Positions 1 to 64,000 are shown, counted from the first letter of the stretch. The stretch is DNA of 64,000 bases from an uncultured Chloroflexia bacterium (GCA_963728205.1 CAVSIV010000001.1:384001-448000); one strand, 5' to 3'. Numbers and translations are program-made. Notes: generated by a model from the letters alone, not told the origin.

Positions 1-978
1 TTCCTCTCGGCCTTCGTGCTCGAGCTGCTCGCGACGTTCGCGGTCGCGCTGGTCGCGGTCGGCGTCGGGCTGCGGCTCGTCAACGGCGGGCTCGACCTGC
101 GCACGGGGCTGTTCGTGCTCGTGCTCGCGCCCGAGGCGTACCTGCCGCTGCGCCGCCTCGGCGCGCAGTACCACGACAGCGAGGAGGGCCTCACCGCGGC
201 GGCGGCGGTCTTCGACGTGATCGACGCGCCGGAGCCGCCGGCCCGCGCCGGCGGCGGGTTGCCCGACCTGCGCACCGGCGAGCTGCGCGTCGACGGCGTG
301 ACGGTGCGGCACCCGGGCCGCGAGCTCGAGGCGCCCAGCCGGGTGTCGTTCACCGTGCAGCCCGGCGAGGTGGTGGCGCTGAGCGGGCCGAGCGGCGCGG
401 GGAAGAGCACCCTGCTGCAGGTGATCCTCGGGCTCGTGCCCGCCGACGAGGGCTGGGTCTCGGTGCGCGACGGGCGCGGCGCGGTGGCCGACGTGGCGCG
501 GGTCGACGGCGAGGCGTGGCGGCGGCGGGTGGCGTGGGTGCCGCAGCAGCCGTTCCTCTTTGCGGGGACGGTCGCCGAGAACGTGCGGCTGGCGATGCCG
601 ATGGCATCCGACGGCGCGGTGCGCGCCGCGATGGACGCGGTGGGGCTCGGCGATGTGACGCCGGCGACGGTGCTGGGCGAGCGCGGCGAGGGGCTGTCGA
701 GCGGTCAGCGCCGGCGGCTCGGCGTGGCGCGCGCGCTGCTGCGGCCGGCCGCGCTGCTGTTGCTCGACGAGCCGACGGCGGGACTCGACCCCGAGGCAGA
801 GGCGGCCGTGCTCGAGGCGGTGTCGGAGGCGGCGCGCGGGCGCGGGCTGGCGGTGGTGCTGGTCGCGCACCGGCCGGCCGCGCTGGCGATCGCGGACCGC
901 GTCGTGGAGGTGGAGGCGCGGGAGGTGATGGAGGCGCCGTCGATGACGGCGCTGCGGTTGCGGGAGGCGGGGGCGTGA
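1..978 (+). CDS. cydD: Thiol reductant ABC exporter subunit CydD (5' truncated by window)
   Basis: Open from base 1 (FLSAFVLELLAT); CydD motif LVLAPEAYLPLRRLGAQYH; Walker A GPSGAGKS, LSSGQ signature, LLLDEPT; followed by cydC. Confidence 0.93.
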   Translation, partial: FLSAFVLELLATFAVALVAVGVGLRLVNGGLDLRTGLFVLVLAPEAYLPLRRLGAQYHDSEEGLTAAAAVFDVIDAPEPPARAGGGLPDLRTGELRVDGVTVRHPGRELEAPSRVSFTVQPGEVVALSGPSGAGKSTLLQVILGLVPADEGWVSVRDGRGAVADVARVDGEAWRRRVAWVPQQPFLFAGTVAENVRLAMPMASDGAVRAAMDAVGLGDVTPATVLGERGEGLSSGQRRRLGVARALLRPAALLLLDEPTAGLDPEAEAAVLEAVSEAARGRGLAVVLVAHRPAALAIADRVVEVEAREVMEAPSMTALRLREAGA

Positions 979-993
979 ACCCGGCGCGCGGCA

Positions 994-1021
994 GAGCCCA
1001 TCCTGAGCCGGTCGAAGGGCT
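994..1021. repeat. Short REP-like element (CCCATCCTGAGCCGGTCGAAGGG)
   Basis: Resembles the widespread CCTGAGCnnGTCGAAGG REP-like motif; intergenic just after the cydD stop. Single copy in the window. Confidence 0.45.
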
Positions 1022-1042
1022 TCAGGCCTCGTCGCACAGTCG

Positions 1043-1130
1043 AAGCGGCGGCAGATATGCCGCCGACAGGACGCGGACGCAGTCCGCGGCTGGTGCCGCG
1101 CTTCTGTCGGCGGCATATCTGCCGCCGCTT
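1043..1130. repeat. REP doublet (REPIN-like), family A
   Basis: Perfect 27-bp inverted arms: AAGCGGCGGCAGATATGCCGCCGACAG (1043-1069) and its reverse complement (1104-1130). Confidence 0.85.
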
Positions 1131-1198
1131 TGGGTGACGTTCATGCGCGCACGGCGCGCCTCGGGGCATGCTCACTGCCGTGGAAGCGGCTGCCTCTC

Positions 1199-2953
1199 GT
1201 GACCCGCGCCACTGCACACGGCGGGCCTGAAGCCCGCCGCGCGCCGGGGGCCGGAGCCTGCCGCGCGCCGGCGCTGCTGCGTGTCGCGCGGTTCGGGCGG
1301 CCGGCGGCGCGGCGGCTGGCGCTGGCGCTCGCCGCCGGGGTGGGCGCCTCCGCGGCGGCGGTCGGGCTGAGCGCGACCTCCGCGTGGCTGATCGCGCGCG
1401 CGGCGCAGCAGCCGCCGGTGCTCTCGCTGATGGTCGCGGTTGCGGCGGTGCAGGCGTTCGGGCTGGGGCGCGCGGTGCTGCGGTACGGCGAGCGGCTGGC
1501 GTCGCACGACGCGGCGTTCCGCGTGCTCGCGGAGCTGCGCGGGCGTGCCTACGCGCGGCTCGAGCGGCTGGCGCCGGCGGGGCTGGCGGCGTTCCGCTCG
1601 GGCGACCTGCTCACGCGCCTGGTGACCGACGTCGACGGCCTCGCCGACGTCTGGCTGCGCGTGCTGCTGCCCTACGGCGCGGCGGCGGTCGTGGGCGCGG
1701 GCGCGGTGGCGGTGGTCGGCGCGCTGGCGCCGGCGGCGGGCGTGGCGCTCGCGGTCACGCTCGTGGTGGCGTCGGTCGGCGTGCCGCTCGTTGCGGGGCG
1801 GCTGACGCGCGCCGCGGAGGCGCACGCGGCGCCGGCGCGCGGACGGCTGGCGGCGGCGGCGCTGGAGTTGCTCGACGGCGCGCCCGAGCTGCTGGCGGTG
1901 GGCGCGACGCCCGCGTACCTGGCGCGGATCGCGGCGCTCGACGGCGACCTCGCGGCGGCCGAGGCGAGCGCGGCGGCGGGCGACGGGCTGGGGACGCTCC
2001 TCACCACGCTCGCGGCGGGCGCGGCGACGTGGTGCGCGCTGTTCGCCGGCGTCGCCGCGGTACACGGCGGGCGGCTCGACGGCGTGTGGCTGGCGGTCGT
2101 CGTGCTGACCACGATCGCCGCGCACGAGGTCGTCGCGGAGCTGGCGCCGGCGGCGCAGCACCTGCCGGGGCTGGCCGCGTCGGCGGCGCGGGTGCTCGAC
2201 GTGCTCGCGCAGCCCGACCCGGTCGCGGAGCCGGCGACGCCGGCCGCGCTGCCGGCGGGGCCGCACGGGCTGCGCATCCGCGGCCTGCGCGCGCGCTACG
2301 CGGACGGCGCGTCCGACGTGCTGCGCGGCCTCGACCTCGACGTCGCGCCCGGCGATCGCGTGCTCGTCACCGGCCCGAGCGGCTCCGGCAAGAGCACGCT
2401 GGCCGCGGTGTTGCTGCGCTTCCTCGACGCCGCCGGCGGCAGCGTGGAGCTGGTCGGCGCCGACGGCGCCGTCCCGCTGGCCGCGCTGGCGAGCGACGAC
2501 GTCCGCCGCGTGATCGGCCTCTGCGAGCAGGACCCGCACCTCTTCGACTCGACGCTCCTCGAGAACGTGCGCCTCGCGCGGCCGGACGCCAGCGACGACG
2601 ACGTGCGCGCCGCGCTCGGCCGCGCGCAGCTGCTCGAGTGGGTGGAGTCGCTCCCGGACGGCCTCGACACGCCGGTCGGCGAGCACGGCGCGCGCCTCTC
2701 CGGCGGCCAGCGCCAGCGCATCGCGGTCGCGCGCGCGCTGCTCGCCGACGTGCCGGTGCTGGTGGTCGACGAGCCGACGGAGCACGTCGACGAGCGCATG
2801 GCCGAGGACCTGGTGCGCGACCTGCTCGCCGCGACCGCCGGCCGGACGTTGATCGTGATGACGCACCGCCCGGAGCTGATGGGCGCGACGGGCTGGGCCG
2901 CGCGCGTGGATCTCGGGGACGCGCTCCCCCGAGGAGCGACGGCCGCCGCCTAA
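1199..2953 (+). CDS. cydC: Thiol reductant ABC exporter subunit CydC
   Basis: SAWLIARAA, FGLGRAVLRYGERLASHDAAFR motif, Walker A GPSGSGKS, LSGGQ, DEPT. Start (GTG 1199) uncertain. Confidence 0.93.
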   Translation: MTRATAHGGPEARRAPGAGACRAPALLRVARFGRPAARRLALALAAGVGASAAAVGLSATSAWLIARAAQQPPVLSLMVAVAAVQAFGLGRAVLRYGERLASHDAAFRVLAELRGRAYARLERLAPAGLAAFRSGDLLTRLVTDVDGLADVWLRVLLPYGAAAVVGAGAVAVVGALAPAAGVALAVTLVVASVGVPLVAGRLTRAAEAHAAPARGRLAAAALELLDGAPELLAVGATPAYLARIAALDGDLAAAEASAAAGDGLGTLLTTLAAGAATWCALFAGVAAVHGGRLDGVWLAVVVLTTIAAHEVVAELAPAAQHLPGLAASAARVLDVLAQPDPVAEPATPAALPAGPHGLRIRGLRARYADGASDVLRGLDLDVAPGDRVLVTGPSGSGKSTLAAVLLRFLDAAGGSVELVGADGAVPLAALASDDVRRVIGLCEQDPHLFDSTLLENVRLARPDASDDDVRAALGRAQLLEWVESLPDGLDTPVGEHGARLSGGQRQRIAVARALLADVPVLVVDEPTEHVDERMAEDLVRDLLAATAGRTLIVMTHRPELMGATGWAARVDLGDALPRGATAAA

Positions 2954-2978
2954 GCGGCGGCAGACATGCCCCCGACAG
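2952..2978. repeat. Single REP arm, family A
   Basis: AAGCGGCGGCAGACATGCCCCCGACAG overlapping the cydC stop codon. Confidence 0.7.
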
Positions 2979-3008
2979 GCCGGCGAGGCGAGCCGCCGCG
3001 CTCGCCGC

Positions 3009-4048
3009 CTACGGCGGCGAAGTCCCCCAGGAGATGATCCGCGGCGGCGCGTCTCCGCCGGCTAGCGCGAACGTCACGAACGCCGCGTGCGGACCGTCGA
3101 TCCACGAGCCAGGCTGCCCACTCGCGAAATGAAGGTCGATCGTCGTAGCGAGCGTGATCGCGTCCGGCGAGGCGCCGGGACTGACGTGCCACTGCGTGAT
3201 CGACCACGACGTCGGTCCCGAGCCCCCGTCGAGCCCGGGCATCGGAAGCGCCCAGAAGTCCGAGCGCGACCGGCCGCGTTGCCACGCGTCGAGATACGCG
3301 CGGAGCCGATCGAGCGCCGCCTGGACGAGCGAGTCAGGCGGGGCGAACTCGGGCGGGGTCCCGGGCGGCAGCGAGATCCCTTCGGCCGCCGCGTGTCCGC
3401 ACTCCATGTGGAACGGGGCGACGACGGCGTCAACGTGCAGCTTCGGCTGGCCGTCGCGGTTCACCCACGACATCAGGCGGTCGATATAGCCGCTGGACTT
3501 CACCGGGCTCGCGTGCGGCCCAGACCGCCAGACCCACGAGTACCCCGCGTGCAGCACCAGCGTCGTCGTGTCGCCGGAGACGGTCTGCGAGGCGACCTCG
3601 TCCGTCGTGGTGACGGAGTCGATGCGCCGCCGAGCGCCGCCGTGCACGCGTGGTAGCGCTTCGCCGCGTCGACCTGCCAGTCGAGCAGGGTCCGCACCGC
3701 GGGGTCGCCGCTCGCGAGGTCGTAAAACGGCGCGAGCAGCGCGGCCGGATCGCTCCCCGGCAGCATCGCGGCGTCATAGGCGCGGAAGAAGCGGTCGAGG
3801 TACGGCAGCGGCGGGGGCGTCGCCGTCGGGGTCGGCGTCGAGGTGGTGGGTACCACCAGGGGCGGAGGGGTGTAGCTCTCGGTCGTCCGAGCGCGGCTCG
3901 CGGTCGCACTCGCCTGCTCGGCAACGCCGACAGTCTGAGTCACGGTGGCGGCTGTGGGACTGCGCGAGGAGCAAGCGGCGAGCGTGACGAGTGCGACCAC
4001 GCCGCCGGCGAGCGAGGCGATCAGTAGCGGCACGAGTCCACGCCTCAT
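3009..4048 (-). CDS. Hypothetical lipoprotein, split by a frameshift near 3625-3640
   Basis: Lipobox LAAC plus Pro/Thr linker in ORF 3500-4048; protein-like sequence continues in ORF 3009-3647 (IDSVTTTDEV...). Confidence 0.6.
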
Positions 4049-5538
4049 GTGCCGGCCCCCGCCGGCGTGCCGGCGCCGCCCGGGCGGTCGATGAACCCGA
4101 GAACGACCGGGTGGATCCCGACGCCGACCGTCGTGTCACCGACGGAGATCTCGATCGTCGCCGTCGGGGCCGTGCAGGCGGGGGCAGCGAAGCCGATGGC
4201 GATCCCCTCCGGCACGAGCGCCTCGCCGTCGAGGTAGAACGCGCTGTGCTCCTCGTCGGCGCACACGAACGTGACGGCCCGGTCTCCGTACCACGAGCGG
4301 TGGACGGCGATGCGGCTCGCGACGGGTGTCGGTGGTCCGCCGCTCGTGGGCAGCAGGAGCCACTGCAGCGGATCGGACTCGACCGCCCGCGCGAACTGCA
4401 TGTCCGGGCACGTCCCCGGAGCGGCGAGCAGGCGCCGCTCGGCCGCCTCGGTCGGCGGCGAGAGCAGGCGCTCGGCGACGAGGACGGTGTCTTCACCAGG
4501 TGAGACTTCTGTGAACTCGAACGTGGGGAGGTCGCGCTGGATCGCGTTCAGGGCGGCGCCGCTCGCCGGATCCACGAGTACGACGCGGCGGGCAGGGTCG
4601 TAGGGTCCGAGCGCGCATCCTCCGCCGAAGCCACCGGACCGCTCGACCTGCAGGGTGGCCCCAGGGTCCACAAGGTGGGTGCCGTCGAGGACCCTGACGC
4701 TGCCGTCGACGGCCACCACCGCGCTGCCGCCGCCGCCCTCCGAGTACGTGAGGCCCTCGACGAGCAGCTCGTTCTCGGACAGCCAGCGCACTGGCGACGC
4801 GTCGCCGCGGAATCCCGGGAAGGTTGCCGCGGTCTGCGACACGCTGCGGATCTCCCGCCCATCGGACGCGGCGACGATCTCGATCGCATGTGCCCGGGTT
4901 TGCCCGCACTGGGTGAGGTCGCAGCGTTCGAACGCGATGCGGTCGCCGCTCGGCGAGAGCGCGAACGCGCCGAGCCAGGTGCCGGGCCGGCCCCAGAGCT
5001 CGCGCGCGCCGGAGCCATCGAGGTTATAGCTCCAGAGCGCCTGGCCGAAGTTGACGTAGATGCGCGAACCGCTGAGCCGAACGCGGATGGGGACCCCGCT
5101 TCCGATCACGAACGAACCGACGTCCTGCCCGGTGCCGACGTCGAAGGCGGCGACCCTCAGCCGCGTCTCGGCCTGCGTTGGGTAGCCAGGCTCCAGCGCT
5201 TCGAACACGACGATCGGGCCGGTCGCGCCACGCGGCCAGCCGTCGACGAGAATCCGCGCTCGGCGCGGAGGCCGTGGGCGCGATTGTCGGAAAGCCGGTG
5301 TCGGGCGGGAGCGTCGGCGTGGCCGGGGCCGGGGCCGCCGGGATGGCGAGCGGCGTGGAGGTGGCGCTCGCGGTGGTGGCGGTGGTGGTGGCGGCGGGCG
5401 ACGTCGGGGCAGTCGTCGACGGGGTGGCGGGTGTGCCGCGCGCGCAGCCGCCGGCGAGCAGTGTGAGGGCGCACGCGACCAGGGCCTCGACGGCCGTCGA
5501 CGTCGAGCCGGTCGGTCTCCACATGGTGAACGTCCTCA
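4045..5538 (-). CDS. Lipoprotein with TolB-like/beta-propeller domain, frameshift near 5252
   Basis: Lipobox LAGGC and Pro/Thr/Ala linker in ORF 5024-5596 join ORF 4045-5208 (NLDGSGAR, FALSPSGDRIAF) if one base is removed. Confidence 0.6.
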
Positions 5539-5655
5539 TGCCCGCCCGGCCGTCGCGACGTGATCGCAGACTGACGGAGGCAGCGGCGGGAGGCAACGCC
5601 GTCGCGGCTTGAACCGTCGTGCGGAGCGCGGAGCGGCCGCTGGCGCGGCCGGCAC

Positions 5656-5680
5656 ATCGGCGGCGTGTCTGCCGCCGCTT
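5656..5680. repeat. REP arm, family A
   Basis: ATCGGCGGCGTGTCTGCCGCCGCTT, identical to the arm at 43953-43977; degenerate partner near 5580-5605. Confidence 0.75.
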
Positions 5681-5704
5681 GCGACGATCGAGTCGGTCGG
5701 GGGC

Positions 5705-6547
5705 TCAGATCTCGCTGTAACCGGAGCCCTTGATGTCGACGCCGTAGCCGCTGGCCTCGTCGATCCAGCCGAACTCCTTGAGGATCGCCTGCGAGTAGGT
5801 GACGCGGCCCGTCACCCGGTCCAGCGGCTCGGTGGCCAGCAACAGGATCGAGTTCGCCATCGTGCGCACCGGCTCCCCGCGCGGGTCGTCGAGCGACGTG
5901 TGCAGCTTGTGGTAGACGGTGCCCTCGGTCGGCACGCCGACCGACGGCGACACGCACGTCACCGAGATCCCGTGCTCGTAGACCTCCTCGGCCAGGCCCT
6001 GCGTGAAGCGCTCGAGCGCTGCCTTGCTCGCGCCGTACATCGCGCCGCCGCGGCCCTTCGTCTGGTACGGGCCGCGGCCCGGGCCCACGGCGCCCATCGA
6101 CGAGATGTTCACGATGGCGCCGCCGTGGCGCGCGATCATGTCGGGCAGCACCGCCTGCGACAGCATGAACGGCCCGTGCACGTTGACCGCGAAGCCGCGC
6201 ATCCAGCGGCTCGCGGGATAGTCGACGACGGGGATGTAGTAGTTGAGCGCGGCGTTGTTGATGAGGACGTCGGCGGGGCCGAACGTGGACTGTGCCTCGT
6301 CGACGAGGCGGTGGCAGTCGGCCTCCTGCGACACGTCGCAGGCGACGGCATGCGCCTCGCCGCCGGCGTCGCGGATGGCCTGCACGGTGCTCGCGAGCGA
6401 GCCCGCCAGCTGGTGATCGCCCTCGTTCAGCGTGCGCGCGGCGCAGACGACGTGGGCGCCCTCCTCCGCGAACAGCACGGCGACCTCGCGGCCGATGCCC
6501 CGGCTGGCGCCCGTCACGATCGCGACCTTGCCGTCGAGCTTGCCCAT
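5705..6547 (-). CDS. Short-chain dehydrogenase/reductase (SDR)
   Basis: TGASRGIG, NNA, NISS and YGASK motifs; GGAGGT RBS before ATG 6547. Confidence 0.93.
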   Translation of the reverse strand: MGKLDGKVAIVTGASRGIGREVAVLFAEEGAHVVCAARTLNEGDHQLAGSLASTVQAIRDAGGEAHAVACDVSQEADCHRLVDEAQSTFGPADVLINNAALNYYIPVVDYPASRWMRGFAVNVHGPFMLSQAVLPDMIARHGGAIVNISSMGAVGPGRGPYQTKGRGGAMYGASKAALERFTQGLAEEVYEHGISVTCVSPSVGVPTEGTVYHKLHTSLDDPRGEPVRTMANSILLLATEPLDRVTGRVTYSQAILKEFGWIDEASGYGVDIKGSGYSEI

Positions 6548-6670
6548 GGTGCGCACCTCCTCGGGCGGCATCTTAGGCGCGCGGCACGCTTCCGGCGTGC
6601 CGTGGATCGCGCGCGGCGTCTTCCGGCGCGCGGCGTGGCGCCGCCGCAGCAAGCGGACGGCACAGCGCAG

Positions 6671-6758
6671 AACCAAAGCGGCGGCAGACATGCCGCCGAC
6701 GCCGACGCGGCCCATCGGGCCGCGATTTGTCGGCGGCATGTCTGCCGCCGCTTTGGTT
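6671..6758. repeat. REP doublet (REPIN-like), family A
   Basis: Perfect 30-bp inverted arms: AACCAAAGCGGCGGCAGACATGCCGCCGAC (6671-6700) and 6729-6758. Confidence 0.85.
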
Positions 6759-6783
6759 GGAGGCGGCCATGCGCTGCCGTGCG

Positions 6784-8025
6784 CTAGTAGCGGACCACCA
6801 CCCGGCCCTCCGCGGTCAACCGCGCGGTGTCGGGCGCGGCGAGCAACGGCGCCAGGTCGCGCGGCGCGGTGATCGTCGCCGGGTCACCGTCGCTCACGTA
6901 GAACTCCTCGGGGTGCTTCTCGACGGTCCCAAGCCACGCGTCGAGCACGGGGCCGTACGCCTGCGTGCGCGGGACGCGCATCGGGTCGAAGTCCGAGGCC
7001 GCGGGCGAGGGCGCCGGCCCGGAGCCGACGAGCAGCGCGCCGACGTTGTCGTAGCTCGTGCCGTCGTACGCGCCGTGCCGCAGCACGGCCGGCCCGCCCT
7101 TCGGGTACCCGCCGAACGGCAGCGCGACGACGTGCGGGTCGTACGCGGGCAGGTAGGTGTGGAGCCGCGCCACCGCGGTCGCGAGCTCCTTCGTCGCGAT
7201 CGCGTCGGAGACCGTCGAGAGGTCGACGTGGTCGAGCGTGTGGTTCCCGAGCGCGAAGCCGTTCGCGACCATGAAGTCGAGCTTCTGCTGCGCGTATTCG
7301 AGCTGCGCCGTGGTGCGCCCGAACGGGCCGTACGGCAGCAGGAAGAACGTCGCGTCGTGGCCGAAGCCCGGGTGCGCCTGGTCGAAGGCGAGCAGGATCG
7401 GCACGGCGGAGTCGGGGTCGGGTCGCGTCCGGCCGTTCGCGTCGACGAGGTAGCGGAACTGGCCCTCGGAGCCGTCGTCGAAGGTGAGCACGACCGGGCG
7501 CTTGCCGGCGGGCGCGGCGATGGCGTCCGCCAGGTAGTCGACGAGCGGCACCGTGACGAAGTCGTGGTCGTAGAGCCACTGCAGGTCGTTGCGCAGGTGC
7601 TGGGGCGAGCGGACGAACTGCGCCTCGGGCGTGCCGATCTGGTGGTATTCGAGCACGAGCACGCGGCCGAGCTCGTTGGGGCGGAGGCGGGCAAGGTCCG
7701 ACGCCGAGAGGCCGCCGGGGAGCGGCGCGACGGCGCCTCCGGCGCCGGCGGCGGGCGTCGGCGACGCGGTCGCCGTCGGCGGGGCGGCCTCTGTTGCCGG
7801 CGACGCGGCCGGCGTCGCCGTGAGCGCGGTGGGCGTGGCCGTCGCGGAAGTGAACGCGACGGCGGACGCGCGCGTGCCGCGCTCCGGCGGGGTCGCGGCG
7901 TGCCCCACGGCCTCGTGGCCGCAACCGGTCGCGACGAGCGCACACAGCGCGGCGATCGCGACGGCGGGCACAAGCAGGGCGGAAGAGAGGGACGCCGCGA
8001 GGCGGCGCAGGGGGTGGCGGGGCAT
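6784..8025 (-). CDS. Polysaccharide deacetylase (CE4/NodB) lipoprotein
   Basis: VLEYH, LTFDDG, GNHTLDH and ALPFG motifs; signal peptide with ATGC lipobox and P/T linker. Confidence 0.88.
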   Translation of the reverse strand: MPRHPLRRLAASLSSALLVPAVAIAALCALVATGCGHEAVGHAATPPERGTRASAVAFTSATATPTALTATPAASPATEAAPPTATASPTPAAGAGGAVAPLPGGLSASDLARLRPNELGRVLVLEYHQIGTPEAQFVRSPQHLRNDLQWLYDHDFVTVPLVDYLADAIAAPAGKRPVVLTFDDGSEGQFRYLVDANGRTRPDPDSAVPILLAFDQAHPGFGHDATFFLLPYGPFGRTTAQLEYAQQKLDFMVANGFALGNHTLDHVDLSTVSDAIATKELATAVARLHTYLPAYDPHVVALPFGGYPKGGPAVLRHGAYDGTSYDNVGALLVGSGPAPSPAASDFDPMRVPRTQAYGPVLDAWLGTVEKHPEEFYVSDGDPATITAPRDLAPLLAAPDTARLTAEGRVVVRY

Positions 8026-8282
8026 GCGGCGTGACGCCTCCTCGCGACCGGCCCCCACCGGTCGAGGACGCTAGCGCGTCCCTCGCCTACGCGCCGCAAG
8101 CGGTGCGCGCGAGGTCGCGCCGGACCCTCCCGCGGGGCCCGCGGGCGCCACGATTCGCCGCCGCTTGCGGCGCGCGCTAGGCTGTCGACGCCAGTCCACC
8201 GGCGGGGGAAATCGAGGCGAGCTCGACGCTCGCCGGGGGGTGTCACATCCGCCTGCCCCGCCCGCTCTCCGTCCTGCCCTGG

Positions 8283-9377
8283 GTGCTCGCGTGCGCGCTG
8301 ATCGTCCTCGCCGCGTGTGCGGACCCCTACGCCGACGGCGTCGCCACCGCGCCCGCAGAGCCGCGCGTCGCGGCGGCGTCCGCGACCTTTGCGCCGCCGA
8401 CGCCCGCGCCGACGCCCACCCCTGCGTCCGAGACGCCCACCCCGCCGCCGACCGCCGCCCCGATCGTCGCGACCTCCACCCCGACGCCAGCCGACCGCGC
8501 GACGCCGACGCCGTCTGCCACCCCCGCCGTCGTCGCGACGCCGACACGCGTGACGACCGCGACCGCGACCGCCACGCCGCGCGCCCACGGCGACCCCGCC
8601 ACGCCGTCGCTGCTCGACGCGTCGCGCATCGTCTCCGTCTATGGCGCGCCCGACGTGCCGGCGATGGGCGTCCTCGGCGCCGGCGCGCCGGAAGACGCCG
8701 CCGCGAAGGCGGAGTCGCTCGCCCGCGAGTACACCGCGCTCGATCCGTCGCGCCCGGCCATTCCCGCGTTCCACCTGATCGTCGCGGTCGCGCAGCCGCT
8801 GCCCGGCGCCGACGGCACCTACCTCGCGCGGCTCGCCGACACGCAGGTCCAGCAGTACGTCGACATCGCCCGCGCCCAGCACATGCTGCTGTTCCTCGAC
8901 GTGCAGGTCGGCTGGTCCGACCCGCTGACGGAGGTGGAGGCGCTGGCGCCCTACCTCGCCGAGCCGTTCGTCCATGTCGCGCTCGACCCGGAGTTCGCGA
9001 CGCGGCCGCTGGGCGAGGCGCCCGGCCAGGCCATCGGCGTGCTGTCGGCGACGCAGGTCAACGCGGTGCAGGCCTACCTCGCGCAGCTCGTGATCGACCG
9101 GGGGCTGCCCCCGAAGATCCTGATCGTGCACCAGTTCCTCGAGCGGATGCTCGACCACGCCGACGCGATCGGCCGTTACACGGGCGTCTCGCTCGTGATC
9201 GACATGGACGGCTTCGGCGCACCGGCTCTGAAGCTGTTCAAGTACGACCGCTACGCGGAGGCGTCGTACGCGGAGTTCCCGGCGATCAAGCTCTTCTACA
9301 AGTGGGACGATCCGTTGATGTCGGCGTCGGATCTGCTGGCGTTGCCGGATCCGCCCCGCATCGTGATCTACCAGTAA
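8283..9377 (+). CDS. Conserved hypothetical lipoprotein (possible TIM-barrel/glycoside-hydrolase-like)
   Basis: LAAC lipobox, long PT linker, globular domain with LFLDVQVG, LDPEF, IVHQF, MDGFG, IKLFY. True start may be ~8240 with a +1 error. Confidence 0.75.
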   Translation: MLACALIVLAACADPYADGVATAPAEPRVAAASATFAPPTPAPTPTPASETPTPPPTAAPIVATSTPTPADRATPTPSATPAVVATPTRVTTATATATPRAHGDPATPSLLDASRIVSVYGAPDVPAMGVLGAGAPEDAAAKAESLAREYTALDPSRPAIPAFHLIVAVAQPLPGADGTYLARLADTQVQQYVDIARAQHMLLFLDVQVGWSDPLTEVEALAPYLAEPFVHVALDPEFATRPLGEAPGQAIGVLSATQVNAVQAYLAQLVIDRGLPPKILIVHQFLERMLDHADAIGRYTGVSLVIDMDGFGAPALKLFKYDRYAEASYAEFPAIKLFYKWDDPLMSASDLLALPDPPRIVIYQ

Positions 9378-9386
9378 GGAAGTCGG

Positions 9387-9718
9387 CGTCGAGCGGGATC
9401 CCGGGAGGGTCCCGATCCCTCCCCACCGGCGCGTCCACGACCGGGGATCGCCGGACCGCCCTCCCGGCCTCGCCGACATGCGCTTGCGGTGCGTGAGCCG
9501 GTCGGGAGGGATCGGCAGCCTTCCAGCTGCCGCTCGACGTGGGCGCTCAGGGGCACGAGCGCCCACGTCGAGCGGGATCCCGGGAGGGTCCCGATCCCTC
9601 CCCACCTGCGCGTCCACGACCGGGGATCGCCGGACCGCCCTCCCGGCCTCGCCGACATGCGCTTGCGGTCCGTGAGCCGGTCGGGAGGGATCGGCAGCCT
9701 TCCAGCTGCCGCTCGACG
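9387..9718. repeat. Two tandem 153-bp MITE-like units, family B (9387-9539, 9566-9718)
   Basis: Near-identical direct repeats, each with imperfect terminal inverted repeats CGTCGAGCGG...CCGCTCGACG; palindromic 26-bp linker; between convergent genes. Confidence 0.85.
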
Positions 9719-9719
9719 C

Positions 9720-11552
9720 CTACCGCACGAACACCACCACCAGCGTCGTGAAGAGCGACGCCCCCGCCGTCAGCCATGCCACGTACTCGCCGACGTGGCC
9801 GCTGTGCAGCGTCCGCAGCCATGCGATCGGCTGTTCGACCGCCTCGCGCGTCCCGCGGTGGAGCCGCGACCAGCCCCGTCGCGGGTACAGCCCCGCCACG
9901 GCGAGCACCACCGCCAGCGCCACGAGTCCCGCCTGCTCGGCGAGCCCCGCGACGTCCCACGGCCCTCGCGCCGCGGCCGGCCGCAGCGTCGCCGCGCGGC
10001 CGTCGAGCACCAGCGCGCGATACGCGGCGCCGTCGGCGAACCAGCCCGCCGCCCGCTCCGCCGCGGCCGACAGTCCCGGCGTCACCCCCACGGCCAGCGT
10101 CGCCGCCACCAGCAGCGCCACGGGCGCCACCATCACCCACGGCGTGCGCCGCCCGCTGTGGCGTGTCTCGCGCTCCGCCGGCTCCTCCTGCTCCTCGGGC
10201 GGCGCGTCCTCCGGCCGCTCGCGCTCGCCCCATCCCGCGAATACGCGCAGCCCCGCGCGCACGGCAGCCGCGCCCGTCACCACCGACGCCGCCGCGACCG
10301 GCACCGCCGCCCACCCGAACCCCGACTCGCGCGCCGCGTCCTCCAGCGCGTGCTCGCCGACGAACGTCGCGAACGGCGGCATCCCCGCCAGCGCCAGCCC
10401 CGCCAGGAGGAACAACGCGCCCAGCCAGCGCTCCGTCGTGCCGCGTCCGCGCAGCTCGCGCTCGTCGACGCTGTCGAAGCGGTGCAACAGCACGCCGACC
10501 CCGAGGAACAGCGCGGCCTTCGTGGTCGCGTGCGCGACGAAGAAGATGCCGGCGCCGGCGAGCCCCGCCGGCGTGAGCAGCCCCACGCCGATCAACAGCA
10601 CGCCGACGTGGCTGAGGGAGGAGAACGCCAGCAGCCGCTTCAGGTGTCGCTGGACATAACACATCACGGCGGTGGCCAGCGCCGTGACCGCGCCGGCGCC
10701 GACCAGCAGCCCCGCGAGCGCGTGCCGGGGCTCGACAATCGCCCCGCCGAAGACGACCCACCACACGCGCGCCACGCCGTACACGCCCAGTTCGATCGTG
10801 ATCCCCGAGAACAGCACCAACACGGGGGTCGGCGCGACGGCGTGCGCATCCGCGTGCGCGAAGTGGAAGGGGACGGCGCCTGCCTTCACGAGCAGCCCGG
10901 TGATCACGAGCGCGCACGCGGTCACCACGAGTCGGTCGACGGGCCCGCCGGCGAGCGTCGCGCCCACCGCGGCCATGTTCAGCTGGCCGGTGCGGCCGTA
11001 CAGCAGCGCGATGCCGAGGAGCATGCACGTCGCGCCGATCGAGTTCGTGACGGCGAAGTTGAGGCTGCCCTGGATCGGCGACGACTGCTCCGCCTTGTAG
11101 CCGGTCAGCGCGTACGCGGCGACGCCGATCAGCTCGACGCAGACGAACAGCGTGAAGAGGTCGCCCGCGAGCAGGAACCCGGCCATTGCGCCGAGGAAGA
11201 TGAGCATGAGGACGTGGTACAGCGCCTCGACGGCCTCGAAGTAGTGCCAGGAGAAGACGAGCGCCAGCGCAGCGAGCAGGCCGGTCAGCGCGACGAGCGC
11301 GGTCGCCGGTGTGTCGACGACCAGCGCGATCCCGGGGACGGCCGACCCGGCGGGGTGCCAGCCGCCCAGCCACACCACCGAGGGGGCGGACGCCACGGCC
11401 ACCGCGGTCGCCGCGCCGAGCACCCCGACCGCGACGGCGGTCGCGATCGCCGCGCCGTCGAGCAGCCAGCGCGGCGCCACGCGCGCGACGCCCATGAGCA
11501 CCGCGGCGACGAGCAGCGGCAGCGCGACCAGCAGCGGCGCGAGCGACGCCAC
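9720..11552 (-). CDS. mnhD: MrpD/MnhD-like antiporter subunit (complex I subunit 5 family)
   Basis: GDLFTLFVCVE, VKAGAVPFH, DAHAVAPTP, LKRLLAFSS, HATTKAALF, GMPPF; polytopic membrane protein. Confidence 0.88.
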   Translation of the reverse strand: MASLAPLLVALPLLVAAVLMGVARVAPRWLLDGAAIATAVAVGVLGAATAVAVASAPSVVWLGGWHPAGSAVPGIALVVDTPATALVALTGLLAALALVFSWHYFEAVEALYHVLMLIFLGAMAGFLLAGDLFTLFVCVELIGVAAYALTGYKAEQSSPIQGSLNFAVTNSIGATCMLLGIALLYGRTGQLNMAAVGATLAGGPVDRLVVTACALVITGLLVKAGAVPFHFAHADAHAVAPTPVLVLFSGITIELGVYGVARVWWVVFGGAIVEPRHALAGLLVGAGAVTALATAVMCYVQRHLKRLLAFSSLSHVGVLLIGVGLLTPAGLAGAGIFFVAHATTKAALFLGVGVLLHRFDSVDERELRGRGTTERWLGALFLLAGLALAGMPPFATFVGEHALEDAARESGFGWAAVPVAAASVVTGAAAVRAGLRVFAGWGERERPEDAPPEEQEEPAERETRHSGRRTPWVMVAPVALLVAATLAVGVTPGLSAAAERAAGWFADGAAYRALVLDGRAATLRPAAARGPWDVAGLAEQAGLVALAVVLAVAGLYPRRGWSRLHRGTREAVEQPIAWLRTLHSGHVGEYVAWLTAGASLFTTLVVVFVR

Positions 11553-11554
11553 CG

Positions 11555-11899
11555 TCAGCCCTGGATCGACTTCAGCTCGTCGGGGTCGAGCGTATTGAAG
11601 TGCCGCTGCGCCTGGATCGCGAGCGCGAGCAGCAGCGCGGTCACCACGGCGCCGACGACGATGTCCGTCAGCGTCAGCGCCTGCACGACCGGGTCGACCA
11701 CCGGCGTGCCCGGCGGCACGCCCGAGAACACCGGCGCGGTCGCGCCGCGCCGGTACCCGATCGCGATCAGCAGCACGACGGTGGACGCCTGCACCACGCC
11801 GAGGCAGTTCGCGAGGTGCACGAGGTTGCGGCTCGTCACGATGCCGTAGAGGCCGACGAAGAACAGCCACGCGGCGACGGCGTACGGCAGGAACGTCAC
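11555..11899 (-). CDS. mnhC: MrpC/MnhC subunit
   Basis: GLYGIVTSRNL, DPVVQALTLTDIVVG; three TM helices; GTGA overlap with upstream gene. Confidence 0.88.
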   Translation of the reverse strand: MTFLPYAVAAWLFFVGLYGIVTSRNLVHLANCLGVVQASTVVLLIAIGYRRGATAPVFSGVPPGTPVVDPVVQALTLTDIVVGAVVTALLLALAIQAQRHFNTLDPDELKSIQG

Positions 11900-12681
11900 C
11901 GGAACCACCGCGCCTCGCGCAGCGCGACGGTTCGCTCGAGGAAGTCGAGCACGACGAGCGTGATCCCGGCGGTCACCGCGATCCCCGACGCCGCGTTCAG
12001 CACGCCGATGGTCCCGCCGGCCAGCAGCGAGCCCTCGTGCCCGAGCGGCAGCCGGTTCGCGAGGAAGGCGCCGCCTCCGGCGAGCATCGCCGCACCCAGC
12101 GCCGGCGGCAGGCCGACGCCGATCGCCTCGAGGGACTCCATGAGCCCCGGCCGGATCGCGTGGCGGTAGGCGAGGAAGTCGTTCTCGAGATACACGAGGA
12201 GGAAGGCGCCGGCGACGATCACGCCGCCCTGGAAGCCGCCGCCCGGCGACAGGTAGCCGTGGAGGATCATGGCGATGCCGAAGAGGAGGACGGCGCCCGT
12301 GCAGGTGGCGCCGGCGAGCCGGACGGCGGCGCTCGTGCGCGGCGCCCCGCGGCCGGGCAGCTCGTCCTCGCTCTCGCCGCCCTTGCCGTCGTCGCCGCTC
12401 GCCTCTTCCGTCTCGGGCGCGCGCAGCAGCAGCGACACGCCCGCAGCCGCCGCGAAGAGGATGAACTCCTCGCAGAGGGTGTCGAAGCCGCGGTAGTCGA
12501 AGACGACGGCGGCGACGACGTTCGGTACGTGGCGGCGGCCGACGGTGTTCGCGGCGACCCAGTCGCCGTACGCGCTGCGTCCGGCGCCGGCGCGTGGCAG
12601 CCCGCCGAGCCCCGCGAGCAGGAGCGCCGCGAGCGGCACCGCCGCGACCACGAACAGCCATCGTCGCGCCGAGCGGCTCAC
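11896..12681 (-). CDS. mnhB: MrpB/MnhB subunit
   Basis: NVVAAVVFDYRGFDTLCEE and HGYLSPGGGFQGG motifs; GTGA coupling. Confidence 0.88.
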   Translation of the reverse strand: MSRSARRWLFVVAAVPLAALLLAGLGGLPRAGAGRSAYGDWVAANTVGRRHVPNVVAAVVFDYRGFDTLCEEFILFAAAAGVSLLLRAPETEEASGDDGKGGESEDELPGRGAPRTSAAVRLAGATCTGAVLLFGIAMILHGYLSPGGGFQGGVIVAGAFLLVYLENDFLAYRHAIRPGLMESLEAIGVGLPPALGAAMLAGGGAFLANRLPLGHEGSLLAGGTIGVLNAASGIAVTAGITLVVLDFLERTVALREARWFR

Positions 12682-13025
12682 GCCCGCCCGCTCCCGCGGC
12701 GCCGCCCACCGCGCGCCGCTACCTCGTCGTCGTCGGGCTCGTCCTCCGCGCCGCCCTCCTCGCGCGGCGCCTCTGCCGCGTGGCGCTGCGCGTACGCGGC
12801 CGTCCGCGCCAGCGCGAGCAGCGTCATGGCCGGCACCGCGATCGTCCCCACGACCAGCTCCGACAGCGCCACGTCGGGCGCCTGCAGCTCGACGAACGCG
12901 ATCACGAGCAGCAGCCCGGCGAAGCTCATCGCCACCGCCTGCCGCGCCGGCTCGCGCGTGGCGACCACCGCGGTGCCGCCGGCCGCGACGAAGCAGAGCG
13001 TCAGCGCGACCAGCGCGTCGTTCAC
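12678..13025 (-). CDS. DUF4040/MbhD-like small Mrp subunit
   Basis: QAPDVALSELVVG motif; three TM helices; coupled within the operon. Confidence 0.8.
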   Translation of the reverse strand: MNDALVALTLCFVAAGGTAVVATREPARQAVAMSFAGLLLVIAFVELQAPDVALSELVVGTIAVPAMTLLALARTAAYAQRHAAEAPREEGGAEDEPDDDEVAARGGRRRGSGRA

Positions 13026-13360
13026 GACCCGCGCGCCCGCGCATTGCCCGCGCGCGGCTGCTCCTCGTCGGCGGCGCGCCAGGGGCCGCGCTCGCGCACC
13101 GTCGCCGCCCGCGCGAGCGCGTGCGTGGCGACGGGGCCGGCGAGCATGACGACGCCCGCGGTGAGCAGCGCGGTCGCCGCCGCGGCGCTCACCCCGACCG
13201 TGATCGCGACGCCGGCGGCGACGAGCGGCGTGGCGAAGAAGCAGGTCGCACTCGCCCAGTGCAGCCGGTCGTAGGCGTCGCGCGCGCGCAGCAGCCCGAT
13301 GCCGGCCAGCACCGCGACGACGGCGCCGGCCGCGCCGAGCGCGACCCCGACGGCGCTCAC
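13022..13360 (-). CDS. mnhG: MrpG/MnhG subunit
   Basis: DAYDRLH...PVATHALARA motifs. Confidence 0.82.
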   Translation of the reverse strand: MSAVGVALGAAGAVVAVLAGIGLLRARDAYDRLHWASATCFFATPLVAAGVAITVGVSAAAATALLTAGVVMLAGPVATHALARAATVRERGPWRAADEEQPRAGNARARGS

Positions 13361-13611
13361 AGCCACCGCTCCAGGAAGCGCGCGAAGAGGAGCGTGCCGA
13401 TGGGCGACACGAGCGCGATCGCGAGCGCGACGTTGACGTACAGCGCGCGGCCGGAGCCGGCGGCGAGCGCAAGCACGACGAGCGTGGTGCCGGTGCTGCC
13501 GGCCTGCAGCGCGGCCAGGCGGTCCATCGCTTCCGCGCGCGCCGCAACCCACCACGCCGGGACCATCGAGAGGAGCAGCAGCGCCGCGACGGCCAGCCAC
13601 GCGTCGCTCAT
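13357..13611 (-). CDS. mnhF: MrpF/MnhF subunit
   Basis: DRLAAL...YVNVAL...FARFLER; three TM helices, 84 aa. Confidence 0.82.
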   Translation of the reverse strand: MSDAWLAVAALLLLSMVPAWWVAARAEAMDRLAALQAGSTGTTLVVLALAAGSGRALYVNVALAIALVSPIGTLLFARFLERWL

Positions 13612-14138
13612 GCGCGCCCCTCGCCGCTCCGCGCCCCGGCGTGGCCGCGGGAGCGCTCGCCGCGACGGCGACGCGGCAGGTCGTGCAGGAGCATGAGGCC
13701 GGCGTCGGTGTCCTCCTCCGCGTCGTGCGCATCGGCCACGTACGACGTCGGGAGCAGCGAGGCGACGACGATCGCGACGCCGCGGCACGCCGCATCGCCG
13801 CCCGGCGCCTCGGCGCGGCGGAAGCCGCCGCGCGCGGTGGCGCGGGAGCGTGCCAGCCGCCCCCAGGCGCGCGCCTCCCCGGCGATCCCCGGCATCGCGC
13901 TGCGCGCGCAGCCCGCCAGCGCGCGCACGTGCAGCGCGATGCCGGCCTCCTCGGCCGCGCGGCGCTGCACACCGAACGCGAGCGCTGCGGCCGCCCCGGC
14001 GACCACGATCTCGAACGGCGTGGTGATCCCCACGACGACCGCCCACGCCACGACGCCGCCGAGCACCCACGCCGCCACCGGCAGGGCGTCGCGCGCGACG
14101 CCTCGGACGGCGCGGCCACGGGGCGTGCGGCGCGGCAT
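13608..14138 (-). CDS. Divergent MrpE/MnhE-like subunit
   Basis: First gene of the operon, GGGAGG RBS; two N-terminal TMs (FEIVVAG), SLLPTSYV and LLHDL resemble MnhE motifs. Confidence 0.6.
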   Translation of the reverse strand: MPRRTPRGRAVRGVARDALPVAAWVLGGVVAWAVVVGITTPFEIVVAGAAAALAFGVQRRAAEEAGIALHVRALAGCARSAMPGIAGEARAWGRLARSRATARGGFRRAEAPGGDAACRGVAIVVASLLPTSYVADAHDAEEDTDAGLMLLHDLPRRRRGERSRGHAGARSGEGRA

Positions 14139-14237
14139 CGACGCCTCCCGAGCGGCGAGCGGTCCGCCGGCGCATGCGCGCCGGCGCGGCACCGCTGGAC
14201 CACGCCTCCTGAGATAGCAGCGGCCGCATCGGGCGCG

Positions 14238-14256
14238 CATATCACGACGTGATATG
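14238..14256. promoter_or_regulatory. Perfect palindrome, candidate operator
   Basis: CATATCACG-A-CGTGATATG in the divergent intergenic region between the mrp operon and the PAS kinase. Confidence 0.45.
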
Positions 14257-14366
14257 GCGTGACACTTCCGTGACGGGCGGGCCTACACTCCGCGGCGGCC
14301 GGTCGGCGCATGTCCGTTGCGTGACGGACCGGGCGTGCGAGACTGGGCCGGCACCGCTCCCCTCCG

Positions 14367-16301
14367 ATGCGCCGGCGTCGGAGGTCCCCCAGCGACGGGA
14401 GCCGGACCGTGTCGTCGTCGTCCGACCACCGCACTCGCGAAGGCACGACCAGCGTCGGGCTCGCGTCGTCGTACGCCGGCCTCGTTGCCGCGTATGCGCA
14501 GCCAGCGTGGTGGATCGACGAGACGGGCGTGCTCGCGCTCGTGAACGCGCCGTGGGTCGTCGAGACGGGCCTGACGCTCGAGGCGAGCCGTGACGGGGGC
14601 TGGCTTGCGGCGCTGCACCCCGACGACGTCGAGCGCGCGCGCTCGGCGGGCCCCGCGGAGGTGCCGACGGAGGTGGAGGTGCGGCTGCGGCGCGCCGTCG
14701 GCGGTGAACGCCGCGTGCTCCTCCGCCACGTTCCCGTCAACGATCGCGACGGCACCGTGCGCGGCTGGTTCGTCGCGCTGAGCGACGTCGATGAGCCGCC
14801 CGACGCTCCGGCGCGCGACGACGCTGCGCGCCGGGTGATCGAGTCCCTGATGACGACGGCGCCGCCGGGCATGGCGTTCCTCGACCGCGACGGGCGCTAC
14901 ATCCGGACGAGCATCAACGTGCACGACGTGCACGGCGAGGGCGCGCGCGTCGGCCGCACCGTCGCCGAGCTCTTTCCGGACGTCTGGCGCCAGTGCGAGC
15001 CGCACTTCAGCGCTGTGGTCGAAGGCGGCCCGCCCGTGCGATTCGCCATCACCGGGCCGACGGCAAGCGGCGCGCGCAGCACCTGGGAGGTGGCCTACTT
15101 CCCGGTGCACGACGACGACCGCGTGGTGGGCGTCGTCGCGACGGCGACGGATGTGACGGCGCACGCCGACGAGCAGGCGGAGGCGGAGGCGCTCCGCGAG
15201 CAGATCGCGCAGCAGCGCGACCTGCTGGAGGCGATCTTCGCGAACGCGCCGGTCGGCGCGGCGGTCCTGGATCACGAGGCGCGCTACGTCCGCGCGAACG
15301 ACGCCCTCGCGCGCATGAACGGGACGCCGGCCGGGTCGCACGTCGGACGCACCGTGCGAGAGGTTGCGGGCGACGCGGTGTGGGAGGCCGCCCGCGCCGA
15401 GTTCGAGCACGTCCTCTCGACCGGCGAGCCTCGACAGTTCGAATTCTCCGCGCCCACGCCGGGCACCGGTGGCGAAGCCCAGCACTGGTTCGTGTCGTAC
15501 TACCCGATCCGCTCGCGAGGGGTGGTCGATGGCGTCGGCGCCGTGATCGTCGATCTCACCGATCACCGGCGGGCCGAGGCGCGGCTGGTGGCCCTCAACG
15601 AGCGGCTCTCCGAGTTCGTTTCCGTCGCCGCGCACGAGATCCGGACGCCGCTGACGTCGGTGGCCGGCTACGCGGGCCGGCTGCGCCGCCTGCTCGATCG
15701 GCGCGCGGCGGACTCGCGCGCGGACGCGTCCGCGGATGTGGCGCTGCACGAGGCCGTTGACGTGCTGGCGGATGAAGCGGATCGCCTGCGGCGCACGGTC
15801 GACCTCTTCCTGGACCTCGCGCGCATCGATACCGTCCGTCCCCCGCCCGAGGTGTCGGAGGTCGACCTCGTCGCCCTGGTCGACGCGCGGCTGCGGGAGT
15901 ACCGGCGGCGCTACCCCGCCGCGACGATTCGCTTGCGGCGACCCGCGGAGCCGGTGGTGGCGCTCGCGAACGAGGACGGCGTCTCGCAGATCCTCGGCAA
16001 CCTGATCGACAACGCGGTGAAGTACGGGGATGACGATCCGCACGTGACCGTGTCGGTGGAGGGCGACGCCGCGCGGTGCGTCGTGCGCGTGGCGGACGGC
16101 GGGCCGGGTCTCGCCCCGGAGGTCCGTGCGCACCTGTTCGAGCGCTACTTCCGCGGCCCGGGCGACCAGCAGCGCCGACGCGGGCACGGGATCGGGCTCT
16201 ACATCTCCCGCGAGATGGCGCGGGAGATGGGCGGCGACCTGGAGGCGGCGACTCCCGCCGCGGGCGCGGAGTTCGTGCTCTCGCTGCCCGCGTCGGGGTG
16301 A
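14367..16301 (+). CDS. Cytoplasmic multi-PAS sensor histidine kinase
   Basis: Three PAS-like segments, H-box AHEIRTPLT, N-box NLIDNAVKY, DGGPG, GHGIGL; no TM. Start uncertain (GTG 14409 also possible). Confidence 0.88.
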   Translation: MRRRRRSPSDGSRTVSSSSDHRTREGTTSVGLASSYAGLVAAYAQPAWWIDETGVLALVNAPWVVETGLTLEASRDGGWLAALHPDDVERARSAGPAEVPTEVEVRLRRAVGGERRVLLRHVPVNDRDGTVRGWFVALSDVDEPPDAPARDDAARRVIESLMTTAPPGMAFLDRDGRYIRTSINVHDVHGEGARVGRTVAELFPDVWRQCEPHFSAVVEGGPPVRFAITGPTASGARSTWEVAYFPVHDDDRVVGVVATATDVTAHADEQAEAEALREQIAQQRDLLEAIFANAPVGAAVLDHEARYVRANDALARMNGTPAGSHVGRTVREVAGDAVWEAARAEFEHVLSTGEPRQFEFSAPTPGTGGEAQHWFVSYYPIRSRGVVDGVGAVIVDLTDHRRAEARLVALNERLSEFVSVAAHEIRTPLTSVAGYAGRLRRLLDRRAADSRADASADVALHEAVDVLADEADRLRRTVDLFLDLARIDTVRPPPEVSEVDLVALVDARLREYRRRYPAATIRLRRPAEPVVALANEDGVSQILGNLIDNAVKYGDDDPHVTVSVEGDAARCVVRVADGGPGLAPEVRAHLFERYFRGPGDQQRRRGHGIGLYISREMAREMGGDLEAATPAAGAEFVLSLPASG

Positions 16302-16479
16302 GCACACGCGGGAGGGTCAGCCACTCGCACGAGTCCCGGCGGCGGCGGAGATGCCGCCGAAAACAACGCGGCGAGCGCCGGGCGCGGCGCGCCTGAAGCG
16401 CGCCGTGCGCCGGCGCCGTACGCGGCCGCGGAGGCCGGTCAGACCGTCACGGCCTGGCCGCCTCCGCCGCCGCTGAGGC

Positions 16480-17299
16480 TCAGGAGCCGGTCGAGCAGCT
16501 CGCGAGCGTGTTGGAGTCGCTCCCCTGGATCTCGACCTTCACGCCCGAGGGCAGGCCCGAGCTCGAGAATCTGCTGGCAGAGGGACTGTGCTTCGGACTG
16601 GTTGCTCGACGACCACGTCGTGTGCACGACGATCGCGCCGGTGCTCATGTTGACCTCGACGCTGGAAACCTGCGCGAGCTCACACTTCGCGAGGGTCTGG
16701 CCGGACGCGTCCTGGATCTCGACGTTGCGCGTGAGGAAGAGCGCGCGGCCCGACACCGCCTGGCAGAGCTGGTTGGCGAGCGACTGGCTCGTCATCGACG
16801 TCTTCAGGGTGAGCTTGCTGTGTTCCAGATCGAGCGTGAATCCCTGGACGGCGTCGACCGCCGAGGCGGGGAGCAGCTTCTGCAGCGGCCCGTTGTTCAG
16901 CAGTTCGGCCGCGGCGGAGCTCGTCGTGCCGGGGGTGCCGCTCGCGCTCGCGAACGGGGTGCTGCTGGCGCCGGCGAAGGGCGTGCTGCTCGCGCCGGCG
17001 AACGGGGTGCTGCTCGCGCCGGCGAACGGCGTGCTGCTCGCGCCGGCGAACGGCGTGCCCGTACCGAGCGCGGAGGCCGTGCCCGAGGGCATGGGCGCCA
17101 CGGTGCCAGTGCCGAGCGGGCTCGCCGTGCCGCCGGCGGCCACGGTGCCGGTGGCCAGCGCACCGCCCGTGCCGCCGGTGACGGTTGCGCTGCTCAGTGG
17201 AACGGCCTGGTTGCCGCCGCCGCCACCGTTGCTGCAGGCGACGAGCGCGGCGGCCAGGAGCGACGCCGCGACGGTCGCGAGTGCTTTCCGGGTATCCAT
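16480..17299 (-). CDS. Lipoprotein with TPFAGASS repeats and a duplicated two-Cys domain; +1 frameshift near 16557
   Basis: LVAC lipobox, GAGGAGG RBS; removing one base gives LGLPSGVKVEIQGSDSNTLASCSTGS*, matching the first repeat (NVEIQDASGQTLAKC). Uncorrected ORF ends at 16439. Confidence 0.72.
16950..17058. repeat. 24-bp coding tandem repeat (~4.5 copies)
   Basis: GAACGGSGTGCTGCTSGCGCCGGC units encoding TPFAGASS on the minus strand. Confidence 0.85.
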
Positions 17300-17440
17300 G
17301 GAGCCTCCTCAGTAGCGGATGGTGGGACATGACCCGCCTGATCGAACGTATCGAGGGGGCCCTTGCGTCCGTCTCACAGGTCATGGGGAGGCGTGTCAGG
17401 TCGGTCACAACGCGCGGAGCCTCGAACGAGACCGCGACGG

Positions 17441-18652
17441 CTAGGTCGCGCGGAAGGCCCGCCGGGTGAGCAGCACGGCGAGGACGAACATCGCGGCGCC
17501 GGCGCCGCCGAGCACGGCGAAGTCCCAGGGCTCGCGCACGACGCCGCGCAGCATCACCTCCTGCGAAAGCCGGATCGCGTACGTCGCCGGCAGCACGTAG
17601 GCGATGGCGCGCACCGGCCAGCTGATGCGGTCGAGCGAGAACGCGAAGCCCGACAGGAAGATCGACGCGAGCAGGATCAGCATCGCGGTCTGCGCCGCGT
17701 GATGTTGCGAGGTGGAGAGCGTCGAGATCACGAAGCCGACGCCGAGCGAGAGAAAGACCAGCAGCACCATCGTGGCGGCCAGCAGCAGCCACGACCCGAA
17801 TACCGGCACGCCGAGCAGCCCGACCATCCCCGCGAGCAGCGCGGCGCCGGCCAGCAGCGCCAGCGTGCCGTACGAGAGGTAGTGACCGATCACGACCTCG
17901 ATCGCCCGCGCCGGCGAGACGCGAATCACGTCGGCGATGCCGAAGGCGCGAAGCCGCACGATCGACAGCGCGGCGAGCGTGATGGCGATGTGCTGCAGCA
18001 GCAGCGACAGCACGGCGGGCGCGTAGAACGTCGTGAAGGACGGCGAGTAGGAGAGCCCGGGCTTGACGTCGAGGGCATACGGCGCGCTCAGCAGCTGTGC
18101 GTCGACCGCGCCCCCGCCCCCGCCCCCATTCGAGCCGCCCGTGCCGAGAATGCCGGATGCGAGTTGCGCGGCCGTTCCCCCGTTGGCGGTCGCGTCGTGG
18201 ATCGCCTGGGCGACGGCCTGCTGGTTGAGCTCCGACACCTGTTCCTTCAGATAGAGCTGCGAGTAGCTCAGCCGCACCGGATCGATATCCCCCACGAAGA
18301 CCCGGATCGGGATGTGCTCGTTGTGCTGGAGGAACGACTGCGGGTCATCAGGCAGCAGCAGCACGGCGTCGACGTCGCCGCGCGACAGCGCTGCGCGCGC
18401 GGCCTCCAGGTTGTCGGTCGTCCCCGCGATCTTCACGTAGTCGTTCAGCGCCTGCGTGATGTGCGGATCGGCCGTGCCCTGCTCCACGAGCATGACGGAC
18501 GGCATGGGCCCGCCGATGTTCACACCCTCGCCGAACGCGAAGAGCACGAGGAACGGCCCGGCGATCACCGTGAGGATGAGCGCGGGCTGCTGGATCACCT
18601 CGGCGACCCAGCCGTGGAAGAACGCGACGGTGCGTGTGATCGGCCGGAACAT
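17441..18652 (-). CDS. ABC-2 type transporter permease
   Basis: N-terminal TM, extracytoplasmic domain, five C-terminal TMs, FLSGF...LPATY. Confidence 0.88.
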   Translation of the reverse strand: MFRPITRTVAFFHGWVAEVIQQPALILTVIAGPFLVLFAFGEGVNIGGPMPSVMLVEQGTADPHITQALNDYVKIAGTTDNLEAARAALSRGDVDAVLLLPDDPQSFLQHNEHIPIRVFVGDIDPVRLSYSQLYLKEQVSELNQQAVAQAIHDATANGGTAAQLASGILGTGGSNGGGGGGAVDAQLLSAPYALDVKPGLSYSPSFTTFYAPAVLSLLLQHIAITLAALSIVRLRAFGIADVIRVSPARAIEVVIGHYLSYGTLALLAGAALLAGMVGLLGVPVFGSWLLLAATMVLLVFLSLGVGFVISTLSTSQHHAAQTAMLILLASIFLSGFAFSLDRISWPVRAIAYVLPATYAIRLSQEVMLRGVVREPWDFAVLGGAGAAMFVLAVLLTRRAFRAT

Positions 18653-19629
18653 CAGCGCTCCAGCAGCCGCAGAAAGATCTCGTCGAAGCTCGCGGGCTGC
18701 GTGTCGACGGTGCGCACGTGTGCACCGTCTCGGAAGAGCAGCTCCGTGATCGCCGGCGTGGCGCGGGCGCCGTCGTCGGCGGTGATGCGCAGGGTGTCGG
18801 GCCCGACACGGCGCGCGCTGCGCACGCCGGGGAGCGCGCGGATCGCGTCGACGTGATGCTCATCGAGCCCGTCGACGGCGATCGTCACGACCTCGCCAAC
18901 GGCCGAGCGGCGGCGCAGCTCGTCGGGCGTGCCGACCGCGATCAGGCGCCCGCGGTCGAGCATGCCGATACGGTCGCAGTGCGCCGCCTCCTCGAGCAGC
19001 TGCGTGGTCACGAAGGTGGTGACGCCGCGGGCCGGCAGGGCCGTGAGGATGTCCCAGGTGGTCTTGCGCAGTGCCGGGTCGAGCCCGGCGGTGGGCTCGT
19101 CGACGACGAGCAGCTCGGGCTCGTGCAGCAGGGCGGCGCCAAGGAGGAGGCGGCGGCGCATCCCGCTCGAGAGGCGGTCGGTGCGGCGGCCGCGCGCATC
19201 CCAGAGACCGAGCGCGCGCAGGACGTCGCGAGCGCGGCGACGCCGGTGGCGCCAGCCCATGCCGTAGAGCGAGCCGACGAACATGAGGTTCGCCCACGCC
19301 GTGAGCGTGGGATAGACGAACGACTCCTGGGGCGCGTAGCCGATGCGTTCCGCGTGCCGGGCACCCGCGCCGACGGGCGCGACGCCGAGCGTGAGCGCGT
19401 GTCCGCCGCTCGGCCCGGAGAGCCCCACGACGAGGCGGACGAGCGTGGTCTTGCCGCTCCCGCTGGGTCCGATCAGGCCGAAAATCTCGCCGCGACGGAC
19501 GGTCAGCGAGACGTCCGCGAGGGCGTCGTACGCGCCGTATCGCTTGGAGACGCCGGCGAACGCGACGACGGGCACGCCGGGCGTGGCAGCGGCCGCGGCG
19601 CCGGTGGAGGGGGTCACAGACGCTGCCAT
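18652..19629 (-). CDS. ABC transporter ATP-binding protein (DrrA-like)
   Basis: GPSGSGKT, LSSGM, VVDEPTAGLDP, C-terminal SFDEIFL; the H-loop His appears as Gln (TTQ). Confidence 0.92.
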   Translation of the reverse strand: MAASVTPSTGAAAAATPGVPVVAFAGVSKRYGAYDALADVSLTVRRGEIFGLIGPSGSGKTTLVRLVVGLSGPSGGHALTLGVAPVGAGARHAERIGYAPQESFVYPTLTAWANLMFVGSLYGMGWRHRRRRARDVLRALGLWDARGRRTDRLSSGMRRRLLLGAALLHEPELLVVDEPTAGLDPALRKTTWDILTALPARGVTTFVTTQLLEEAAHCDRIGMLDRGRLIAVGTPDELRRRSAVGEVVTIAVDGLDEHHVDAIRALPGVRSARRVGPDTLRITADDGARATPAITELLFRDGAHVRTVDTQPASFDEIFLRLLER

Positions 19630-19711
19630 GACCTCACGGTAGGCGGCGCGGCGTGAACGTCCGGTTGCAGCGAAGCGGCGGGCCTCTCAGAACGCTCGCG
19701 ACCTCGGCTCG

Positions 19712-19903
19712 CTAGAGCGCTCGGGCGTCCGGGGCGCAGCGGTGCCGAAAGAGCGTGACTTCGAGCTCCTGGATGCGACGCTCGAGCGAACGCGTTGCCG
19801 AGCCGGCGCCGTGTGACAGGCGGATGTTGAGGAACAGCTCACGGGCGCGGTCGAGCTCGCGATGCTGTTCGGCGCAGTCGGGACACGTGGACGAGTTCAC
19901 CAT
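19712..19903 (-). CDS. Small hypothetical protein with CPDC...HRC (possible Zn-binding helical hairpin)
   Basis: 63-aa ORF with helical character and G-rich RBS-like sequence upstream; occupies an otherwise empty gap. Confidence 0.5.
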   Translation of the reverse strand: MVNSSTCPDCAEQHRELDRARELFLNIRLSHGAGSATRSLERRIQELEVTLFRHRCAPDARAL

Positions 19904-20458
19904 CGCGCAGGGACCCCCCGGGAGAGATGTGCCGACACGCGATCATCATCGGCAGCAGCGGCGAGATCTTGTGCCGGGCGCGGCAGTCCCGCCATCACGG
20001 ACGAGGCGGGTCGACGCTAGGCCGATGACGCGTAGGATGGCATGCAACCCGGCACGAATATCGTGAAATCGTTGCAGTCCGCGGTCTCTCCGCCGATGGC
20101 CGGAACCTACGCTGTTACGATTCTGTGATGTTTCGGCCCGTCGAGTTGATCGCTTCGTAACCTCCGGGCAAGAATCAAGTCGGTCGGCGCGGTCGTGTGT
20201 GCGACCTGCTTCGGCCGGGCGGGGACTCATCCCCGCGGGCTGCGGCCCGCGTTTCCGCCACTACCACCCCTGGCTCCCTCCTTTCGTCCGATCCGGGCGT
20301 GCGGGCCCTGCTGCCCGCGTGCCACGCGGTCGTGCGCCCGCGGGAGCCGGGTGAGCGGTCCCGGGTTCCTTCTCCATCGCGGGGGGTGCGCGGGGCTGAG
20401 AGGCTCGGCGCTTCCGCACGCGCGGCGCCGGAGCGGGAAGGGGCCCCCCTTGTCCACG

Positions 20459-21475
20459 ATGCGCTCGACCACGACCTCGCGACGCAAGTTCCTCGCAACG
20501 ATGGGCGGCGCCGCTGCCGCCGCCTTCCTCTCTCCGCTCGCTGCGCGCGCGGCGTCGCTCGCGAGCGACCCGAGCCGCCCGCTCGGCCCGGATGCGTCGC
20601 GGCTGGCCTGGGTGTGGAGCTTTGAGGCGGACGGCCACCCGTTCTTCGTCCGGCAGACCCTCGCGAAGCATGGCCTCGGCGTCCTCGTGAAGACGCACGA
20701 CGGCACCGACTGGATGGACGGCATCGGCGACGACTCCGGCGACGGGAGCGCCTTCGAGAACATCTCGAGGCTGGCGGACTTCTTCGAGGCCGGCGGCGTC
20801 CCGTTCCACGCGTGGGCCGTGGTGACCGGCGAGGACCCGAAGCGCGAGGCGGAGATGGCGAGCAGCGTCCTCAACTCCGGCGCGCGCAGCATGGTCTTCG
20901 ACCTCGAGTCGTACGACGGGTTCTGGGTCGGCGACGACAGCGACGCGAAGACATTCGGCCACGAGCTGCGCAAGCGGCAGCCCGCCGCGCGGCTGGCGAC
21001 GACGGTGGACGCGCGCCCGTGGGAGATCGACAACATCCCGCTGCCGCAGTTCGCGAGCTTCTCGAACGTCATCCTGCCGCAGACCTACTGGGGCATGTTC
21101 ACGAGCGACGCGAACGTCGACGAGTACCGCGGCGCGGGCTACGAGCCGCCGCACGGCCGCGTGACGCCGACCTTCGTGGTCGACACGGCGGTGAAGCACC
21201 TGTCACGCTTCTCGCGGCCGGTGGCGCCAATCGGGGACGGCAGCGTCTCGAAGAATGCGGAGTGGGCGGAGTTCCTCGAGGCGTGCGCCACGCACAAGGC
21301 GGACGGGGTGTCCGTGTGGCGCTTCGGTGTGACGGCCCCGCAGGTGTTCACGATGCTGCAGGACGGTGCGTTCTCGTTGCCCGCGTCTCCGGTGAACCCG
21401 GCGCACCCGCTGCTCAAGAACATGCCCCCGCGCGGCGGCGCGTCGGGGACGTCGGGTGGCGCGAGCGGTTGGTAG
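20459..21475 (+). CDS. Tat-exported putative glycoside-hydrolase-like (TIM barrel) protein
   Basis: SRRKFL Tat motif; AWVW, VKTHDG, FDLE, PQTYW, GVSVW motifs. Confidence 0.7.
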   Translation: MRSTTTSRRKFLATMGGAAAAAFLSPLAARAASLASDPSRPLGPDASRLAWVWSFEADGHPFFVRQTLAKHGLGVLVKTHDGTDWMDGIGDDSGDGSAFENISRLADFFEAGGVPFHAWAVVTGEDPKREAEMASSVLNSGARSMVFDLESYDGFWVGDDSDAKTFGHELRKRQPAARLATTVDARPWEIDNIPLPQFASFSNVILPQTYWGMFTSDANVDEYRGAGYEPPHGRVTPTFVVDTAVKHLSRFSRPVAPIGDGSVSKNAEWAEFLEACATHKADGVSVWRFGVTAPQVFTMLQDGAFSLPASPVNPAHPLLKNMPPRGGASGTSGGASGW

Positions 21476-21532
21476 CAGGCGCCGGGGGCGCTCCGCACCG
21501 CGATGGCGGCGCCCCGGTCCAGCGGGCGCGGG

Positions 21533-21694
21533 TCAGTACCAGCGCCCCGAACGCAGGGCCGCGACCACGTTCAGCACAAGGATGATGAGGGCGGCAATCA
21601 ACAGCAGATTGATGAACGCACCCCACGCCACCGAGTAGCCGATAAACCACAACACCAGCAGCACGATGAATAACAGCCACAGCAGGCTAATCAT
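21533..21694 (-). CDS. Small membrane protein, lmo0937/DUF5670-like (53 aa)
   Basis: MISLLWLLFIVLLVLWFIGYSVAWGAFINLLLIAALIILVLNVVAALRSGRWY; GAAGGGAG RBS; below the ORF-track cutoff. Confidence 0.8.
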   Translation of the reverse strand: MISLLWLLFIVLLVLWFIGYSVAWGAFINLLLIAALIILVLNVVAALRSGRWY

Positions 21695-21754
21695 CGACGC
21701 TCTCCCTTCGCTCGTCGCGGGGGCAGAAACCGCGAGAACTGGGTATGCCTCAGG

Positions 21755-21883
21755 CTACCGGTGCTCCGAGACCGAACGCGGGTCACTGTAGAGCTGCAAT
21801 CGCGGTGCCGTGCGCCCCGTCTCGATCCACATCCGGACTCGCCAGTTCTTCACCAGTCGATACCACCACGGTGTTCGATGCAC
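21755..21883 (-). CDS. Possible 42-aa Trp/Arg-rich small protein
   Basis: MHRTPWWYRLVKNWRVRMWIETGRTAPRLQLYSDPRSVSEHR (GTG start, G-rich RBS-like sequence), co-oriented with the DUF5670-like gene. Confidence 0.3.
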   Translation of the reverse strand: MHRTPWWYRLVKNWRVRMWIETGRTAPRLQLYSDPRSVSEHR

Positions 21884-22062
21884 TGGAGCCCCCGCCTCGC
21901 GAAGTCATCACTCGAAGTTCGAGTCCAACTATCCGGTTCGCGCCGTAACGACCGCGACCGACCGCACCGATCGACCATCACAAATGCGTCACGGTTGAAT
22001 CGGGCCCCTCACCCCGTGGCGAACGGCCGCGCGTCAGCGCGCTGAGACGTGGTGCGCACGCA

Positions 22063-22249
22063 CTGAGCCCGCTCACGCGTCGCTCGGCGGCTGGGTGGGC
22101 GCGCGGACCTGCTCAGCCCGCTGACGCGTCGCTTGGCGGCTCGGTGGGCGCGCGGGCGGGCTCGGTCCGCTGACGCGCGGGTTCGGCGGCTGGGTGGGCG
22201 CGCGGACCTGTGCTCAGCCGACTGACGCGCGGCTCGGCGGCTGGGTGGG
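22063..22249. repeat. ~50-bp imperfect tandem repeat (~3.7 copies)
   Basis: Core CTGACGCG...GGCGGCTGGGTGGGCGCGCGG repeated immediately downstream of the sortase stop. Confidence 0.75.
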
Positions 22250-22990
22250 CTATGGCACTCGCTGCGCGCGCACGACCAGCCGGTCGGAGTACTCGCGCGT
22301 GGTCCAGCTGAAGTCGCCGGTGCAGGTGTAGAGCGTGATCGCGTCGCCGCCGGTGTCGCTACCGAACAGCTGCTGCCAGTCCCCGCCGTTCGCATGCACC
22401 TGCTGCTTCCACTGCACCGCGTAGCGCAGCGTCTTGCCCTGGTAGTCGATCTCGATCACGTCGCCGGGCGAGAGCAGCGAAAGGCTGCCGAACACGCCCT
22501 TCCCGCGATAGAGCACGCCGTCCGCGTAGGGGATGTGCGCGAAGTAGTCGACGTGCCCGGCGATGATCGCGTTGCCGCCCTCGCCCGGCACCCCGCCGAG
22601 CGCCGGGTAGCGCGACAGGTCGTACCAGGTCGCCTCGACCGGGTTGGTCGCCGCCGGCATGTCGCCGTTCGCGTCGACGGTGGCGCGCGCGACGGGCGCG
22701 TCGACGCCGAGCACCGGGATCTTGATGCGCGCGAAGGTCGCGTCGGGGGGTTCGCCGAATCGCTTCACCAGGTCCGCGACGGACGTGATCTCCTCACCGG
22801 GCGCCGCGGTCGCCAATCCGGTCGCCGTGCCGTCGGCGGGCGTGGTGGTGCCGGTGGTGGTCGCGCCGAGCACGCGGCCGACGTGCGCGCAGCCACCGAG
22901 CAGCACGGCCGCCGCGAGGAGCACGACCGCCGCGGCAGCGGCGCGCCGCGAGAAGCGTCGCGCAGGAAGGGGCAGCGTGGTGCCGTCCAT
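22250..22990 (-). CDS. Class F sortase
   Basis: RIKIPVLGVDAPV, WY...PGEGGNAIIAGHVD, TLYTC, RLVVRA (His/Cys/Arg triad); N-terminal anchor with LGGC. Confidence 0.9.
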   Translation of the reverse strand: MDGTTLPLPARRFSRRAAAAAVVLLAAAVLLGGCAHVGRVLGATTTGTTTPADGTATGLATAAPGEEITSVADLVKRFGEPPDATFARIKIPVLGVDAPVARATVDANGDMPAATNPVEATWYDLSRYPALGGVPGEGGNAIIAGHVDYFAHIPYADGVLYRGKGVFGSLSLLSPGDVIEIDYQGKTLRYAVQWKQQVHANGGDWQQLFGSDTGGDAITLYTCTGDFSWTTREYSDRLVVRAQRVP

Positions 22991-23237
22991 GGAGTCCGCC
23001 CGTCGTGGTCGCGTTCGAGGCGACCACGTGCCGCCCGGACGCCTGAACCGTGCTGTGACCTTCAACAATCTCATGAGCGCCCGTGTTCGGCGCGTGCGTC
23101 GCGCCAGCGATGTCGTGCGTGTTCGCCCGCGTCCGCTGCCGGGGGCCTGCGCACCGATTGCCCGGGTCAACGGAACGCGCGCGGGGGCTGCACCGTTACG
23201 AAGACGGGTCGAGAGGCGCATGAAGGGAACCCACACC

Positions 23238-23393
23238 ATGGCCGACATGCAATGCGATCGCTGCCACGCGCGCGCGGCCGACGTTCGCTACGACGGGCGG
23301 CGGCTGTGTGCGGACTGCTACGCGCTGCACCGTCGCCGCCGGGACCGCGAGCAGGAAGCCTGGCTGGCGGAGCGCGCAAGCGGGGCCGTCTGA
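23238..23393 (+). CDS. C4 zinc-finger microprotein (51 aa)
   Basis: MADMQCDRCHARAADVRYDGRRLCADCY...REQEAWL; AAGGGA RBS; paralog at 23867. Confidence 0.75.
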   Translation: MADMQCDRCHARAADVRYDGRRLCADCYALHRRRRDREQEAWLAERASGAV

Positions 23394-23541
23394 GGCGCGC
23401 ATCACGCCCGGAGCGGCGCTCGCGCGGTTTCGGGCTCCCGGGGGCGGGGAGGCGTTTGCCCGGTGTTCGCGATACGGATCCCCCGCCGCTGTTGCGCTTT
23501 CGTCATGGACTGTCCCGTAGTCTCCGCCCGGATTGGCAGCC

Positions 23542-23796
23542 ATGACGAACCCGGTGGATAGCGACGCGATGAACGAACTTGCGAATCCGGTCACCCGGCG
23601 GCGGCGCATTGGGCACCGCCTGCGCTGGTGGCGTCAACGCAGGCATCTCTCGCAGGCCGAGCTGGCTCGGCGCATCGGGGTCACGCAGTCGACGCTGTCG
23701 CACTACGAGTCGGGGAAGCGTGACCCGACGCTGGGGATTTTCATTGCGCTCGTTGAGGAGCTCGAGGTCGATCCCAGGGAGATCATGAAGCCGTGA
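23542..23796 (+). CDS. XRE-family helix-turn-helix regulator
   Basis: LSQAELARRIGVTQSTLSHYESGKRDP, typical HTH_3. Confidence 0.92.
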   Translation: MTNPVDSDAMNELANPVTRRRRIGHRLRWWRQRRHLSQAELARRIGVTQSTLSHYESGKRDPTLGIFIALVEELEVDPREIMKP

Positions 23797-23866
23797 GATC
23801 GCCGCGATGTGAGCGCATGTCACGTTGTTGCGGGCCGAGCGGCCGACAGGAAGAAGAGGCCACACG

Positions 23867-24044
23867 GTGGGGGACTGCAACCAGTGTCATGAACGCGCGC
23901 CGGAGATCCGCTTCGACGGGCGACTCCTCTGCATCACGTGCTACGAGGACCGGCGGCAGCGGCAGGCACGCGAAGCAGGAGGCCTGGCTGACGAGCCGCT
24001 CGCGCGAGCGGTCGGCCCCCGAGGCGCTCGCCCGCGAGTCCTAG
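23867..24044 (+). CDS. C4 zinc-finger microprotein paralog, +1 frameshift near 23973
   Basis: MGDCNQCHERAPEIRFDGRLLCITCY; removing one A restores REQEAWL as in the paralog and a stop at 24044; purine-rich RBS. Confidence 0.7.
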
Positions 24045-25303
24045 GCGGCGCGCGGCTCGCTCGGCATCACGTCACGCCCGGCGCGCCTGCGCCGGGCGTC
24101 GTCGATCCCGAGCACCGCTCGCGCCGGCCGGCCCCCCAGCCGGGCGGCAGCGACGACGGCCGCGATGGCCGCACCGCCGCCCACCACGTACAGCCCCGCC
24201 ACGAGCTCGAGGTAGTCCGTCGGTAGTCGGCCGAGGAAGACGCGCGTCGACAGCGCACCGATGAAGAACGGCTTGTGCACGAGGAAGATCGCGAAGGCGT
24301 ACGGCCCGAGGGCCTCCAGCGGCGCAAGCAGGCGCGCCGCGCGGCGCCGCGCCTGCAGCCCCGCGACCACCGAGGGGTACACCACGAGCGCGCACGCGCT
24401 GCTCAGGAAGACGGTCACCCCGAAGTAGCTCTCCGGGTAGTAGCCGGTGAGCGCGCCGCGCAGCAGGTAGACGGCCATGCAGGCGGCCATGCCACCGCCC
24501 GCTGCCAGCGCCGCCCTCGCGCTCCACGCGGGCGCGCCGCGCCGGCGCGCGACGTACAGCCCGAACACGTAGAAGAAGACCCAGGCGAGCGGGTTGCGGT
24601 ACGCGAGCTCCGAGCCGTCCAGTCCGCGCGCCCCATGCACCCCGTGCCACTGGTAGAACGCGATCATGGCGAGGTTCGCCGCGAACGCGACCGTCGCAGC
24701 GCCCCCGAGGCGGCGCGGCGACCACCAGCGCAACGGGTACACCACGACCATCAACGCGAGCAGCACCGCGAGGTAGTAGTACTGCCCGCTCACGTTGAAC
24801 GTGACGAAGTCGCGCACCGGCGAGCCTGAGCCGCCGCCCCGCCAGGCGTTCCACGCGAGGATCGCGGTCATCCAGAACAGCGTCGGGAGCAGGATGCGCC
24901 GGGTGCGGCGCCGCGCGTAGGTGCGGGCGTCCGGCGCGGAGTCGCGCGCCAGCAGGAAGCCCGACATGTAGAGGAAGACCGGCACCGCGCCGTCGGCGAC
25001 GATGCGCAGCGCGTGCACCAGGAGTGCCTCGGGCGCCGACGTGCTCGGCCACAGGCCGAAGTCGGCGTGGAGGAAGATCACCCAGAGAATCGCCGCGCCG
25101 CGCATGACGTCGAACTCCGCGATATACCGGCGGAGCCCCCGGGTGGCGGCGTCCGGCGGCGGCGCGCCGGCGTGGCCCGAGCGGCCGTTCGCGCCCTCGT
25201 CCGACGGCGGTCGACGCAGGTAGCGCCGCACGCCGTCGCGCCACGGCGGACTGGCGGCGCGGCGCGAGTGCGAACGGGAGCGCTTCCCGGCGCGCGGGAT
25301 CAC
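24041..25303 (-). CDS. Acyltransferase family 3 (AT3; WecH/IcaC/OafA-like) membrane protein
   Basis: FDVMRGAAILWVIFLH, AVPVFLYMSGFLL, RRILLP, QYYYL, FAIFLVH; GTGA-coupled to the GT2 gene. Confidence 0.88.
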   Translation of the reverse strand: MIPRAGKRSRSHSRRAASPPWRDGVRRYLRRPPSDEGANGRSGHAGAPPPDAATRGLRRYIAEFDVMRGAAILWVIFLHADFGLWPSTSAPEALLVHALRIVADGAVPVFLYMSGFLLARDSAPDARTYARRRTRRILLPTLFWMTAILAWNAWRGGGSGSPVRDFVTFNVSGQYYYLAVLLALMVVVYPLRWWSPRRLGGAATVAFAANLAMIAFYQWHGVHGARGLDGSELAYRNPLAWVFFYVFGLYVARRRGAPAWSARAALAAGGGMAACMAVYLLRGALTGYYPESYFGVTVFLSSACALVVYPSVVAGLQARRRAARLLAPLEALGPYAFAIFLVHKPFFIGALSTRVFLGRLPTDYLELVAGLYVVGGGAAIAAVVAAARLGGRPARAVLGIDDARRRRAGRDVMPSEPRAA

Positions 25304-27060
25304 GGCAAGCGGACCGGCACCGCCTCGCGTTCCGCCAGCTCCAGCGCGCCCACGGGGGCGAGCTGGCGGCCGCCCTTCTCGGCGACGCGGTAGACGAGAC
25401 CGCGGCCGGAGGCGAGGCGCCACTGGGCGTGGAAGGCGGGGAGCGCGGCCCAGAGGAAGGTGATGACGGCCATCAGCGGCCACATGGCGAGCTGCCCGGC
25501 GGCGCGCAGCCGCGAGACGTACGCGGGGCGCGGGCCGCGCGTGCGCCACTCGGCCACGATGATCGCGACGAGCGGGAAGAGGCAGAGCGCGACGAGCATG
25601 CCGCAGATGTTCATCCACATCGTGGGCTCGATCAGCCCGGCCTTGCCGAACACGAGCCAGTGCTGGGGCGTGAGCAGATGGTCGAGGTGCCAGGTCGGCC
25701 CGGGGACGTGGAAGGCACGGTGCGTCCACCAGTATGGCATCGGCGCCCCCAGCGCGCCCGCCAGGCGCGCCGGCACCAGCACGCCGAGCGTGACCAGGAA
25801 CCACTGCGACGACCACAGCACGTGCACCTTCGTGAGGTTCACGGCGAGCAGCAGCGAACGGCTGCGTGACAGCCGCCGCTCGCGGCTGAAGGCGGCGCGC
25901 CAGGCGTAGGGGATGTCCGAGGCCCCCCAGGCGTGGCGCACCGCCTGGAAGTAGTGCGCGCGCATCGTCTTGAGCGTGCCGTCGGTGTGCACGCAGTCGT
26001 TGCCCAGCGGCAGGTACAGCGGCTCCACGTGCACGCGGTCGCCCAGCGCGTAGCTGCACTTGAGGAAGAGGTGCCAGTCCTCCGGGATCACCTCCTCGTC
26101 CCAGTAGTCCACCTCGTGCAGGAGCGCCCACGACAGCGAGTAGCACGAGGTCGGCATCTTCACCGAGGTCGGCAGCACGAGGTTGGCGAGGCGGTTGATG
26201 CCGGAGAGGCCGTCGGGCACGCGCAGCGCGGCGGGGATGTCCCAGATGTTGTTGGAGTTGAAGATCGTCGGCTGCCAGAACGCGCGGTAGCGGTCGCGCG
26301 CGGTGAGGAAGAGGTAGTTGAGCGCGTCGAAGTGGCGCGGGTGGAAGACGGCGTCGGCGTCGCAGCTGGTGACCGTGTAGCGCGCGAGGTCGTCGCCCTC
26401 GCCGAGGACGAGGCGCGTGTAGGCCTGGCGCGCGGCCCACGCCTCGTTCGAGCCCTTGCCGGGCACCTCGCCGGGGAGGTCCGCCGGGTGGAAGGTCGCG
26501 AACATGCGCGCGAAGCGGCCGCGGTAGCGCAGGCGCAGCGCGGTGGCCTTGGCGCGGGCGTCCGGCTCGCGGGCCTCCATCGCCAGCACGACGACGAGCT
26601 GCTGCGCGTTGGCCTGCGCGGCGAGCGAGTCGAGCGTGCGCGCGAGGCCGGGCAGGCTCTCCTTGTAGTTGGGGACGATCACCATGTGGCGCGGCCACTC
26701 CCAGGGGTGCGCGAGCGCGCGCGGCGAGGCCCACACGCGGTAGCGGCGCGGCCAGTCCACGACCTCCCAGCGGCGGATGCGGCGCAGCCCGACCAGCGCG
26801 GCGCCGGCCACCGCGAACGAGCGCACGCCCCAGTAGGCATAGAAGCCCACCAGCAGCACCGCCAGCACCGGCGCCGTGCGCCCGTTCAAGGGCGCCCAGA
26901 AGATCGTCGATGCCAGGAACACCGCCGCCGCGAGCGGCGCGATGTTGCCGGCGAACTCGGCCCAGCGGGACGAGGCGTTGAGCGAGGGCGCCCAGCGCGC
27001 GGCCGGAGCCGCGCCCTCGCCGCGCCGCCGGGATGGCAGCGCAGAAGCGCGTAGAGCCAT
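25300..27060 (-). CDS. Membrane glycosyltransferase family 2 (processive-type)
   Basis: IVPNYKE, GKGSN, CDAD, IPEDW, QAVRHAWG (QxxRW-like); TMs at both ends; GGAGGT RBS. Confidence 0.88.
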   Translation of the reverse strand: MALRASALPSRRRGEGAAPAARWAPSLNASSRWAEFAGNIAPLAAAVFLASTIFWAPLNGRTAPVLAVLLVGFYAYWGVRSFAVAGAALVGLRRIRRWEVVDWPRRYRVWASPRALAHPWEWPRHMVIVPNYKESLPGLARTLDSLAAQANAQQLVVVLAMEAREPDARAKATALRLRYRGRFARMFATFHPADLPGEVPGKGSNEAWAARQAYTRLVLGEGDDLARYTVTSCDADAVFHPRHFDALNYLFLTARDRYRAFWQPTIFNSNNIWDIPAALRVPDGLSGINRLANLVLPTSVKMPTSCYSLSWALLHEVDYWDEEVIPEDWHLFLKCSYALGDRVHVEPLYLPLGNDCVHTDGTLKTMRAHYFQAVRHAWGASDIPYAWRAAFSRERRLSRSRSLLLAVNLTKVHVLWSSQWFLVTLGVLVPARLAGALGAPMPYWWTHRAFHVPGPTWHLDHLLTPQHWLVFGKAGLIEPTMWMNICGMLVALCLFPLVAIIVAEWRTRGPRPAYVSRLRAAGQLAMWPLMAVITFLWAALPAFHAQWRLASGRGLVYRVAEKGGRQLAPVGALELAEREAVPVRLP

Positions 27061-27086
27061 GGGGGACGGACCTCCACCGTGCTCCG

Positions 27087-27236
27087 ACGCCGACGGGGTT
27101 AGCTGACGGGCTACGGCGGGAGCTGCCGCTCCGGTGCCGACTCTCGAGCGGGCGCTCGCGATGTCGTCCGGACTCGCCCCGGGTTGGCGTTTGGGTCCCC
27201 CGTTCCCGCGCGATCCGTCGCGCGGGACTAGGCGTG
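27087..27236 (-). ncRNA. c-di-AMP riboswitch (ydaO/yuaA leader)
   Basis: Minus strand reads CGCCTAGTCC...GGAACGGGGGACCCA...GGGGCGAGTCC...GCCCGTCAGCTAACCCCGTCGGCGT, matching the ydaO consensus blocks in order; ends ~12 nt before the GT2 RBS. Confidence 0.88.
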
Positions 27237-27671
27237 TCGCCGGGATGGCCTCGCCGCGCGGACGCCGGGGCGCTCGCGTGGCGGGGCCATCCCGCGTCGT
27301 TCGCCGTCGCCGGTGCCCGCGTCCTGCGCGTGGCAATGGCGACGCAGCAGATCATCCCGTGCGCCGCGTTGCGGCGGCACGCGACCGCACGCGTGGAAGG
27401 TTTCAACGGCATCGCGATCGGCGGGCCCGCGGCGGCCGGCGCCGGGCAGCCGGGCGGGTCCGCGCGCGCACCTGTCCCGAGCGCGCGCCGGTGCCGGACG
27501 CTTGCGGCGGCATCGCGTCGCGCAGCGCCGACATTGCGACTCCGCAACGCCGGGCGATTCGCGCGATTCGGGGGCGAACCCTCTGGGGGGCGGCCACGTT
27601 GCTACGCGTGTTCCACCGACCCGTGCGTGCCCGCATGCGAGGGCGCGCGAGCCCGAAGGGAGTCCACCTGC

Positions 27672-28232
27672 ATGAGAAGCTCGACGATGCGCCTCGGCGT
27701 GCCGCTCGGCATCCTGGCGGCCGCGGCGATGATGCTCGCGGTGTACGCCGTCTCGATCGTCCCCGCTCACGCGCAGACGCCGCCGTTCAGCGCCTACGGC
27801 ATGGGCCTGCAGTCCGGCGACACCGTCGTCGCCCAGATCAACGGCAAGACCTGCGGCCAGGCGACCGCCGACGCCTCGGGGCAATGGCTGCTCCAGATCC
27901 CGTCGACCGCCCCCTGCTCGCCCCAGGACGGCGACACGATCACCTTCACGCTGAACGGTCAGCCGACGTCGGCGACCGTGCAGTGGAAGGCCGGTGGTGC
28001 GCCGTCGAACGTCGCGCAGGGCATCGCGCTCACCGCGTCCGCGGGTGGTACCGCGACGGCAACGACGACGAGCACGCCGGCGGCGACGGCGACCGGCACG
28101 CCGAGCCCGGCGGGCACGGGCAACGCCGGGCTGTTCACGCCGATGCACACCGGCATCGCCGCGCTGCTGGCGCTGGGTGCGCTGGCGGTGCTCGGGATCG
28201 GTGGTGCGCGGCTGGCCACGCGCCGGCGCTAA
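27672..28232 (+). CDS. Secreted protein with C-terminal sortase-type sorting signal
   Basis: Signal peptide (AHA-Q), beta-rich domain with two Cys, Thr-rich linker, SPAGTGNAG + TM + RRR tail; AAGGGAG RBS. Confidence 0.8.
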   Translation: MRSSTMRLGVPLGILAAAAMMLAVYAVSIVPAHAQTPPFSAYGMGLQSGDTVVAQINGKTCGQATADASGQWLLQIPSTAPCSPQDGDTITFTLNGQPTSATVQWKAGGAPSNVAQGIALTASAGGTATATTTSTPAATATGTPSPAGTGNAGLFTPMHTGIAALLALGALAVLGIGGARLATRRR

Positions 28233-28315
28233 GGGCTCCCGGGGGGCAAGCCCCACTCGCCGCCACCTCCCACGAGGCGTGGCGGCGAGCTCCGTCCTGA
28301 TCACCCCCTCCTGTG

Positions 28316-28351
28316 GAGGCCCGCGCCGCTTCCCTCGGCGGCGCGGGCCTC
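28316..28351 (+). terminator. GC-rich hairpin, probable terminator
   Basis: 14-bp stem GAGGCCCGCGCCGC/GCGGCGCGGGCCTC downstream of the 27672-28232 gene; weak U tail. Confidence 0.5.
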
Positions 28352-28513
28352 ACTTCGCCCGGCTCCCGGATCCACGTCGCGCCGAGCCCGTGCGGGCACG
28401 GTCATCACGTCCGGGGGACGTTCGCCCGTGCGGGTGGGCGGGCCGCCGATCTACGGTGGTTCCGCGGTCGGGAACCTGCCGGCCTCGCCACCACGCAACA
28501 GGGGGTCCCGCCC

Positions 28514-28879
28514 GTGATCCGCGTCCTGGTCGCCGATCGCGACCCCATCGTCCGCCGCTCGCTGCGGCACCTGCTCGGCGACGGCGTCGACCTCCATGTC
28601 GTCGGAGAGGCCGACTCCGGCAGCGACGCGGTGCGTCGCGCGTCGTGGCTGCGCCCAGACGTCGTGCTGCTCGACGCGCGGCTCGAGCACTGCGGCGTGC
28701 TCGCGGCGTGCTCCGCAATCCGCACCGCCCTGCCCGGCGCGCGCATACTCGTCCTCGGCTTTTACGCCGACGACGATCTTGCCCGCGCGGCGGTCGCCGC
28801 CGGCGCCGATGCCTACCTCGTGAAGGACCTCGACCTCCAGGCGCTGCAGCGCGCGATCCTCACTGTGCCGGCGGCCTGA
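28514..28879 (+). CDS. Stand-alone response regulator receiver domain (NarL-like, no output domain)
   Basis: IRVLVAD, VVGEA, PDVVLLD, GADAYLVK; 121 aa. Confidence 0.8.
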   Translation: MIRVLVADRDPIVRRSLRHLLGDGVDLHVVGEADSGSDAVRRASWLRPDVVLLDARLEHCGVLAACSAIRTALPGARILVLGFYADDDLARAAVAAGADAYLVKDLDLQALQRAILTVPAA

Positions 28880-28895
28880 CCGCCGGCCCCCCGGC

Positions 28896-29747
28896 TCACG
28901 CGGGCCGGCGGTACCACACGAGCTCCACGTCTCCGACCCGCTCCGCGAAGCGCCCCCTCGGCGACGCCGTGGCGAGCACCCCGCGCAACTCCCGCTCGAA
29001 CTCGTGCAGCCGGTCGCCAAAGAGATGCGGCGCGGTGCCCGACGACGAGAAGACGTGTGCGAGGACGTCGTCCGCGGTGCGCGTGAGTGTGTCGCCACCG
29101 GGCACGCGCACGACGTCGGGCGCGAGGAAGCCCGCCGCGCGCAGGACGCCCCACTCGTCGCCGGGCGTGCCGTGGCGCAGGTACCCCTGCCCCGCGCGGC
29201 GCACCGGGCCGAGGTAGCGCTCCGCGAGCGCGCGAATGGCGTCGCCCGGCGGACGCGGATCGGGGGGGTCCGCCGGCTCGTCGCGGGCGGCATCCGCGGC
29301 CGGCACGTCCGTGTTCACGTGGACGAACGCGCCGCCCGGCTCGAGCATCGCGAACACGATGCGCGCGACCCGCTCGCGCTCCATCCAGTGGAACGACTGC
29401 GCGAACGTCGCGTAGCGAAAGCGGCCCTGCGCCGCGGCGGAGAGATCCTCTGCGCGCAGCCGCTCCCAGCGCACGTTCCCGGCGCCGCGCGACGTGGCGA
29501 GGCGCGCGCCCTCGCGCAGCATGTCGGCGTCGGGGTCCACCGCGACGACCTCGGCGAAGAGGTCGGCGAGCGTCAGCGCCACGGTCCCCGGCCCGCAGCC
29601 GACGTCGATCAGGCGCGGTGCGCCGTCGAGCCGCGCCGCGGCGGCGAAGGCGTCGTGCAGGCCGGCGGGGTAGGGGAGCCGGCCGCGCGCGTAGTACGCG
29701 GCACTTCCGCGGAAGAGGGTCTCGTCCCACTGCCAGCCCTGCGGCAC
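28896..29747 (-). CDS. Class I SAM-dependent methyltransferase
   Basis: YYARGRLPYP, IDVGCGPG, AVDPDADML, AQSFHWM, LEPGG. Confidence 0.92.
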   Translation of the reverse strand: MPQGWQWDETLFRGSAAYYARGRLPYPAGLHDAFAAAARLDGAPRLIDVGCGPGTVALTLADLFAEVVAVDPDADMLREGARLATSRGAGNVRWERLRAEDLSAAAQGRFRYATFAQSFHWMERERVARIVFAMLEPGGAFVHVNTDVPAADAARDEPADPPDPRPPGDAIRALAERYLGPVRRAGQGYLRHGTPGDEWGVLRAAGFLAPDVVRVPGGDTLTRTADDVLAHVFSSSGTAPHLFGDRLHEFERELRGVLATASPRGRFAERVGDVELVWYRRPA

Positions 29748-29989
29748 GCCGGCGCTCCTCGTCTCGGTCGCCGCAGCGCGGCGCGCCAGCCGACGCTATG
29801 CGCCGGGCGCGGCCGACGTCCACGTCGCACCCCGAGGGCGGACCGCGGCGTGCGGTGGGATGTGCGCCGGGGAGCGGTAACGGGTCAAGAAACCGAGTGG
29901 CCGGTGGTGGACGAATCCACCACCGGCCCGGTGCCACCCGCCTGAGCGCCCCAGCACAGGAGGCAGCACCCCCGGAGGACGCCGGCTCG

Positions 29990-31528
29990 TTAGTTGGACG
30001 AGCCGCCCGTCACGAAGACGGCAAAGTGGAAGGCCGGCAGCTCCTCATTGGGGTGGTCCTGCCACGTCAGCTGCGGCAACCGGAACGTCTCGATGCCCTT
30101 GATCTCCACGCCCTTGTAAATGGCGGGGTAGAGGTCGATGAAGTGCCAGCCGGGCGCGCCGGCGGCGGGGATCTGGATGGTCACGTCGCCCTGGCTGTTG
30201 AAGCCACAGGCGTAGCCCAGGTAGGCGTTGTCGTAGACGAGCGTGTAGATGTTGGCCGTCTCGGTCCAACCCACGCCCTTCAGGTGCACGGTGATCGGCT
30301 GGCCAGCGGCCGCGCTGTCCGGCGTCACCTCGAAGATCGACGGCGTGACCGTGTACTTCGTGGTCGCCGTCGCCTTGTCGTCGGCAATCGCGTCGATGTG
30401 GTGACCACCGCCGAGGTCATCCAGCGCCTTGAGCGACAGCGAGAACGTCCCATCGGCCGATGCGGTCACCTTTCCGAGCGACGTCGAGTTCTCGGCCCAG
30501 CCGCTCCCGGACATCCGGTTCCCGACCACGCGGAACCACTGGAGGTCGAGCTGCTGGCCTACGGTGAATCCCGTCCCCTTGATCGTGATCGGCGTGTCGA
30601 TCGGCCCGCTCGCCGGGCTCACGGTTAGCGAGGGCCCGGAGCCGGTGACCGCGACGGCGGCCGCCGATGGCAGGCCCTGCTGCGCTGCTGGCGCCGGCAG
30701 GACCGGGTCGCCGGAGGTCACGTCGAACGTGAAGGTGAACACCGGGCGATCGGGCGTCGGGGACTGCGGGGTGTTGAGGTACGGGAAGTTCGGGATGCCG
30801 CCCGTCACCTGTACGACATGCGTGCCGGCGTCGCCCGTCGCCGGGATGACGACCGTCGCTTTGCCCTGCGTCGAGACCGCCGACATCCAGCCCGTGAACT
30901 TGTTGTCGTAGACAACCTGCCAGACGTTGTAGAGGTACTGCCAGCCGACGCCGTCAGCCGTGATCGTGATCGGCGTGCCGACCGGGCCGCTCTGTGGCGA
31001 GACCGTCACGTGCATCTCGACGTTGAACCCTGCCTTGTTGCGCACCGTGTCGCCCTGGGTGATGACGACGTCGTGCGCGAACCCGAATCCGTCGGGCACT
31101 TTGAAGCTGGTCGTGAAGTCGCCGTTGGCGTCCGTGTGGACCGTGCCCAGCGGCACGTACTTCGAGTCGTACTGCTCGCCGTGGTACGTGCCGTCGTCGC
31201 GGTTCACGTTCCACGAGCCGACGACGTTCTGCCAGGACACGGTCAGATCCGCGTTCGCGGCGAAGCCGGTCCCGGTTCCTTTGACGTCGGAGCCGATGGG
31301 GCCCGACGCCGGGGAGAGCTGGAACTTGCCGACGTACTCGACGACGGGGGTTCCAGTGGCCGTCGGCGCCACCGTCGGCGTCGGCGCCGCTGCCTGAGCC
31401 GTGGTTGCCGTGGACTGCGTGGCCGCCGTGGGGTTCGACGCCGCGACGTTGGACTGCCCGCCGCAGGCACCGAGCACCAGGGCTCCGGCGACCAGCAGCG
31501 CGGCTGTCCACATCTGCTTGAGATTCAT
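29990..31528 (-). CDS. Uncharacterised lipoprotein with four IPT/TIG-like Ig domains (ABAB repeat)
   Basis: LGAC lipobox; four SPxSGP-type domain starts; duplicated GVGW...YDN...QG...IPAxG..G.H block; GGAGG RBS. Confidence 0.85.
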   Translation of the reverse strand: MNLKQMWTAALLVAGALVLGACGGQSNVAASNPTAATQSTATTAQAAAPTPTVAPTATGTPVVEYVGKFQLSPASGPIGSDVKGTGTGFAANADLTVSWQNVVGSWNVNRDDGTYHGEQYDSKYVPLGTVHTDANGDFTTSFKVPDGFGFAHDVVITQGDTVRNKAGFNVEMHVTVSPQSGPVGTPITITADGVGWQYLYNVWQVVYDNKFTGWMSAVSTQGKATVVIPATGDAGTHVVQVTGGIPNFPYLNTPQSPTPDRPVFTFTFDVTSGDPVLPAPAAQQGLPSAAAVAVTGSGPSLTVSPASGPIDTPITIKGTGFTVGQQLDLQWFRVVGNRMSGSGWAENSTSLGKVTASADGTFSLSLKALDDLGGGHHIDAIADDKATATTKYTVTPSIFEVTPDSAAAGQPITVHLKGVGWTETANIYTLVYDNAYLGYACGFNSQGDVTIQIPAAGAPGWHFIDLYPAIYKGVEIKGIETFRLPQLTWQDHPNEELPAFHFAVFVTGGSSN

Positions 31529-31552
31529 GTTCGTCCTCCGGGTTGAACATGT

Positions 31553-31582
31553 CGCGGGCCCCCGCCTCGGCGGGGGCCCGCG
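31553..31582 (-). terminator. Intra-operonic hairpin
   Basis: CGCGGGCCCCCGCC / GGCGGGGGCCCGCG perfect inverted repeat between the two lipoprotein genes. Confidence 0.6.
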
Positions 31583-31592
31583 TCTGGATTGA

Positions 31593-32237
31593 CTAGGACT
31601 TCGCCTGGATCGTCAGCTTTGACGAGTCGATGTTGATGTTGGCGCTCGTGAACTCCGCGGTTCGGCCGTCGGTCGTCGTCGCGGTGATGGTGTACGGCAG
31701 GAGACCGGTCGGGTACCCCTCGGGGACAACCCAGAACTTCGACCAGAAGAAGTCGGTCGGCTGGGGCTTGCCGTGGCCGGCGTACTTTCCGTCGAAGGTC
31801 TGACCGTCGCCGAGCTTGATCTGCACCGACGCCATGTCGGTGTCCTTCAGCTCCTGGCCGGTCGCGGCGTCATAGACCTTGATGCGCCAGCCGAGCTCCT
31901 CGCCGGGGGCGAAGCGGCTCTGCTCGGTGCAGGACCGCAGCGGCACCTCGTCGGTGCTCATGCCCTTGGAACCGATCACCGTATCGGCATAGATGTAGAT
32001 GCGGCTTGCGGCCGCTGCCGGCGCCGCCGCGCCGCTGGCCGGCGCCGCCGCGCTGGAGTTGCTCGCCGCCGTCGCGGGGGCCGCCGCGCTCGACCCGCTC
32101 GACTGCTGCGCCGCCGCCGCGTCCTTCGCGTTGCTGCCGCCGCAAGCCGTCAGCGCCAGCGCCACGATTGCCATTGCTGCCAGTGGCAGCAGGACGCGCA
32201 GCCGTCTGCTCGTCCATCGCCTCACGTCAGCCATCAC
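31593..32237 (-). CDS. Uncharacterised lipoprotein (beta-sandwich-like)
   Basis: LTAC lipobox, Ala/Ser linker, domain ADTV...SCTEQSRFAPGE...WRIKVYD...GHG...WVVPEGYPTG; GAGGGAGGT RBS. Confidence 0.85.
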   Translation of the reverse strand: MMADVRRWTSRRLRVLLPLAAMAIVALALTACGGSNAKDAAAAQQSSGSSAAAPATAASNSSAAAPASGAAAPAAAASRIYIYADTVIGSKGMSTDEVPLRSCTEQSRFAPGEELGWRIKVYDAATGQELKDTDMASVQIKLGDGQTFDGKYAGHGKPQPTDFFWSKFWVVPEGYPTGLLPYTITATTTDGRTAEFTSANINIDSSKLTIQAKS

Positions 32238-32270
32238 TGACCTCCCTCAATCTCTCTGCGTGCCTGCTGT

Positions 32271-32924
32271 TCAGTCCGACTCCAGCTCGGAGCCGGTCTG
32301 CCACCCCTGCGTTGCTAACTCGCCTGCGGCCACGGGTCCTGGGGCGAACCCGCGAGCCGCGGACGGAATTGCCGTGACGGTGCGCACGGCGACGCCGATG
32401 AGCGTCACCCACACGCCGAGCAAGAGGACGAGCGCGGCCCAAGGCACCCACTGGCCGACGAGCCCGATGCGCGGGGCCTCGGGCGCGACTGGCGCGGGCG
32501 CGCCTGTGACCACGTACGGGATCGGCTGCGACGTCGCCGCGGCGAGCGTGTCGCTGCCCTTGAAGTGCGCGGCGAACGCGACCGGCCCGTCCTGCTGCAG
32601 GCGGTAGACCCATGTCGCGGTCCCGCCGGAGGTCGTCGGCGTGGTGCCGAGCAGCGCTTCGGTCTGGCCGAGCACGTCGACCTGGAAGACAAACTGGATC
32701 GGAGCGTTCGCGACCGGCTTGCCGTCGGGGCCAGCCAGCTTCGCGGTCAGCAGGATTGTGGCCCCGACGCCTGGCTTCGGCGCCGCCATCGTCAGCGTCG
32801 TCGCGCCCTTGTCCGCGGCGGCCGCGCGGGCCGGCCACATCGCCGCCGCCGTCACGGCCAGCGCCAGCGCCGCGAGCCCGAACAGCAGGACCAGGAGCCG
32901 CGCTCGACGTGTCGTCGCGGTCAT
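32271..32924 (-). CDS. Secreted Ig-like domain protein with C-terminal membrane anchor
   Basis: Signal peptide, Big_3-like domain (LTAKL...G.P...F...A.F.G), TM segment WAALVLLLGVW; ATGA overlap with nrfD. Confidence 0.82.
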   Translation of the reverse strand: MTATTRRARLLVLLFGLAALALAVTAAAMWPARAAAADKGATTLTMAAPKPGVGATILLTAKLAGPDGKPVANAPIQFVFQVDVLGQTEALLGTTPTTSGGTATWVYRLQQDGPVAFAAHFKGSDTLAAATSQPIPYVVTGAPAPVAPEAPRIGLVGQWVPWAALVLLLGVWVTLIGVAVRTVTAIPSAARGFAPGPVAAGELATQGWQTGSELESD

Positions 32925-34300
32925 CGCACACCTCCCTGTGTCGCCAGCTCGGCGCGGTGCGCCGCGACGGTCTGCGCCGCGTGCTCCGCCTCTTCGCTGG
33001 CGATCTCGTGCATCTCGTCGATGGGGAGCACCGGGAAGACCCGGAAGAAGAGCATCATCAGCAGCGGGATGAGGGCCGCCGCCGCGAGCGTGACGAGGAT
33101 CTCGACCACGCTCGGCCGGTACGCCGCGTTCGCGGTGCCGCCGTAGTACGACTGGTAGAGGGGCGGGACGACGATGATGATGCGCTTCAGCCACATCGCG
33201 CCGACGCCCAGCGCGGCCGCGATGGTGATGCCCTTCACCGTGCGCGTGCGCGGCAGCAGTACGAGCGCCGTCGGCACCAGGCCGCCGAGGATGAGGAACA
33301 CCCAGAACAGCGGGGCGAAGCGGCCGACGAGCAGCGACTCCATGAGCGGGGCCGTGTGGTCGTCGAGCACCCACGACTCCGTGAGCATCTCCGAGATGGT
33401 CATGTAGAGGTACGTGACCCCGAGCGTGACCATCAGGAGGCTCAGGTAGCGGAAGTGCTTGACCGTGATGAACTCCTCCAGGTGGTAGGCCCACCGGAAG
33501 GCGGCGGTCACGAGGATCACCATCGCGACGCCGGACAGGAGCGCGGCGATCACGAAGTAGGGGGCGAAGAGCGTGCTGTGCCAGCCGGCGCGCTCGTTCA
33601 CGCTGAACGCCCACGCCAGCACCGAGTGCACCGATACCGCGAGCGGGATGATCAGGATGGCGATGATCGCCATGCCCTGGTTCACCACGCGCCGCTGTGA
33701 CGGCAGGCCGCGCCAGTTGAGGGCGACGATGCGGTAGATGCGCCCGCGCCAGCGGCCGGCGCTGTCGCCGATCGTGTCGCGACAGATCGCCGCGTCCGCG
33801 ATCAGCGGCAGCATCAGGAAGATGAATGTCGCGGCAAGGTAGGTGTTCACCGCGGTGAAGTCCCACACCAGCGGCGACCGGTAGTTCGGCGTCGAGAAGA
33901 ACTCCCACAGCCGATCCGGCCGGCCGACGTGGATCACGGCGAACAGCGCGCCGATCGCCATCGTCACCATCGCCATCGCCTCGGCGAGGCGCGTGATCGG
34001 CGCGCGCCACGAGGCGTGCGCCAGGCGCAGCAGCGCGGAGGTCACGGCGCCGCCGTAGCTCAGGCCGATGAACGCGACGAGGTTCGACGTGTAGACGCCC
34101 CAGAACACGCGGTCGTTGAGGCCCGTCACGCCGATCCCGTGGATGACCTGGTAGACCCAGGCGCCGAAGCCCGCCAGCACGACGAGGCTCAGCGCGCCGA
34201 GCAGCGCCCAGAAGCGCCGCCCGCCGCCGCGCATCGGTCGCAGCGCCGCCTCGGTCACGGGGTCGAGGTTCCGTGTCGTGGACAGTGATGCAGTCGTCAC
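32921..34300 (-). CDS. nrfD: NrfD/PsrC-family integral membrane quinol-interacting subunit (DsrP/ActC-like)
   Basis: GIGVTGL..RVFWGVY, PITRLAE, GRPDR, SPLVWD, VSVHSV, APYFV..A..SG, WLKR; ~10 TMs. Confidence 0.9.
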   Translation of the reverse strand: MTTASLSTTRNLDPVTEAALRPMRGGGRRFWALLGALSLVVLAGFGAWVYQVIHGIGVTGLNDRVFWGVYTSNLVAFIGLSYGGAVTSALLRLAHASWRAPITRLAEAMAMVTMAIGALFAVIHVGRPDRLWEFFSTPNYRSPLVWDFTAVNTYLAATFIFLMLPLIADAAICRDTIGDSAGRWRGRIYRIVALNWRGLPSQRRVVNQGMAIIAILIIPLAVSVHSVLAWAFSVNERAGWHSTLFAPYFVIAALLSGVAMVILVTAAFRWAYHLEEFITVKHFRYLSLLMVTLGVTYLYMTISEMLTESWVLDDHTAPLMESLLVGRFAPLFWVFLILGGLVPTALVLLPRTRTVKGITIAAALGVGAMWLKRIIIVVPPLYQSYYGGTANAAYRPSVVEILVTLAAAALIPLLMMLFFRVFPVLPIDEMHEIASEEAEHAAQTVAAHRAELATQGGVR

Positions 34301-34325
34301 CGTGTCCTCCCTTCTCGCGGCCGCG

Positions 34326-35186
34326 CTAGAACTCGAGGTCCTGGCCGTGGCCGGCGACGTAGTAGACGCGCGGTCGCGTGTTCAGGTCCTCGCGGAGGCG
34401 GAACGCGTCGTTGTCGCGGAGGTAGTCGCTGAGCCGGTAGGTCTCGGTGCCGTTCGTCATCATGTCGGTCTTGAGATCGCCCATGAAGATGGCGTTCATG
34501 CCGCAGCCCTCGACGCAGCCCGGGAGCTTGCCGACGCGCGTGTTGTGCACGCACATCACGCACTTGCCGGCCGTGCCCTTGATCTGCGGCGTGGGGAACT
34601 CCGGGGTCGGCCCCGTCAGCGAGGCCGGCGTCGGCAGCGGATCGCGCCAGTTGAACGTGCGCGCCTCGTAGGGGCAGGCCGCCAGGCAGGCCCGGCAGCC
34701 GATGCAGCGCTTCTCGTCGACCAGCGTGACGCCGTCCGCGGTGCGGAACGTCGCGCCCACCGGGCAGACCTTCAGGCAGGGCGGGTCCTCGCACTGCATG
34801 CACGGCTGCGGCAGGAAGTACGTCTGGCCGGCGCTGTCCTGCAGCTCGTGGACCTTGATCCACGGCTGATCGGGGTGGAGGTAGTGCATCGCGTTGCACG
34901 CGTCCGTGCACTTGCCGCAGCCGTCGCACCGGCGGAGGTCGAAGACCATCACCCACTGGTGGTTCGCGAGGTCCGGCTGCTCGTTCGCGGCCTCGGTGGG
35001 GCGTGTGCGGCCGATCACGGGGATGCCGAGGCCCGCCGCCGCAGCCACGCCGGCCGCGGTGCCGAGCCCCGTCATGAGGCGGCGCCGCGACAGTCGCGAC
35101 CCGCCTCGCCCGCGCTCGCCCGCCGTGCTCGCTTCCGCGAGCGGGGTGTTCTCGCCGGTTTCAGGTCCGCTGGATGGGTCCGTCAT
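34326..35186 (-). CDS. Tat-exported 4x[4Fe-4S] ferredoxin-like subunit (NrfC/DsrO/QrcC-like)
   Basis: SRRRLM Tat motif; CDGCGKCTDAC, CMQCEDPPCLKVCP, CIGCRACLAACPY, CVMC...CVEGC; RTFNW; TRPRVYY. Confidence 0.92.
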   Translation of the reverse strand: MTDPSSGPETGENTPLAEASTAGERGRGGSRLSRRRLMTGLGTAAGVAAAAGLGIPVIGRTRPTEAANEQPDLANHQWVMVFDLRRCDGCGKCTDACNAMHYLHPDQPWIKVHELQDSAGQTYFLPQPCMQCEDPPCLKVCPVGATFRTADGVTLVDEKRCIGCRACLAACPYEARTFNWRDPLPTPASLTGPTPEFPTPQIKGTAGKCVMCVHNTRVGKLPGCVEGCGMNAIFMGDLKTDMMTNGTETYRLSDYLRDNDAFRLREDLNTRPRVYYVAGHGQDLEF

Positions 35187-35476
35187 GAGATGCCCTCCCC
35201 GCTCCGGGTCGTGGGATGTTCATCACGATGAGCATCGAGCTCTCTGCGCTGGACGGCATCGGCCAACGCGCTACACCGCAGCGCGGCGTGATCGGACCTT
35301 CAGCGGAAGCGGGGTGCTCTGATCGGCAGGGGGTCCCCCCCGGCCGTTGGGCCGGATCGCGGCTACGCCAATACGCCGACCGTGCAGCCCATAGGGCCCG
35401 AGGTCTCATGACCTATGTCACTGCCGGGACTGGGACTTATGCGCGTTACTAATCGCACTGCCGAGGGGAGTGCAAC

Positions 35477-36196
35477 ATGTCGTTGGAAGTTTCAGCTGCC
35501 CGAATTGACGAAACCGCAGCGACGGGCGCCCGCACGCCGCTGCGCGTGCTGGTCGTGGACGACCACGCACTGGTGGGCGAAGGCACCCGCCGGCTGCTCG
35601 AGCTCGAGCGTGACATGGTCGTGGTCGGCGTTGCGCGCAACGGGATCGAGGCGCTGGAGCTCGTCGAGCGCGAGCACCCGGGCGTGGTGCTCATGGACAT
35701 CGAGATGCCGGAGATGGACGGCATCGAGGCGACCACCCGCATCGCCGCCGACTACCCGGAAGTCGCGGTGCTCGTGCTCTCCGCCTACGACGACGACGAA
35801 TACGTCGAGCGCCTGGTCGAGGCCGGCGCGGCCGGCTACCTCCTCAAGGACGTGCGCGGCGACCAGCTGATCGAGGCGATCCGCTCGGTCGCGCGCGGCG
35901 ACTCCGCGCTGCACCCCACCATCGCACGCAAGGTGATGCGCTCGCTGACGCCGTCGGGGCACGGCGCGTCGGGCGCGGAGGTCGAGACGCTGTCCGACCG
36001 CGAGCTGTCCGTGCTGCGCCTCGCGGCGCGCGGGCTCGCGAACGAGGCGATCGCACTGCAGCTGGGGATCAGCGCCCGGACCGCGCAGGCGCACCTCTCG
36101 AACATCTTCGGCAAGATGCACGTCGAGTCGCGCACGCAGGCCGTGGTGGAGGCGCTGCGCCGGCGGTGGATCCGCCTGGAAGAGCTCGAGCCTTGA
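35477..36196 (+). CDS. NarL/LuxR-family response regulator
   Basis: VVDDH, VLMDIEMP, GYLLKD, LSDRE...HLSNIFGK HTH; GAGGGGAG RBS. Confidence 0.95.
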   Translation: MSLEVSAARIDETAATGARTPLRVLVVDDHALVGEGTRRLLELERDMVVVGVARNGIEALELVEREHPGVVLMDIEMPEMDGIEATTRIAADYPEVAVLVLSAYDDDEYVERLVEAGAAGYLLKDVRGDQLIEAIRSVARGDSALHPTIARKVMRSLTPSGHGASGAEVETLSDRELSVLRLAARGLANEAIALQLGISARTAQAHLSNIFGKMHVESRTQAVVEALRRRWIRLEELEP

Positions 36197-37785
36197 CGGC
36201 TTCGCCCCGCGTCGCCGGCGCGCTGCACTGGCTCGCCGGTGCACGGCCGCACCCCGCCCCGGTGCGCCGCCGCGAGTTCTGGGTCACCCAGCTCCTCGTC
36301 ATCGTCGTCATCGCGATCGTCTACGGAACGCATCTCGCTGCGCAGCACCTCGAGCCGCGCGGCGGGACGATCGGCACGCTCGCGGAGATCCACGACGGCG
36401 TCAGCGCGCTCGCGATCATCCCGATCGTCTACGCGGCGCTGACGTTTGGGATGGAAGGGGCGATCCTCACCTCGCTGTGGATCGCGTTCCTGCTCGCGCC
36501 GCACACCATCTTCCCGCCCTCCACGAACCACCAGTGGCTGATGGACCTCGGCATCGGCGTGGGCAGCCTCACCGCGGCCCTGCTGCTCGCCGGCCGCATC
36601 CGTTCCGAGCGCCAGGCGCGGTGGCGCGCCGAGGCGATGTCCGGCCGCCTGCGCCTGCTCCACGGCCTCGGCCTCTCGCTGCGCCGGCCGCGCCCGCTCC
36701 GCGATCTCCTGCAGTCGTTCGCCGATACGCTGCGCGAGGGCATGGACCTCGACTACGTCGCGCTGTGGTTCAGCGCCGAGGGCGGCGAGGATCCGCTGCT
36801 CGTCGAGAGCGGCGATCACGCGCTCGGGGCGCTGCTCGACGCCGACGGCCTCCCCGCGTACGAACCGGATGTCGGCCGCGCATCCGGGGCGATCGACGTG
36901 CAGGCGCCGTCGGGCGACACCGCCGTCTTTCCGCTCACCGGCGAGCACTCGTCGTTCGGCGTGCTCGGCGTCGTCGCGCTCGATCGCGTCCTCTCCCACG
37001 ACGAGCGCGAGATTCTCGCGATCGCCAGCCTCGAGACGTCGGTCTCGCTCGAGGTGCTGCGCGTCGAGCAGATGCGACGCGAGTCGCTCGCGCTGTACGC
37101 GCGGCAGGTCACGAACGCGCAGGAAGAGGAGCGGGCGCGTATCGCGCGCGAGTTGCACGACGGCGTCGTGCAGGATCTCTCCGGCCTCGTGCGTGCGATT
37201 GATCTGGCCGACGAGGAGGCGCGCCGCGCCGGGGGCGTGCGCGAGCGCTCGCTCGAACCGATGCGCGACATCGCCTCCGAGGCGCTGGCCGAGCTGCGCC
37301 GCGTCACGCGCGACCTGCGTCCGACGACGCTCGACCGCCTCGGCCTGCTCGCCGCGATTCGCTCGCTGGCCACGGAGATGAGCGAGCGCACCGGCGTCGT
37401 CGTCGACTTCCACTTCGGCGACGCGCGGCCGCTGGCGCCCGAGAACGAGCTGTGCGTCTTCCGCATCGTGCAGGAGGCGCTGAGCAACGTGGAGAAGCAC
37501 GCCGGCGCGAAGCACGTCGAGGTCGAGGTCGCGTTCTCGGACCGTGAAGTGCGGGTCGAGGTGCGCGACGACGGCAGGGGCTACGCGCCGCCGGAGGACG
37601 CGAACGAGCTGGCGCGCCACGGGCGGTTCGGCGTGCTCGGGATGACCGAGCGCGCTGCGCTGGTCGGCGGCACGCTCGAGGTGTCCCGGCGTCCGCGCGG
37701 CGGGACACGGGTTGCGCTGGAGGTGCCGATCCGCTCGCCCGGCGATGTCGCGCTCGGGATGGCGGCGGCGGTGCAGCCGGCCTAA
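36193..37785 (+). CDS. Membrane sensor histidine kinase (HisKA_3, NarX/DesK-like) with GAF-like region
   Basis: N-terminal TMs, QEEERARIARELHD, LRPTTLDRLGL, QEALSNVEKHA, DDGRG, FGVLGM.ER; TTG start overlapping the RR stop. Confidence 0.92.
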   Translation: MTASPRVAGALHWLAGARPHPAPVRRREFWVTQLLVIVVIAIVYGTHLAAQHLEPRGGTIGTLAEIHDGVSALAIIPIVYAALTFGMEGAILTSLWIAFLLAPHTIFPPSTNHQWLMDLGIGVGSLTAALLLAGRIRSERQARWRAEAMSGRLRLLHGLGLSLRRPRPLRDLLQSFADTLREGMDLDYVALWFSAEGGEDPLLVESGDHALGALLDADGLPAYEPDVGRASGAIDVQAPSGDTAVFPLTGEHSSFGVLGVVALDRVLSHDEREILAIASLETSVSLEVLRVEQMRRESLALYARQVTNAQEEERARIARELHDGVVQDLSGLVRAIDLADEEARRAGGVRERSLEPMRDIASEALAELRRVTRDLRPTTLDRLGLLAAIRSLATEMSERTGVVVDFHFGDARPLAPENELCVFRIVQEALSNVEKHAGAKHVEVEVAFSDREVRVEVRDDGRGYAPPEDANELARHGRFGVLGMTERAALVGGTLEVSRRPRGGTRVALEVPIRSPGDVALGMAAAVQPA

Positions 37786-37990
37786 GCGCACGCTCCCGCG
37801 CGCCGCAGCGAGCAGGGTGCGTCAGCGCGCTGTTTCCAGGTCCGGTGAATGCGTGTCCGCCACCCGCTGGGAGGCGCGCGGTGGGTCGCGACCGGAGGTC
37901 GCGCCCCGACCGACGCGGCTCGCCCGGACACGGCGAGCGGCGGGTGCCGCCCGCCGCTCACGCGACCCACCAGACCCGGCGGCTATGCGG

Positions 37991-38510
37991 TCACAGCGCC
38001 AGCCCCTGCACGTCGATCACGGAGCAGCAGGCCGCGTCGCCCCACTTCTTCTCGCCCACCACGCTGTCCGAGGCCCGCACGCCCAGCGCCTCGATCCGAG
38101 CCGCGGCGCCGGTGCCACGACGGGCACGCCGTCACCGTGTGCCAGCTCGCATCCTCGAACGCGCGGTAGACCGGGCACTCCGCGTTCTCGATGCGGATCG
38201 TGCCGGGCGTCTCGCGCTTCACCTGGCCGGCGAAGCCCTCGGGCGGCGCGAACACCGCCAGCGCCAGCTCGATCAGGTCGAGTGCCTGCTCCACCGTCTC
38301 CACCCGCTCGACGTCGACCTCGCGCATCAGGTCGCGCATCGCGTCGGCCGAGCGCTGCCGCTCGAGCTCGAGGAAGTGCACGTTCGCGATCAGCCAGCCG
38401 TCGCTGCGGACGGATCCGGGTAGCCAGGAGAGGTCCGCGGCGTAGGGGTGGCGGGCGCGCAGCGCCTCCACCTGCTCCTCCGTGAGCGCCAGCGGGACGG
38501 TCGTCGTCAT
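37991..38510 (-). CDS. Hypothetical protein, V4R/ATC-hydrolase-like fold; +1 frameshift near 38098
   Basis: ECPVY...TAC...; removing one base gives GWIEALG...KKWGDAACC...*; GAGGT RBS. Confidence 0.6.
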
Positions 38511-38844
38511 CTCGCACCTCGATGTCTCGAATGAGCGGCTCTGAAGGGATGTTCGGGCCCGGAGCCGCGCGTGGCATCGGCCGAGCGGCGGGCGGCGCGG
38601 GCGGTATTTCGTACAGCATGAGCGGCGGGCGCGTGCGCGAAGCCGCATGCCGGCATCCGCCCCTCGGACGCGCCGGAACCGCGTCGCGTCGTGCGCGCAC
38701 ACAGCGCCGAGTCGGACGTGGACCGGGGGACGCCCGCGACGGCGCACGAGCGCGGGAGCGCCTGGAGGAGGTGCACGCCCCGCGCACCCGCACGCCGTCG
38801 AGAGCGAGTCGGACGAACCGCCTGCCGGCAATCCGCCCGAGACA

Positions 38845-39345
38845 TCAGGCCGCGGCCACCGCCGCCGACCTCCGCCGAGGCGGGATCGCGAACGCGCCGA
38901 TCCCGGGCTGCACGAGACGCATGAAGTCCTGCGTGCGCATCGAAATCGACTGCGTGTGCGTTCCCGCCGAGAAGACGATCTGCTCGTCCTCGGTGAGCGA
39001 CCGGTCCACGAAGACCGGCACGTGGTAGAGGTTGCCAAAGGGCGGCATCGCGCCGACCTCGCAGTCGCGGAACGTCTCCGCGAACTGCGATTCGCACGAC
39101 AGCATCACGTCGAGCGCGCCCATCAGCTCCGCGACGCGCCAGATGTTCACGCGGTGCGTGGCCGGCACGACGAGCATCACCAGGCGGCCGTCCGCCTCGA
39201 TCATCACCACCTTCGCGACCCCGCGGCCCGGCACGTGCTCGCAGGCCGCGATCTCCGACGCCGTATAGGCGAGCGGGTGCTCCTGCAACTCGAACGGCAC
39301 GCCGTGCCCAATGAGGTACGAAAGCAGGTTCTGAGCGGCGGTCAT
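38845..39345 (-). CDS. YbaK/EbsC (aminoacyl-tRNA deacylase-like) protein
   Basis: HPLAYTA, VAKVV, DCEVGAMPPFG, FSAGTH; GAGGAGG RBS. Confidence 0.9.
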   Translation of the reverse strand: MTAAQNLLSYLIGHGVPFELQEHPLAYTASEIAACEHVPGRGVAKVVMIEADGRLVMLVVPATHRVNIWRVAELMGALDVMLSCESQFAETFRDCEVGAMPPFGNLYHVPVFVDRSLTEDEQIVFSAGTHTQSISMRTQDFMRLVQPGIGAFAIPPRRRSAAVAAA

Positions 39346-39490
39346 CCGGTGCCTCCTCGTCTGTCCCCGGCGCCTCGCCTCTGGATCCGAGGCCGCCCGG
39401 AAAGGTGGACGGCGTCGCGGCGCGCCCCTTCGCCGCGACGCCGTCGCATGGGGCCACCTCGCGCCTCGCGCGAGCGGCCCACCTGGGCGG

Positions 39491-40804
39491 TCAGCGCTCA
39501 GCCATCGGTGCGTAGTGGCGCTCGTTCGCGCCCACGTACACCTGGCGAGGCCGACCGATGCGGGCTGCCGGGTCGTGCTGCTGCTCGCGCCAGTGCGCGA
39601 CCCAGCCGGGCATGCGCCCCAGTGCGAAGAACACTGTGAACGCCCGGATCGGGATGCCCAGCGCCTCGTAGATGAGGCCGCTGTAGAAGTCGACGTTCGG
39701 GTAGAGCCGCCGCGAGACGAAGTAGTCGTCCGACAGCGCCTGCTCCTCGAGCTGCAGCGCGATCTCGAGCAGCTGCGTGGGCTTGCCGAGCTCCGCAAGC
39801 ACGTCGTGCGCCGCCGCCTTGAGGATGCGCGCCCGCGGGTCGAAGTTCTTGTAGACGCGGTGGCCGAAGCCCATCAGCCGCGTCGTGTCGTCGCGGCTCT
39901 TGCACCGCTCCAGGAACTGCCGGCCGTCCTGCCCGCTCTGCGCGATGTCGTGCAGCATCTCGATCACCGCCTGGTTCGCGCCGCCGTGCAGCGGGCCCCA
40001 CAGCGCCATGATCGCGGCCGACGCCGACGCGTAGATGTTCGACTGCGACGAGCCGACGACGCGCATCGTGCTCGTCGAGCAGTTCTGCTCGTGCTCGGCG
40101 TGCAGGATCAGCAGCAGGTCGATCGCCCGCGCGAACACGGGGTTGATCTCGTACTGCTCGGTCGGCGTCGAGAACATCAGGTGCAGGATGTTCGACGCGT
40201 AGTCGACGCCGTTGCGCGGGTAGTTGAACGGCTGGCCGATCGAGTACTTGTACGCCCAGGCCGCGATCGTCGGCATCTTCGCCAGCAGGCGGAACGTGGA
40301 GATCTCGACCTGCTCGTCGTTCAGCGGGTCGATGGAGTCGCGATAGAAGGTCGACAGCGCGGAGACCACCGACGACGTGATCGCCATCGGGTGCGCGTCG
40401 AGGGGAAAGCCGCGGTAGATCGCGCGGATGTCCTCGTGAAGCATCGTGTGGTAGGTGATCTCGTGCTGGAACGCCGCCAGCTGCTCCGAGGTGGGCAGCT
40501 CGCCATAGAGCACGAGGTACGCGACCTCGAGGAACGAGCTCTTCGCGGCCAGCTCCTCGATGGGGTAGCCCCGGTAGCGCAGGATCCCCTGCTCGCCGTT
40601 GATGAAGCTGATCGCGCTGGAACAGCTGCCGGTGTTGCCGAAGCCGGGGTCCATCGTGATCAGGCCGGTGGCGGCGCGCAGCTGCGAGATGTCGATCGCC
40701 CGCTCGCCCTCGCTGCCGGTGACGATCGGGAACTCGTAGGTCGTGCCATCCACCTCGAGCCGTGCGACCTTGGTGCCGCTCGGGGCGGGCTCCGTGAGGG
40801 TCAT
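39491..40804 (-). CDS. gltA: Citrate synthase (type II)
   Basis: GILRYRGYPIE, HPMA, HAEHEQNCST, GPLHGGAN, LMGFGHRVYKNFDPRA, LYPNVDFYSG; AAGGAGG RBS. Confidence 0.97.
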   Translation of the reverse strand: MTLTEPAPSGTKVARLEVDGTTYEFPIVTGSEGERAIDISQLRAATGLITMDPGFGNTGSCSSAISFINGEQGILRYRGYPIEELAAKSSFLEVAYLVLYGELPTSEQLAAFQHEITYHTMLHEDIRAIYRGFPLDAHPMAITSSVVSALSTFYRDSIDPLNDEQVEISTFRLLAKMPTIAAWAYKYSIGQPFNYPRNGVDYASNILHLMFSTPTEQYEINPVFARAIDLLLILHAEHEQNCSTSTMRVVGSSQSNIYASASAAIMALWGPLHGGANQAVIEMLHDIAQSGQDGRQFLERCKSRDDTTRLMGFGHRVYKNFDPRARILKAAAHDVLAELGKPTQLLEIALQLEEQALSDDYFVSRRLYPNVDFYSGLIYEALGIPIRAFTVFFALGRMPGWVAHWREQQHDPAARIGRPRQVYVGANERHYAPMAER

Positions 40805-41069
40805 TGGGGCGCCTCCTCCTTCGCTCTTCGAACCGGCGCGCTCCCGTGTGCGCGTCGTCCATCTGAAGCTAGGGAGCTGCGGGACCGACTTTCAGGGGCC
40901 TTCGTCGGGCATCGCATTGGACCTTCGGTCGGATCGCACTGGCAGATCGGACAGTGTCTTCCGCGCTACACCGGCGGCAGCCTCTGCTGCCTCCGGCTCG
41001 ATCCTCCTCCGCCCCGCGGTCGGCTCGCGCCGAGCGACGGGCTCCGTTCGGCGCGCGGTCGTGGCCGGC

Positions 41070-41248
41070 TTCGAGCGGCAGCCGGGAGGGTGCCGATCGC
41101 TCCCGAACGGCTCGTCGTCCGCGCCGGCACGTCGGCGCGCCACCACGGGGATTCCCGCCGACACCCGCCGCCCTGCGCGCTCGCGCCGAGTTCCGTCGCA
41201 CGTCGTGCCCACGGGAGTGTTCGGCACCCTGCCGGCTGCCGCTCGACG
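41070..41248. repeat. Degenerate MITE-like element, family B
   Basis: Arms TCGAGCGGCAGCCGGGAGGGTGCCGATCGCTCCCG and CGGGAGTGTTCGGCACCCTGCCGGCTGCCGCTCGACG are related to the termini of the 9387-9718 units; different interior. Confidence 0.7.
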
Positions 41249-41331
41249 CCGGACGTCTTCACACAGCATTCACCGAGCGGCGCGACCTTCTTCTCGACGG
41301 CACAGACGTGCCGCCCAAGAAGGAGACCAGG

Positions 41332-41805
41332 ATGAACCGCAGCAGACTCCTCACCGCGACCGCAGCCATCGGGATCTTCGTCGGCGCCCTCGGGGTCGGG
41401 GCCACCACGGGCGCGTTCGCCGCGTCGAGCGGCCCCACCGACACGACCGGCGCCCCCATCGCTCAGGCGACGGCCACCGCGACCGCCGTGCCCGGCGCGT
41501 ACCCGTTCCGCAACGCGGACGGCACGCTCGACGTCGACGCCATGCGCGCCTACGTGGACTCCATCCACGGGACCGGCTGGTTCGACCAGATGTGGGCGCG
41601 GATGACCGCGAACGGCGTCGACCCGGCGACCGGGTTCGGTCCCGGCTCCGGGATCTGCCCGCTCGGCTACCCGGCCGGCACGGGCCCGGGCGCCGGCGTC
41701 GCGCCGCAGGACGGCACCGGCTACCAGTACGGGCCGGGCGCCGGCTTCCGCGGCGGCATGGGCGGCATGATGGGCGGCCGCTTCGGGGCCGGCGACGCGC
41801 AGTAG
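41332..41805 (+). CDS. Secreted Gly/Met-rich hypothetical protein
   Basis: AAGGAG RBS, signal peptide (AFA), MRAYVDSIHG...FDQM, C-terminal GGMGGMMGG. Confidence 0.8.
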   Translation: MNRSRLLTATAAIGIFVGALGVGATTGAFAASSGPTDTTGAPIAQATATATAVPGAYPFRNADGTLDVDAMRAYVDSIHGTGWFDQMWARMTANGVDPATGFGPGSGICPLGYPAGTGPGAGVAPQDGTGYQYGPGAGFRGGMGGMMGGRFGAGDAQ

Positions 41806-41900
41806 GCGAATCGGCCGCTCGCGAGCGGCGATCCGTCGGGTGCGGGGAGGGACGTTCCGCCCTCCCCGCACCGGCGTTCCCCGCGGAAGATGAGGGCACC

Positions 41901-42686
41901 ATGGCGACCACGATCCTCGTCGTCGACGACGAGCCCCGGATCCTCGATGTCGTCCGTCGCTACCTCGAACGCGACGGCTTCGTCGTGCGCGTCGCCCGCG
42001 ACGGCCAGGAAGCGCTCGACGTCTTCCGCGCGTCGCGCCCCGCGCCCGCGCTCGTGGTGCTCGACCTCATGCTTCCGCGTGTCGACGGCTGGCACGTCTG
42101 CCGCGAGCTGCGTCGCGAGTCGAGCGTGCCGATCGTGATGCTCACCGCGCGCGCCGACGAGTCCGACACGTTGCTCGGTCTCGACCTCGGCGCCGACGAC
42201 TACATCACGAAGCCCTTCAGTCCGCGCGAGCTCGTCGCGCGCGTGCGCACCGTGCTGCGACGCGCCGGCGCGACGGCGGCGCCCGCCGCGGGGAGCGTCG
42301 CGGCCGCCGCCCCGCTCGTGGTCGGCTCGCTCGTCGTTGATGATGCGCGACACGAGGCGACGTGGGCCGGCGAGCGCCTGCCGCTTACGCCGGCGGAGTA
42401 CCGGCTGCTCGACGTGCTCGCCCGCGAGCGCGGCCGCGTCCTCAACCGCGGGCAGCTCGTCGACCTTGCGCTGGGCGAGGCCTTCGACGGCTACGACCGC
42501 ACGGTCGACGCACACATCAAGAACCTGCGACACAAGCTGCGCGATCACGGTGCCGGCGATCCGATCGAGACGGTGCGCGGATTCGGCTACCGATTCGCCG
42601 CGCCCGACGTCGGCCACGGCAGCGCGGCCGGCGCCGAGCCCGCGACCGCGCGCGCGGCGGAGGGCCTCGTCGATGACGTCGCCTGA
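41901..42686 (+). CDS. OmpR-family response regulator
   Basis: VVDDE, VLDLMLP, MLTAR, GADDYITKPFSPREL, RTVDAHIKNLR, ETVRGFGYRF. Confidence 0.95.
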   Translation: MATTILVVDDEPRILDVVRRYLERDGFVVRVARDGQEALDVFRASRPAPALVVLDLMLPRVDGWHVCRELRRESSVPIVMLTARADESDTLLGLDLGADDYITKPFSPRELVARVRTVLRRAGATAAPAAGSVAAAAPLVVGSLVVDDARHEATWAGERLPLTPAEYRLLDVLARERGRVLNRGQLVDLALGEAFDGYDRTVDAHIKNLRHKLRDHGAGDPIETVRGFGYRFAAPDVGHGSAAGAEPATARAAEGLVDDVA

Positions 42687-43866
42687 CGCCGGATCCGGCC
42701 GCGGTCCGCTCATCGGCGGGCTCGCCTGGCGGCTCGCCGTGGGGTTTGTCGTGGTCACCGTCGCCACGCTCGTGATCGTGCTGGTGGTGGTCGACCGCCT
42801 GACGACGTCGGCCTTCGGCAGCTACGTCGGTCACGCCGGCATGATGCGGGGGATGATGGGCGCCGGGTTCGGGTCGGGAGGCGCCGCCGCGCAGCTGCCC
42901 GACCCCGCCGAGTTCACGAATAGCGTGCACCGCTCGCTGTTGCTCGTCGGTGCCGGGGGCGTCGCGGTCGCGGCGGTCGTCGGCGTCGTGATCGCGCGGC
43001 GGCTGACGCGGCCGGTGCGCGCGATGGAGCGCGCCGCGCAGCGCATCGCCGCCGGCGACACGTCGGCGCGCGTGCCGCGCGACGGCGACGGCGAGCTGGG
43101 CGCGCTGGCCGACAGCTTCAACGCGATGGCGTCGTCGCTGGCCGCGGCCAGCGAGGCGCGCAAGCAGTTCCTGGCGTCGGTGGCGCACGAGCTGCGCACG
43201 CCGCTGGCGGTGCTGCAGGGCGAGATCGAGGCACTGCAGGACGGCGTGATCGACCCGGGCCCGGAGCCGCTCGAGGCGCTGGCCGGGGAGGTGCGGCTGC
43301 TCGGCCGCATCGTCGGCGACCTGCACGTGCTCGCGCTCGCCGACGCCGGGGAGCTGCGCGTGCAACCGGCGCCGGAGCCGCTCGTGCCGCTGCTCGAGGC
43401 GGCGGTGTCCGCGATGCGCGACGTCGCGGCGCCGGCCGGCGTCACGATCGCGCTCGACGTCGCAGCCGCGCCGCCCGCGGTGCGCGCCAATCACGCGCGC
43501 ATCGACCAGGTGCTGCGCAACCTGCTGGCGAACGCCGTGCGCCACACGCCGGCCGGCGGCACGGTGACCGTGCGCGCCGACCGTGCGCCGGACGGCGCCG
43601 CGCGCATCGCGGTCGAGGACACCGGCCCCGGCATCGCGGCAGACGACCTGCCGCATGTGTTCGATCGCTTCTATCGCGCGGCCTCGAGCGCCGCGCGCGG
43701 CGGCTCCGGCCTGGGCCTCGCGATCGTGCGCGAGCTGGTCGCCGCGCACGGCGGCGACGTGCGCGCCGAGAACCGCGACGGCGCCGGCGCGCGGTTCACG
43801 TTCACGTTGCCGGTCGCGGTCGTCCCGGCGCCCGTCCCCGCGCTCGTGGGCGGGCGGCAGATATGA
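42673..43866 (+). CDS. HAMP sensor histidine kinase (BaeS-like)
   Basis: Two TMs around a HAGMMRGMMG loop, HAMP, AHELRTPL, NLLANAVRH, DTGPG, GSGLGL. Confidence 0.93.
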   Translation: MTSPDAGSGRGPLIGGLAWRLAVGFVVVTVATLVIVLVVVDRLTTSAFGSYVGHAGMMRGMMGAGFGSGGAAAQLPDPAEFTNSVHRSLLLVGAGGVAVAAVVGVVIARRLTRPVRAMERAAQRIAAGDTSARVPRDGDGELGALADSFNAMASSLAAASEARKQFLASVAHELRTPLAVLQGEIEALQDGVIDPGPEPLEALAGEVRLLGRIVGDLHVLALADAGELRVQPAPEPLVPLLEAAVSAMRDVAAPAGVTIALDVAAAPPAVRANHARIDQVLRNLLANAVRHTPAGGTVTVRADRAPDGAARIAVEDTGPGIAADDLPHVFDRFYRAASSAARGGSGLGLAIVRELVAAHGGDVRAENRDGAGARFTFTLPVAVVPAPVPALVGGRQI

Positions 43867-43875
43867 GTCCGGCGT

Positions 43876-43977
43876 AAGCGGCGGCAGACACGCCGCCGAT
43901 ATCGGGGCCGGCGGACGCCGACGCCGGGTCGGGGGCGACACGCCCCCGAGACATCGGCGGCGTGTCTGCCGCCGCTT
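43876..43977. repeat. REP doublet (REPIN-like), family A
   Basis: Perfect 25-bp inverted arms: AAGCGGCGGCAGACACGCCGCCGAT (43876-43900) and 43953-43977; between convergent kinase genes. Confidence 0.85.
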
Positions 43978-44006
43978 GCCGCGATCGGCGCCGCGCCCCG
44001 TGGCGC

Positions 44007-45518
44007 TCAGTCCGCGCCTTCGCGCGAGAGCTCCCCGTCCGCGATCTGCGCCGTAATCGTCGTGCCGCCGGCGCCCGACGCCACGGCGAACCGCCCCCCA
44101 ATCAGCTCCGCACGCTCTTGCATGCCCACGAGCCCGAAGTGGCCCTCGCGCGCGAGCGACGTCACGTCCTCGGGGACGGCGAACCCGACGCCGTCGTCGC
44201 TCACCGAGAGCGTGAGGCGCGACGGCTCGAACGCCAGCCGCACGCGCGCCGACCGCGCGCCCGCGTGCTTCTCCACGTTGCGCAGCGCCTCCTGCGCGAT
44301 GCGGAAGAGGGCGAGCTCCTGCGGCCCGCTCAGCCGCCGCGGCGCGCCGGTGACCACGAGCTCCGCGCCCCCCGCCAGCTGGCGCGCGGCGTCGTCGACC
44401 ACCAGCTCGATGGCCGCGCGGACGCCGAGGTCGTCGAGCACCGGCGGCCGCAGGTTGTGGCTGTAGCGGCGCACGCCCTGCAGGATCGTGCGCCCGAGAT
44501 CCGCCGCGTCCGCGAGCGGCGCGGCGACATCCGGCGCGGAGTCCTCCTCCAGCCGCTCGAGCCGCCGCACCAGGTTCACGAGTTCCTGCGCTGTGTCGTC
44601 GTGCAGCTCGCGCGCGAGGCGCTTTCGCTCGTCCTCGTGCGCCTCCGTCACCCGCCGCGCGTAGAGCTGCAGGCTCTCCTGGCGCTGCCGCCGCAGCACC
44701 GCGTTCTCGATCGACACCTGCAGCGCGTGCGCCGCCGCGCTCAGCACGTGCTGCTGCTCCGCGCCGACCGCCGCGCCCCGAGTTCGCGCGGTGAGCGTGC
44801 CGAGCCGGCCGGTCTTGCCGGCGAGCACGATCGCGATCGTCTCGCCCGGCGGCTCCGCCGCGACCGTCGCCGCGGGGTGGGCCGCGAAGCTCGCCTGCCC
44901 GCCGCCCGCGATCCCCGGCGCCAGCGCGAGCGTCAGCGACCGGAGGTCGAGCCCGGCGACGAGCCGGTCGAGGACCGCCGGGATCTGCGCCTCGATCTCC
45001 AGCCCCTCGGCCAGCGTCTCCGCCACGTCGTTGAGCAGCGCCAGGCTCGCGCTCGTCTGCTCGGCGCGCCGGCGCTGCGTCGTCTCGCGGTCGACGCGCC
45101 ACGCGACCACCACGCCGATCGGCAGGATGATGCCGAGGTGCGCGATCTCGATCACCCAGTGCGCGTGCTGCTCGTGCCACACCCACAGCGCCGGCAGCGC
45201 CAGCAGCGCTGACCAGATCGCCGTGAGCACCGCTCCCTCGGACCCGAAGTTCAGCGCCGCGTACACCAGCGGCACGATCAGCGCCGTGAGCGCGATGGCG
45301 TGCAGCGGTCCCGCAGGGTCCGTGTCGCCGAGCATCTCGATCGCGTAGTGCGCGCTCGTCGCACCGATCACCATCGCCTGGATCACCCAGAAGCGACGGT
45401 CGCGCATGTGCACGAGCAGGTGGCGCAACATCCGCCGCGCGGCGCGCCACGCGCGCCCCGCACCCGCCTCTGCCACGGCGCCGGCCTCGTCGCCCGGGAC
45501 GCTCGCGCTAGACCGCAT
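44007..45518 (-). CDS. Membrane sensor histidine kinase (HisKA_3), paralog of 36193-37785
   Basis: RRFWVIQ, VYAALNFG.EGA, EDERKRLARELHD, QEALRNVEKHA, DDGVG, FGLVGMQER. Confidence 0.92.
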   Translation of the reverse strand: MRSSASVPGDEAGAVAEAGAGRAWRAARRMLRHLLVHMRDRRFWVIQAMVIGATSAHYAIEMLGDTDPAGPLHAIALTALIVPLVYAALNFGSEGAVLTAIWSALLALPALWVWHEQHAHWVIEIAHLGIILPIGVVVAWRVDRETTQRRRAEQTSASLALLNDVAETLAEGLEIEAQIPAVLDRLVAGLDLRSLTLALAPGIAGGGQASFAAHPAATVAAEPPGETIAIVLAGKTGRLGTLTARTRGAAVGAEQQHVLSAAAHALQVSIENAVLRRQRQESLQLYARRVTEAHEDERKRLARELHDDTAQELVNLVRRLERLEEDSAPDVAAPLADAADLGRTILQGVRRYSHNLRPPVLDDLGVRAAIELVVDDAARQLAGGAELVVTGAPRRLSGPQELALFRIAQEALRNVEKHAGARSARVRLAFEPSRLTLSVSDDGVGFAVPEDVTSLAREGHFGLVGMQERAELIGGRFAVASGAGGTTITAQIADGELSREGAD

Positions 45519-46179
45519 CGAGATCCTCGAGGCGGAAGAGCCCGCGCTTGAGGCCGACGATGACGGCCTCCGTGCGCGATCCGACCCCGAGCTTCTCGAA
45601 GATGTGCGTCAGGTCGGCCTGCACCGTGCGCAGGCTGACGGACTCGTGGCTCGCGATGGCCTGGTTGCTCAGCCCGCAGGCCGCGAGGCGCAGCACCTCG
45701 CGCTCACGCTCGGTGAGGTCCTGGCCCGTCGTACCCGCCTCCGACCCGCCGGCCTGCGCCGCGAAGTGGGCCATCACCTTGCGCGCGATCGCGGGATGCA
45801 GGATCGGCTCGCCCGCGTGCACCAGCCGCACCGCGCGCACCACCTCCGCGGACGGGATGTCCTTCAGCAGGTAGCCGGCGGCGCCGGCCGACAGTAGCGC
45901 GAACACGTACTGGTCGTAGTCATACTGCGTCAGGATCAGGATCGCGGTCCCCGGCCTCAGCGCCTTGATGCGCTCCGTCGCCTCGATGCCGTTCATGTCC
46001 GGCATCGAGACGTCGAGAATGGCCACATCCGGCTTCAGCTCCTCGACCAGCCGCACCGCCTCGGCCCCGTCCGCCGCCTCGCCGACGACCTCGATGTCCG
46101 GCTCGCGGTCGAGCAGCTCGCGCGTGCCCTCACGGACCACGGGGTGATCGTCCGCCACGATCACGCGAATTGCCGTCAT
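45508..46179 (-). CDS. NarL/LuxR-family response regulator, paralog of 35477-36196
   Basis: VADDH, ILDVSMP, GYLLKD, LTERE...IFEKL; AGGAGG RBS. Confidence 0.95.
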   Translation of the reverse strand: MTAIRVIVADDHPVVREGTRELLDREPDIEVVGEAADGAEAVRLVEELKPDVAILDVSMPDMNGIEATERIKALRPGTAILILTQYDYDQYVFALLSAGAAGYLLKDIPSAEVVRAVRLVHAGEPILHPAIARKVMAHFAAQAGGSEAGTTGQDLTEREREVLRLAACGLSNQAIASHESVSLRTVQADLTHIFEKLGVGSRTEAVIVGLKRGLFRLEDLDAV

Positions 46180-46543
46180 GGTGTATGGCCTCCTGCGAGG
46201 CAAAGCGTACAGCGCGCCGACGCGGTGAGCCTGCGCGAATCGCGTACGCCCATCTGCGGGTCTGCGCGCTCTCACCCCGCCGTCACCGGCGCCCGTTCGT
46301 GCCGCCGCACCGCCGCGCAGGCGTTCCGGGTGCGATCCGGGTCGCGCGCGCGCGCAGCCGGCCCCTGCGCGAAACCGCACGGAATCGTCTCCTTCGTCGG
46401 ACCGTTGTTCGTCCGTTCGGCTCTGAGCGGCCACTCGCCCGCGCGCGACGCTTCCCCATGACGACACGAGATGAGCAGGGGGAGGCGAGCGAGATGTCCA
46501 TCCACCCGGCCGGACGCGACCGAGCCCCGGGAAGAGGCGCGCC

Positions 46544-47431
46544 GTGAACGTCGACCTGCCTCGCCGCGCGTTCCTGCGCCTCGCCGCCGCCGGCGGCGCG
46601 GCCGCTGCGGCCGCGCGCATCATCCCGCTGACCGGCGCGGGGACGACCGCCGAGGCCGCCGGCGCCGCCGCCACCGACACGGCCCGACTGCGCCGCTGGG
46701 CGATGATCATCGACCTGCGGGCGTGCGACGGCTGCCAGTCCGTGAACAAGCCGCCGCAGTGCACCGAGGCCTGCATCCAGGGCCACTACGTCCCCGAGCC
46801 GATGGAATGGATCCAGGTCTACGAGAGCGACCTCCCCGGCGGCGGCACGCAGTTCCTCCCCGCGCCCTGCCAGCAGTGCCAGAACGCCCCCTGCGTCGAC
46901 GTCTGCCCGGTGGGCGCGACGTTCCACACGCCGGAGGGCGTCGTCCTGATCGACCAGGAGCGCTGCATCGGCTGCCGCTTCTGCATGGCGGCCTGCCCCT
47001 ACGACCGTCGCTTCTTCAACTGGGGCCAGCCCTCGCAGCCGGCCGCCGCCAGCGACGTCCACTACGACATCGAGCACCAGACCCCGGCCAAGCAGGGCAC
47101 GGTCATGAAGTGCGACTTCTGCCCGGACATGGCCCGGGCCGGGCGCGCGCCCTACTGCGCCCAGGCCTGCCCGAACCACGCCATCTACTACGGCGACCTC
47201 GAGGAAGACGTCGCGTCGAACGGCGACCAGGTCGTCCGCTTCAGCCGCTTCGTCGCCGAGAACGCGGGCTACGCGTTCAAGGAGGAACTCGGGACGAAGC
47301 CGCGCGTCTACTACATCCCCGGTCACGGCGAGGCCGTCGGGCGCGACGCATTCACGCCCGGCCGGCTGCCCACCGACTGGCCCTGGCAGGACACGACGCT
47401 GAGGAAGGGGGCGGACACGTGGACGCGATGA
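46544..47431 (+). CDS. Tat-exported 4x[4Fe-4S] ferredoxin-like subunit (NrfC/DsrO/QrcC-like)
   Basis: PRRAFL Tat motif; CDGC-x8-CTEAC, CQQCQNAPCVDVCP, CIGCRFCMAACPY, CDFC...CAQACP; RFFNW; TKPRVYY. Confidence 0.92.
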   Translation: MNVDLPRRAFLRLAAAGGAAAAAARIIPLTGAGTTAEAAGAAATDTARLRRWAMIIDLRACDGCQSVNKPPQCTEACIQGHYVPEPMEWIQVYESDLPGGGTQFLPAPCQQCQNAPCVDVCPVGATFHTPEGVVLIDQERCIGCRFCMAACPYDRRFFNWGQPSQPAAASDVHYDIEHQTPAKQGTVMKCDFCPDMARAGRAPYCAQACPNHAIYYGDLEEDVASNGDQVVRFSRFVAENAGYAFKEELGTKPRVYYIPGHGEAVGRDAFTPGRLPTDWPWQDTTLRKGADTWTR

Positions 47432-48951
47432 GCTTCGGTCGTTCGGTCGAGCCCGCCGCCACCACGGCCCCGCCGGCGGCGACGGCAGCGACGGCCGCCG
47501 CGGGGACGCCGGACGAGGACGTCGACGTGTGGCGCGAGCGCCTCGAGGGGCGCGTCCTCGCGCCGCTGCGGCACACCAGCCGCGCCTACAGGATCTGGAT
47601 GGGCAGCCTCCTGGTCGTCCTCGCGTGGGCCTTCTTCGCATGGACCTACCAGGTGCGGCACGGCCTCATCGTCACGGGGATGCGCGACCGCATCTCCTGG
47701 AGCATGTACATCCTCACGTTCGTCTTCGTGATCGGCATCAGCCACGCGGGGACGCTGCTCTCGGCCATCCTGCGTGTCACGAAGGCGCGCTGGCAGCTCT
47801 CGATCACGCGCATGGCGGAGTTCATCACCGTCGTTGCGCTGATGGTCGGCGCGCTGTTCCCGCTCATCGATCTCGGGCGGCCCGACCGCGTGCTCAAGCT
47901 GCTGATCTACGGCCGCTGGCAGTCGCCGCTGCTGTGGGACCTGATGGCCGTGACCACCTACCTCGCCGGCAGCACCATCTACCTGATCCTGCCGCTGATC
48001 CCGGACTTCGCCCTCGCACGCGATCGGCTCACGCCCGACGCGCCGCGCTGGCGCCGCGCGTTCTTCACGGTCGCGTCGCTGGGCTGGACGGGCACCGAGC
48101 GGCAGCGCAGGGCGCTCGACCGCGCGATGACCGTGATGATGATCGCGATCATCCCGGTCGCGGTCTCGGTGCACACCGTCATCTCCTGGATCTTCTCGAT
48201 GACGCTGCGCACGCCGTTCAACAGCACGGTGTTCGGCGCGTACTTCGTCGCCGGCGCCATCTACTCCGGTGTCGCCGCGATCATCCTGCTGATGGCGGTG
48301 CTGCGGCGCCTGCTGCACCTCGAGGAATACATCACGAAGACCCAGTTCCTGGGTCTCGGATACCTCCTCGCCGGCATGGCGCTGATCATGCTGTATTTCA
48401 ACCTCTCCGAATACGTCACCACCGGCTACAAGATGGAAGCCGGCGTTCCCTTCCACTTCCAGGACCTGATGTCCGGCTACCTGGCGCCGATGTTCTGGTT
48501 CTACATCATCGGCGGCATCCTCGTGCCGCCGCTGCTGATCGCCATCCCGTGGACGCGCAACATCAAGGGCATCATCGTCGCTGCCGCGCTCGTGCTCGTC
48601 GCGATGTGGCTCGAGCGCTACCTGATCGTGATCGGCGGCTTCCGCGTGCCGCTGATGCCGTACGACCCGCGGCCCTACGCCCCGTCGTGGATCGAGTGGT
48701 CGATCTTCGGCGGAGCCGGCGCGCTCTTCATGTTCATCATCTCGGCCCTCGCCAAGGTCTTCCCGATGGTCTCCGTCTGGGAGGTCGTCGAGCACCGCGG
48801 ACCCGAGTCCGCGTGGGACCGGGCGCACCGCGACCTCGTCCCGGCGTCTCGCCGTGCCGAGCCGGTCGCGCGTCGCCGCGGCGCCGCTCCCGTGCCGGCG
48901 CCGGCGTTCGAGTTCGACGCGCGCAGCGCGGAGGAAGGAGTGGAGTCGTGA
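47428..48951 (+). CDS. nrfD: NrfD/PsrC-family membrane subunit (DsrP/ActC-like)
   Basis: GLIVTGMRD..SW, ISHAGT, ITRMAE, DLGRPDR, SPLLWD, VSVHTV, YFVAGAIYSG, WLERY; ATGA coupling. Confidence 0.9.
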   Translation: MSFGRSVEPAATTAPPAATAATAAAGTPDEDVDVWRERLEGRVLAPLRHTSRAYRIWMGSLLVVLAWAFFAWTYQVRHGLIVTGMRDRISWSMYILTFVFVIGISHAGTLLSAILRVTKARWQLSITRMAEFITVVALMVGALFPLIDLGRPDRVLKLLIYGRWQSPLLWDLMAVTTYLAGSTIYLILPLIPDFALARDRLTPDAPRWRRAFFTVASLGWTGTERQRRALDRAMTVMMIAIIPVAVSVHTVISWIFSMTLRTPFNSTVFGAYFVAGAIYSGVAAIILLMAVLRRLLHLEEYITKTQFLGLGYLLAGMALIMLYFNLSEYVTTGYKMEAGVPFHFQDLMSGYLAPMFWFYIIGGILVPPLLIAIPWTRNIKGIIVAAALVLVAMWLERYLIVIGGFRVPLMPYDPRPYAPSWIEWSIFGGAGALFMFIISALAKVFPMVSVWEVVEHRGPESAWDRAHRDLVPASRRAEPVARRRGAAPVPAPAFEFDARSAEEGVES

Positions 48952-49652
48952 ACCCCTCTCGCATCGCGGCGGCCGTCGCCGGCCCGCGTCGATCCAGCGT
49001 GCTCCTCGCGCTCGCCGCGGCGGCGGCGCTGGTCCTGGCGATCGCGCTCCCGGGCGCGGCCGCGGCGCAGGCCGCGGGCCAGCCCACCGCGATCGCCGTG
49101 GCGGCGCCGCGCAGCGTCCAGCTGGGGCAGGTCGTGACCGTGAAGGCGAAGCTCGTCGATGGCGGCGGGCAGGCGTTCCCGCACGCACGGGTCGACTTCA
49201 CGAGCCCCGAGACCTTCCTCAACACCACCGCCGACATGGTCGTCACGTCCGCGGTGACCGACGCCGACGGCGTCGCCACCGCGACCTTTCAGGCGCGGCG
49301 CTCCGGCGCGCTGACCGTGAAGGCGGTCTTCCGCGGCGACGCCACCTACGCGGGCTCCGAGGCGAGCACGCAACTGACCGTCACCGGCTCCGCGCAGCTC
49401 TACCAGCAGGAGGTGCTGCCGACGGTGCCCGGCCTGAACGCCTCGCCGATCGGCGAGTTCGCAACCGCCGGCGGGACGCGCTGGCTGCTGACCGGCTGGC
49501 CGATCGCGGCCGTGCTGCTCCTGGTGTGGTCGAGCTACGCGACCGCCGTGTTCTTCATGTCGCGCATCGCGGCCGCGGCGGACGCCGGTCCGGAGATCGC
49601 CGCCGCGGTCGCCGGGGCGGGCGGCGCCGGGAACGCTGGAGGTGAGCGATGA
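48948..49652 (+). CDS. Secreted Ig-like domain protein with C-terminal membrane anchor, paralog of 32271-32924
   Basis: Signal peptide, VKAKLVD...TDADGVA...KAVFRGD, TM segment VLLLVWSSY; GTGA coupling. Confidence 0.82.
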   Translation: MNPSRIAAAVAGPRRSSVLLALAAAAALVLAIALPGAAAAQAAGQPTAIAVAAPRSVQLGQVVTVKAKLVDGGGQAFPHARVDFTSPETFLNTTADMVVTSAVTDADGVATATFQARRSGALTVKAVFRGDATYAGSEASTQLTVTGSAQLYQQEVLPTVPGLNASPIGEFATAGGTRWLLTGWPIAAVLLLVWSSYATAVFFMSRIAAAADAGPEIAAAVAGAGGAGNAGGER

Positions 49653-50116
49653 GGCTCAATCGCTACTGGACGCTGCCGGCCGCCCTCGGGGCGATGGTGG
49701 TCGTGCTCGGGCTGACACTGCTCGTGATCGGCGCACGCAGCCCCTACACCCACGCGAACCGCGACGCCGGTCCCGACGCCGCCTACACGCGGACGCAGCA
49801 GACGCTCGTCGGCACCCCCGTGCCGTACGTGCCGCCCGGCCTGTCGAGCGCGGCGGCCGCGTCGTCCACGGACCAGGTCACGCTCGGCGGACGGCTCTTC
49901 GTCGCTGAGAACTGCGCCTCCTGCCACGGCATCACCGGCTCCGGCGGCACCTTCGCGCCGCCGATTCGTGGCTTCGACGTCACGGCGCTGCAGCAGAAGA
50001 CGCACGCCGGCCCGGGCGGCATGCCCGCCTTCGCCGGGCTGTCGGACGCACAGCTGCAGGCGATCGCGGCCTACCTGAAAGCGGGAACCAGTGCCCCGGC
50101 GGCGGCCGCCCGATAG
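49649..50116 (+). CDS. Membrane-anchored monoheme cytochrome c
   Basis: N-terminal TM, CASCH heme motif, GGMPAF axial Met, LSDAQLQAIAAYL. Confidence 0.9.
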   Translation: MRLNRYWTLPAALGAMVVVLGLTLLVIGARSPYTHANRDAGPDAAYTRTQQTLVGTPVPYVPPGLSSAAAASSTDQVTLGGRLFVAENCASCHGITGSGGTFAPPIRGFDVTALQQKTHAGPGGMPAFAGLSDAQLQAIAAYLKAGTSAPAAAAR

Positions 50117-50155
50117 CGGCGACACGCCAGTCCGGAGACAGCAAAGGAGATCCTG

Positions 50156-51256
50156 ATGGAACAGCAGCGGACAGACGGAACCGCCGGGGCAGCGGGTGAC
50201 CGGGACGGGCGCATCGCGCGCATCGCGACGGCGTCGCTCAGCCGGCGCCGGCTCCTGCGCGGCGGCGGCATCCTGATCGGCGCGGCCGCCGCGTCGCCGC
50301 TCCTCGCGGCCTGCGGCAGCAAGACCGACAGCTCCGCGGCCACCAGCCCCGCGCCGACGACGCAGGCCGCGGCGCCGGCAGCCCCCACCGTCGCCGCGCC
50401 GACGGTCGCGGCTCCCGCCGCGCCCACCACCGCGGCGGCCGCCGGCGGCGGCGCCTCCGCGCTCAGCGTGAAGGCGCACGAGGCGGGCGATCTCTTCCTC
50501 TACGACGTCGACAGGCAGTTGGTCGCGGCCGGCAAGACGACCTTCAACTTCACGAACACCGGCAAGCTCACCCACGAGCTCATGGTCTACCCGATCCAGG
50601 ATCTCGCCGAGATGCTTGCGAAGAAGCGCGCCGGCGACGACGTCGACGAGATGGACTACATCAAGGGCATGGCCGGCTCCGCCGAGGACATCGACCCCGG
50701 CAAGTCCGCCAGCTTCGACGCCGACCTCAAGCCCGGCCTCTACGAGCTTGCCTGCCACGTCATCGGCAAGAACGCCGACGGCAGCACGTTCCTGCACTTC
50801 GACCGCGGCCAGACGATGACGCTCGCCGTCACCGGCCCGGGCGGCCCGGCGGCGTCGATCCTCGACCCGAGCGACGCCATCGCCCTGCAGATGGTGAAGG
50901 GCACCGGCGACCTCGACAGCTCGTGGCTGTTCCAGCCCGATCACCTGGTGGCGAAGAGCGGCGACGTGAAGTTCACGATCACCAATCACATGGACATGAA
51001 CCACGACGTCGTCGTCTACCCACTCGGCAACATCAGCGACCTGATCAAGCAGCGTCTCGACGGCGGTGAGGACTACAGCATCATCAAGGGCCAGCAGCTG
51101 GCCGAGGATCTCGAGCCCGGCAAGAGCATCGACGCGACGGCCACCCTGACGCCCGGCTGGTGGGTCACGGCCTGCTTCGTCGTCAGCTCGCTGGCCGACG
51201 GGACGAAGTACGTGCACCGCGACCGCGGTCAGCGCGTGACCTTCCTCGTGCAGTAG
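50156..51256 (+). CDS. Tat lipoprotein with two cupredoxin (blue-copper) domains
   Basis: SRRRLL + LAAC; domain 1 THELMV...PGLYELAC-x13-HFDRGQ; domain 2 NHDVVV...PGWWVTAC-x13-HRDRGQ; AAGGAG RBS. Confidence 0.85.
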   Translation: MEQQRTDGTAGAAGDRDGRIARIATASLSRRRLLRGGGILIGAAAASPLLAACGSKTDSSAATSPAPTTQAAAPAAPTVAAPTVAAPAAPTTAAAAGGGASALSVKAHEAGDLFLYDVDRQLVAAGKTTFNFTNTGKLTHELMVYPIQDLAEMLAKKRAGDDVDEMDYIKGMAGSAEDIDPGKSASFDADLKPGLYELACHVIGKNADGSTFLHFDRGQTMTLAVTGPGGPAASILDPSDAIALQMVKGTGDLDSSWLFQPDHLVAKSGDVKFTITNHMDMNHDVVVYPLGNISDLIKQRLDGGEDYSIIKGQQLAEDLEPGKSIDATATLTPGWWVTACFVVSSLADGTKYVHRDRGQRVTFLVQ

Positions 51257-51452
51257 TCCCCGGGGGCGTGGACTGCGAGGGCGGGCGCGTGCCGCGGGGC
51301 GCCGCCCGCCTCTCGCCGTCCGGCGCACGCGCGCTCCGCGAAACGGCCCGCGGCTCGTGTGACGTTCGACCACGGTCGGGGCCGCAGCCGGCCGCCTAGG
51401 CTGGATGCGCCGGGATCGCGCCGCTCGCCACCCCGGGAATGAGGATGCCGCC

Positions 51453-51770
51453 ATGTGGGAATGGCATCACGGTGGTGCCGCATGGGGTTGGGGCTGGGTC
51501 TGGATGATCGTCGTGATGGCGATCGTCTGGGTGCCCCTCGTGTTCGCGTTCGTCTGGTTCCTGCGCAGCGCGGCCGGCCGCGGCCGCGCCGCGCCCGGAG
51601 CCGGGGACGGCGGCGAGGCCCCGCGGTCCGCAGTCGACGTCGACGCGCGCGAGATCGCCCGCCGCGCGTACGCGCGCGGCGAGCTCGACCGTGAGCGCTT
51701 CCTGCAGATCATGGAGGACCTGGGTGGCGGACCGCACGCGGGCCCCGGCGGCGGCGGGCCGCCGGCCTGA
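51453..51770 (+). CDS. SHOCT-domain membrane protein
   Basis: W/H/G/M-rich N-terminus, one TM, AREIARRAYARGELDRERF SHOCT motif; GAGGA RBS. Confidence 0.85.
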   Translation: MWEWHHGGAAWGWGWVWMIVVMAIVWVPLVFAFVWFLRSAAGRGRAAPGAGDGGEAPRSAVDVDAREIARRAYARGELDRERFLQIMEDLGGGPHAGPGGGGPPA

Positions 51771-51780
51771 GGTGGCGGCC

Positions 51781-52494
51781 GTGCGTGCGCACTCGCCGAG
51801 CGCGTTCGGCCGTCGCTCGCTTCGCCGCCGTGGCCTGCTCTGCGCCGGTCGTGCCGCTCCGCTCCTCGCGAGCGCGCTGCTGGTCGCCGCCGTGCTCGCC
51901 GGCTGCGCCCCCGCGGCGGGCGGCGCCGCGGGGGCAACCGTCGCGCCCACCGCGCCAATCCCCGCGGCGCCGACCGTGGCGGCGCCGACCATGCCGGCCG
52001 GGCTCGAGGGCGCGGCCGGTGCCGCGCAGCCGGCACCGACAACGACGCCCGCGCCGTCGGCGAGCGGCGCTCTCGGCGCTCCGGGCGCGCCCGGGGCCGG
52101 TGCACCGGCCGCGACGCCAGCTGCGAGCGCGCCCTACGCGCGCATGCCTGGTCCCGGTCGCATGCCGATGATGATGGGTGGGGCGTCGCGCTCCACTCCC
52201 TCGCCACGCGTCGACGCGACGCCCGGCACGCTCGCGACCCCGTCCGCCCCGACCCCGGCGGCGGCGACCTCCGCGCAGCTCTACACGGCGGATTGCGCCG
52301 TCTGCCACGGCACGTCGCGCCAGGGCGGGCCCGGACCCGCGCTCCTGCCCTCCACGCTCACGGGCGACGCCTCTTATTACGTGTCCGTCGTCGAGTACGG
52401 CGCACCCGGCACATTGATGCCGGGCTGGCTCGCGCAGGGCCTCACCGCCGATCGAATCCGCGCGCTCGTCGAGTACCTGCGCGCCGTGCCCTAG
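51781..52494 (+). CDS. Lipoprotein monoheme cytochrome c (NirC/c55X-like domain)
   Basis: LAGC lipobox, Pro/Ala linker with MPMMMG, LY...CAVCHGTSRQGGPGPALLP, YGAPGTLMPGW. Start approximate. Confidence 0.85.
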   Translation: MRAHSPSAFGRRSLRRRGLLCAGRAAPLLASALLVAAVLAGCAPAAGGAAGATVAPTAPIPAAPTVAAPTMPAGLEGAAGAAQPAPTTTPAPSASGALGAPGAPGAGAPAATPAASAPYARMPGPGRMPMMMGGASRSTPSPRVDATPGTLATPSAPTPAAATSAQLYTADCAVCHGTSRQGGPGPALLPSTLTGDASYYVSVVEYGAPGTLMPGWLAQGLTADRIRALVEYLRAVP

Positions 52495-52753
52495 CCCCGC
52501 GCCCCGTCTCCCGGCGCACGCGAGTCGCGCGGCCGCCGCGCGGGCCGATCCCCGTCACGCGGGCGGGGAGTGCGGCGACCCGGGTCGCCCGCGTCGGCGG
52601 CCGCGCCCTCGCATTCCGGACGCGCGGATGCGCTCCGACGTGCCCAACGCTCGCCGAAATTGCCGCGAATCTGCAAGGTGTCCCGCGACAACGCACCCAC
52701 CCCTGTTGCGTTTCACCTGTTGAGCTTGGGGACGCAGTAGCAGGAGGTGATCC

Positions 52754-53347
52754 ATGGGTAAGGCGATGCGCGTCTCGACGGCCGTTCTCGGCTTCGTCGC
52801 CGCCCTCTATCTCGCAGCACTCTCCGGGCTCGCCTGGCTGCAGGCCGGGCCCGACCGCTTCGCCGGCATGCACGTGCCGGTGCTCGCGCCCTCCGATCAC
52901 GTCCGGCTCGCCATCGGCATCAGCGCCGGCGTGCTCGCCGTGCTCCTGCTGATCCTCACCGTGGCCGCCGCCTTCCCGCGCCGCCGACGCTCCAGCATCG
53001 AGATCCGCACGGCCGAGAGCGGCCCGGTCTCGATCCCGGCCGGCGACGTCGCCCTGGCGCTCGCGGCCGACATCAGCGCCGCCGCCTCGGTGGAGCGCGC
53101 AACCGTGCGGCTCGGGCAGGAGAAGAACGGCATCGCCGTCGACGTCGCCATGACCGTGCTGCCCGACGCCGAGCTCCCGTCGGTGGTCGACGACGTCACG
53201 GCGCGCGTCGAGTCCGGGCTGAGCCGGCGCTACGGCGCGACGCTCTCGCGGCGTCCGAGCATCCGCGTCCGCTACGCCGAGTCGCGCGCGACGGCGGCCG
53301 CGAAGGCGGCCGGGTCCGGCGCGGCGGAACCCGCCGCCAGCGCCTAG
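52754..53347 (+). CDS. AmaP-like membrane anchor / Asp23-related protein
   Basis: AGGAGGT RBS; two TMs, then GPVSIP and an alpha/beta domain of the AmaP type. Confidence 0.6.
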   Translation: MGKAMRVSTAVLGFVAALYLAALSGLAWLQAGPDRFAGMHVPVLAPSDHVRLAIGISAGVLAVLLLILTVAAAFPRRRRSSIEIRTAESGPVSIPAGDVALALAADISAAASVERATVRLGQEKNGIAVDVAMTVLPDAELPSVVDDVTARVESGLSRRYGATLSRRPSIRVRYAESRATAAAKAAGSGAAEPAASA

Positions 53348-54666
53348 CGGTCGTCGGCCCAGGCCGGCTCCGCCTCTCTGACGGCGCCCTCCTCGGCTCC
53401 CCCATCTGCCGGCACCAGGCCGGCGGATGGCGCATGTCCAACGCCCGGGCGGTCCATCTCGCGCCAGGCGGGGAAGAGGAACGGCGCGAGCGTCGCCAGC
53501 AGGTAGCAACCGCCGAGCGCGGCGAGCGTCGCCGTGAGCCCGGCGGCCGTCACCCCGGCGCCGGCGACCAGCCCGCCGAGCGGGATGCCGGCCCATGCAA
53601 GCGCCCCGACGGCGCCGAGTACGCGCGCCTGCAGGGCGCGCGGCACGCGCTCGTACTCCACCGCGCCGAGGATCGGGTTGATCGCGCCGCCGGCGACGCC
53701 GCACACGAGCACGATCGCGACCGCCGGCGGCAGCGTCGCGGCGCCGGCAAGCACGAAGAAGCGCGGCGCGCCGGCGACCAGGAACCCCCACGCGTACGTG
53801 CGGTGGCGCGGCAGCCGCGGCCCCAGCCACGTCAGCACGAAGTTGCCGCCCACCGCGCCGACACCGCCCGCGCCGGCGATCACGCCGAGCGCCACCGGAC
53901 TGCCCAGTCGCTCGCTCGCCCACACCGGCAGCAGCACCGCGCCCAGCGCCTGGTCGAGCAGGTTTGTCGCGAACACCATCGCCGCGATGCCGAGCAGCAG
54001 GCGGTCGGCCCGCAGGTGAGCGAAGCCCTCGCGCAGGCTGCCGAGGTAGCCGCGCGCCGAGCCGGTCGCGGTCGTCGCCGGCCGCGGCTGCGCCGCGCGC
54101 GGCACGAACGCCGCGACCACGACGGCCGACACGAGGAACGTCGCGGCGTCGACGGCGAGCACGCTCGACGCGGAGAGCACGGCGATCAGCACGCCCGCAA
54201 GCGGCGCGCCGAGCATCGTCGCCAGCCGGTTCACGCCGTCGATCAGCCCGGTCGCGCGCTCGAGCGGCATGCCGGCGTGCTCGGCCACCCCGGGCACCAG
54301 CACGCGCTTCGCGGAGTCGCCGGCGCCGCGGATCGCGCCGGCCAGCGCGACGAGCAACGCCAGGGCGCCCAGCCCCAGCAGGCCGGTGGAGTGCAGCAGC
54401 GGCAGCGCGCCCACCGCCGCGGCCGCGAGGACGTCGGCGATCACGCCGGTCCGCCACGCACCCGCGCGGTCGATCGCCGGGCCGCCGAAGCCCTGCACGG
54501 CCACGTAGGGCGCCATCTCGGCGAACGCGACGACCCCGGTGATCCCGGGGCTGTGCGTCGTCGCGAGCACGAACCAGGGCAGCGCGAGGAACGACATCCG
54601 CGTGCCGAAGAGCGACACGCCGTTCGCGACCAGCAGCCCGGCGACCCCGCGCCGCGAGCGCGTCAT
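53344..54666 (-). CDS. MFS transporter (DHA3/macrolide-efflux-like)
   Basis: ANGVSLFGTRMSFLALPWFVL, LREGFAHL, ERVPRALQARV; ~12 TMs; ATGA coupling. Confidence 0.9.
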   Translation of the reverse strand: MTRSRRGVAGLLVANGVSLFGTRMSFLALPWFVLATTHSPGITGVVAFAEMAPYVAVQGFGGPAIDRAGAWRTGVIADVLAAAAVGALPLLHSTGLLGLGALALLVALAGAIRGAGDSAKRVLVPGVAEHAGMPLERATGLIDGVNRLATMLGAPLAGVLIAVLSASSVLAVDAATFLVSAVVVAAFVPRAAQPRPATTATGSARGYLGSLREGFAHLRADRLLLGIAAMVFATNLLDQALGAVLLPVWASERLGSPVALGVIAGAGGVGAVGGNFVLTWLGPRLPRHRTYAWGFLVAGAPRFFVLAGAATLPPAVAIVLVCGVAGGAINPILGAVEYERVPRALQARVLGAVGALAWAGIPLGGLVAGAGVTAAGLTATLAALGGCYLLATLAPFLFPAWREMDRPGVGHAPSAGLVPADGGAEEGAVREAEPAWADDR

Positions 54667-55307
54667 CGCGTCGCGTCGTCGCCCGCCGGGTGCGCGTCGC
54701 CGCCGGTCGCGACTGCGAGCCGCGGCAGCACCTCGAGTTGCACGACGACCGCCTCGGTGCCGGCGGGCGCCGCGCGCTCCGGATCGTGTTCGCGGTAGCG
54801 CGCGACCACCGCGTAGAGGTCGGCGATCAGCGCGCGCGCCTCCTCCGGTGTGAGCCGGAGGAGGAAGTCGCTCAGCGTCGCCGCTTCGCGCCACGCGCGG
54901 TCGACGGTCGCGAGGCCGTCGACCCAGGCGCGCTCGCGCGCGGCGTGTGCGTCGGCGACGGCGCGGAGGTAGCCCTCGGCGAGCGCCTGCTCGCCCGGGT
55001 CGCGCGGCGTCTCCGGCACGTCGAGCCACGTGTAGCGCTGCGCGGCCCGCCACCAGCGCTCACGCGCGGTGCCGCGATTCCGGTCTTCGACGACGAAGCC
55101 GTAGTGCGCGAGTTGCCGCAGGTGGTAGCTCGTCGCGCCCGTCGACTCGCCGGCGCGCCGAGCGAGCATCGTGGCGGTGGCCGGGCCGTCCTCGCGCAGG
55201 GCGGCGAGGAGGCGCATGCGGAGCGGGTGCGCGAGGCCGCGCAGCGACACCGCGTCGAGACGGGCGGTGGCGGCGGGATCGGCGAAGGGCGGGTCGACGG
55301 GCTCCAT
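54663..55307 (-). CDS. ArsR-like winged HTH regulator (HTH_20)
   Basis: LRGLAHPLRMRLL...GPATAT.LA...ATSYHLRQLA.YGFV...RERWW. Confidence 0.9.
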   Translation of the reverse strand: MEPVDPPFADPAATARLDAVSLRGLAHPLRMRLLAALREDGPATATMLARRAGESTGATSYHLRQLAHYGFVVEDRNRGTARERWWRAAQRYTWLDVPETPRDPGEQALAEGYLRAVADAHAARERAWVDGLATVDRAWREAATLSDFLLRLTPEEARALIADLYAVVARYREHDPERAAPAGTEAVVVQLEVLPRLAVATGGDAHPAGDDATR

Positions 55308-55310
55308 TCG

Positions 55311-55342
55311 TGCAAAGATATCTTTGCATCCAGATCTTTGCA
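55311..55342. promoter_or_regulatory. Operator palindrome, probably autoregulatory
   Basis: Perfect 18-bp TGCAAAGATATCTTTGCA (55311-55328) plus an overlapping degenerate copy ending TCTTTGCA (55342), 3 nt from the regulator ATG. Confidence 0.7.
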
Positions 55343-55514
55343 ATGGCAGGCGAGGCGATGGACGTGGCCCGTCGTCCCTGTTGCAGGTGCGTTGCAGCGC
55401 AAACCTTCACGTTGACGGGAGGATCGGCCGGGGGTACGGTCGATCCTCCCACTCACCCGGGCCGGGCTGCGACCACCACCGTCGCCCATCCCGACCACGG
55501 AAGGCGCTGCCCCG

Positions 55515-56876
55515 ATGCCGCCCGCACCGCCGCCCCGCATGGGCGGCCCCGGACCGACGAACGGCGTCTCGCTGCGCCGCGCGTTCACGGCCTTCCACAA
55601 CGTCGACTTCCGCTGGCTCTGGGTGTCCACGGCCGCCTCGTTCGCCGGCATGCAGATGCAGCTGATCGCGCGCGGCGTGCTCGCCTGGGACCTCTCGCAC
55701 TCCTACGCCGTCGTCGGTCTCGTCGAGGCCTCGTTTGCATTCCCGATGGCGATCTTTGCGCTGCCCGGCGGCGCCATCGTCGACCGCCTCGAGAAACGTC
55801 GCATCGTCCTCTTCTCGCAGGGGACGATGGGCATGCTCGGCATCGCCACCGCGATCCTGATCGCGACGCACCTGATCACGATCCCGCTGCTCTTCGCGGT
55901 CGGCCTGATCCAGGGCACGCTCTTCAGCTTCAACGGCCCGGCGCGCATGGCACTGCTCACCGAGCTCGTCAGCGACGATGACCTCACGCCGGCCATCGCC
56001 CTCCAGAACATCGCGATGAACGCGACGCGCATCATCGGTCCGACGGTCGCGGCGATCGTGATCTCGATCTCGGGCATCGCGACCGCGTACTACATCACCG
56101 GCGGTACGTACCTGTTCACCGTCCTGGCGATGCTGATGCTCCCGAAGACCACCGGCCACCTCGGGATGATCCACCAGACCATCCCGAAGGAGATTGGCGC
56201 CGGCCTCAGCCACGTCTTCGGCCACCACGCGCGGCGGTCGCTGATGCTCTCGGCGCTCGTGCTGACGCTCTTCATCATGCCGTACCGCATCCTGCTGCCC
56301 GGCTTCGCCGACCGGAACCTGGGCAACCCCGACTTCTACGGGCTGATGATGACCGTGACGGGCGCCGGCGGTCTGATCGGGTCGTTCGTCGTCGCGGCCG
56401 TGTCCGACTACGCGCGCAAGCCCCTGCTGCAGCTCGTGATCGGCCTCTTCTCCGCGCTGTCGCTCGTCGGGCTCGGCGTGCTCAGCCGGCCCTTCGGCAT
56501 CGACGGCGCGCTGGTGGCGCTCTGCCTCGTCGGTATCGGCTCGACGGCCTACATGACGCTCAACCAGACGATGCTGATCGCCCAGTCGGACCGGCACTAC
56601 CACGGCCGCGTGATGAGCATCTTCATGGTCACGTTCAGCACGATGCCGCTGATGTCGCTGCCGCTCGGCTACTTCGCGGACTCCATTGGCGCCGCCAACC
56701 TCTTCATCATCCAGGGCGTGATCGTCGGCGCCGCGCTGCTCGCGCTGGCAATGGCGGTCCCGGGCTTCACCTTCGGCGTCCAGGAGCCGGCCGTCGCCGT
56801 GGAGCCGGACCAGTCCGGCGCGCGCGATCTCGCGTTCGCCGCCCGTTCGCACGACGACGCGGCGGGCGCCGGCTAG
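55515..56876 (+). CDS. MFS transporter (MFS_3/EntS-like)
   Basis: FRWLW, GGAIVDRLEKR, NATRIIGP, YHGRVMS; 12 TMs. Confidence 0.9.
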   Translation: MPPAPPPRMGGPGPTNGVSLRRAFTAFHNVDFRWLWVSTAASFAGMQMQLIARGVLAWDLSHSYAVVGLVEASFAFPMAIFALPGGAIVDRLEKRRIVLFSQGTMGMLGIATAILIATHLITIPLLFAVGLIQGTLFSFNGPARMALLTELVSDDDLTPAIALQNIAMNATRIIGPTVAAIVISISGIATAYYITGGTYLFTVLAMLMLPKTTGHLGMIHQTIPKEIGAGLSHVFGHHARRSLMLSALVLTLFIMPYRILLPGFADRNLGNPDFYGLMMTVTGAGGLIGSFVVAAVSDYARKPLLQLVIGLFSALSLVGLGVLSRPFGIDGALVALCLVGIGSTAYMTLNQTMLIAQSDRHYHGRVMSIFMVTFSTMPLMSLPLGYFADSIGAANLFIIQGVIVGAALLALAMAVPGFTFGVQEPAVAVEPDQSGARDLAFAARSHDDAAGAG

Positions 56877-56961
56877 CCGCCCCTTCGCCCCCGGTTCTCC
56901 GCGCACGCGGGCGGGCCATGCAGCCCGCCCGCGTCGTTGTGTGCCGCCGCGACCTCAATAC

Positions 56962-56976
56962 TTACTTGCTGAGTAA
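56962..56976. promoter_or_regulatory. Candidate PadR operator
   Basis: TTACT-N5-AGTAA inverted repeat in an AT-rich patch just upstream of padR; no clear RBS (possibly leaderless). Confidence 0.45.
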
Positions 56977-57000
56977 TCAACGCGTTGCTATAGATCCTGC

Positions 57001-57549
57001 ATGCCCGCCGACCGCCCGCTCCTCCCCGGCGAGTACGCCGTCCTCGGCCTGCTCGCGGTCCGCCCGCAGCACGGCTACGAGATGGCGCGCACCTTCGGCG
57101 AACCGCCGCTCGCCGACGTCTGCCCCGTAGAGCAGAGCCTGCTCTACGCGTACCTGCGCAACCTCGAGCGGCGCGGCCTCGTCGACTGGGAGGAGGTGCG
57201 CGCCGGCAATCGCCCGCCGCGCAAGATCTACGCGCCGAGCGAGGACGGCTGGTCCCACCTGCGCGAGTGGCTCCACGCCCCCGTGGAGTGCATGCGCGAA
57301 ACGCGCCTCGACTTCCTGCTCAAGCTCTGGTTCCTGCGCCAGCTCGACCCGAGCGGCGAGCGCCGCCTCGTGGAGCAGCAGGTCGCCGTGTGCGAGCGCT
57401 ACGTCGCCGAGGCGCGTGCGCGTGCGCGCGCGGCGGACGGCTTCGGGGCCGTGGTCTGGGAGTCGAAGTGGCGCGTCGGGCAGGCGACGCGGGCGTGGCT
57501 GCTGGCTCACCTCGCGCGCACGCCGCCGCCCGGCCGCGAGGCGTCGTGA
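57001..57549 (+). CDS. PadR-family transcriptional regulator
   Basis: YAVLGLL...HGYEM, LYAYLRNLE..GLV, RPPRKIY, FLLKL.F. Confidence 0.9.
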   Translation: MPADRPLLPGEYAVLGLLAVRPQHGYEMARTFGEPPLADVCPVEQSLLYAYLRNLERRGLVDWEEVRAGNRPPRKIYAPSEDGWSHLREWLHAPVECMRETRLDFLLKLWFLRQLDPSGERRLVEQQVAVCERYVAEARARARAADGFGAVVWESKWRVGQATRAWLLAHLARTPPPGREAS

Positions 57550-58370
57550 GGCGCGCATCCGTGGGCGTGCGTGCCGCGCTCGTCGCGGTCCTCGCCGCCG
57601 GCGCCGTCGTCGCGGCGTGCGGCCGCGCCGGCGGCAGCGGCACGTCGATCACCGTGTCGGCCGCCGCCTCGCTCACCGACGCCTTCAGCGCCGTGGCGCA
57701 GGCGTACGAGCAGGCACACCCCGGAACACAGGTCAGGTTGAACTTCGGCGCGTCGTCGGCGCTCGCGACGCAGATCACGCAGGGCGCGCCCGTCGACGTC
57801 TTCGCCTCGGCGAACGAAGCCCAGATGCAGGTCGTCGCGCGGGCCGGTCTCGCGTCGCAGCCACGGGACTTCGCCGCCAACCGCATCGTGATCGCGGTGC
57901 CGCACGGCGCCACCGCCGTGCGCGCGTTCGCGGACCTCGCGCGGCCGGGCGTTCGCCTCGTGCTGGCCGGCGCCGAGGTGCCCGCCGGCGTCTACGCGCG
58001 CGCGGCGTTCCTGGCGGCCGGCGCCGCCGGGGCCTTCGGCCCGGACTTCGATCGCCGCGTCCTCACGAACCTGGTGAGCGAGGAGACCGACGTGCGCGCC
58101 GTCCTCGCGAAGGTCGAGCTGGGCGAGGCCGACGCCGGCGTCGTCTATGCCACCGATGCGCGCGTGGCGGGCGCGAAGGTCGACGTCGTGCCGATCCCCG
58201 ACGCCTACGCGCAGCCGGCGCGCTACCCGATTGCCGCCGTCGGCGCGGACGGCGGGTCGGCAACGGCCCGCGACTTCGTTGCGTTCGTGCTCTCCCCCGA
58301 CGGGGAGCGCCTCCTCGCCGGCTTCGGCTTCGCGGCGCCAGACGCGACGCCCGCCGCAACGGCGCCGTAG
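57546..58370 (+). CDS. modA: Molybdate ABC transporter substrate-binding lipoprotein
   Basis: VSAAASL, FGASSAL..QI.QGAP.DVFASA, VPAGVYA, DVRAVL.KV..GEADAG.VY.TD. Confidence 0.95.
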   Translation: MRRASVGVRAALVAVLAAGAVVAACGRAGGSGTSITVSAAASLTDAFSAVAQAYEQAHPGTQVRLNFGASSALATQITQGAPVDVFASANEAQMQVVARAGLASQPRDFAANRIVIAVPHGATAVRAFADLARPGVRLVLAGAEVPAGVYARAAFLAAGAAGAFGPDFDRRVLTNLVSEETDVRAVLAKVELGEADAGVVYATDARVAGAKVDVVPIPDAYAQPARYPIAAVGADGGSATARDFVAFVLSPDGERLLAGFGFAAPDATPAATAP

Positions 58371-58376
58371 CCTCCA

Positions 58377-59192
58377 ATGCGCCGCTCGCCCGCCGTCGAC
58401 CGCTCCGCCGCCTGGGCGCTCGTGCTGCTCGGCGGCGCCTTCGCGCTCTTCTTCGCGCTGCCGTTCCTCGGGCTGCTCGCGCAGGCCGCGTCCGACGGCC
58501 GCGTCTGGTCGCTGCTCCGCGGCCGCGCGGCGCAGCAGGCGCTCACGCTCTCGCTCACCACCGCCACGCTGACCACCGTGATCGCCCTCGTCTTCGGGAC
58601 GCCCGTGGCCTACGCGCTCTCCCGCGGGCGCCTGCCCGCCCGGCCACTGCTCGACGCGCTCGTCGACCTCCCGATCGTCCTCCCGCCGACCGTGGCGGGC
58701 GTCGCGCTGCTCACCGCGTTCGGCCGGCGCGGCCTCTTCGGCGCGCCGCTCTCGCAGTGGTTCGGCGTCGAGCTCACGTTCACCACCGCCGCCGTCGTCT
58801 GCGCGCAGCTGATCGTCGCGGCGCCGTTCTATGTGCGCGCCGCGCGCGGCGGCTTCGACGCCGTCGACCCGCAACTCGAGCGCGTCGCCTACACGCTCGG
58901 CGCGTCGCGCGTCGAGACGTTCTTCCGCATCACCGTGCCGCAGGCGCGGCCGGCGCTGCTCGCCGGCGTCGTGCTGTGCTGGACGCGCGCGCTCGGCGAG
59001 CTCGGCGCGACGCTGATCTTCGCGGGCAGCCTCGCCGGCACAACCCGCACCATGCCGCTCGCGATCATCGACGCGCTCGAGCGCTCCAGCCTCGGCCTCA
59101 GCGGCGCGATCAGCCTCTCGCTGATCCTGCTCGGCGTCGCGCTCGTGCTGCTCATCGCCTTCCGGCTCGTCGCCCCGGAGCACCGCACGTGA
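58377..59192 (+). CDS. modB: Molybdate ABC transporter permease
   Basis: LPIVLPPTVAG.ALL, RALGELGAT..FAG...G.T.TMPL. Confidence 0.93.
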   Translation: MRRSPAVDRSAAWALVLLGGAFALFFALPFLGLLAQAASDGRVWSLLRGRAAQQALTLSLTTATLTTVIALVFGTPVAYALSRGRLPARPLLDALVDLPIVLPPTVAGVALLTAFGRRGLFGAPLSQWFGVELTFTTAAVVCAQLIVAAPFYVRAARGGFDAVDPQLERVAYTLGASRVETFFRITVPQARPALLAGVVLCWTRALGELGATLIFAGSLAGTTRTMPLAIIDALERSSLGLSGAISLSLILLGVALVLLIAFRLVAPEHRT

Positions 59193-60304
59193 TCCTCGAG
59201 TTCGATGCCGGCCTGCGCCTCGGCGACTTCGCCTACGACGCCGCCTTCGCGGTCGACGGCGAGATCCTCGTGCTGTTCGGCCACTCGGGCGCCGGGAAGA
59301 GCGTGACGCTGCAGGCGGTCGCGGGGCTGCTGCGGCCGGAGCGCGGGCGCATCGTCATCGGCGGCGAGCCGGTGTTCGACTCGGCCGCCCATCTCGACCT
59401 GCCGCCGCAGCGGCGACGCACCGGTTACGTCGTCCAGGAGCTCGCGCTGTTTCCGCACATGAGCGTCGTGGAGAACGTCGCGTTCGGGCTGGAGGGACCG
59501 CGCGTGGAGCGCCGGCGCCGTGCGGCCGCGCTGCTCGAGCGCTTCGGCCTCGCCGGCTTCGACGACCGCCGGCCGGCGTCGCTGTCCGGCGGGCAGAAGC
59601 AGCGCGTCGCGCTCGCCCGCGCGCTGGCGCGCGACGTGCCACTGCTGCTGCTCGACGAGCCGTTCTCCGCGCTCGACGAGGCGCTGCGCCGCATGCTCCG
59701 CTCGGAGCTGCTGCGCCTGCGCGCCGAGCTCGGGCTCGGCGTGCTCTTCGTCACCCACGACCTGCGCGAGGCGCACCTGCTCGCCGACCGCATCGCCGTC
59801 TTCGACGACGGCCGCGTCCTCCAGGTCGGCCCGCGCGACGACGTCTTCCGCCGGCCGGTGTCGCGCCGCGTTGGCGAGCTCACGGGGATCGCGAACCTGC
59901 TCGCGGGTGAGGTCGTCGCGCGCGGCCCGGGCGGCGCCGTGGAGGTGGAGGTCGACGGCCGGCGCCTGCGCTGCGCGCCTCCGGCCTTCGACGCGCGCGT
60001 CGGCGACCGCGTCGACGTCGCCCTGCGCGCGGAGCGCGTCGCGTTCCGCCGCGGTGCCGCCCCGTCGACGCCGAACCTGCTCGAGGTCGACGTCGTCGAC
60101 GAGCACGCGTACGGCGCGAGCCACACGCTGTGGCTGCGGCCCGTCGCCGGCGGCCCGCCGCTCGAGGCCGATCTGCCGTCGCGCCCCTACGACGTGCTCG
60201 GTGTCGCCGAGCGCCGTCGTTGGACGGTGGAGCTGCCCCCCGAGGACCTCCACGTGATGCGCGCGCCTGGCACTCCCGGCGCTCCCGGCGAACGCCGGGC
60301 GTAA
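59189..60304 (+). CDS. modC: Molybdate ABC transporter ATP-binding protein
   Basis: LFGHSGAGKS, DLPPQRR, LSGGQKQR, LDEPFSALD, VTHD, C-terminal TOBE-like region. Confidence 0.9.
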   Translation: MILEFDAGLRLGDFAYDAAFAVDGEILVLFGHSGAGKSVTLQAVAGLLRPERGRIVIGGEPVFDSAAHLDLPPQRRRTGYVVQELALFPHMSVVENVAFGLEGPRVERRRRAAALLERFGLAGFDDRRPASLSGGQKQRVALARALARDVPLLLLDEPFSALDEALRRMLRSELLRLRAELGLGVLFVTHDLREAHLLADRIAVFDDGRVLQVGPRDDVFRRPVSRRVGELTGIANLLAGEVVARGPGGAVEVEVDGRRLRCAPPAFDARVGDRVDVALRAERVAFRRGAAPSTPNLLEVDVVDEHAYGASHTLWLRPVAGGPPLEADLPSRPYDVLGVAERRRWTVELPPEDLHVMRAPGTPGAPGERRA

Positions 60305-60492
60305 CGCCCGCCGTTCGCGCCGACGTCGGGCGCGCCGGGGCGGCCGGCGAATAGCAGGTCCGGCGCCTGCTGCCGGCGCCGATGGCGGCAACCGCCCCGC
60401 GCCCTCCGCCGCCGCCCCGTGCCCAACGGCCGCCGGCGCACAGCGGGCGCAACGCCCGCTGTGCGCGCTGTTCGCGACCGACCGCGTGCCGG

Positions 60493-61961
60493 CTAGACCG
60501 CCGCCTCGGTCATCGCACGCTCGCCGGGCGTCGCGCGCATCGTCCCCGCCGCGTCCTCGTCGTGGATGAGGAACGCGAACGCCACACCGACGATGCCGAT
60601 CACCACCGCCGCGAAGAACGCGTCGTGGTAGCCCAGCAGCGCCGCGTGTCGCGCCGCCGCCGGACCGCCGGTCGCGCCGGCCGCGGCAGCGAGGTGCGAG
60701 GTGATGCGCTCGGTGAGCACCGTCGCCAGGATCGCCACACCGAGCGACGCACCGACCTGCCGGTTCGTGTTGAAGATCGAGGATGCGCGCCCGGTCTTCT
60801 CCGAGCCTGATCGTCGCGAACGTCGCGGCCTGCAGCGGGATGAACGTGAACGCCATCGCGATGCCGCGCACGAACATCACGCCGGCGATCCACCACACGT
60901 TCGTCTCGAGGCCGACGAGGAGCAGCAGCGCCGAGCTGACCGCGAACAGCGCGAGTGCCACCGCAAGCAGCCGGCGCGGCCCGACGATCGGGTAGAGCCG
61001 CCCCGACAGCTGCGCGAAGAGCACGGTCCCGATCGCGGACGGCACGAGGATCACGCCGGTCTCCACCGCCGAGAAGCCGCGCAGGTTCTGCAGGAAGAGC
61101 GGCAGCAGGAACAGCACGCCCACCAGGCTGGCCGATGCGGTGAAGAACACGATGTTCGCGTTGCGGAACATGCGGTCGGTGAACAGCCGCAGGTCGAGCA
61201 TCGGCACCGGCAGCCGCAGCTCGACGAACACGAGCGCCACGAAGCTGACGAGGCCGACGAGGCCGGTGCCGAGCACGACGCCGGACGTCCAGCCGTTCTC
61301 CGGCCCGCGCGACAGCGCGAAGAGGATGAGTGCGAGGCCGGCGCCCGACAGCACGAACCCGGCGCGGTCGAACGCCCCCGCGACCTGCTCGCGGTGCTCG
61401 CAGAGGTAGAAGAAGCAGAACACGAGCCCGATCAGGCCGGTCGGAACGTTGACATAAAAGATCCATCGCCACGCCACGGTGTCAACGAGCCAGCCGCCCA
61501 GGATCGGCCCGATCGCGGGGGCGATCACGGTGGGGATCGTGAGGATGAGCGACGCGCGCGCCCGCTCGCGGGGCGGGAACGCGCGGAACAGCATCGCGGT
61601 GCCGACCGGCGTCATCATGCCGCCGCCGACGCCCTGGAAGACGCGGAATGCGATCAGCTGCTCGATGTTCTGCGCGAGCGCCGCACAGCGCCGAGCCGAG
61701 CGTGAACGCGAGCAGGGCGAACATGAACGTCCGCTTCGTGCCGAAGCGGTCGCCGATCCAGCCCGACGCCGGGATCCAGATCGCGAGGCTCAGCAGGTAG
61801 CCCGTCACGACCCACTCGAGCGTGGAGCTCCCGGCGCCGAAGTCGCGCCCCAGCGTCGGCAGCGCGACGTTGACGATGGTGAGGTCCATCAGGTCCATGA
61901 AGATGCCGAAGAGGAAGGCGAGCGCGACGAGGTACTTGTAGGGCGTGTGGCGGAAGGGCAC
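60493..61961 (-). CDS. DHA2 (EmrB/QacA) 14-TM MFS efflux transporter with two +1 frameshifts (~61681, ~60803)
   Basis: MDLTIVNVALP, GDRFG.KR, GPILGG, WRWIFYVN.P, RQVGASLG spread over three frames; single-base removals join them. Confidence 0.85.
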
Positions 61962-62120
61962 GGGGCGCAGGTCCTCTCTGCGGTCGCGCCCCGTGTGCGG
62001 CGAGCGGGTGGCGGAGCCGCGGGGCGGAGCGACGGATCATATCCGACCTCGTGGCTTGGCTCGCGCCCTTGGCCGCCGCCGGCGGGCGCCCCCTCGTCGG
62101 GCCCCGCGGGAACGTGGTCG

Positions 62121-62148
62121 ACCAAAGCGGCGACAGACATGCCGTCGC
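62121..62148. repeat. Single REP arm, family A
   Basis: ACCAAAGCGGCGACAGACATGCCGTCGC, a variant of the 6671 arm. Confidence 0.6.
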
Positions 62149-62460
62149 GTGATGACGTTCACGACGGCACGACGTCCCCCCGGGACGGACCCGCCTCGGC
62201 GCCTCCGCGTGACCGCGCAGAGGCCGGCGCGCGATGGCGCGGGTACCCCCGAAGATTGGGCAAAGCCCTGTTTTTCGCATCCGGACGGGGTGCTACCGTC
62301 TGCGCCAGGGTGTGCGGGCTTGCCCGGCCACCATCCATGGCGGGGATGGGGTCCCTCGGGACCTTGCGATGGCAGGGACGCCACTATTCGCGGTACGGTC
62401 ACTCCGCCGCCCGACCGACGACGCAGCCGCCGCCTGCTGCGCGCACGCCGCCATCCCGGC

Positions 62461-63627
62461 GTGCCCGGTCGACGCCACCTTCAGCCCGCGACGCAGTTCG
62501 GCGTCATCCTCTCGCTCTTCGGCGTGATCCTGCTCTTCGGCCACTTCCCGGCGATCGCCGCGCCCAGCGGCGGCGCGCGCCTGCTCAGCCGCCGCCCGTC
62601 GCTGCCCGGCCTCGCCGCCGAGGCAAGCGCGGCCGTCGCCCCCGCCGAGTTGCAGTCCGCGCCCCTGCCGCTCACCGTCGTCTCGCCGTCGACGGTGCAG
62701 GACCAGGTGGTCGCCGCGTCGAACGACACCGCGAGCGCCGTCGCGGCCCTCAAGCAGTCCGAGCAGCAGGGCCAGGGCACCAGCGCGAGCGGAGCGGTCC
62801 AGGCTCAGCGCGTCCAGCGCCTGCCGATCTTCTACGAGTACACCGTGCAGACCGGCGACACGCTCAGCAGCGTCGCGGCCCAGTACCACATCGGTGCCGA
62901 CTACATCGTCTGGAACAACAGCGAAGTGACGGACCGCGACCTGCTCCCGGTCGGCGTCACGCTCCAGATCCCATCCGTCGAGGGGATCATCCACTCCGTG
63001 CGCAAGGGCGAGACGGTCTCGGCCATCGCCGCCGAGTACAGCGCCGACCCGCAGGACATCGTGTCGTTCGAGGCGAACGGCCTCGCCAACGATCCGAACC
63101 GCCTCCAGCCGAACCAGCTGATCATGGTCCCGGGCGGACACATCCCGGCGCCGAAGCCGGTGGCCGCCGCGCCGCCGGCGCCGCCGGCCCAGACCGCGGG
63201 CGACGGCTGGGCGTGGCCCGCGGTCGGGCCGCTCACCTCGACCTTCGGCCCCTGGCACCCGCTCGGCATCGACGTCGGCATTCCGAGCGGGACGCCGGTC
63301 CGCGCGGCGCGCGCCGGCACGGTGATCTTCGCCGGCGGTAACCCGTGCTGCTCCTACGGCTACCACGTCATCGTCGACAACGGCGATGGCTACGAGACGA
63401 CCTACGCCCACTTCTCGGCGTTCAACGTGCAGATCGGCGACCAGGTCGCGCAGGGCCAGGTGCTCGGCCTCTCCGGCTCCACCGGGCACTCGACCGGCCC
63501 GCACCTGCACTTCGAGATCCGGCGCGACGGCGTCATCCAGAACCCGGAGCTCTTCCTCCCGATCGACCCGTACCTTGGCAGCGACGCGGCCTGGCCGCCT
63601 CCCGCGTCCGTCCCGGAGTACCCCTAG
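62461..63627 (+). CDS. LysM-domain M23 metallopeptidase
   Basis: Two LysM (YTVQTGDTL, HSVRKGETV); M23 motifs HPLGID, YAH, GHSTGPHLHFE. Start uncertain. Confidence 0.92.
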   Translation: MPGRRHLQPATQFGVILSLFGVILLFGHFPAIAAPSGGARLLSRRPSLPGLAAEASAAVAPAELQSAPLPLTVVSPSTVQDQVVAASNDTASAVAALKQSEQQGQGTSASGAVQAQRVQRLPIFYEYTVQTGDTLSSVAAQYHIGADYIVWNNSEVTDRDLLPVGVTLQIPSVEGIIHSVRKGETVSAIAAEYSADPQDIVSFEANGLANDPNRLQPNQLIMVPGGHIPAPKPVAAAPPAPPAQTAGDGWAWPAVGPLTSTFGPWHPLGIDVGIPSGTPVRAARAGTVIFAGGNPCCSYGYHVIVDNGDGYETTYAHFSAFNVQIGDQVAQGQVLGLSGSTGHSTGPHLHFEIRRDGVIQNPELFLPIDPYLGSDAAWPPPASVPEYP

Positions 63628-63748
63628 GCAGCCCGCACTCCTCCGACGGTGAACGCAATGGAGCCGCCGGCACCGCCGACGGTGGACGCGACACAGCGGC
63701 CCGCACGCACGGGCGGATGCCGGGGGGAGGTCCGGCTCGTGGCAGCAG

Positions 63749-64000
63749 CTAGCTCGCGACCGGTTGGCCGCTGATGCTGCCCTGCACGTTGCCGGCCTGG
63801 TCCGACCGCAGCGTCATCGAGAGGCGGAGCGCCTGACCCTGCGGGTCGACGCAGGTCGCCGTGATGTCGGCGCCCTGCGCGCCGGTCACGCCGCCGGTGC
63901 ACGTCGTCGAGCCGGCCACGGTGTTCAACGTGATCCTCGTGCCGACCACGCGCGCCTCGTCGCCGCGCACCCGCTCCTTGAGGCTGAGCTGGAGCGTGCC
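63749..64000 (-). CDS. Hypothetical protein, C-terminal part (truncated by window)
   Basis: Open frame to the window edge with beta-strand pattern and two Cys (TCTG...ATCVD). Confidence 0.55.
   Translation of the reverse strand, partial: GTLQLSLKERVRGDEARVVGTRITLNTVAGSTTCTGGVTGAQGADITATCVDPQGQALRLSMTLRSDQAGNVQGSISGQPVAS

Follow-up and report, generated by a model that had tools for sequence, protein, structure and literature searches.

Inverted twin NrfD/FeS modules with an Ig-domain subunit in an uncultured Chloroflexia bacterium: probable molybdenum-free partners of the quinone pool

Pairs of an iron-sulphur (FeS) protein and an NrfD membrane subunit serve the molybdenum enzymes Psr, Ttr and Dms (Calisto and Pereira, PMC8076601). 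In ACIII (ActABCDEF; PDB IDs: 6F0K, 6BTM, 6LOD, 8K9E) a quinol site with the charged residues His139, Asp169 and Asp253 has been proposed for the NrfD-type subunit ActC (PMC5928083). Molybdenum-free modules of NrfCD and cytochromes are a kind already known from genome papers, where they are proposed to be quinol:acceptor oxidoreductases (PMC7327174, PMC9386147 and PMC13047784). Putative menaquinone:cytochrome c oxidoreductases, in which multihaem cytochromes accompany an NrfD-like and a 4Fe-4S protein, are presented there for Methanoperedenaceae (PMC7327174) and for MBNT15 and Melioribacter (PMC9386147). In the "DsrOhPh-tetrahaem" locus of cable bacteria, FeS and NrfD proteins that resemble DsrO and DsrP are combined with a periplasmic cytochrome and a small protein with a single TM helix; the authors treat the locus as a candidate for an ACIII (PMC13047784).

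The window, that is the whole stretch of 64,000 nucleotides analysed here, contains two modules of a related kind. Its GC content lies between 67 and 79%, and gene frames were therefore picked by third-position GC. The longest-start ORFs 32227-32931 and 48854-49645, candidates for the two Ig/TM genes, were rejected as lying in the wrong frame. Module A consists of the following genes:

29990..31528, minus strand, lipoprotein of 512 aa; TIG 32.7 bits, four Ig/TIG-like domains
31593..32237, minus strand, lipoprotein of 214 aa; lipobox LTAC, Ig-like sandwich fold
32271..32924, minus strand, Ig/TM subunit of 217 aa; signal peptide, Ig domain, C-terminal TM helix
32921..34300, minus strand, NrfD/ActC-type membrane subunit of 459 aa; PF03916 105.4 bits
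34326..35186, minus strand, FeS subunit of 286 aa; Fer4_11 60.1 bits
35477..36196, plus strand, response regulator, divergent from the operon; receiver domain and LuxR/GerE HTH
36166..37785, plus strand, histidine kinase; polytopic N-terminus, HisKA_3, HATPase_c

The start of the Ig/TM gene overlaps the stop of the NrfD gene by 4 nt. As to further domains of the kinase, Pfam gives only weak hints of GAF and MASE1. Module B consists of:

44007..45518, minus strand, histidine kinase; HisKA_3, HATPase_c
45508..46180, minus strand, response regulator of 224 aa; ATG at 46180
46544..47431, plus strand, FeS subunit of 295 aa; twin-arginine signal, four Cys groups
about 47521..48951, plus strand, NrfD/ActC-type subunit; PF03916 125.1 bits, start uncertain (47521 is GTG)
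48948..49652, plus strand, Ig/TM subunit of 234 aa; Big_3_5 40.3 bits
49649..50116, plus strand, TM-anchored monohaem cytochrome c; conserved RSPYTHxNL after the anchor
50156..51256, plus strand, Tat lipoprotein with two cupredoxin domains; Cupredoxin_1 30.1 bits, cut-off 27
51405..51770, plus strand, small TM protein, labelled SHOCT in the initial annotation
51691..52494, plus strand, second monohaem cytochrome c; Cytochrome_CBB3 42.8 bits, probable lipobox LAGC, start uncertain

Here the Ig/TM gene overlaps each of its neighbours by 4 nt. We dropped the SHOCT label, as the Pfam search of the small TM protein returned no SHOCT match at E <= 5 and a single row, DUF4083, at E 0.4; the protein has no homolog in the 80 related loci surveyed. 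The second cytochrome c has tblastn matches in only 4 of these 80 loci.

The two modules had been described as mirror-image twins, and they are indeed two inverted operons with the same core order, each with a divergent pair of response regulator and histidine kinase. Their paralogs are well diverged, as was also claimed, with identities of 26-50%: 46% for the FeS subunit, 39% for NrfD, 50% for the response regulator, 33% for the kinase and 26% for the Ig/TM subunit (over 87 aa, E 7e-5). Response_reg and GerE in both regulators, and HisKA_3 and HATPase_c in both kinases, all score above cut-offs. In 34 of 57 related loci a regulator is encoded at most 4.5 kb upstream, which upholds the suggestion of a dedicated sensor; each module would be under the control of a paralogous pair of its own, a membrane kinase and a LuxR-type regulator. 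Modules A and B occur together in at least four genomes and belong to one family, which is widespread across genomes. The search of relatives' genomes found it in one of 24 genomes of the same taxonomic family and in none of the three same-genus genomes examined.

There are three PF03916 matches in the genome, with one NrfD gene per module, and both of these exceed the curated cut-off of 25.8 bits. Searched against PDB, the NrfD of module B matched only the ActC chains of ACIII (2.3e-50 to 4.7e-45). The profile of 32 family members aligned end to end with ActC (2.2e-87 to 9.8e-81) and weakly with ActF, no other protein being among its 7 matches at E <= 0.001; PsrC, the counterpart in PsrABC, is thus outside the PDB matches at this threshold. 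Judged by sequence, the NrfD of the family is ActC-like, a close relative of the ACIII subunit, and to call the modules an entirely new lineage would therefore go too far. Of the three charged residues in the proposed quinol site of ActC, two are altered. All 32 rows of the alignment have Asp at the Asp169 position and Trp at the Trp82 position. At the His139 position 31 rows have Asp, and module A alone has His; at the Asp253 position Ile occupies 31 rows and Ala one, so that the B type has neither His139 nor Asp253. The NrfD of module A forms a clade with G023 and L038_2321.

The FeS proteins carry a twin-arginine motif in both modules (SRRRLM in A, PRRAFL in B), in accordance with the Tat signal of their own that had been assigned to them. 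The family alignment contains 16 invariant cysteines in four groups, an arrangement shared with the FeS proteins of PsrABC and other Mo-bisPGD enzymes, and the protein, which is of the PsrB/NrfC/DsrO type, would be expected to bind four [4Fe-4S] clusters. The window proteins (286 and 295 aa) align only with ActB residues about 780-1020, the one from module B over its whole length, which corresponds to the whole FeS domain of ActB. Their group III, CIGCRFCMAAC and CIGCRACLAAC, has the form CxxCxxCxxxC, while ActB has CxxTxxCxxxC, with Thr at the second Cys position in 6F0K and 8K9E; we read this Thr as the probable signature of the 3Fe-4S form (FeS1) of ActB. Since the module proteins lack it, their redox tuning may differ from that of ACIII. 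The N-terminal half of the FeS protein is most similar to PsrB and ArrB. Best NCBIfam matches of the FeS/NrfD pair are DsrO/DsrP and QrcC/QrcD, but the scores for DsrO (181.5 and 178.5 bits, cut-off 200) and DsrP (99.9 and 134.4 bits, cut-off 350) all remain under the curated cut-offs, and unlike DsrMKJOP, neither operon contains DsrJ, DsrM or DsrK.

The initial annotation recognised no catalytic subunit here, and the searches bear this out. Mo-bisPGD (PF00384) has no match on the window's part of contig C1, its matches in the genome lying on contigs C6 and C2 only, and neither a NiFe hydrogenase nor a coding-like ORF with more than two CxxCH was found in the genome, which is 89% complete. In contrast to PsrABC and other Mo-bisPGD enzymes, the modules thus have no PsrA-type catalytic subunit, and their FeS protein has its own Tat signal. 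It is very improbable, in our view, that the FeS and NrfD proteins serve as ordinary membrane anchors of a Mo-bisPGD enzyme or some other catalytic subunit whose gene lies elsewhere in the genome. Mo-bisPGD proteins are encoded on C6, and Psr, Ttr and Dms do use FeS/NrfD pairs of this sort (PMC8076601), but one of the C6 proteins adjoins FeS and NrfD genes of its own, the Tat signals of the module FeS proteins argue against the idea, and extracytoplasmic partners come with the operons themselves. When the genes of the 80 related loci were clustered, all clusters with members in more than 10 loci contained a homolog of some gene of the two modules; 27 cluster representatives were inspected, and no Mo-bisPGD protein was among them. 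A Mo-bisPGD subunit in orthologous clusters had been named in advance as refuting evidence; none is conserved in the 80 loci.

What the related loci do conserve is a core. Counted for B-type relatives, the FeS gene lies upstream of NrfD in 71/73 loci and the Ig/TM gene follows NrfD in 67/69. The anchored monohaem cytochrome c is present in 63/64, and together with the Ig/TM gene in 61/64. The fixed order of the predicted three-gene core is therefore retained, but the number is not: the B-type core has four genes. Big_3_5 (PF16640, cut-off 35.5 bits) recognises the Ig/TM subunit of module B above its threshold and gives 23.9 bits, below it, in module A. Among the 120 best homologs there are 29 NrfD-Ig and 19 NrfD-FeS fusions, and in the fusions read directly the linking TM helix is the signal peptide of the partner. 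Because of these natural fusions and the overlapping genes, we infer that NrfD, the FeS protein and the Ig subunit form one complex. It would differ from ACIII by the lack of pentahaem ActA, of the molybdopterin-like domain of ActB (a protein of about 1000 aa), of the second NrfD (ActF) and of two-helix ActD, with a single-pass Ig subunit instead.

We consider it probable, though well short of certain, that both modules are molybdenum-free modules of the quinone pool, with a quinone site in NrfD, an FeS chain, the Ig subunit and partners outside the membrane. Most likely they would act as menaquinol:extracytoplasmic-carrier oxidoreductases. Menaquinol would give its electrons at the NrfD site, and in module B these would pass along the FeS chain to the membrane-anchored monohaem cytochrome c, on to the lipoprotein with two blue-copper centres, then to the second cytochrome c and finally to a terminal acceptor, possibly the haem-copper oxidases of the genome. 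The same genome has four loci for cytochrome b and four for COX1, which leaves no evident need for another route from quinol to cytochrome c.

Two blue-copper centres are suggested by the His, Cys, His and Gln kept in both domains of the cupredoxin lipoprotein. H140, C200 and H214 are invariant in its alignment, Q219, H283, C340 and H354 nearly so, and the second Gln, read from the alignment, lies four residues past H354 in the window protein. In the PDB this lipoprotein weakly matches lipid-modified azurin and auracyanin A. The nearest solved relatives of the anchored cytochrome c are actinobacterial QcrC domains (about 1e-19), closer than ActE of ACIII (1.9e-6). Monohaem cytochrome c and blue-copper protein downstream recall ActE and auracyanin in terms of function.

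Electrons might also flow the other way, with extracytoplasmic donors such as Fe(II), Mn(II), Cu(I) or a carrier in its reduced state giving up electrons to the copper, haem or Ig lipoproteins, and these electrons entering the quinones via FeS protein and NrfD, comparable to Qrc with cytochrome c3. The FeS protein with its four full Cys groups, like PsrB/NrfC/DsrO and without the ActB 3Fe-4S signature, is consistent with this, as are the DsrO/DsrP and QrcC/QrcD matches, the MtrC/MtrF-like multihaem cytochromes at some Acidimicrobiia loci and the EfeO copper domain, which ranks first when the cupredoxin protein is compared with NCBIfam (E 4.7e-7). We hold such reverse flow to be unlikely, however. 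QcrC domains are the nearest relatives of the anchored cytochrome c, and azurin and auracyanin are weak matches of the cupredoxin protein; in known systems such carriers act downstream of quinol oxidation. Besides, no recognisable substrate-oxidising enzyme is conserved beside the core in the related loci.

The partners downstream of the core vary, as the label "swappable" in the initial annotation implied. In the 51 loci with at least 4.5 kb of downstream sequence we counted a cupredoxin protein in 14, an EB_dh haem-b protein in 10, the lipoprotein pair in 8, a multihaem ORF (at least 4 CxxCH) in 7 and none of these in 15; two classes occur together in only three. The expectation that relatives lack a multihaem subunit thus holds for most loci but fails for 7 of the 51, whose multihaem cytochromes belong to relatives from Acidimicrobiia. 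The modules of Methanoperedenaceae, MBNT15 and Melioribacter are likewise Mo-free FeS/NrfD modules with cytochromes replacing the catalytic subunit and are likewise proposed from genomes only, but theirs are multihaem and discussed for metal reduction. Here, by comparison, a single monohaem cytochrome is joined by copper, haem-b or Ig lipoproteins, and there are also the Ig/TM subunit and a dedicated two-component system. Compared with the "DsrOhPh-tetrahaem" locus, the module cytochrome has one haem and not four, and the single-TM protein carries an Ig domain. No description of the family with its Ig subunit was found within reach of the literature searched, and to that extent the family may be called undescribed, as had been claimed; the kind is known, and the NrfD of the family is close to ACIII ActC.

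Module A is a conserved haem-free variant of the family: G065, G303 and G159 have these genes in the same order and likewise lack any CxxCH, the Ig/TM and 214-aa genes of G159 having been recovered by profile search. The only proteins facing its FeS subunit would be the Ig protein and the two lipoproteins of Ig fold, and fold searches of these lipoproteins revealed no recognisable acceptor. In the alignment of the 512-aa lipoprotein four His, one Cys and Tyr/Asp are invariant across 43 diverse members; its AF2 model (pLDDT 66.8) retrieves macroglobulin, S-layer and adhesin domains in Foldseek. The 214-aa lipoprotein has a nearly invariant Cys102, and its model (pLDDT 70.9) matches only generic Ig folds; the metal-binding proteins HftA, Tp34, P19 and CrdA are among them (Z 7.1-7.7), but tie with a large number of Ig domains of unrelated proteins.

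One reading of these residues makes module A a haem-free and molybdenum-free terminal oxidoreductase, with the 512-aa lipoprotein as redox or catalytic subunit fed directly by the FeS protein, the invariant His/Cys/Tyr/Asp as a metal or cross-linked cofactor site, and A and B as a matched pair. We regard it as distinctly unlikely; if true, a four-domain Ig lipoprotein would be a new kind of redox or catalytic subunit. It seems equally doubtful that at least module A is non-respiratory and serves redox-powered metal handling or surface-protein maturation, with copper, iron or a thiol-linked substrate bound to the Ig lipoproteins and reduced by electrons from quinol. The conserved residues of both lipoproteins, the metal-binding proteins among the tied matches and the dedicated two-component system would fit such a role, but the operon contains no transporter or chaperone gene, the lipoprotein fold matches are generic, and neither Pfam nor NCBIfam recognises a metal-site motif in these lipoproteins. 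The invariant Cys of the 512-aa lipoprotein sits in a Y-x-C-G-F motif.

The reading best supported by sequence is that the window carries two separately regulated paralogs of a Mo-free ActC-type module, both of which would link the menaquinone pool with extracytoplasmic carriers. Third-position GC guided the choice of genes, given a GC content of 67-79% across the window, and the genes so chosen were scanned against Pfam and NCBIfam. Gene calls and scans confirmed the twin inverted NrfC/NrfD-like modules that the initial annotation had recognized, with the following layout.

Genes of the two modules
29990-31528, minus, module A 512-aa lipoprotein
31593-32237, minus, module A 214-aa lipoprotein
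32271-32924, minus, module A Ig/TM protein
32921-34300, minus, module A NrfD
34326-35186, minus, module A FeS protein
35477-36196, divergent from the module A genes, module A regulator
36166-37785, divergent from the module A genes, module A kinase
44007-45518, minus, module B kinase
45508-46180, minus, module B regulator
46544-47431, plus, module B FeS protein
about 47521-48951, plus, module B NrfD
48948-49652, plus, module B Ig/TM protein
49649-50116, plus, module B monohaem cytochrome c
50156-51256, plus, module B two-cupredoxin Tat lipoprotein
51405-51770, plus, module B small TM protein
51691-52494, plus, module B second cytochrome c

The five gene pairs said to be paralogous are indeed so, with identities of 46% (FeS), 39% (NrfD), 50% (regulator), 33% (kinase) and 26% (Ig/TM, over 87 aa, E 7e-5); a SHOCT label for the small TM protein of module B was not borne out. 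Both modules show a 4-nt overlap of the NrfD and Ig/TM genes, and module B has a further one, also of 4 nt, of its Ig/TM and cytochrome c genes. Two other ORFs considered for the Ig/TM proteins, 32227-32931 and 48854-49645, were dropped, as their Arg-rich translations betray the wrong frame.

The interval that separates the modules holds a citrate synthase gene (452 bits; 39491-40804, minus strand) and genes for an OmpR-type regulator and a HAMP/HisKA kinase (about 41900-43866, plus strand); the family scan gave no match for the ORFs 37800-39460 and 40966-41871 of the same interval. The flank of module A (25300-29747) codes for a GT2-like glycosyltransferase, a stand-alone receiver-domain protein and a class I methyltransferase. 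At DNA level, the glycosyltransferase and methyltransferase genes are matched at 76-78% in genomes of the same genus in which module A found no match. Two MFS transporters and ArsR/MarR-like and PadR-like regulators are encoded downstream of module B (53344-57549); these genes show no conservation with the module in relatives.

Comparison with known complexes points to alternative complex III (ACIII) for the membrane subunit. Only four PDB sequences were matched by the module B NrfD, all of them ACIII subunit C (2.3e-50 to 4.7e-45). A profile built from 32 NrfD proteins of the family matched ActC over its full length (2.2e-87 to 9.8e-81) and ActF weakly, with nothing beyond ActC and ActF among its seven hits; by sequence, the NrfD proteins of both modules are thus classed as ActC-like. 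The top NCBIfam ranks went to DsrP and DsrO, every score being under the curated cut-offs. The FeS proteins align across the whole FeS domain of ActB and contain 16 invariant cysteines in four groups. They differ from ActB in the third group, which reads CxxCxxCxxxC in the family; in ActB (PDB 6F0K, 8K9E) a Thr replaces the second of these Cys, and we read this Thr as the mark of the 3Fe-4S cluster of ActB. Residues proposed for the ActC quinol site in the part of the source consulted (Trp82, His139, Asp169 and Asp253; PMC5928083) were mapped onto the family: the Trp82 and Asp169 positions are kept in all 32 rows, the His139 position holds His in module A only and Asp in the 31 other rows, and the Asp253 position is occupied by Ile or Ala. 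Because of the ActC match, the four full Cys groups and this residue mapping, the complex is predicted to pair a membrane subunit of ActC type with an FeS protein of PsrB/DsrO type whose four Cys groups are all full. Most features of membership in ACIII itself are absent, and the modules lack ActA, ActF, ActD and the molybdopterin-like domain of ActB. An NrfD tree places the module A protein in a separate clade with G023 (a same-family genome) and L038_2321; the tree carries a long-branch warning and gives no firm branching order for the A clade, the clade of related loci L021 and L045, the B clade and true ActC from class relatives.

Relatives were collected by scanning each species, represented by a single genome, with patterns that favoured the B type (module B-like, with anchored cytochrome c); this yielded 444 confirmed loci. 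The best 80 were kept, and come from Limnocylindria, Dehalococcoidia, Anaerolineae and SAR202 within Chloroflexota, and from Acidimicrobiia, Gemmatimonadota, Acidobacteriota, Rokuibacteriota and a few more taxa. Core and partner genes were counted as profile hits on six-frame ORFs of these 80 loci, the core profiles having been built from subsets of the same loci: an FeS gene stands upstream of NrfD in 71/73 loci, an Ig/TM gene follows NrfD in 67/69, cytochrome c is present in 63/64, and Ig/TM and cytochrome c occur together in 61/64. A regulator gene was found within 4.5 kb upstream in 34/57 loci; in 20/80 it is divergent and directly upstream of the FeS gene. Clustering of all genes in the 80 loci showed that every cluster represented in more than 10 loci contains a homolog of a window module gene, and no Mo-bisPGD protein was present among the 27 cluster representatives inspected. 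The clusters c17, c41 and c49, and others near the relatives, have no homolog in the window. The initial annotation had proposed an undescribed family of modular quinol oxidoreductases with a fixed three-gene core, swappable partners and no Mo subunit. The fixed core, the lack of Mo-bisPGD among the representatives and the varied partners stand; in B-type relatives the core has to be extended by cytochrome c, and the ActC-like NrfD speaks against a wholly new lineage.

The core cytochrome c is anchored at its N-terminus, and the anchor precedes a conserved RSPYTHxNL motif; the nearest relatives of this cytochrome are actinobacterial QcrC domains. Downstream partners were surveyed where 4.5 kb or more of downstream sequence was available, which was so for 51 loci. 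A cupredoxin protein was found in 14, an EB_dh haem-b protein in 10, the pair of 214-aa and 512-aa lipoprotein homologs in eight and an ORF with at least four CxxCH motifs in seven, while 15 have none of these four classes. Two classes are combined in only three of the 51 loci, and a cupredoxin never accompanies another class. Pfam searches of the related loci bore out genes for EB_dh, HmuY-like and MtrC/MtrF-like proteins and for cytochrome c maturation. Each domain of the two-cupredoxin protein in the window has His, Cys and His, with Gln four residues past the second His, and the protein weakly matches lipid-modified azurin and auracyanin A. Both domains (50156-51256) have 13 residues from Cys to the second His as against four in the related locus L017, which has Met in the axial position in place of their Gln. 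In many relatives an EB_dh protein (haem b, DOMON-like) replaces the copper protein (for example L033:11546-12502 and L027:6364-7785); in some loci this protein and the anchored cytochrome c form a fusion, and often a HmuY-like protein follows it.

In module B, quinol would be oxidized and electrons would pass toward the cytochrome and copper proteins; this is the more likely direction. Reverse flow, from the carriers to the quinone pool, is less likely and is kept in play by two features, an FeS protein of low-potential PsrB/DsrO type and the changes in the quinol site.

Module A represents the A type, which is free of haem. The gene order FeS-NrfD-Ig/TM-lipoprotein-lipoprotein without CxxCH recurs in three further genomes (G065, G303 and G159; in the last, the Ig/TM and 214-aa genes were found by profile search and not in the first pass). 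The 512-aa lipoprotein is predicted to fold into four Ig-like domains (pLDDT 66.8), for which Foldseek returned only multi-Ig proteins (macroglobulin, S-layer and adhesin domains; TM-scores at most 0.22). At E <= 1e-10 the family of this lipoprotein numbers 2576 proteins or more, and all source names given among the 120 best listed read 'hypothetical protein'. Four His, one Cys, and Tyr, Asp and Trp are invariant in 43 members. The 214-aa lipoprotein is a predicted Ig-like sandwich with generic matches only: Foldseek gave no match at E <= 0.001, and its best VIA-align hit (Z 8.7) is tied with generic Ig domains. An ESM Atlas search returned clusters of hypothetical proteins, apart from a FixH/YtkA lead for the 214-aa lipoprotein that was rejected, its score (0.80) being under the trusted level.

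Fused proteins bear on the topology of the core. In a set of 5.8 billion proteins, upwards of 7800 are homologs of the module B NrfD; among the best 120 (65-91% identical), 29 carry Big_1 or Big_3_5 after the NrfD domain and 19 carry Fer4 domains. Direct reading established NrfD-Ig/TM fusions as real (related loci L016:1074-3515 and L018:8260-10923) and found NrfD-FeS fusions, in that order, in proteins P0118 and P0068, where the Tat-like signal is the linker helix. In both kinds, the linking TM helix is the signal peptide of the partner, and both would fit a cytoplasmic C-terminus of NrfD. Merged 'FeS+NrfD' ORFs proposed by the gene caller in high-GC loci are false, their upstream part being out-of-frame read-through. 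With Ig/TM as partner, the predicted FeS, NrfD and Ig/TM complex scored 0.56, and a control with NrfD replaced scored higher (0.71), so that this prediction weighs neither way on binding.

Soil, groundwater and the ocean all harbour abundant Chloroflexota and Acidimicrobiia, whose respiratory chains are known largely through inference from genomes. If our reading is true, the compact ActC-type module would be a common, unstudied branch point of these chains, which would plug different carriers (copper, haem b, haem c and cofactor-less Ig proteins) into the quinone pool. It would also offer a minimal system in which to study how the quinol chemistry of NrfD-type subunits is coupled to the movement of protons. 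The haem-free A type poses the question of the acceptor, as its periplasmic four-cluster FeS protein has no known cofactor protein beside it. Such a complex is not listed in the consulted portion of Calisto and Pereira (PMC8076601). Mo-free quinol:acceptor oxidoreductases of the FeS/NrfD/cytochrome kind have already been proposed in print, according to the parts of the sources consulted, from genomes of Methanoperedenaceae (PMC7327174), in MBNT15 and Melioribacter (PMC9386147) and in cable bacteria (PMC13047784). The Ig-containing family is undescribed in the literature searched, which covered main texts and, for the most part, open-access journals; relatives may be touched on in Fig. S7 of PMC7327174 and in the supplementary tables of PMC13047784.

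This family is widespread but sparse, and uncharacterized. It was found in none of three same-genus genomes (80-95% complete), in one of 24 same-family genomes and, at E <= 1e-80, in 14 of 400 sampled genomes of the phylum. Of five relatives searched at DNA level, only G023 gave a match to module A. A and B types occur together in the genome studied here, G023, G065 and the MAG of locus L021; G159 and G303 have one match each, of A type. The sequencing-run search listed no RNA run, and DNA shares were small only. The genome studied here contains four COX1 and four cytochrome b loci, and neither a NiFe hydrogenase match nor an ORF with more than two CxxCH was found in it. Its third NrfD (contig C6, about 517900-522400) adjoins a 352-aa FeS protein and an 880-aa Mo-bisPGD protein. 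ACIII was ruled out for this locus, as it has no CxxCH and has Mo and FeS subunits alongside; it is an ordinary three-subunit molybdoenzyme. In the one same-family genome that has the system, locus L112 (G023:C197:7000-19121) combines a core of B type with two EB_dh domains downstream of it, and the divergent regulator of this locus is 62% identical to that of module A in the window.
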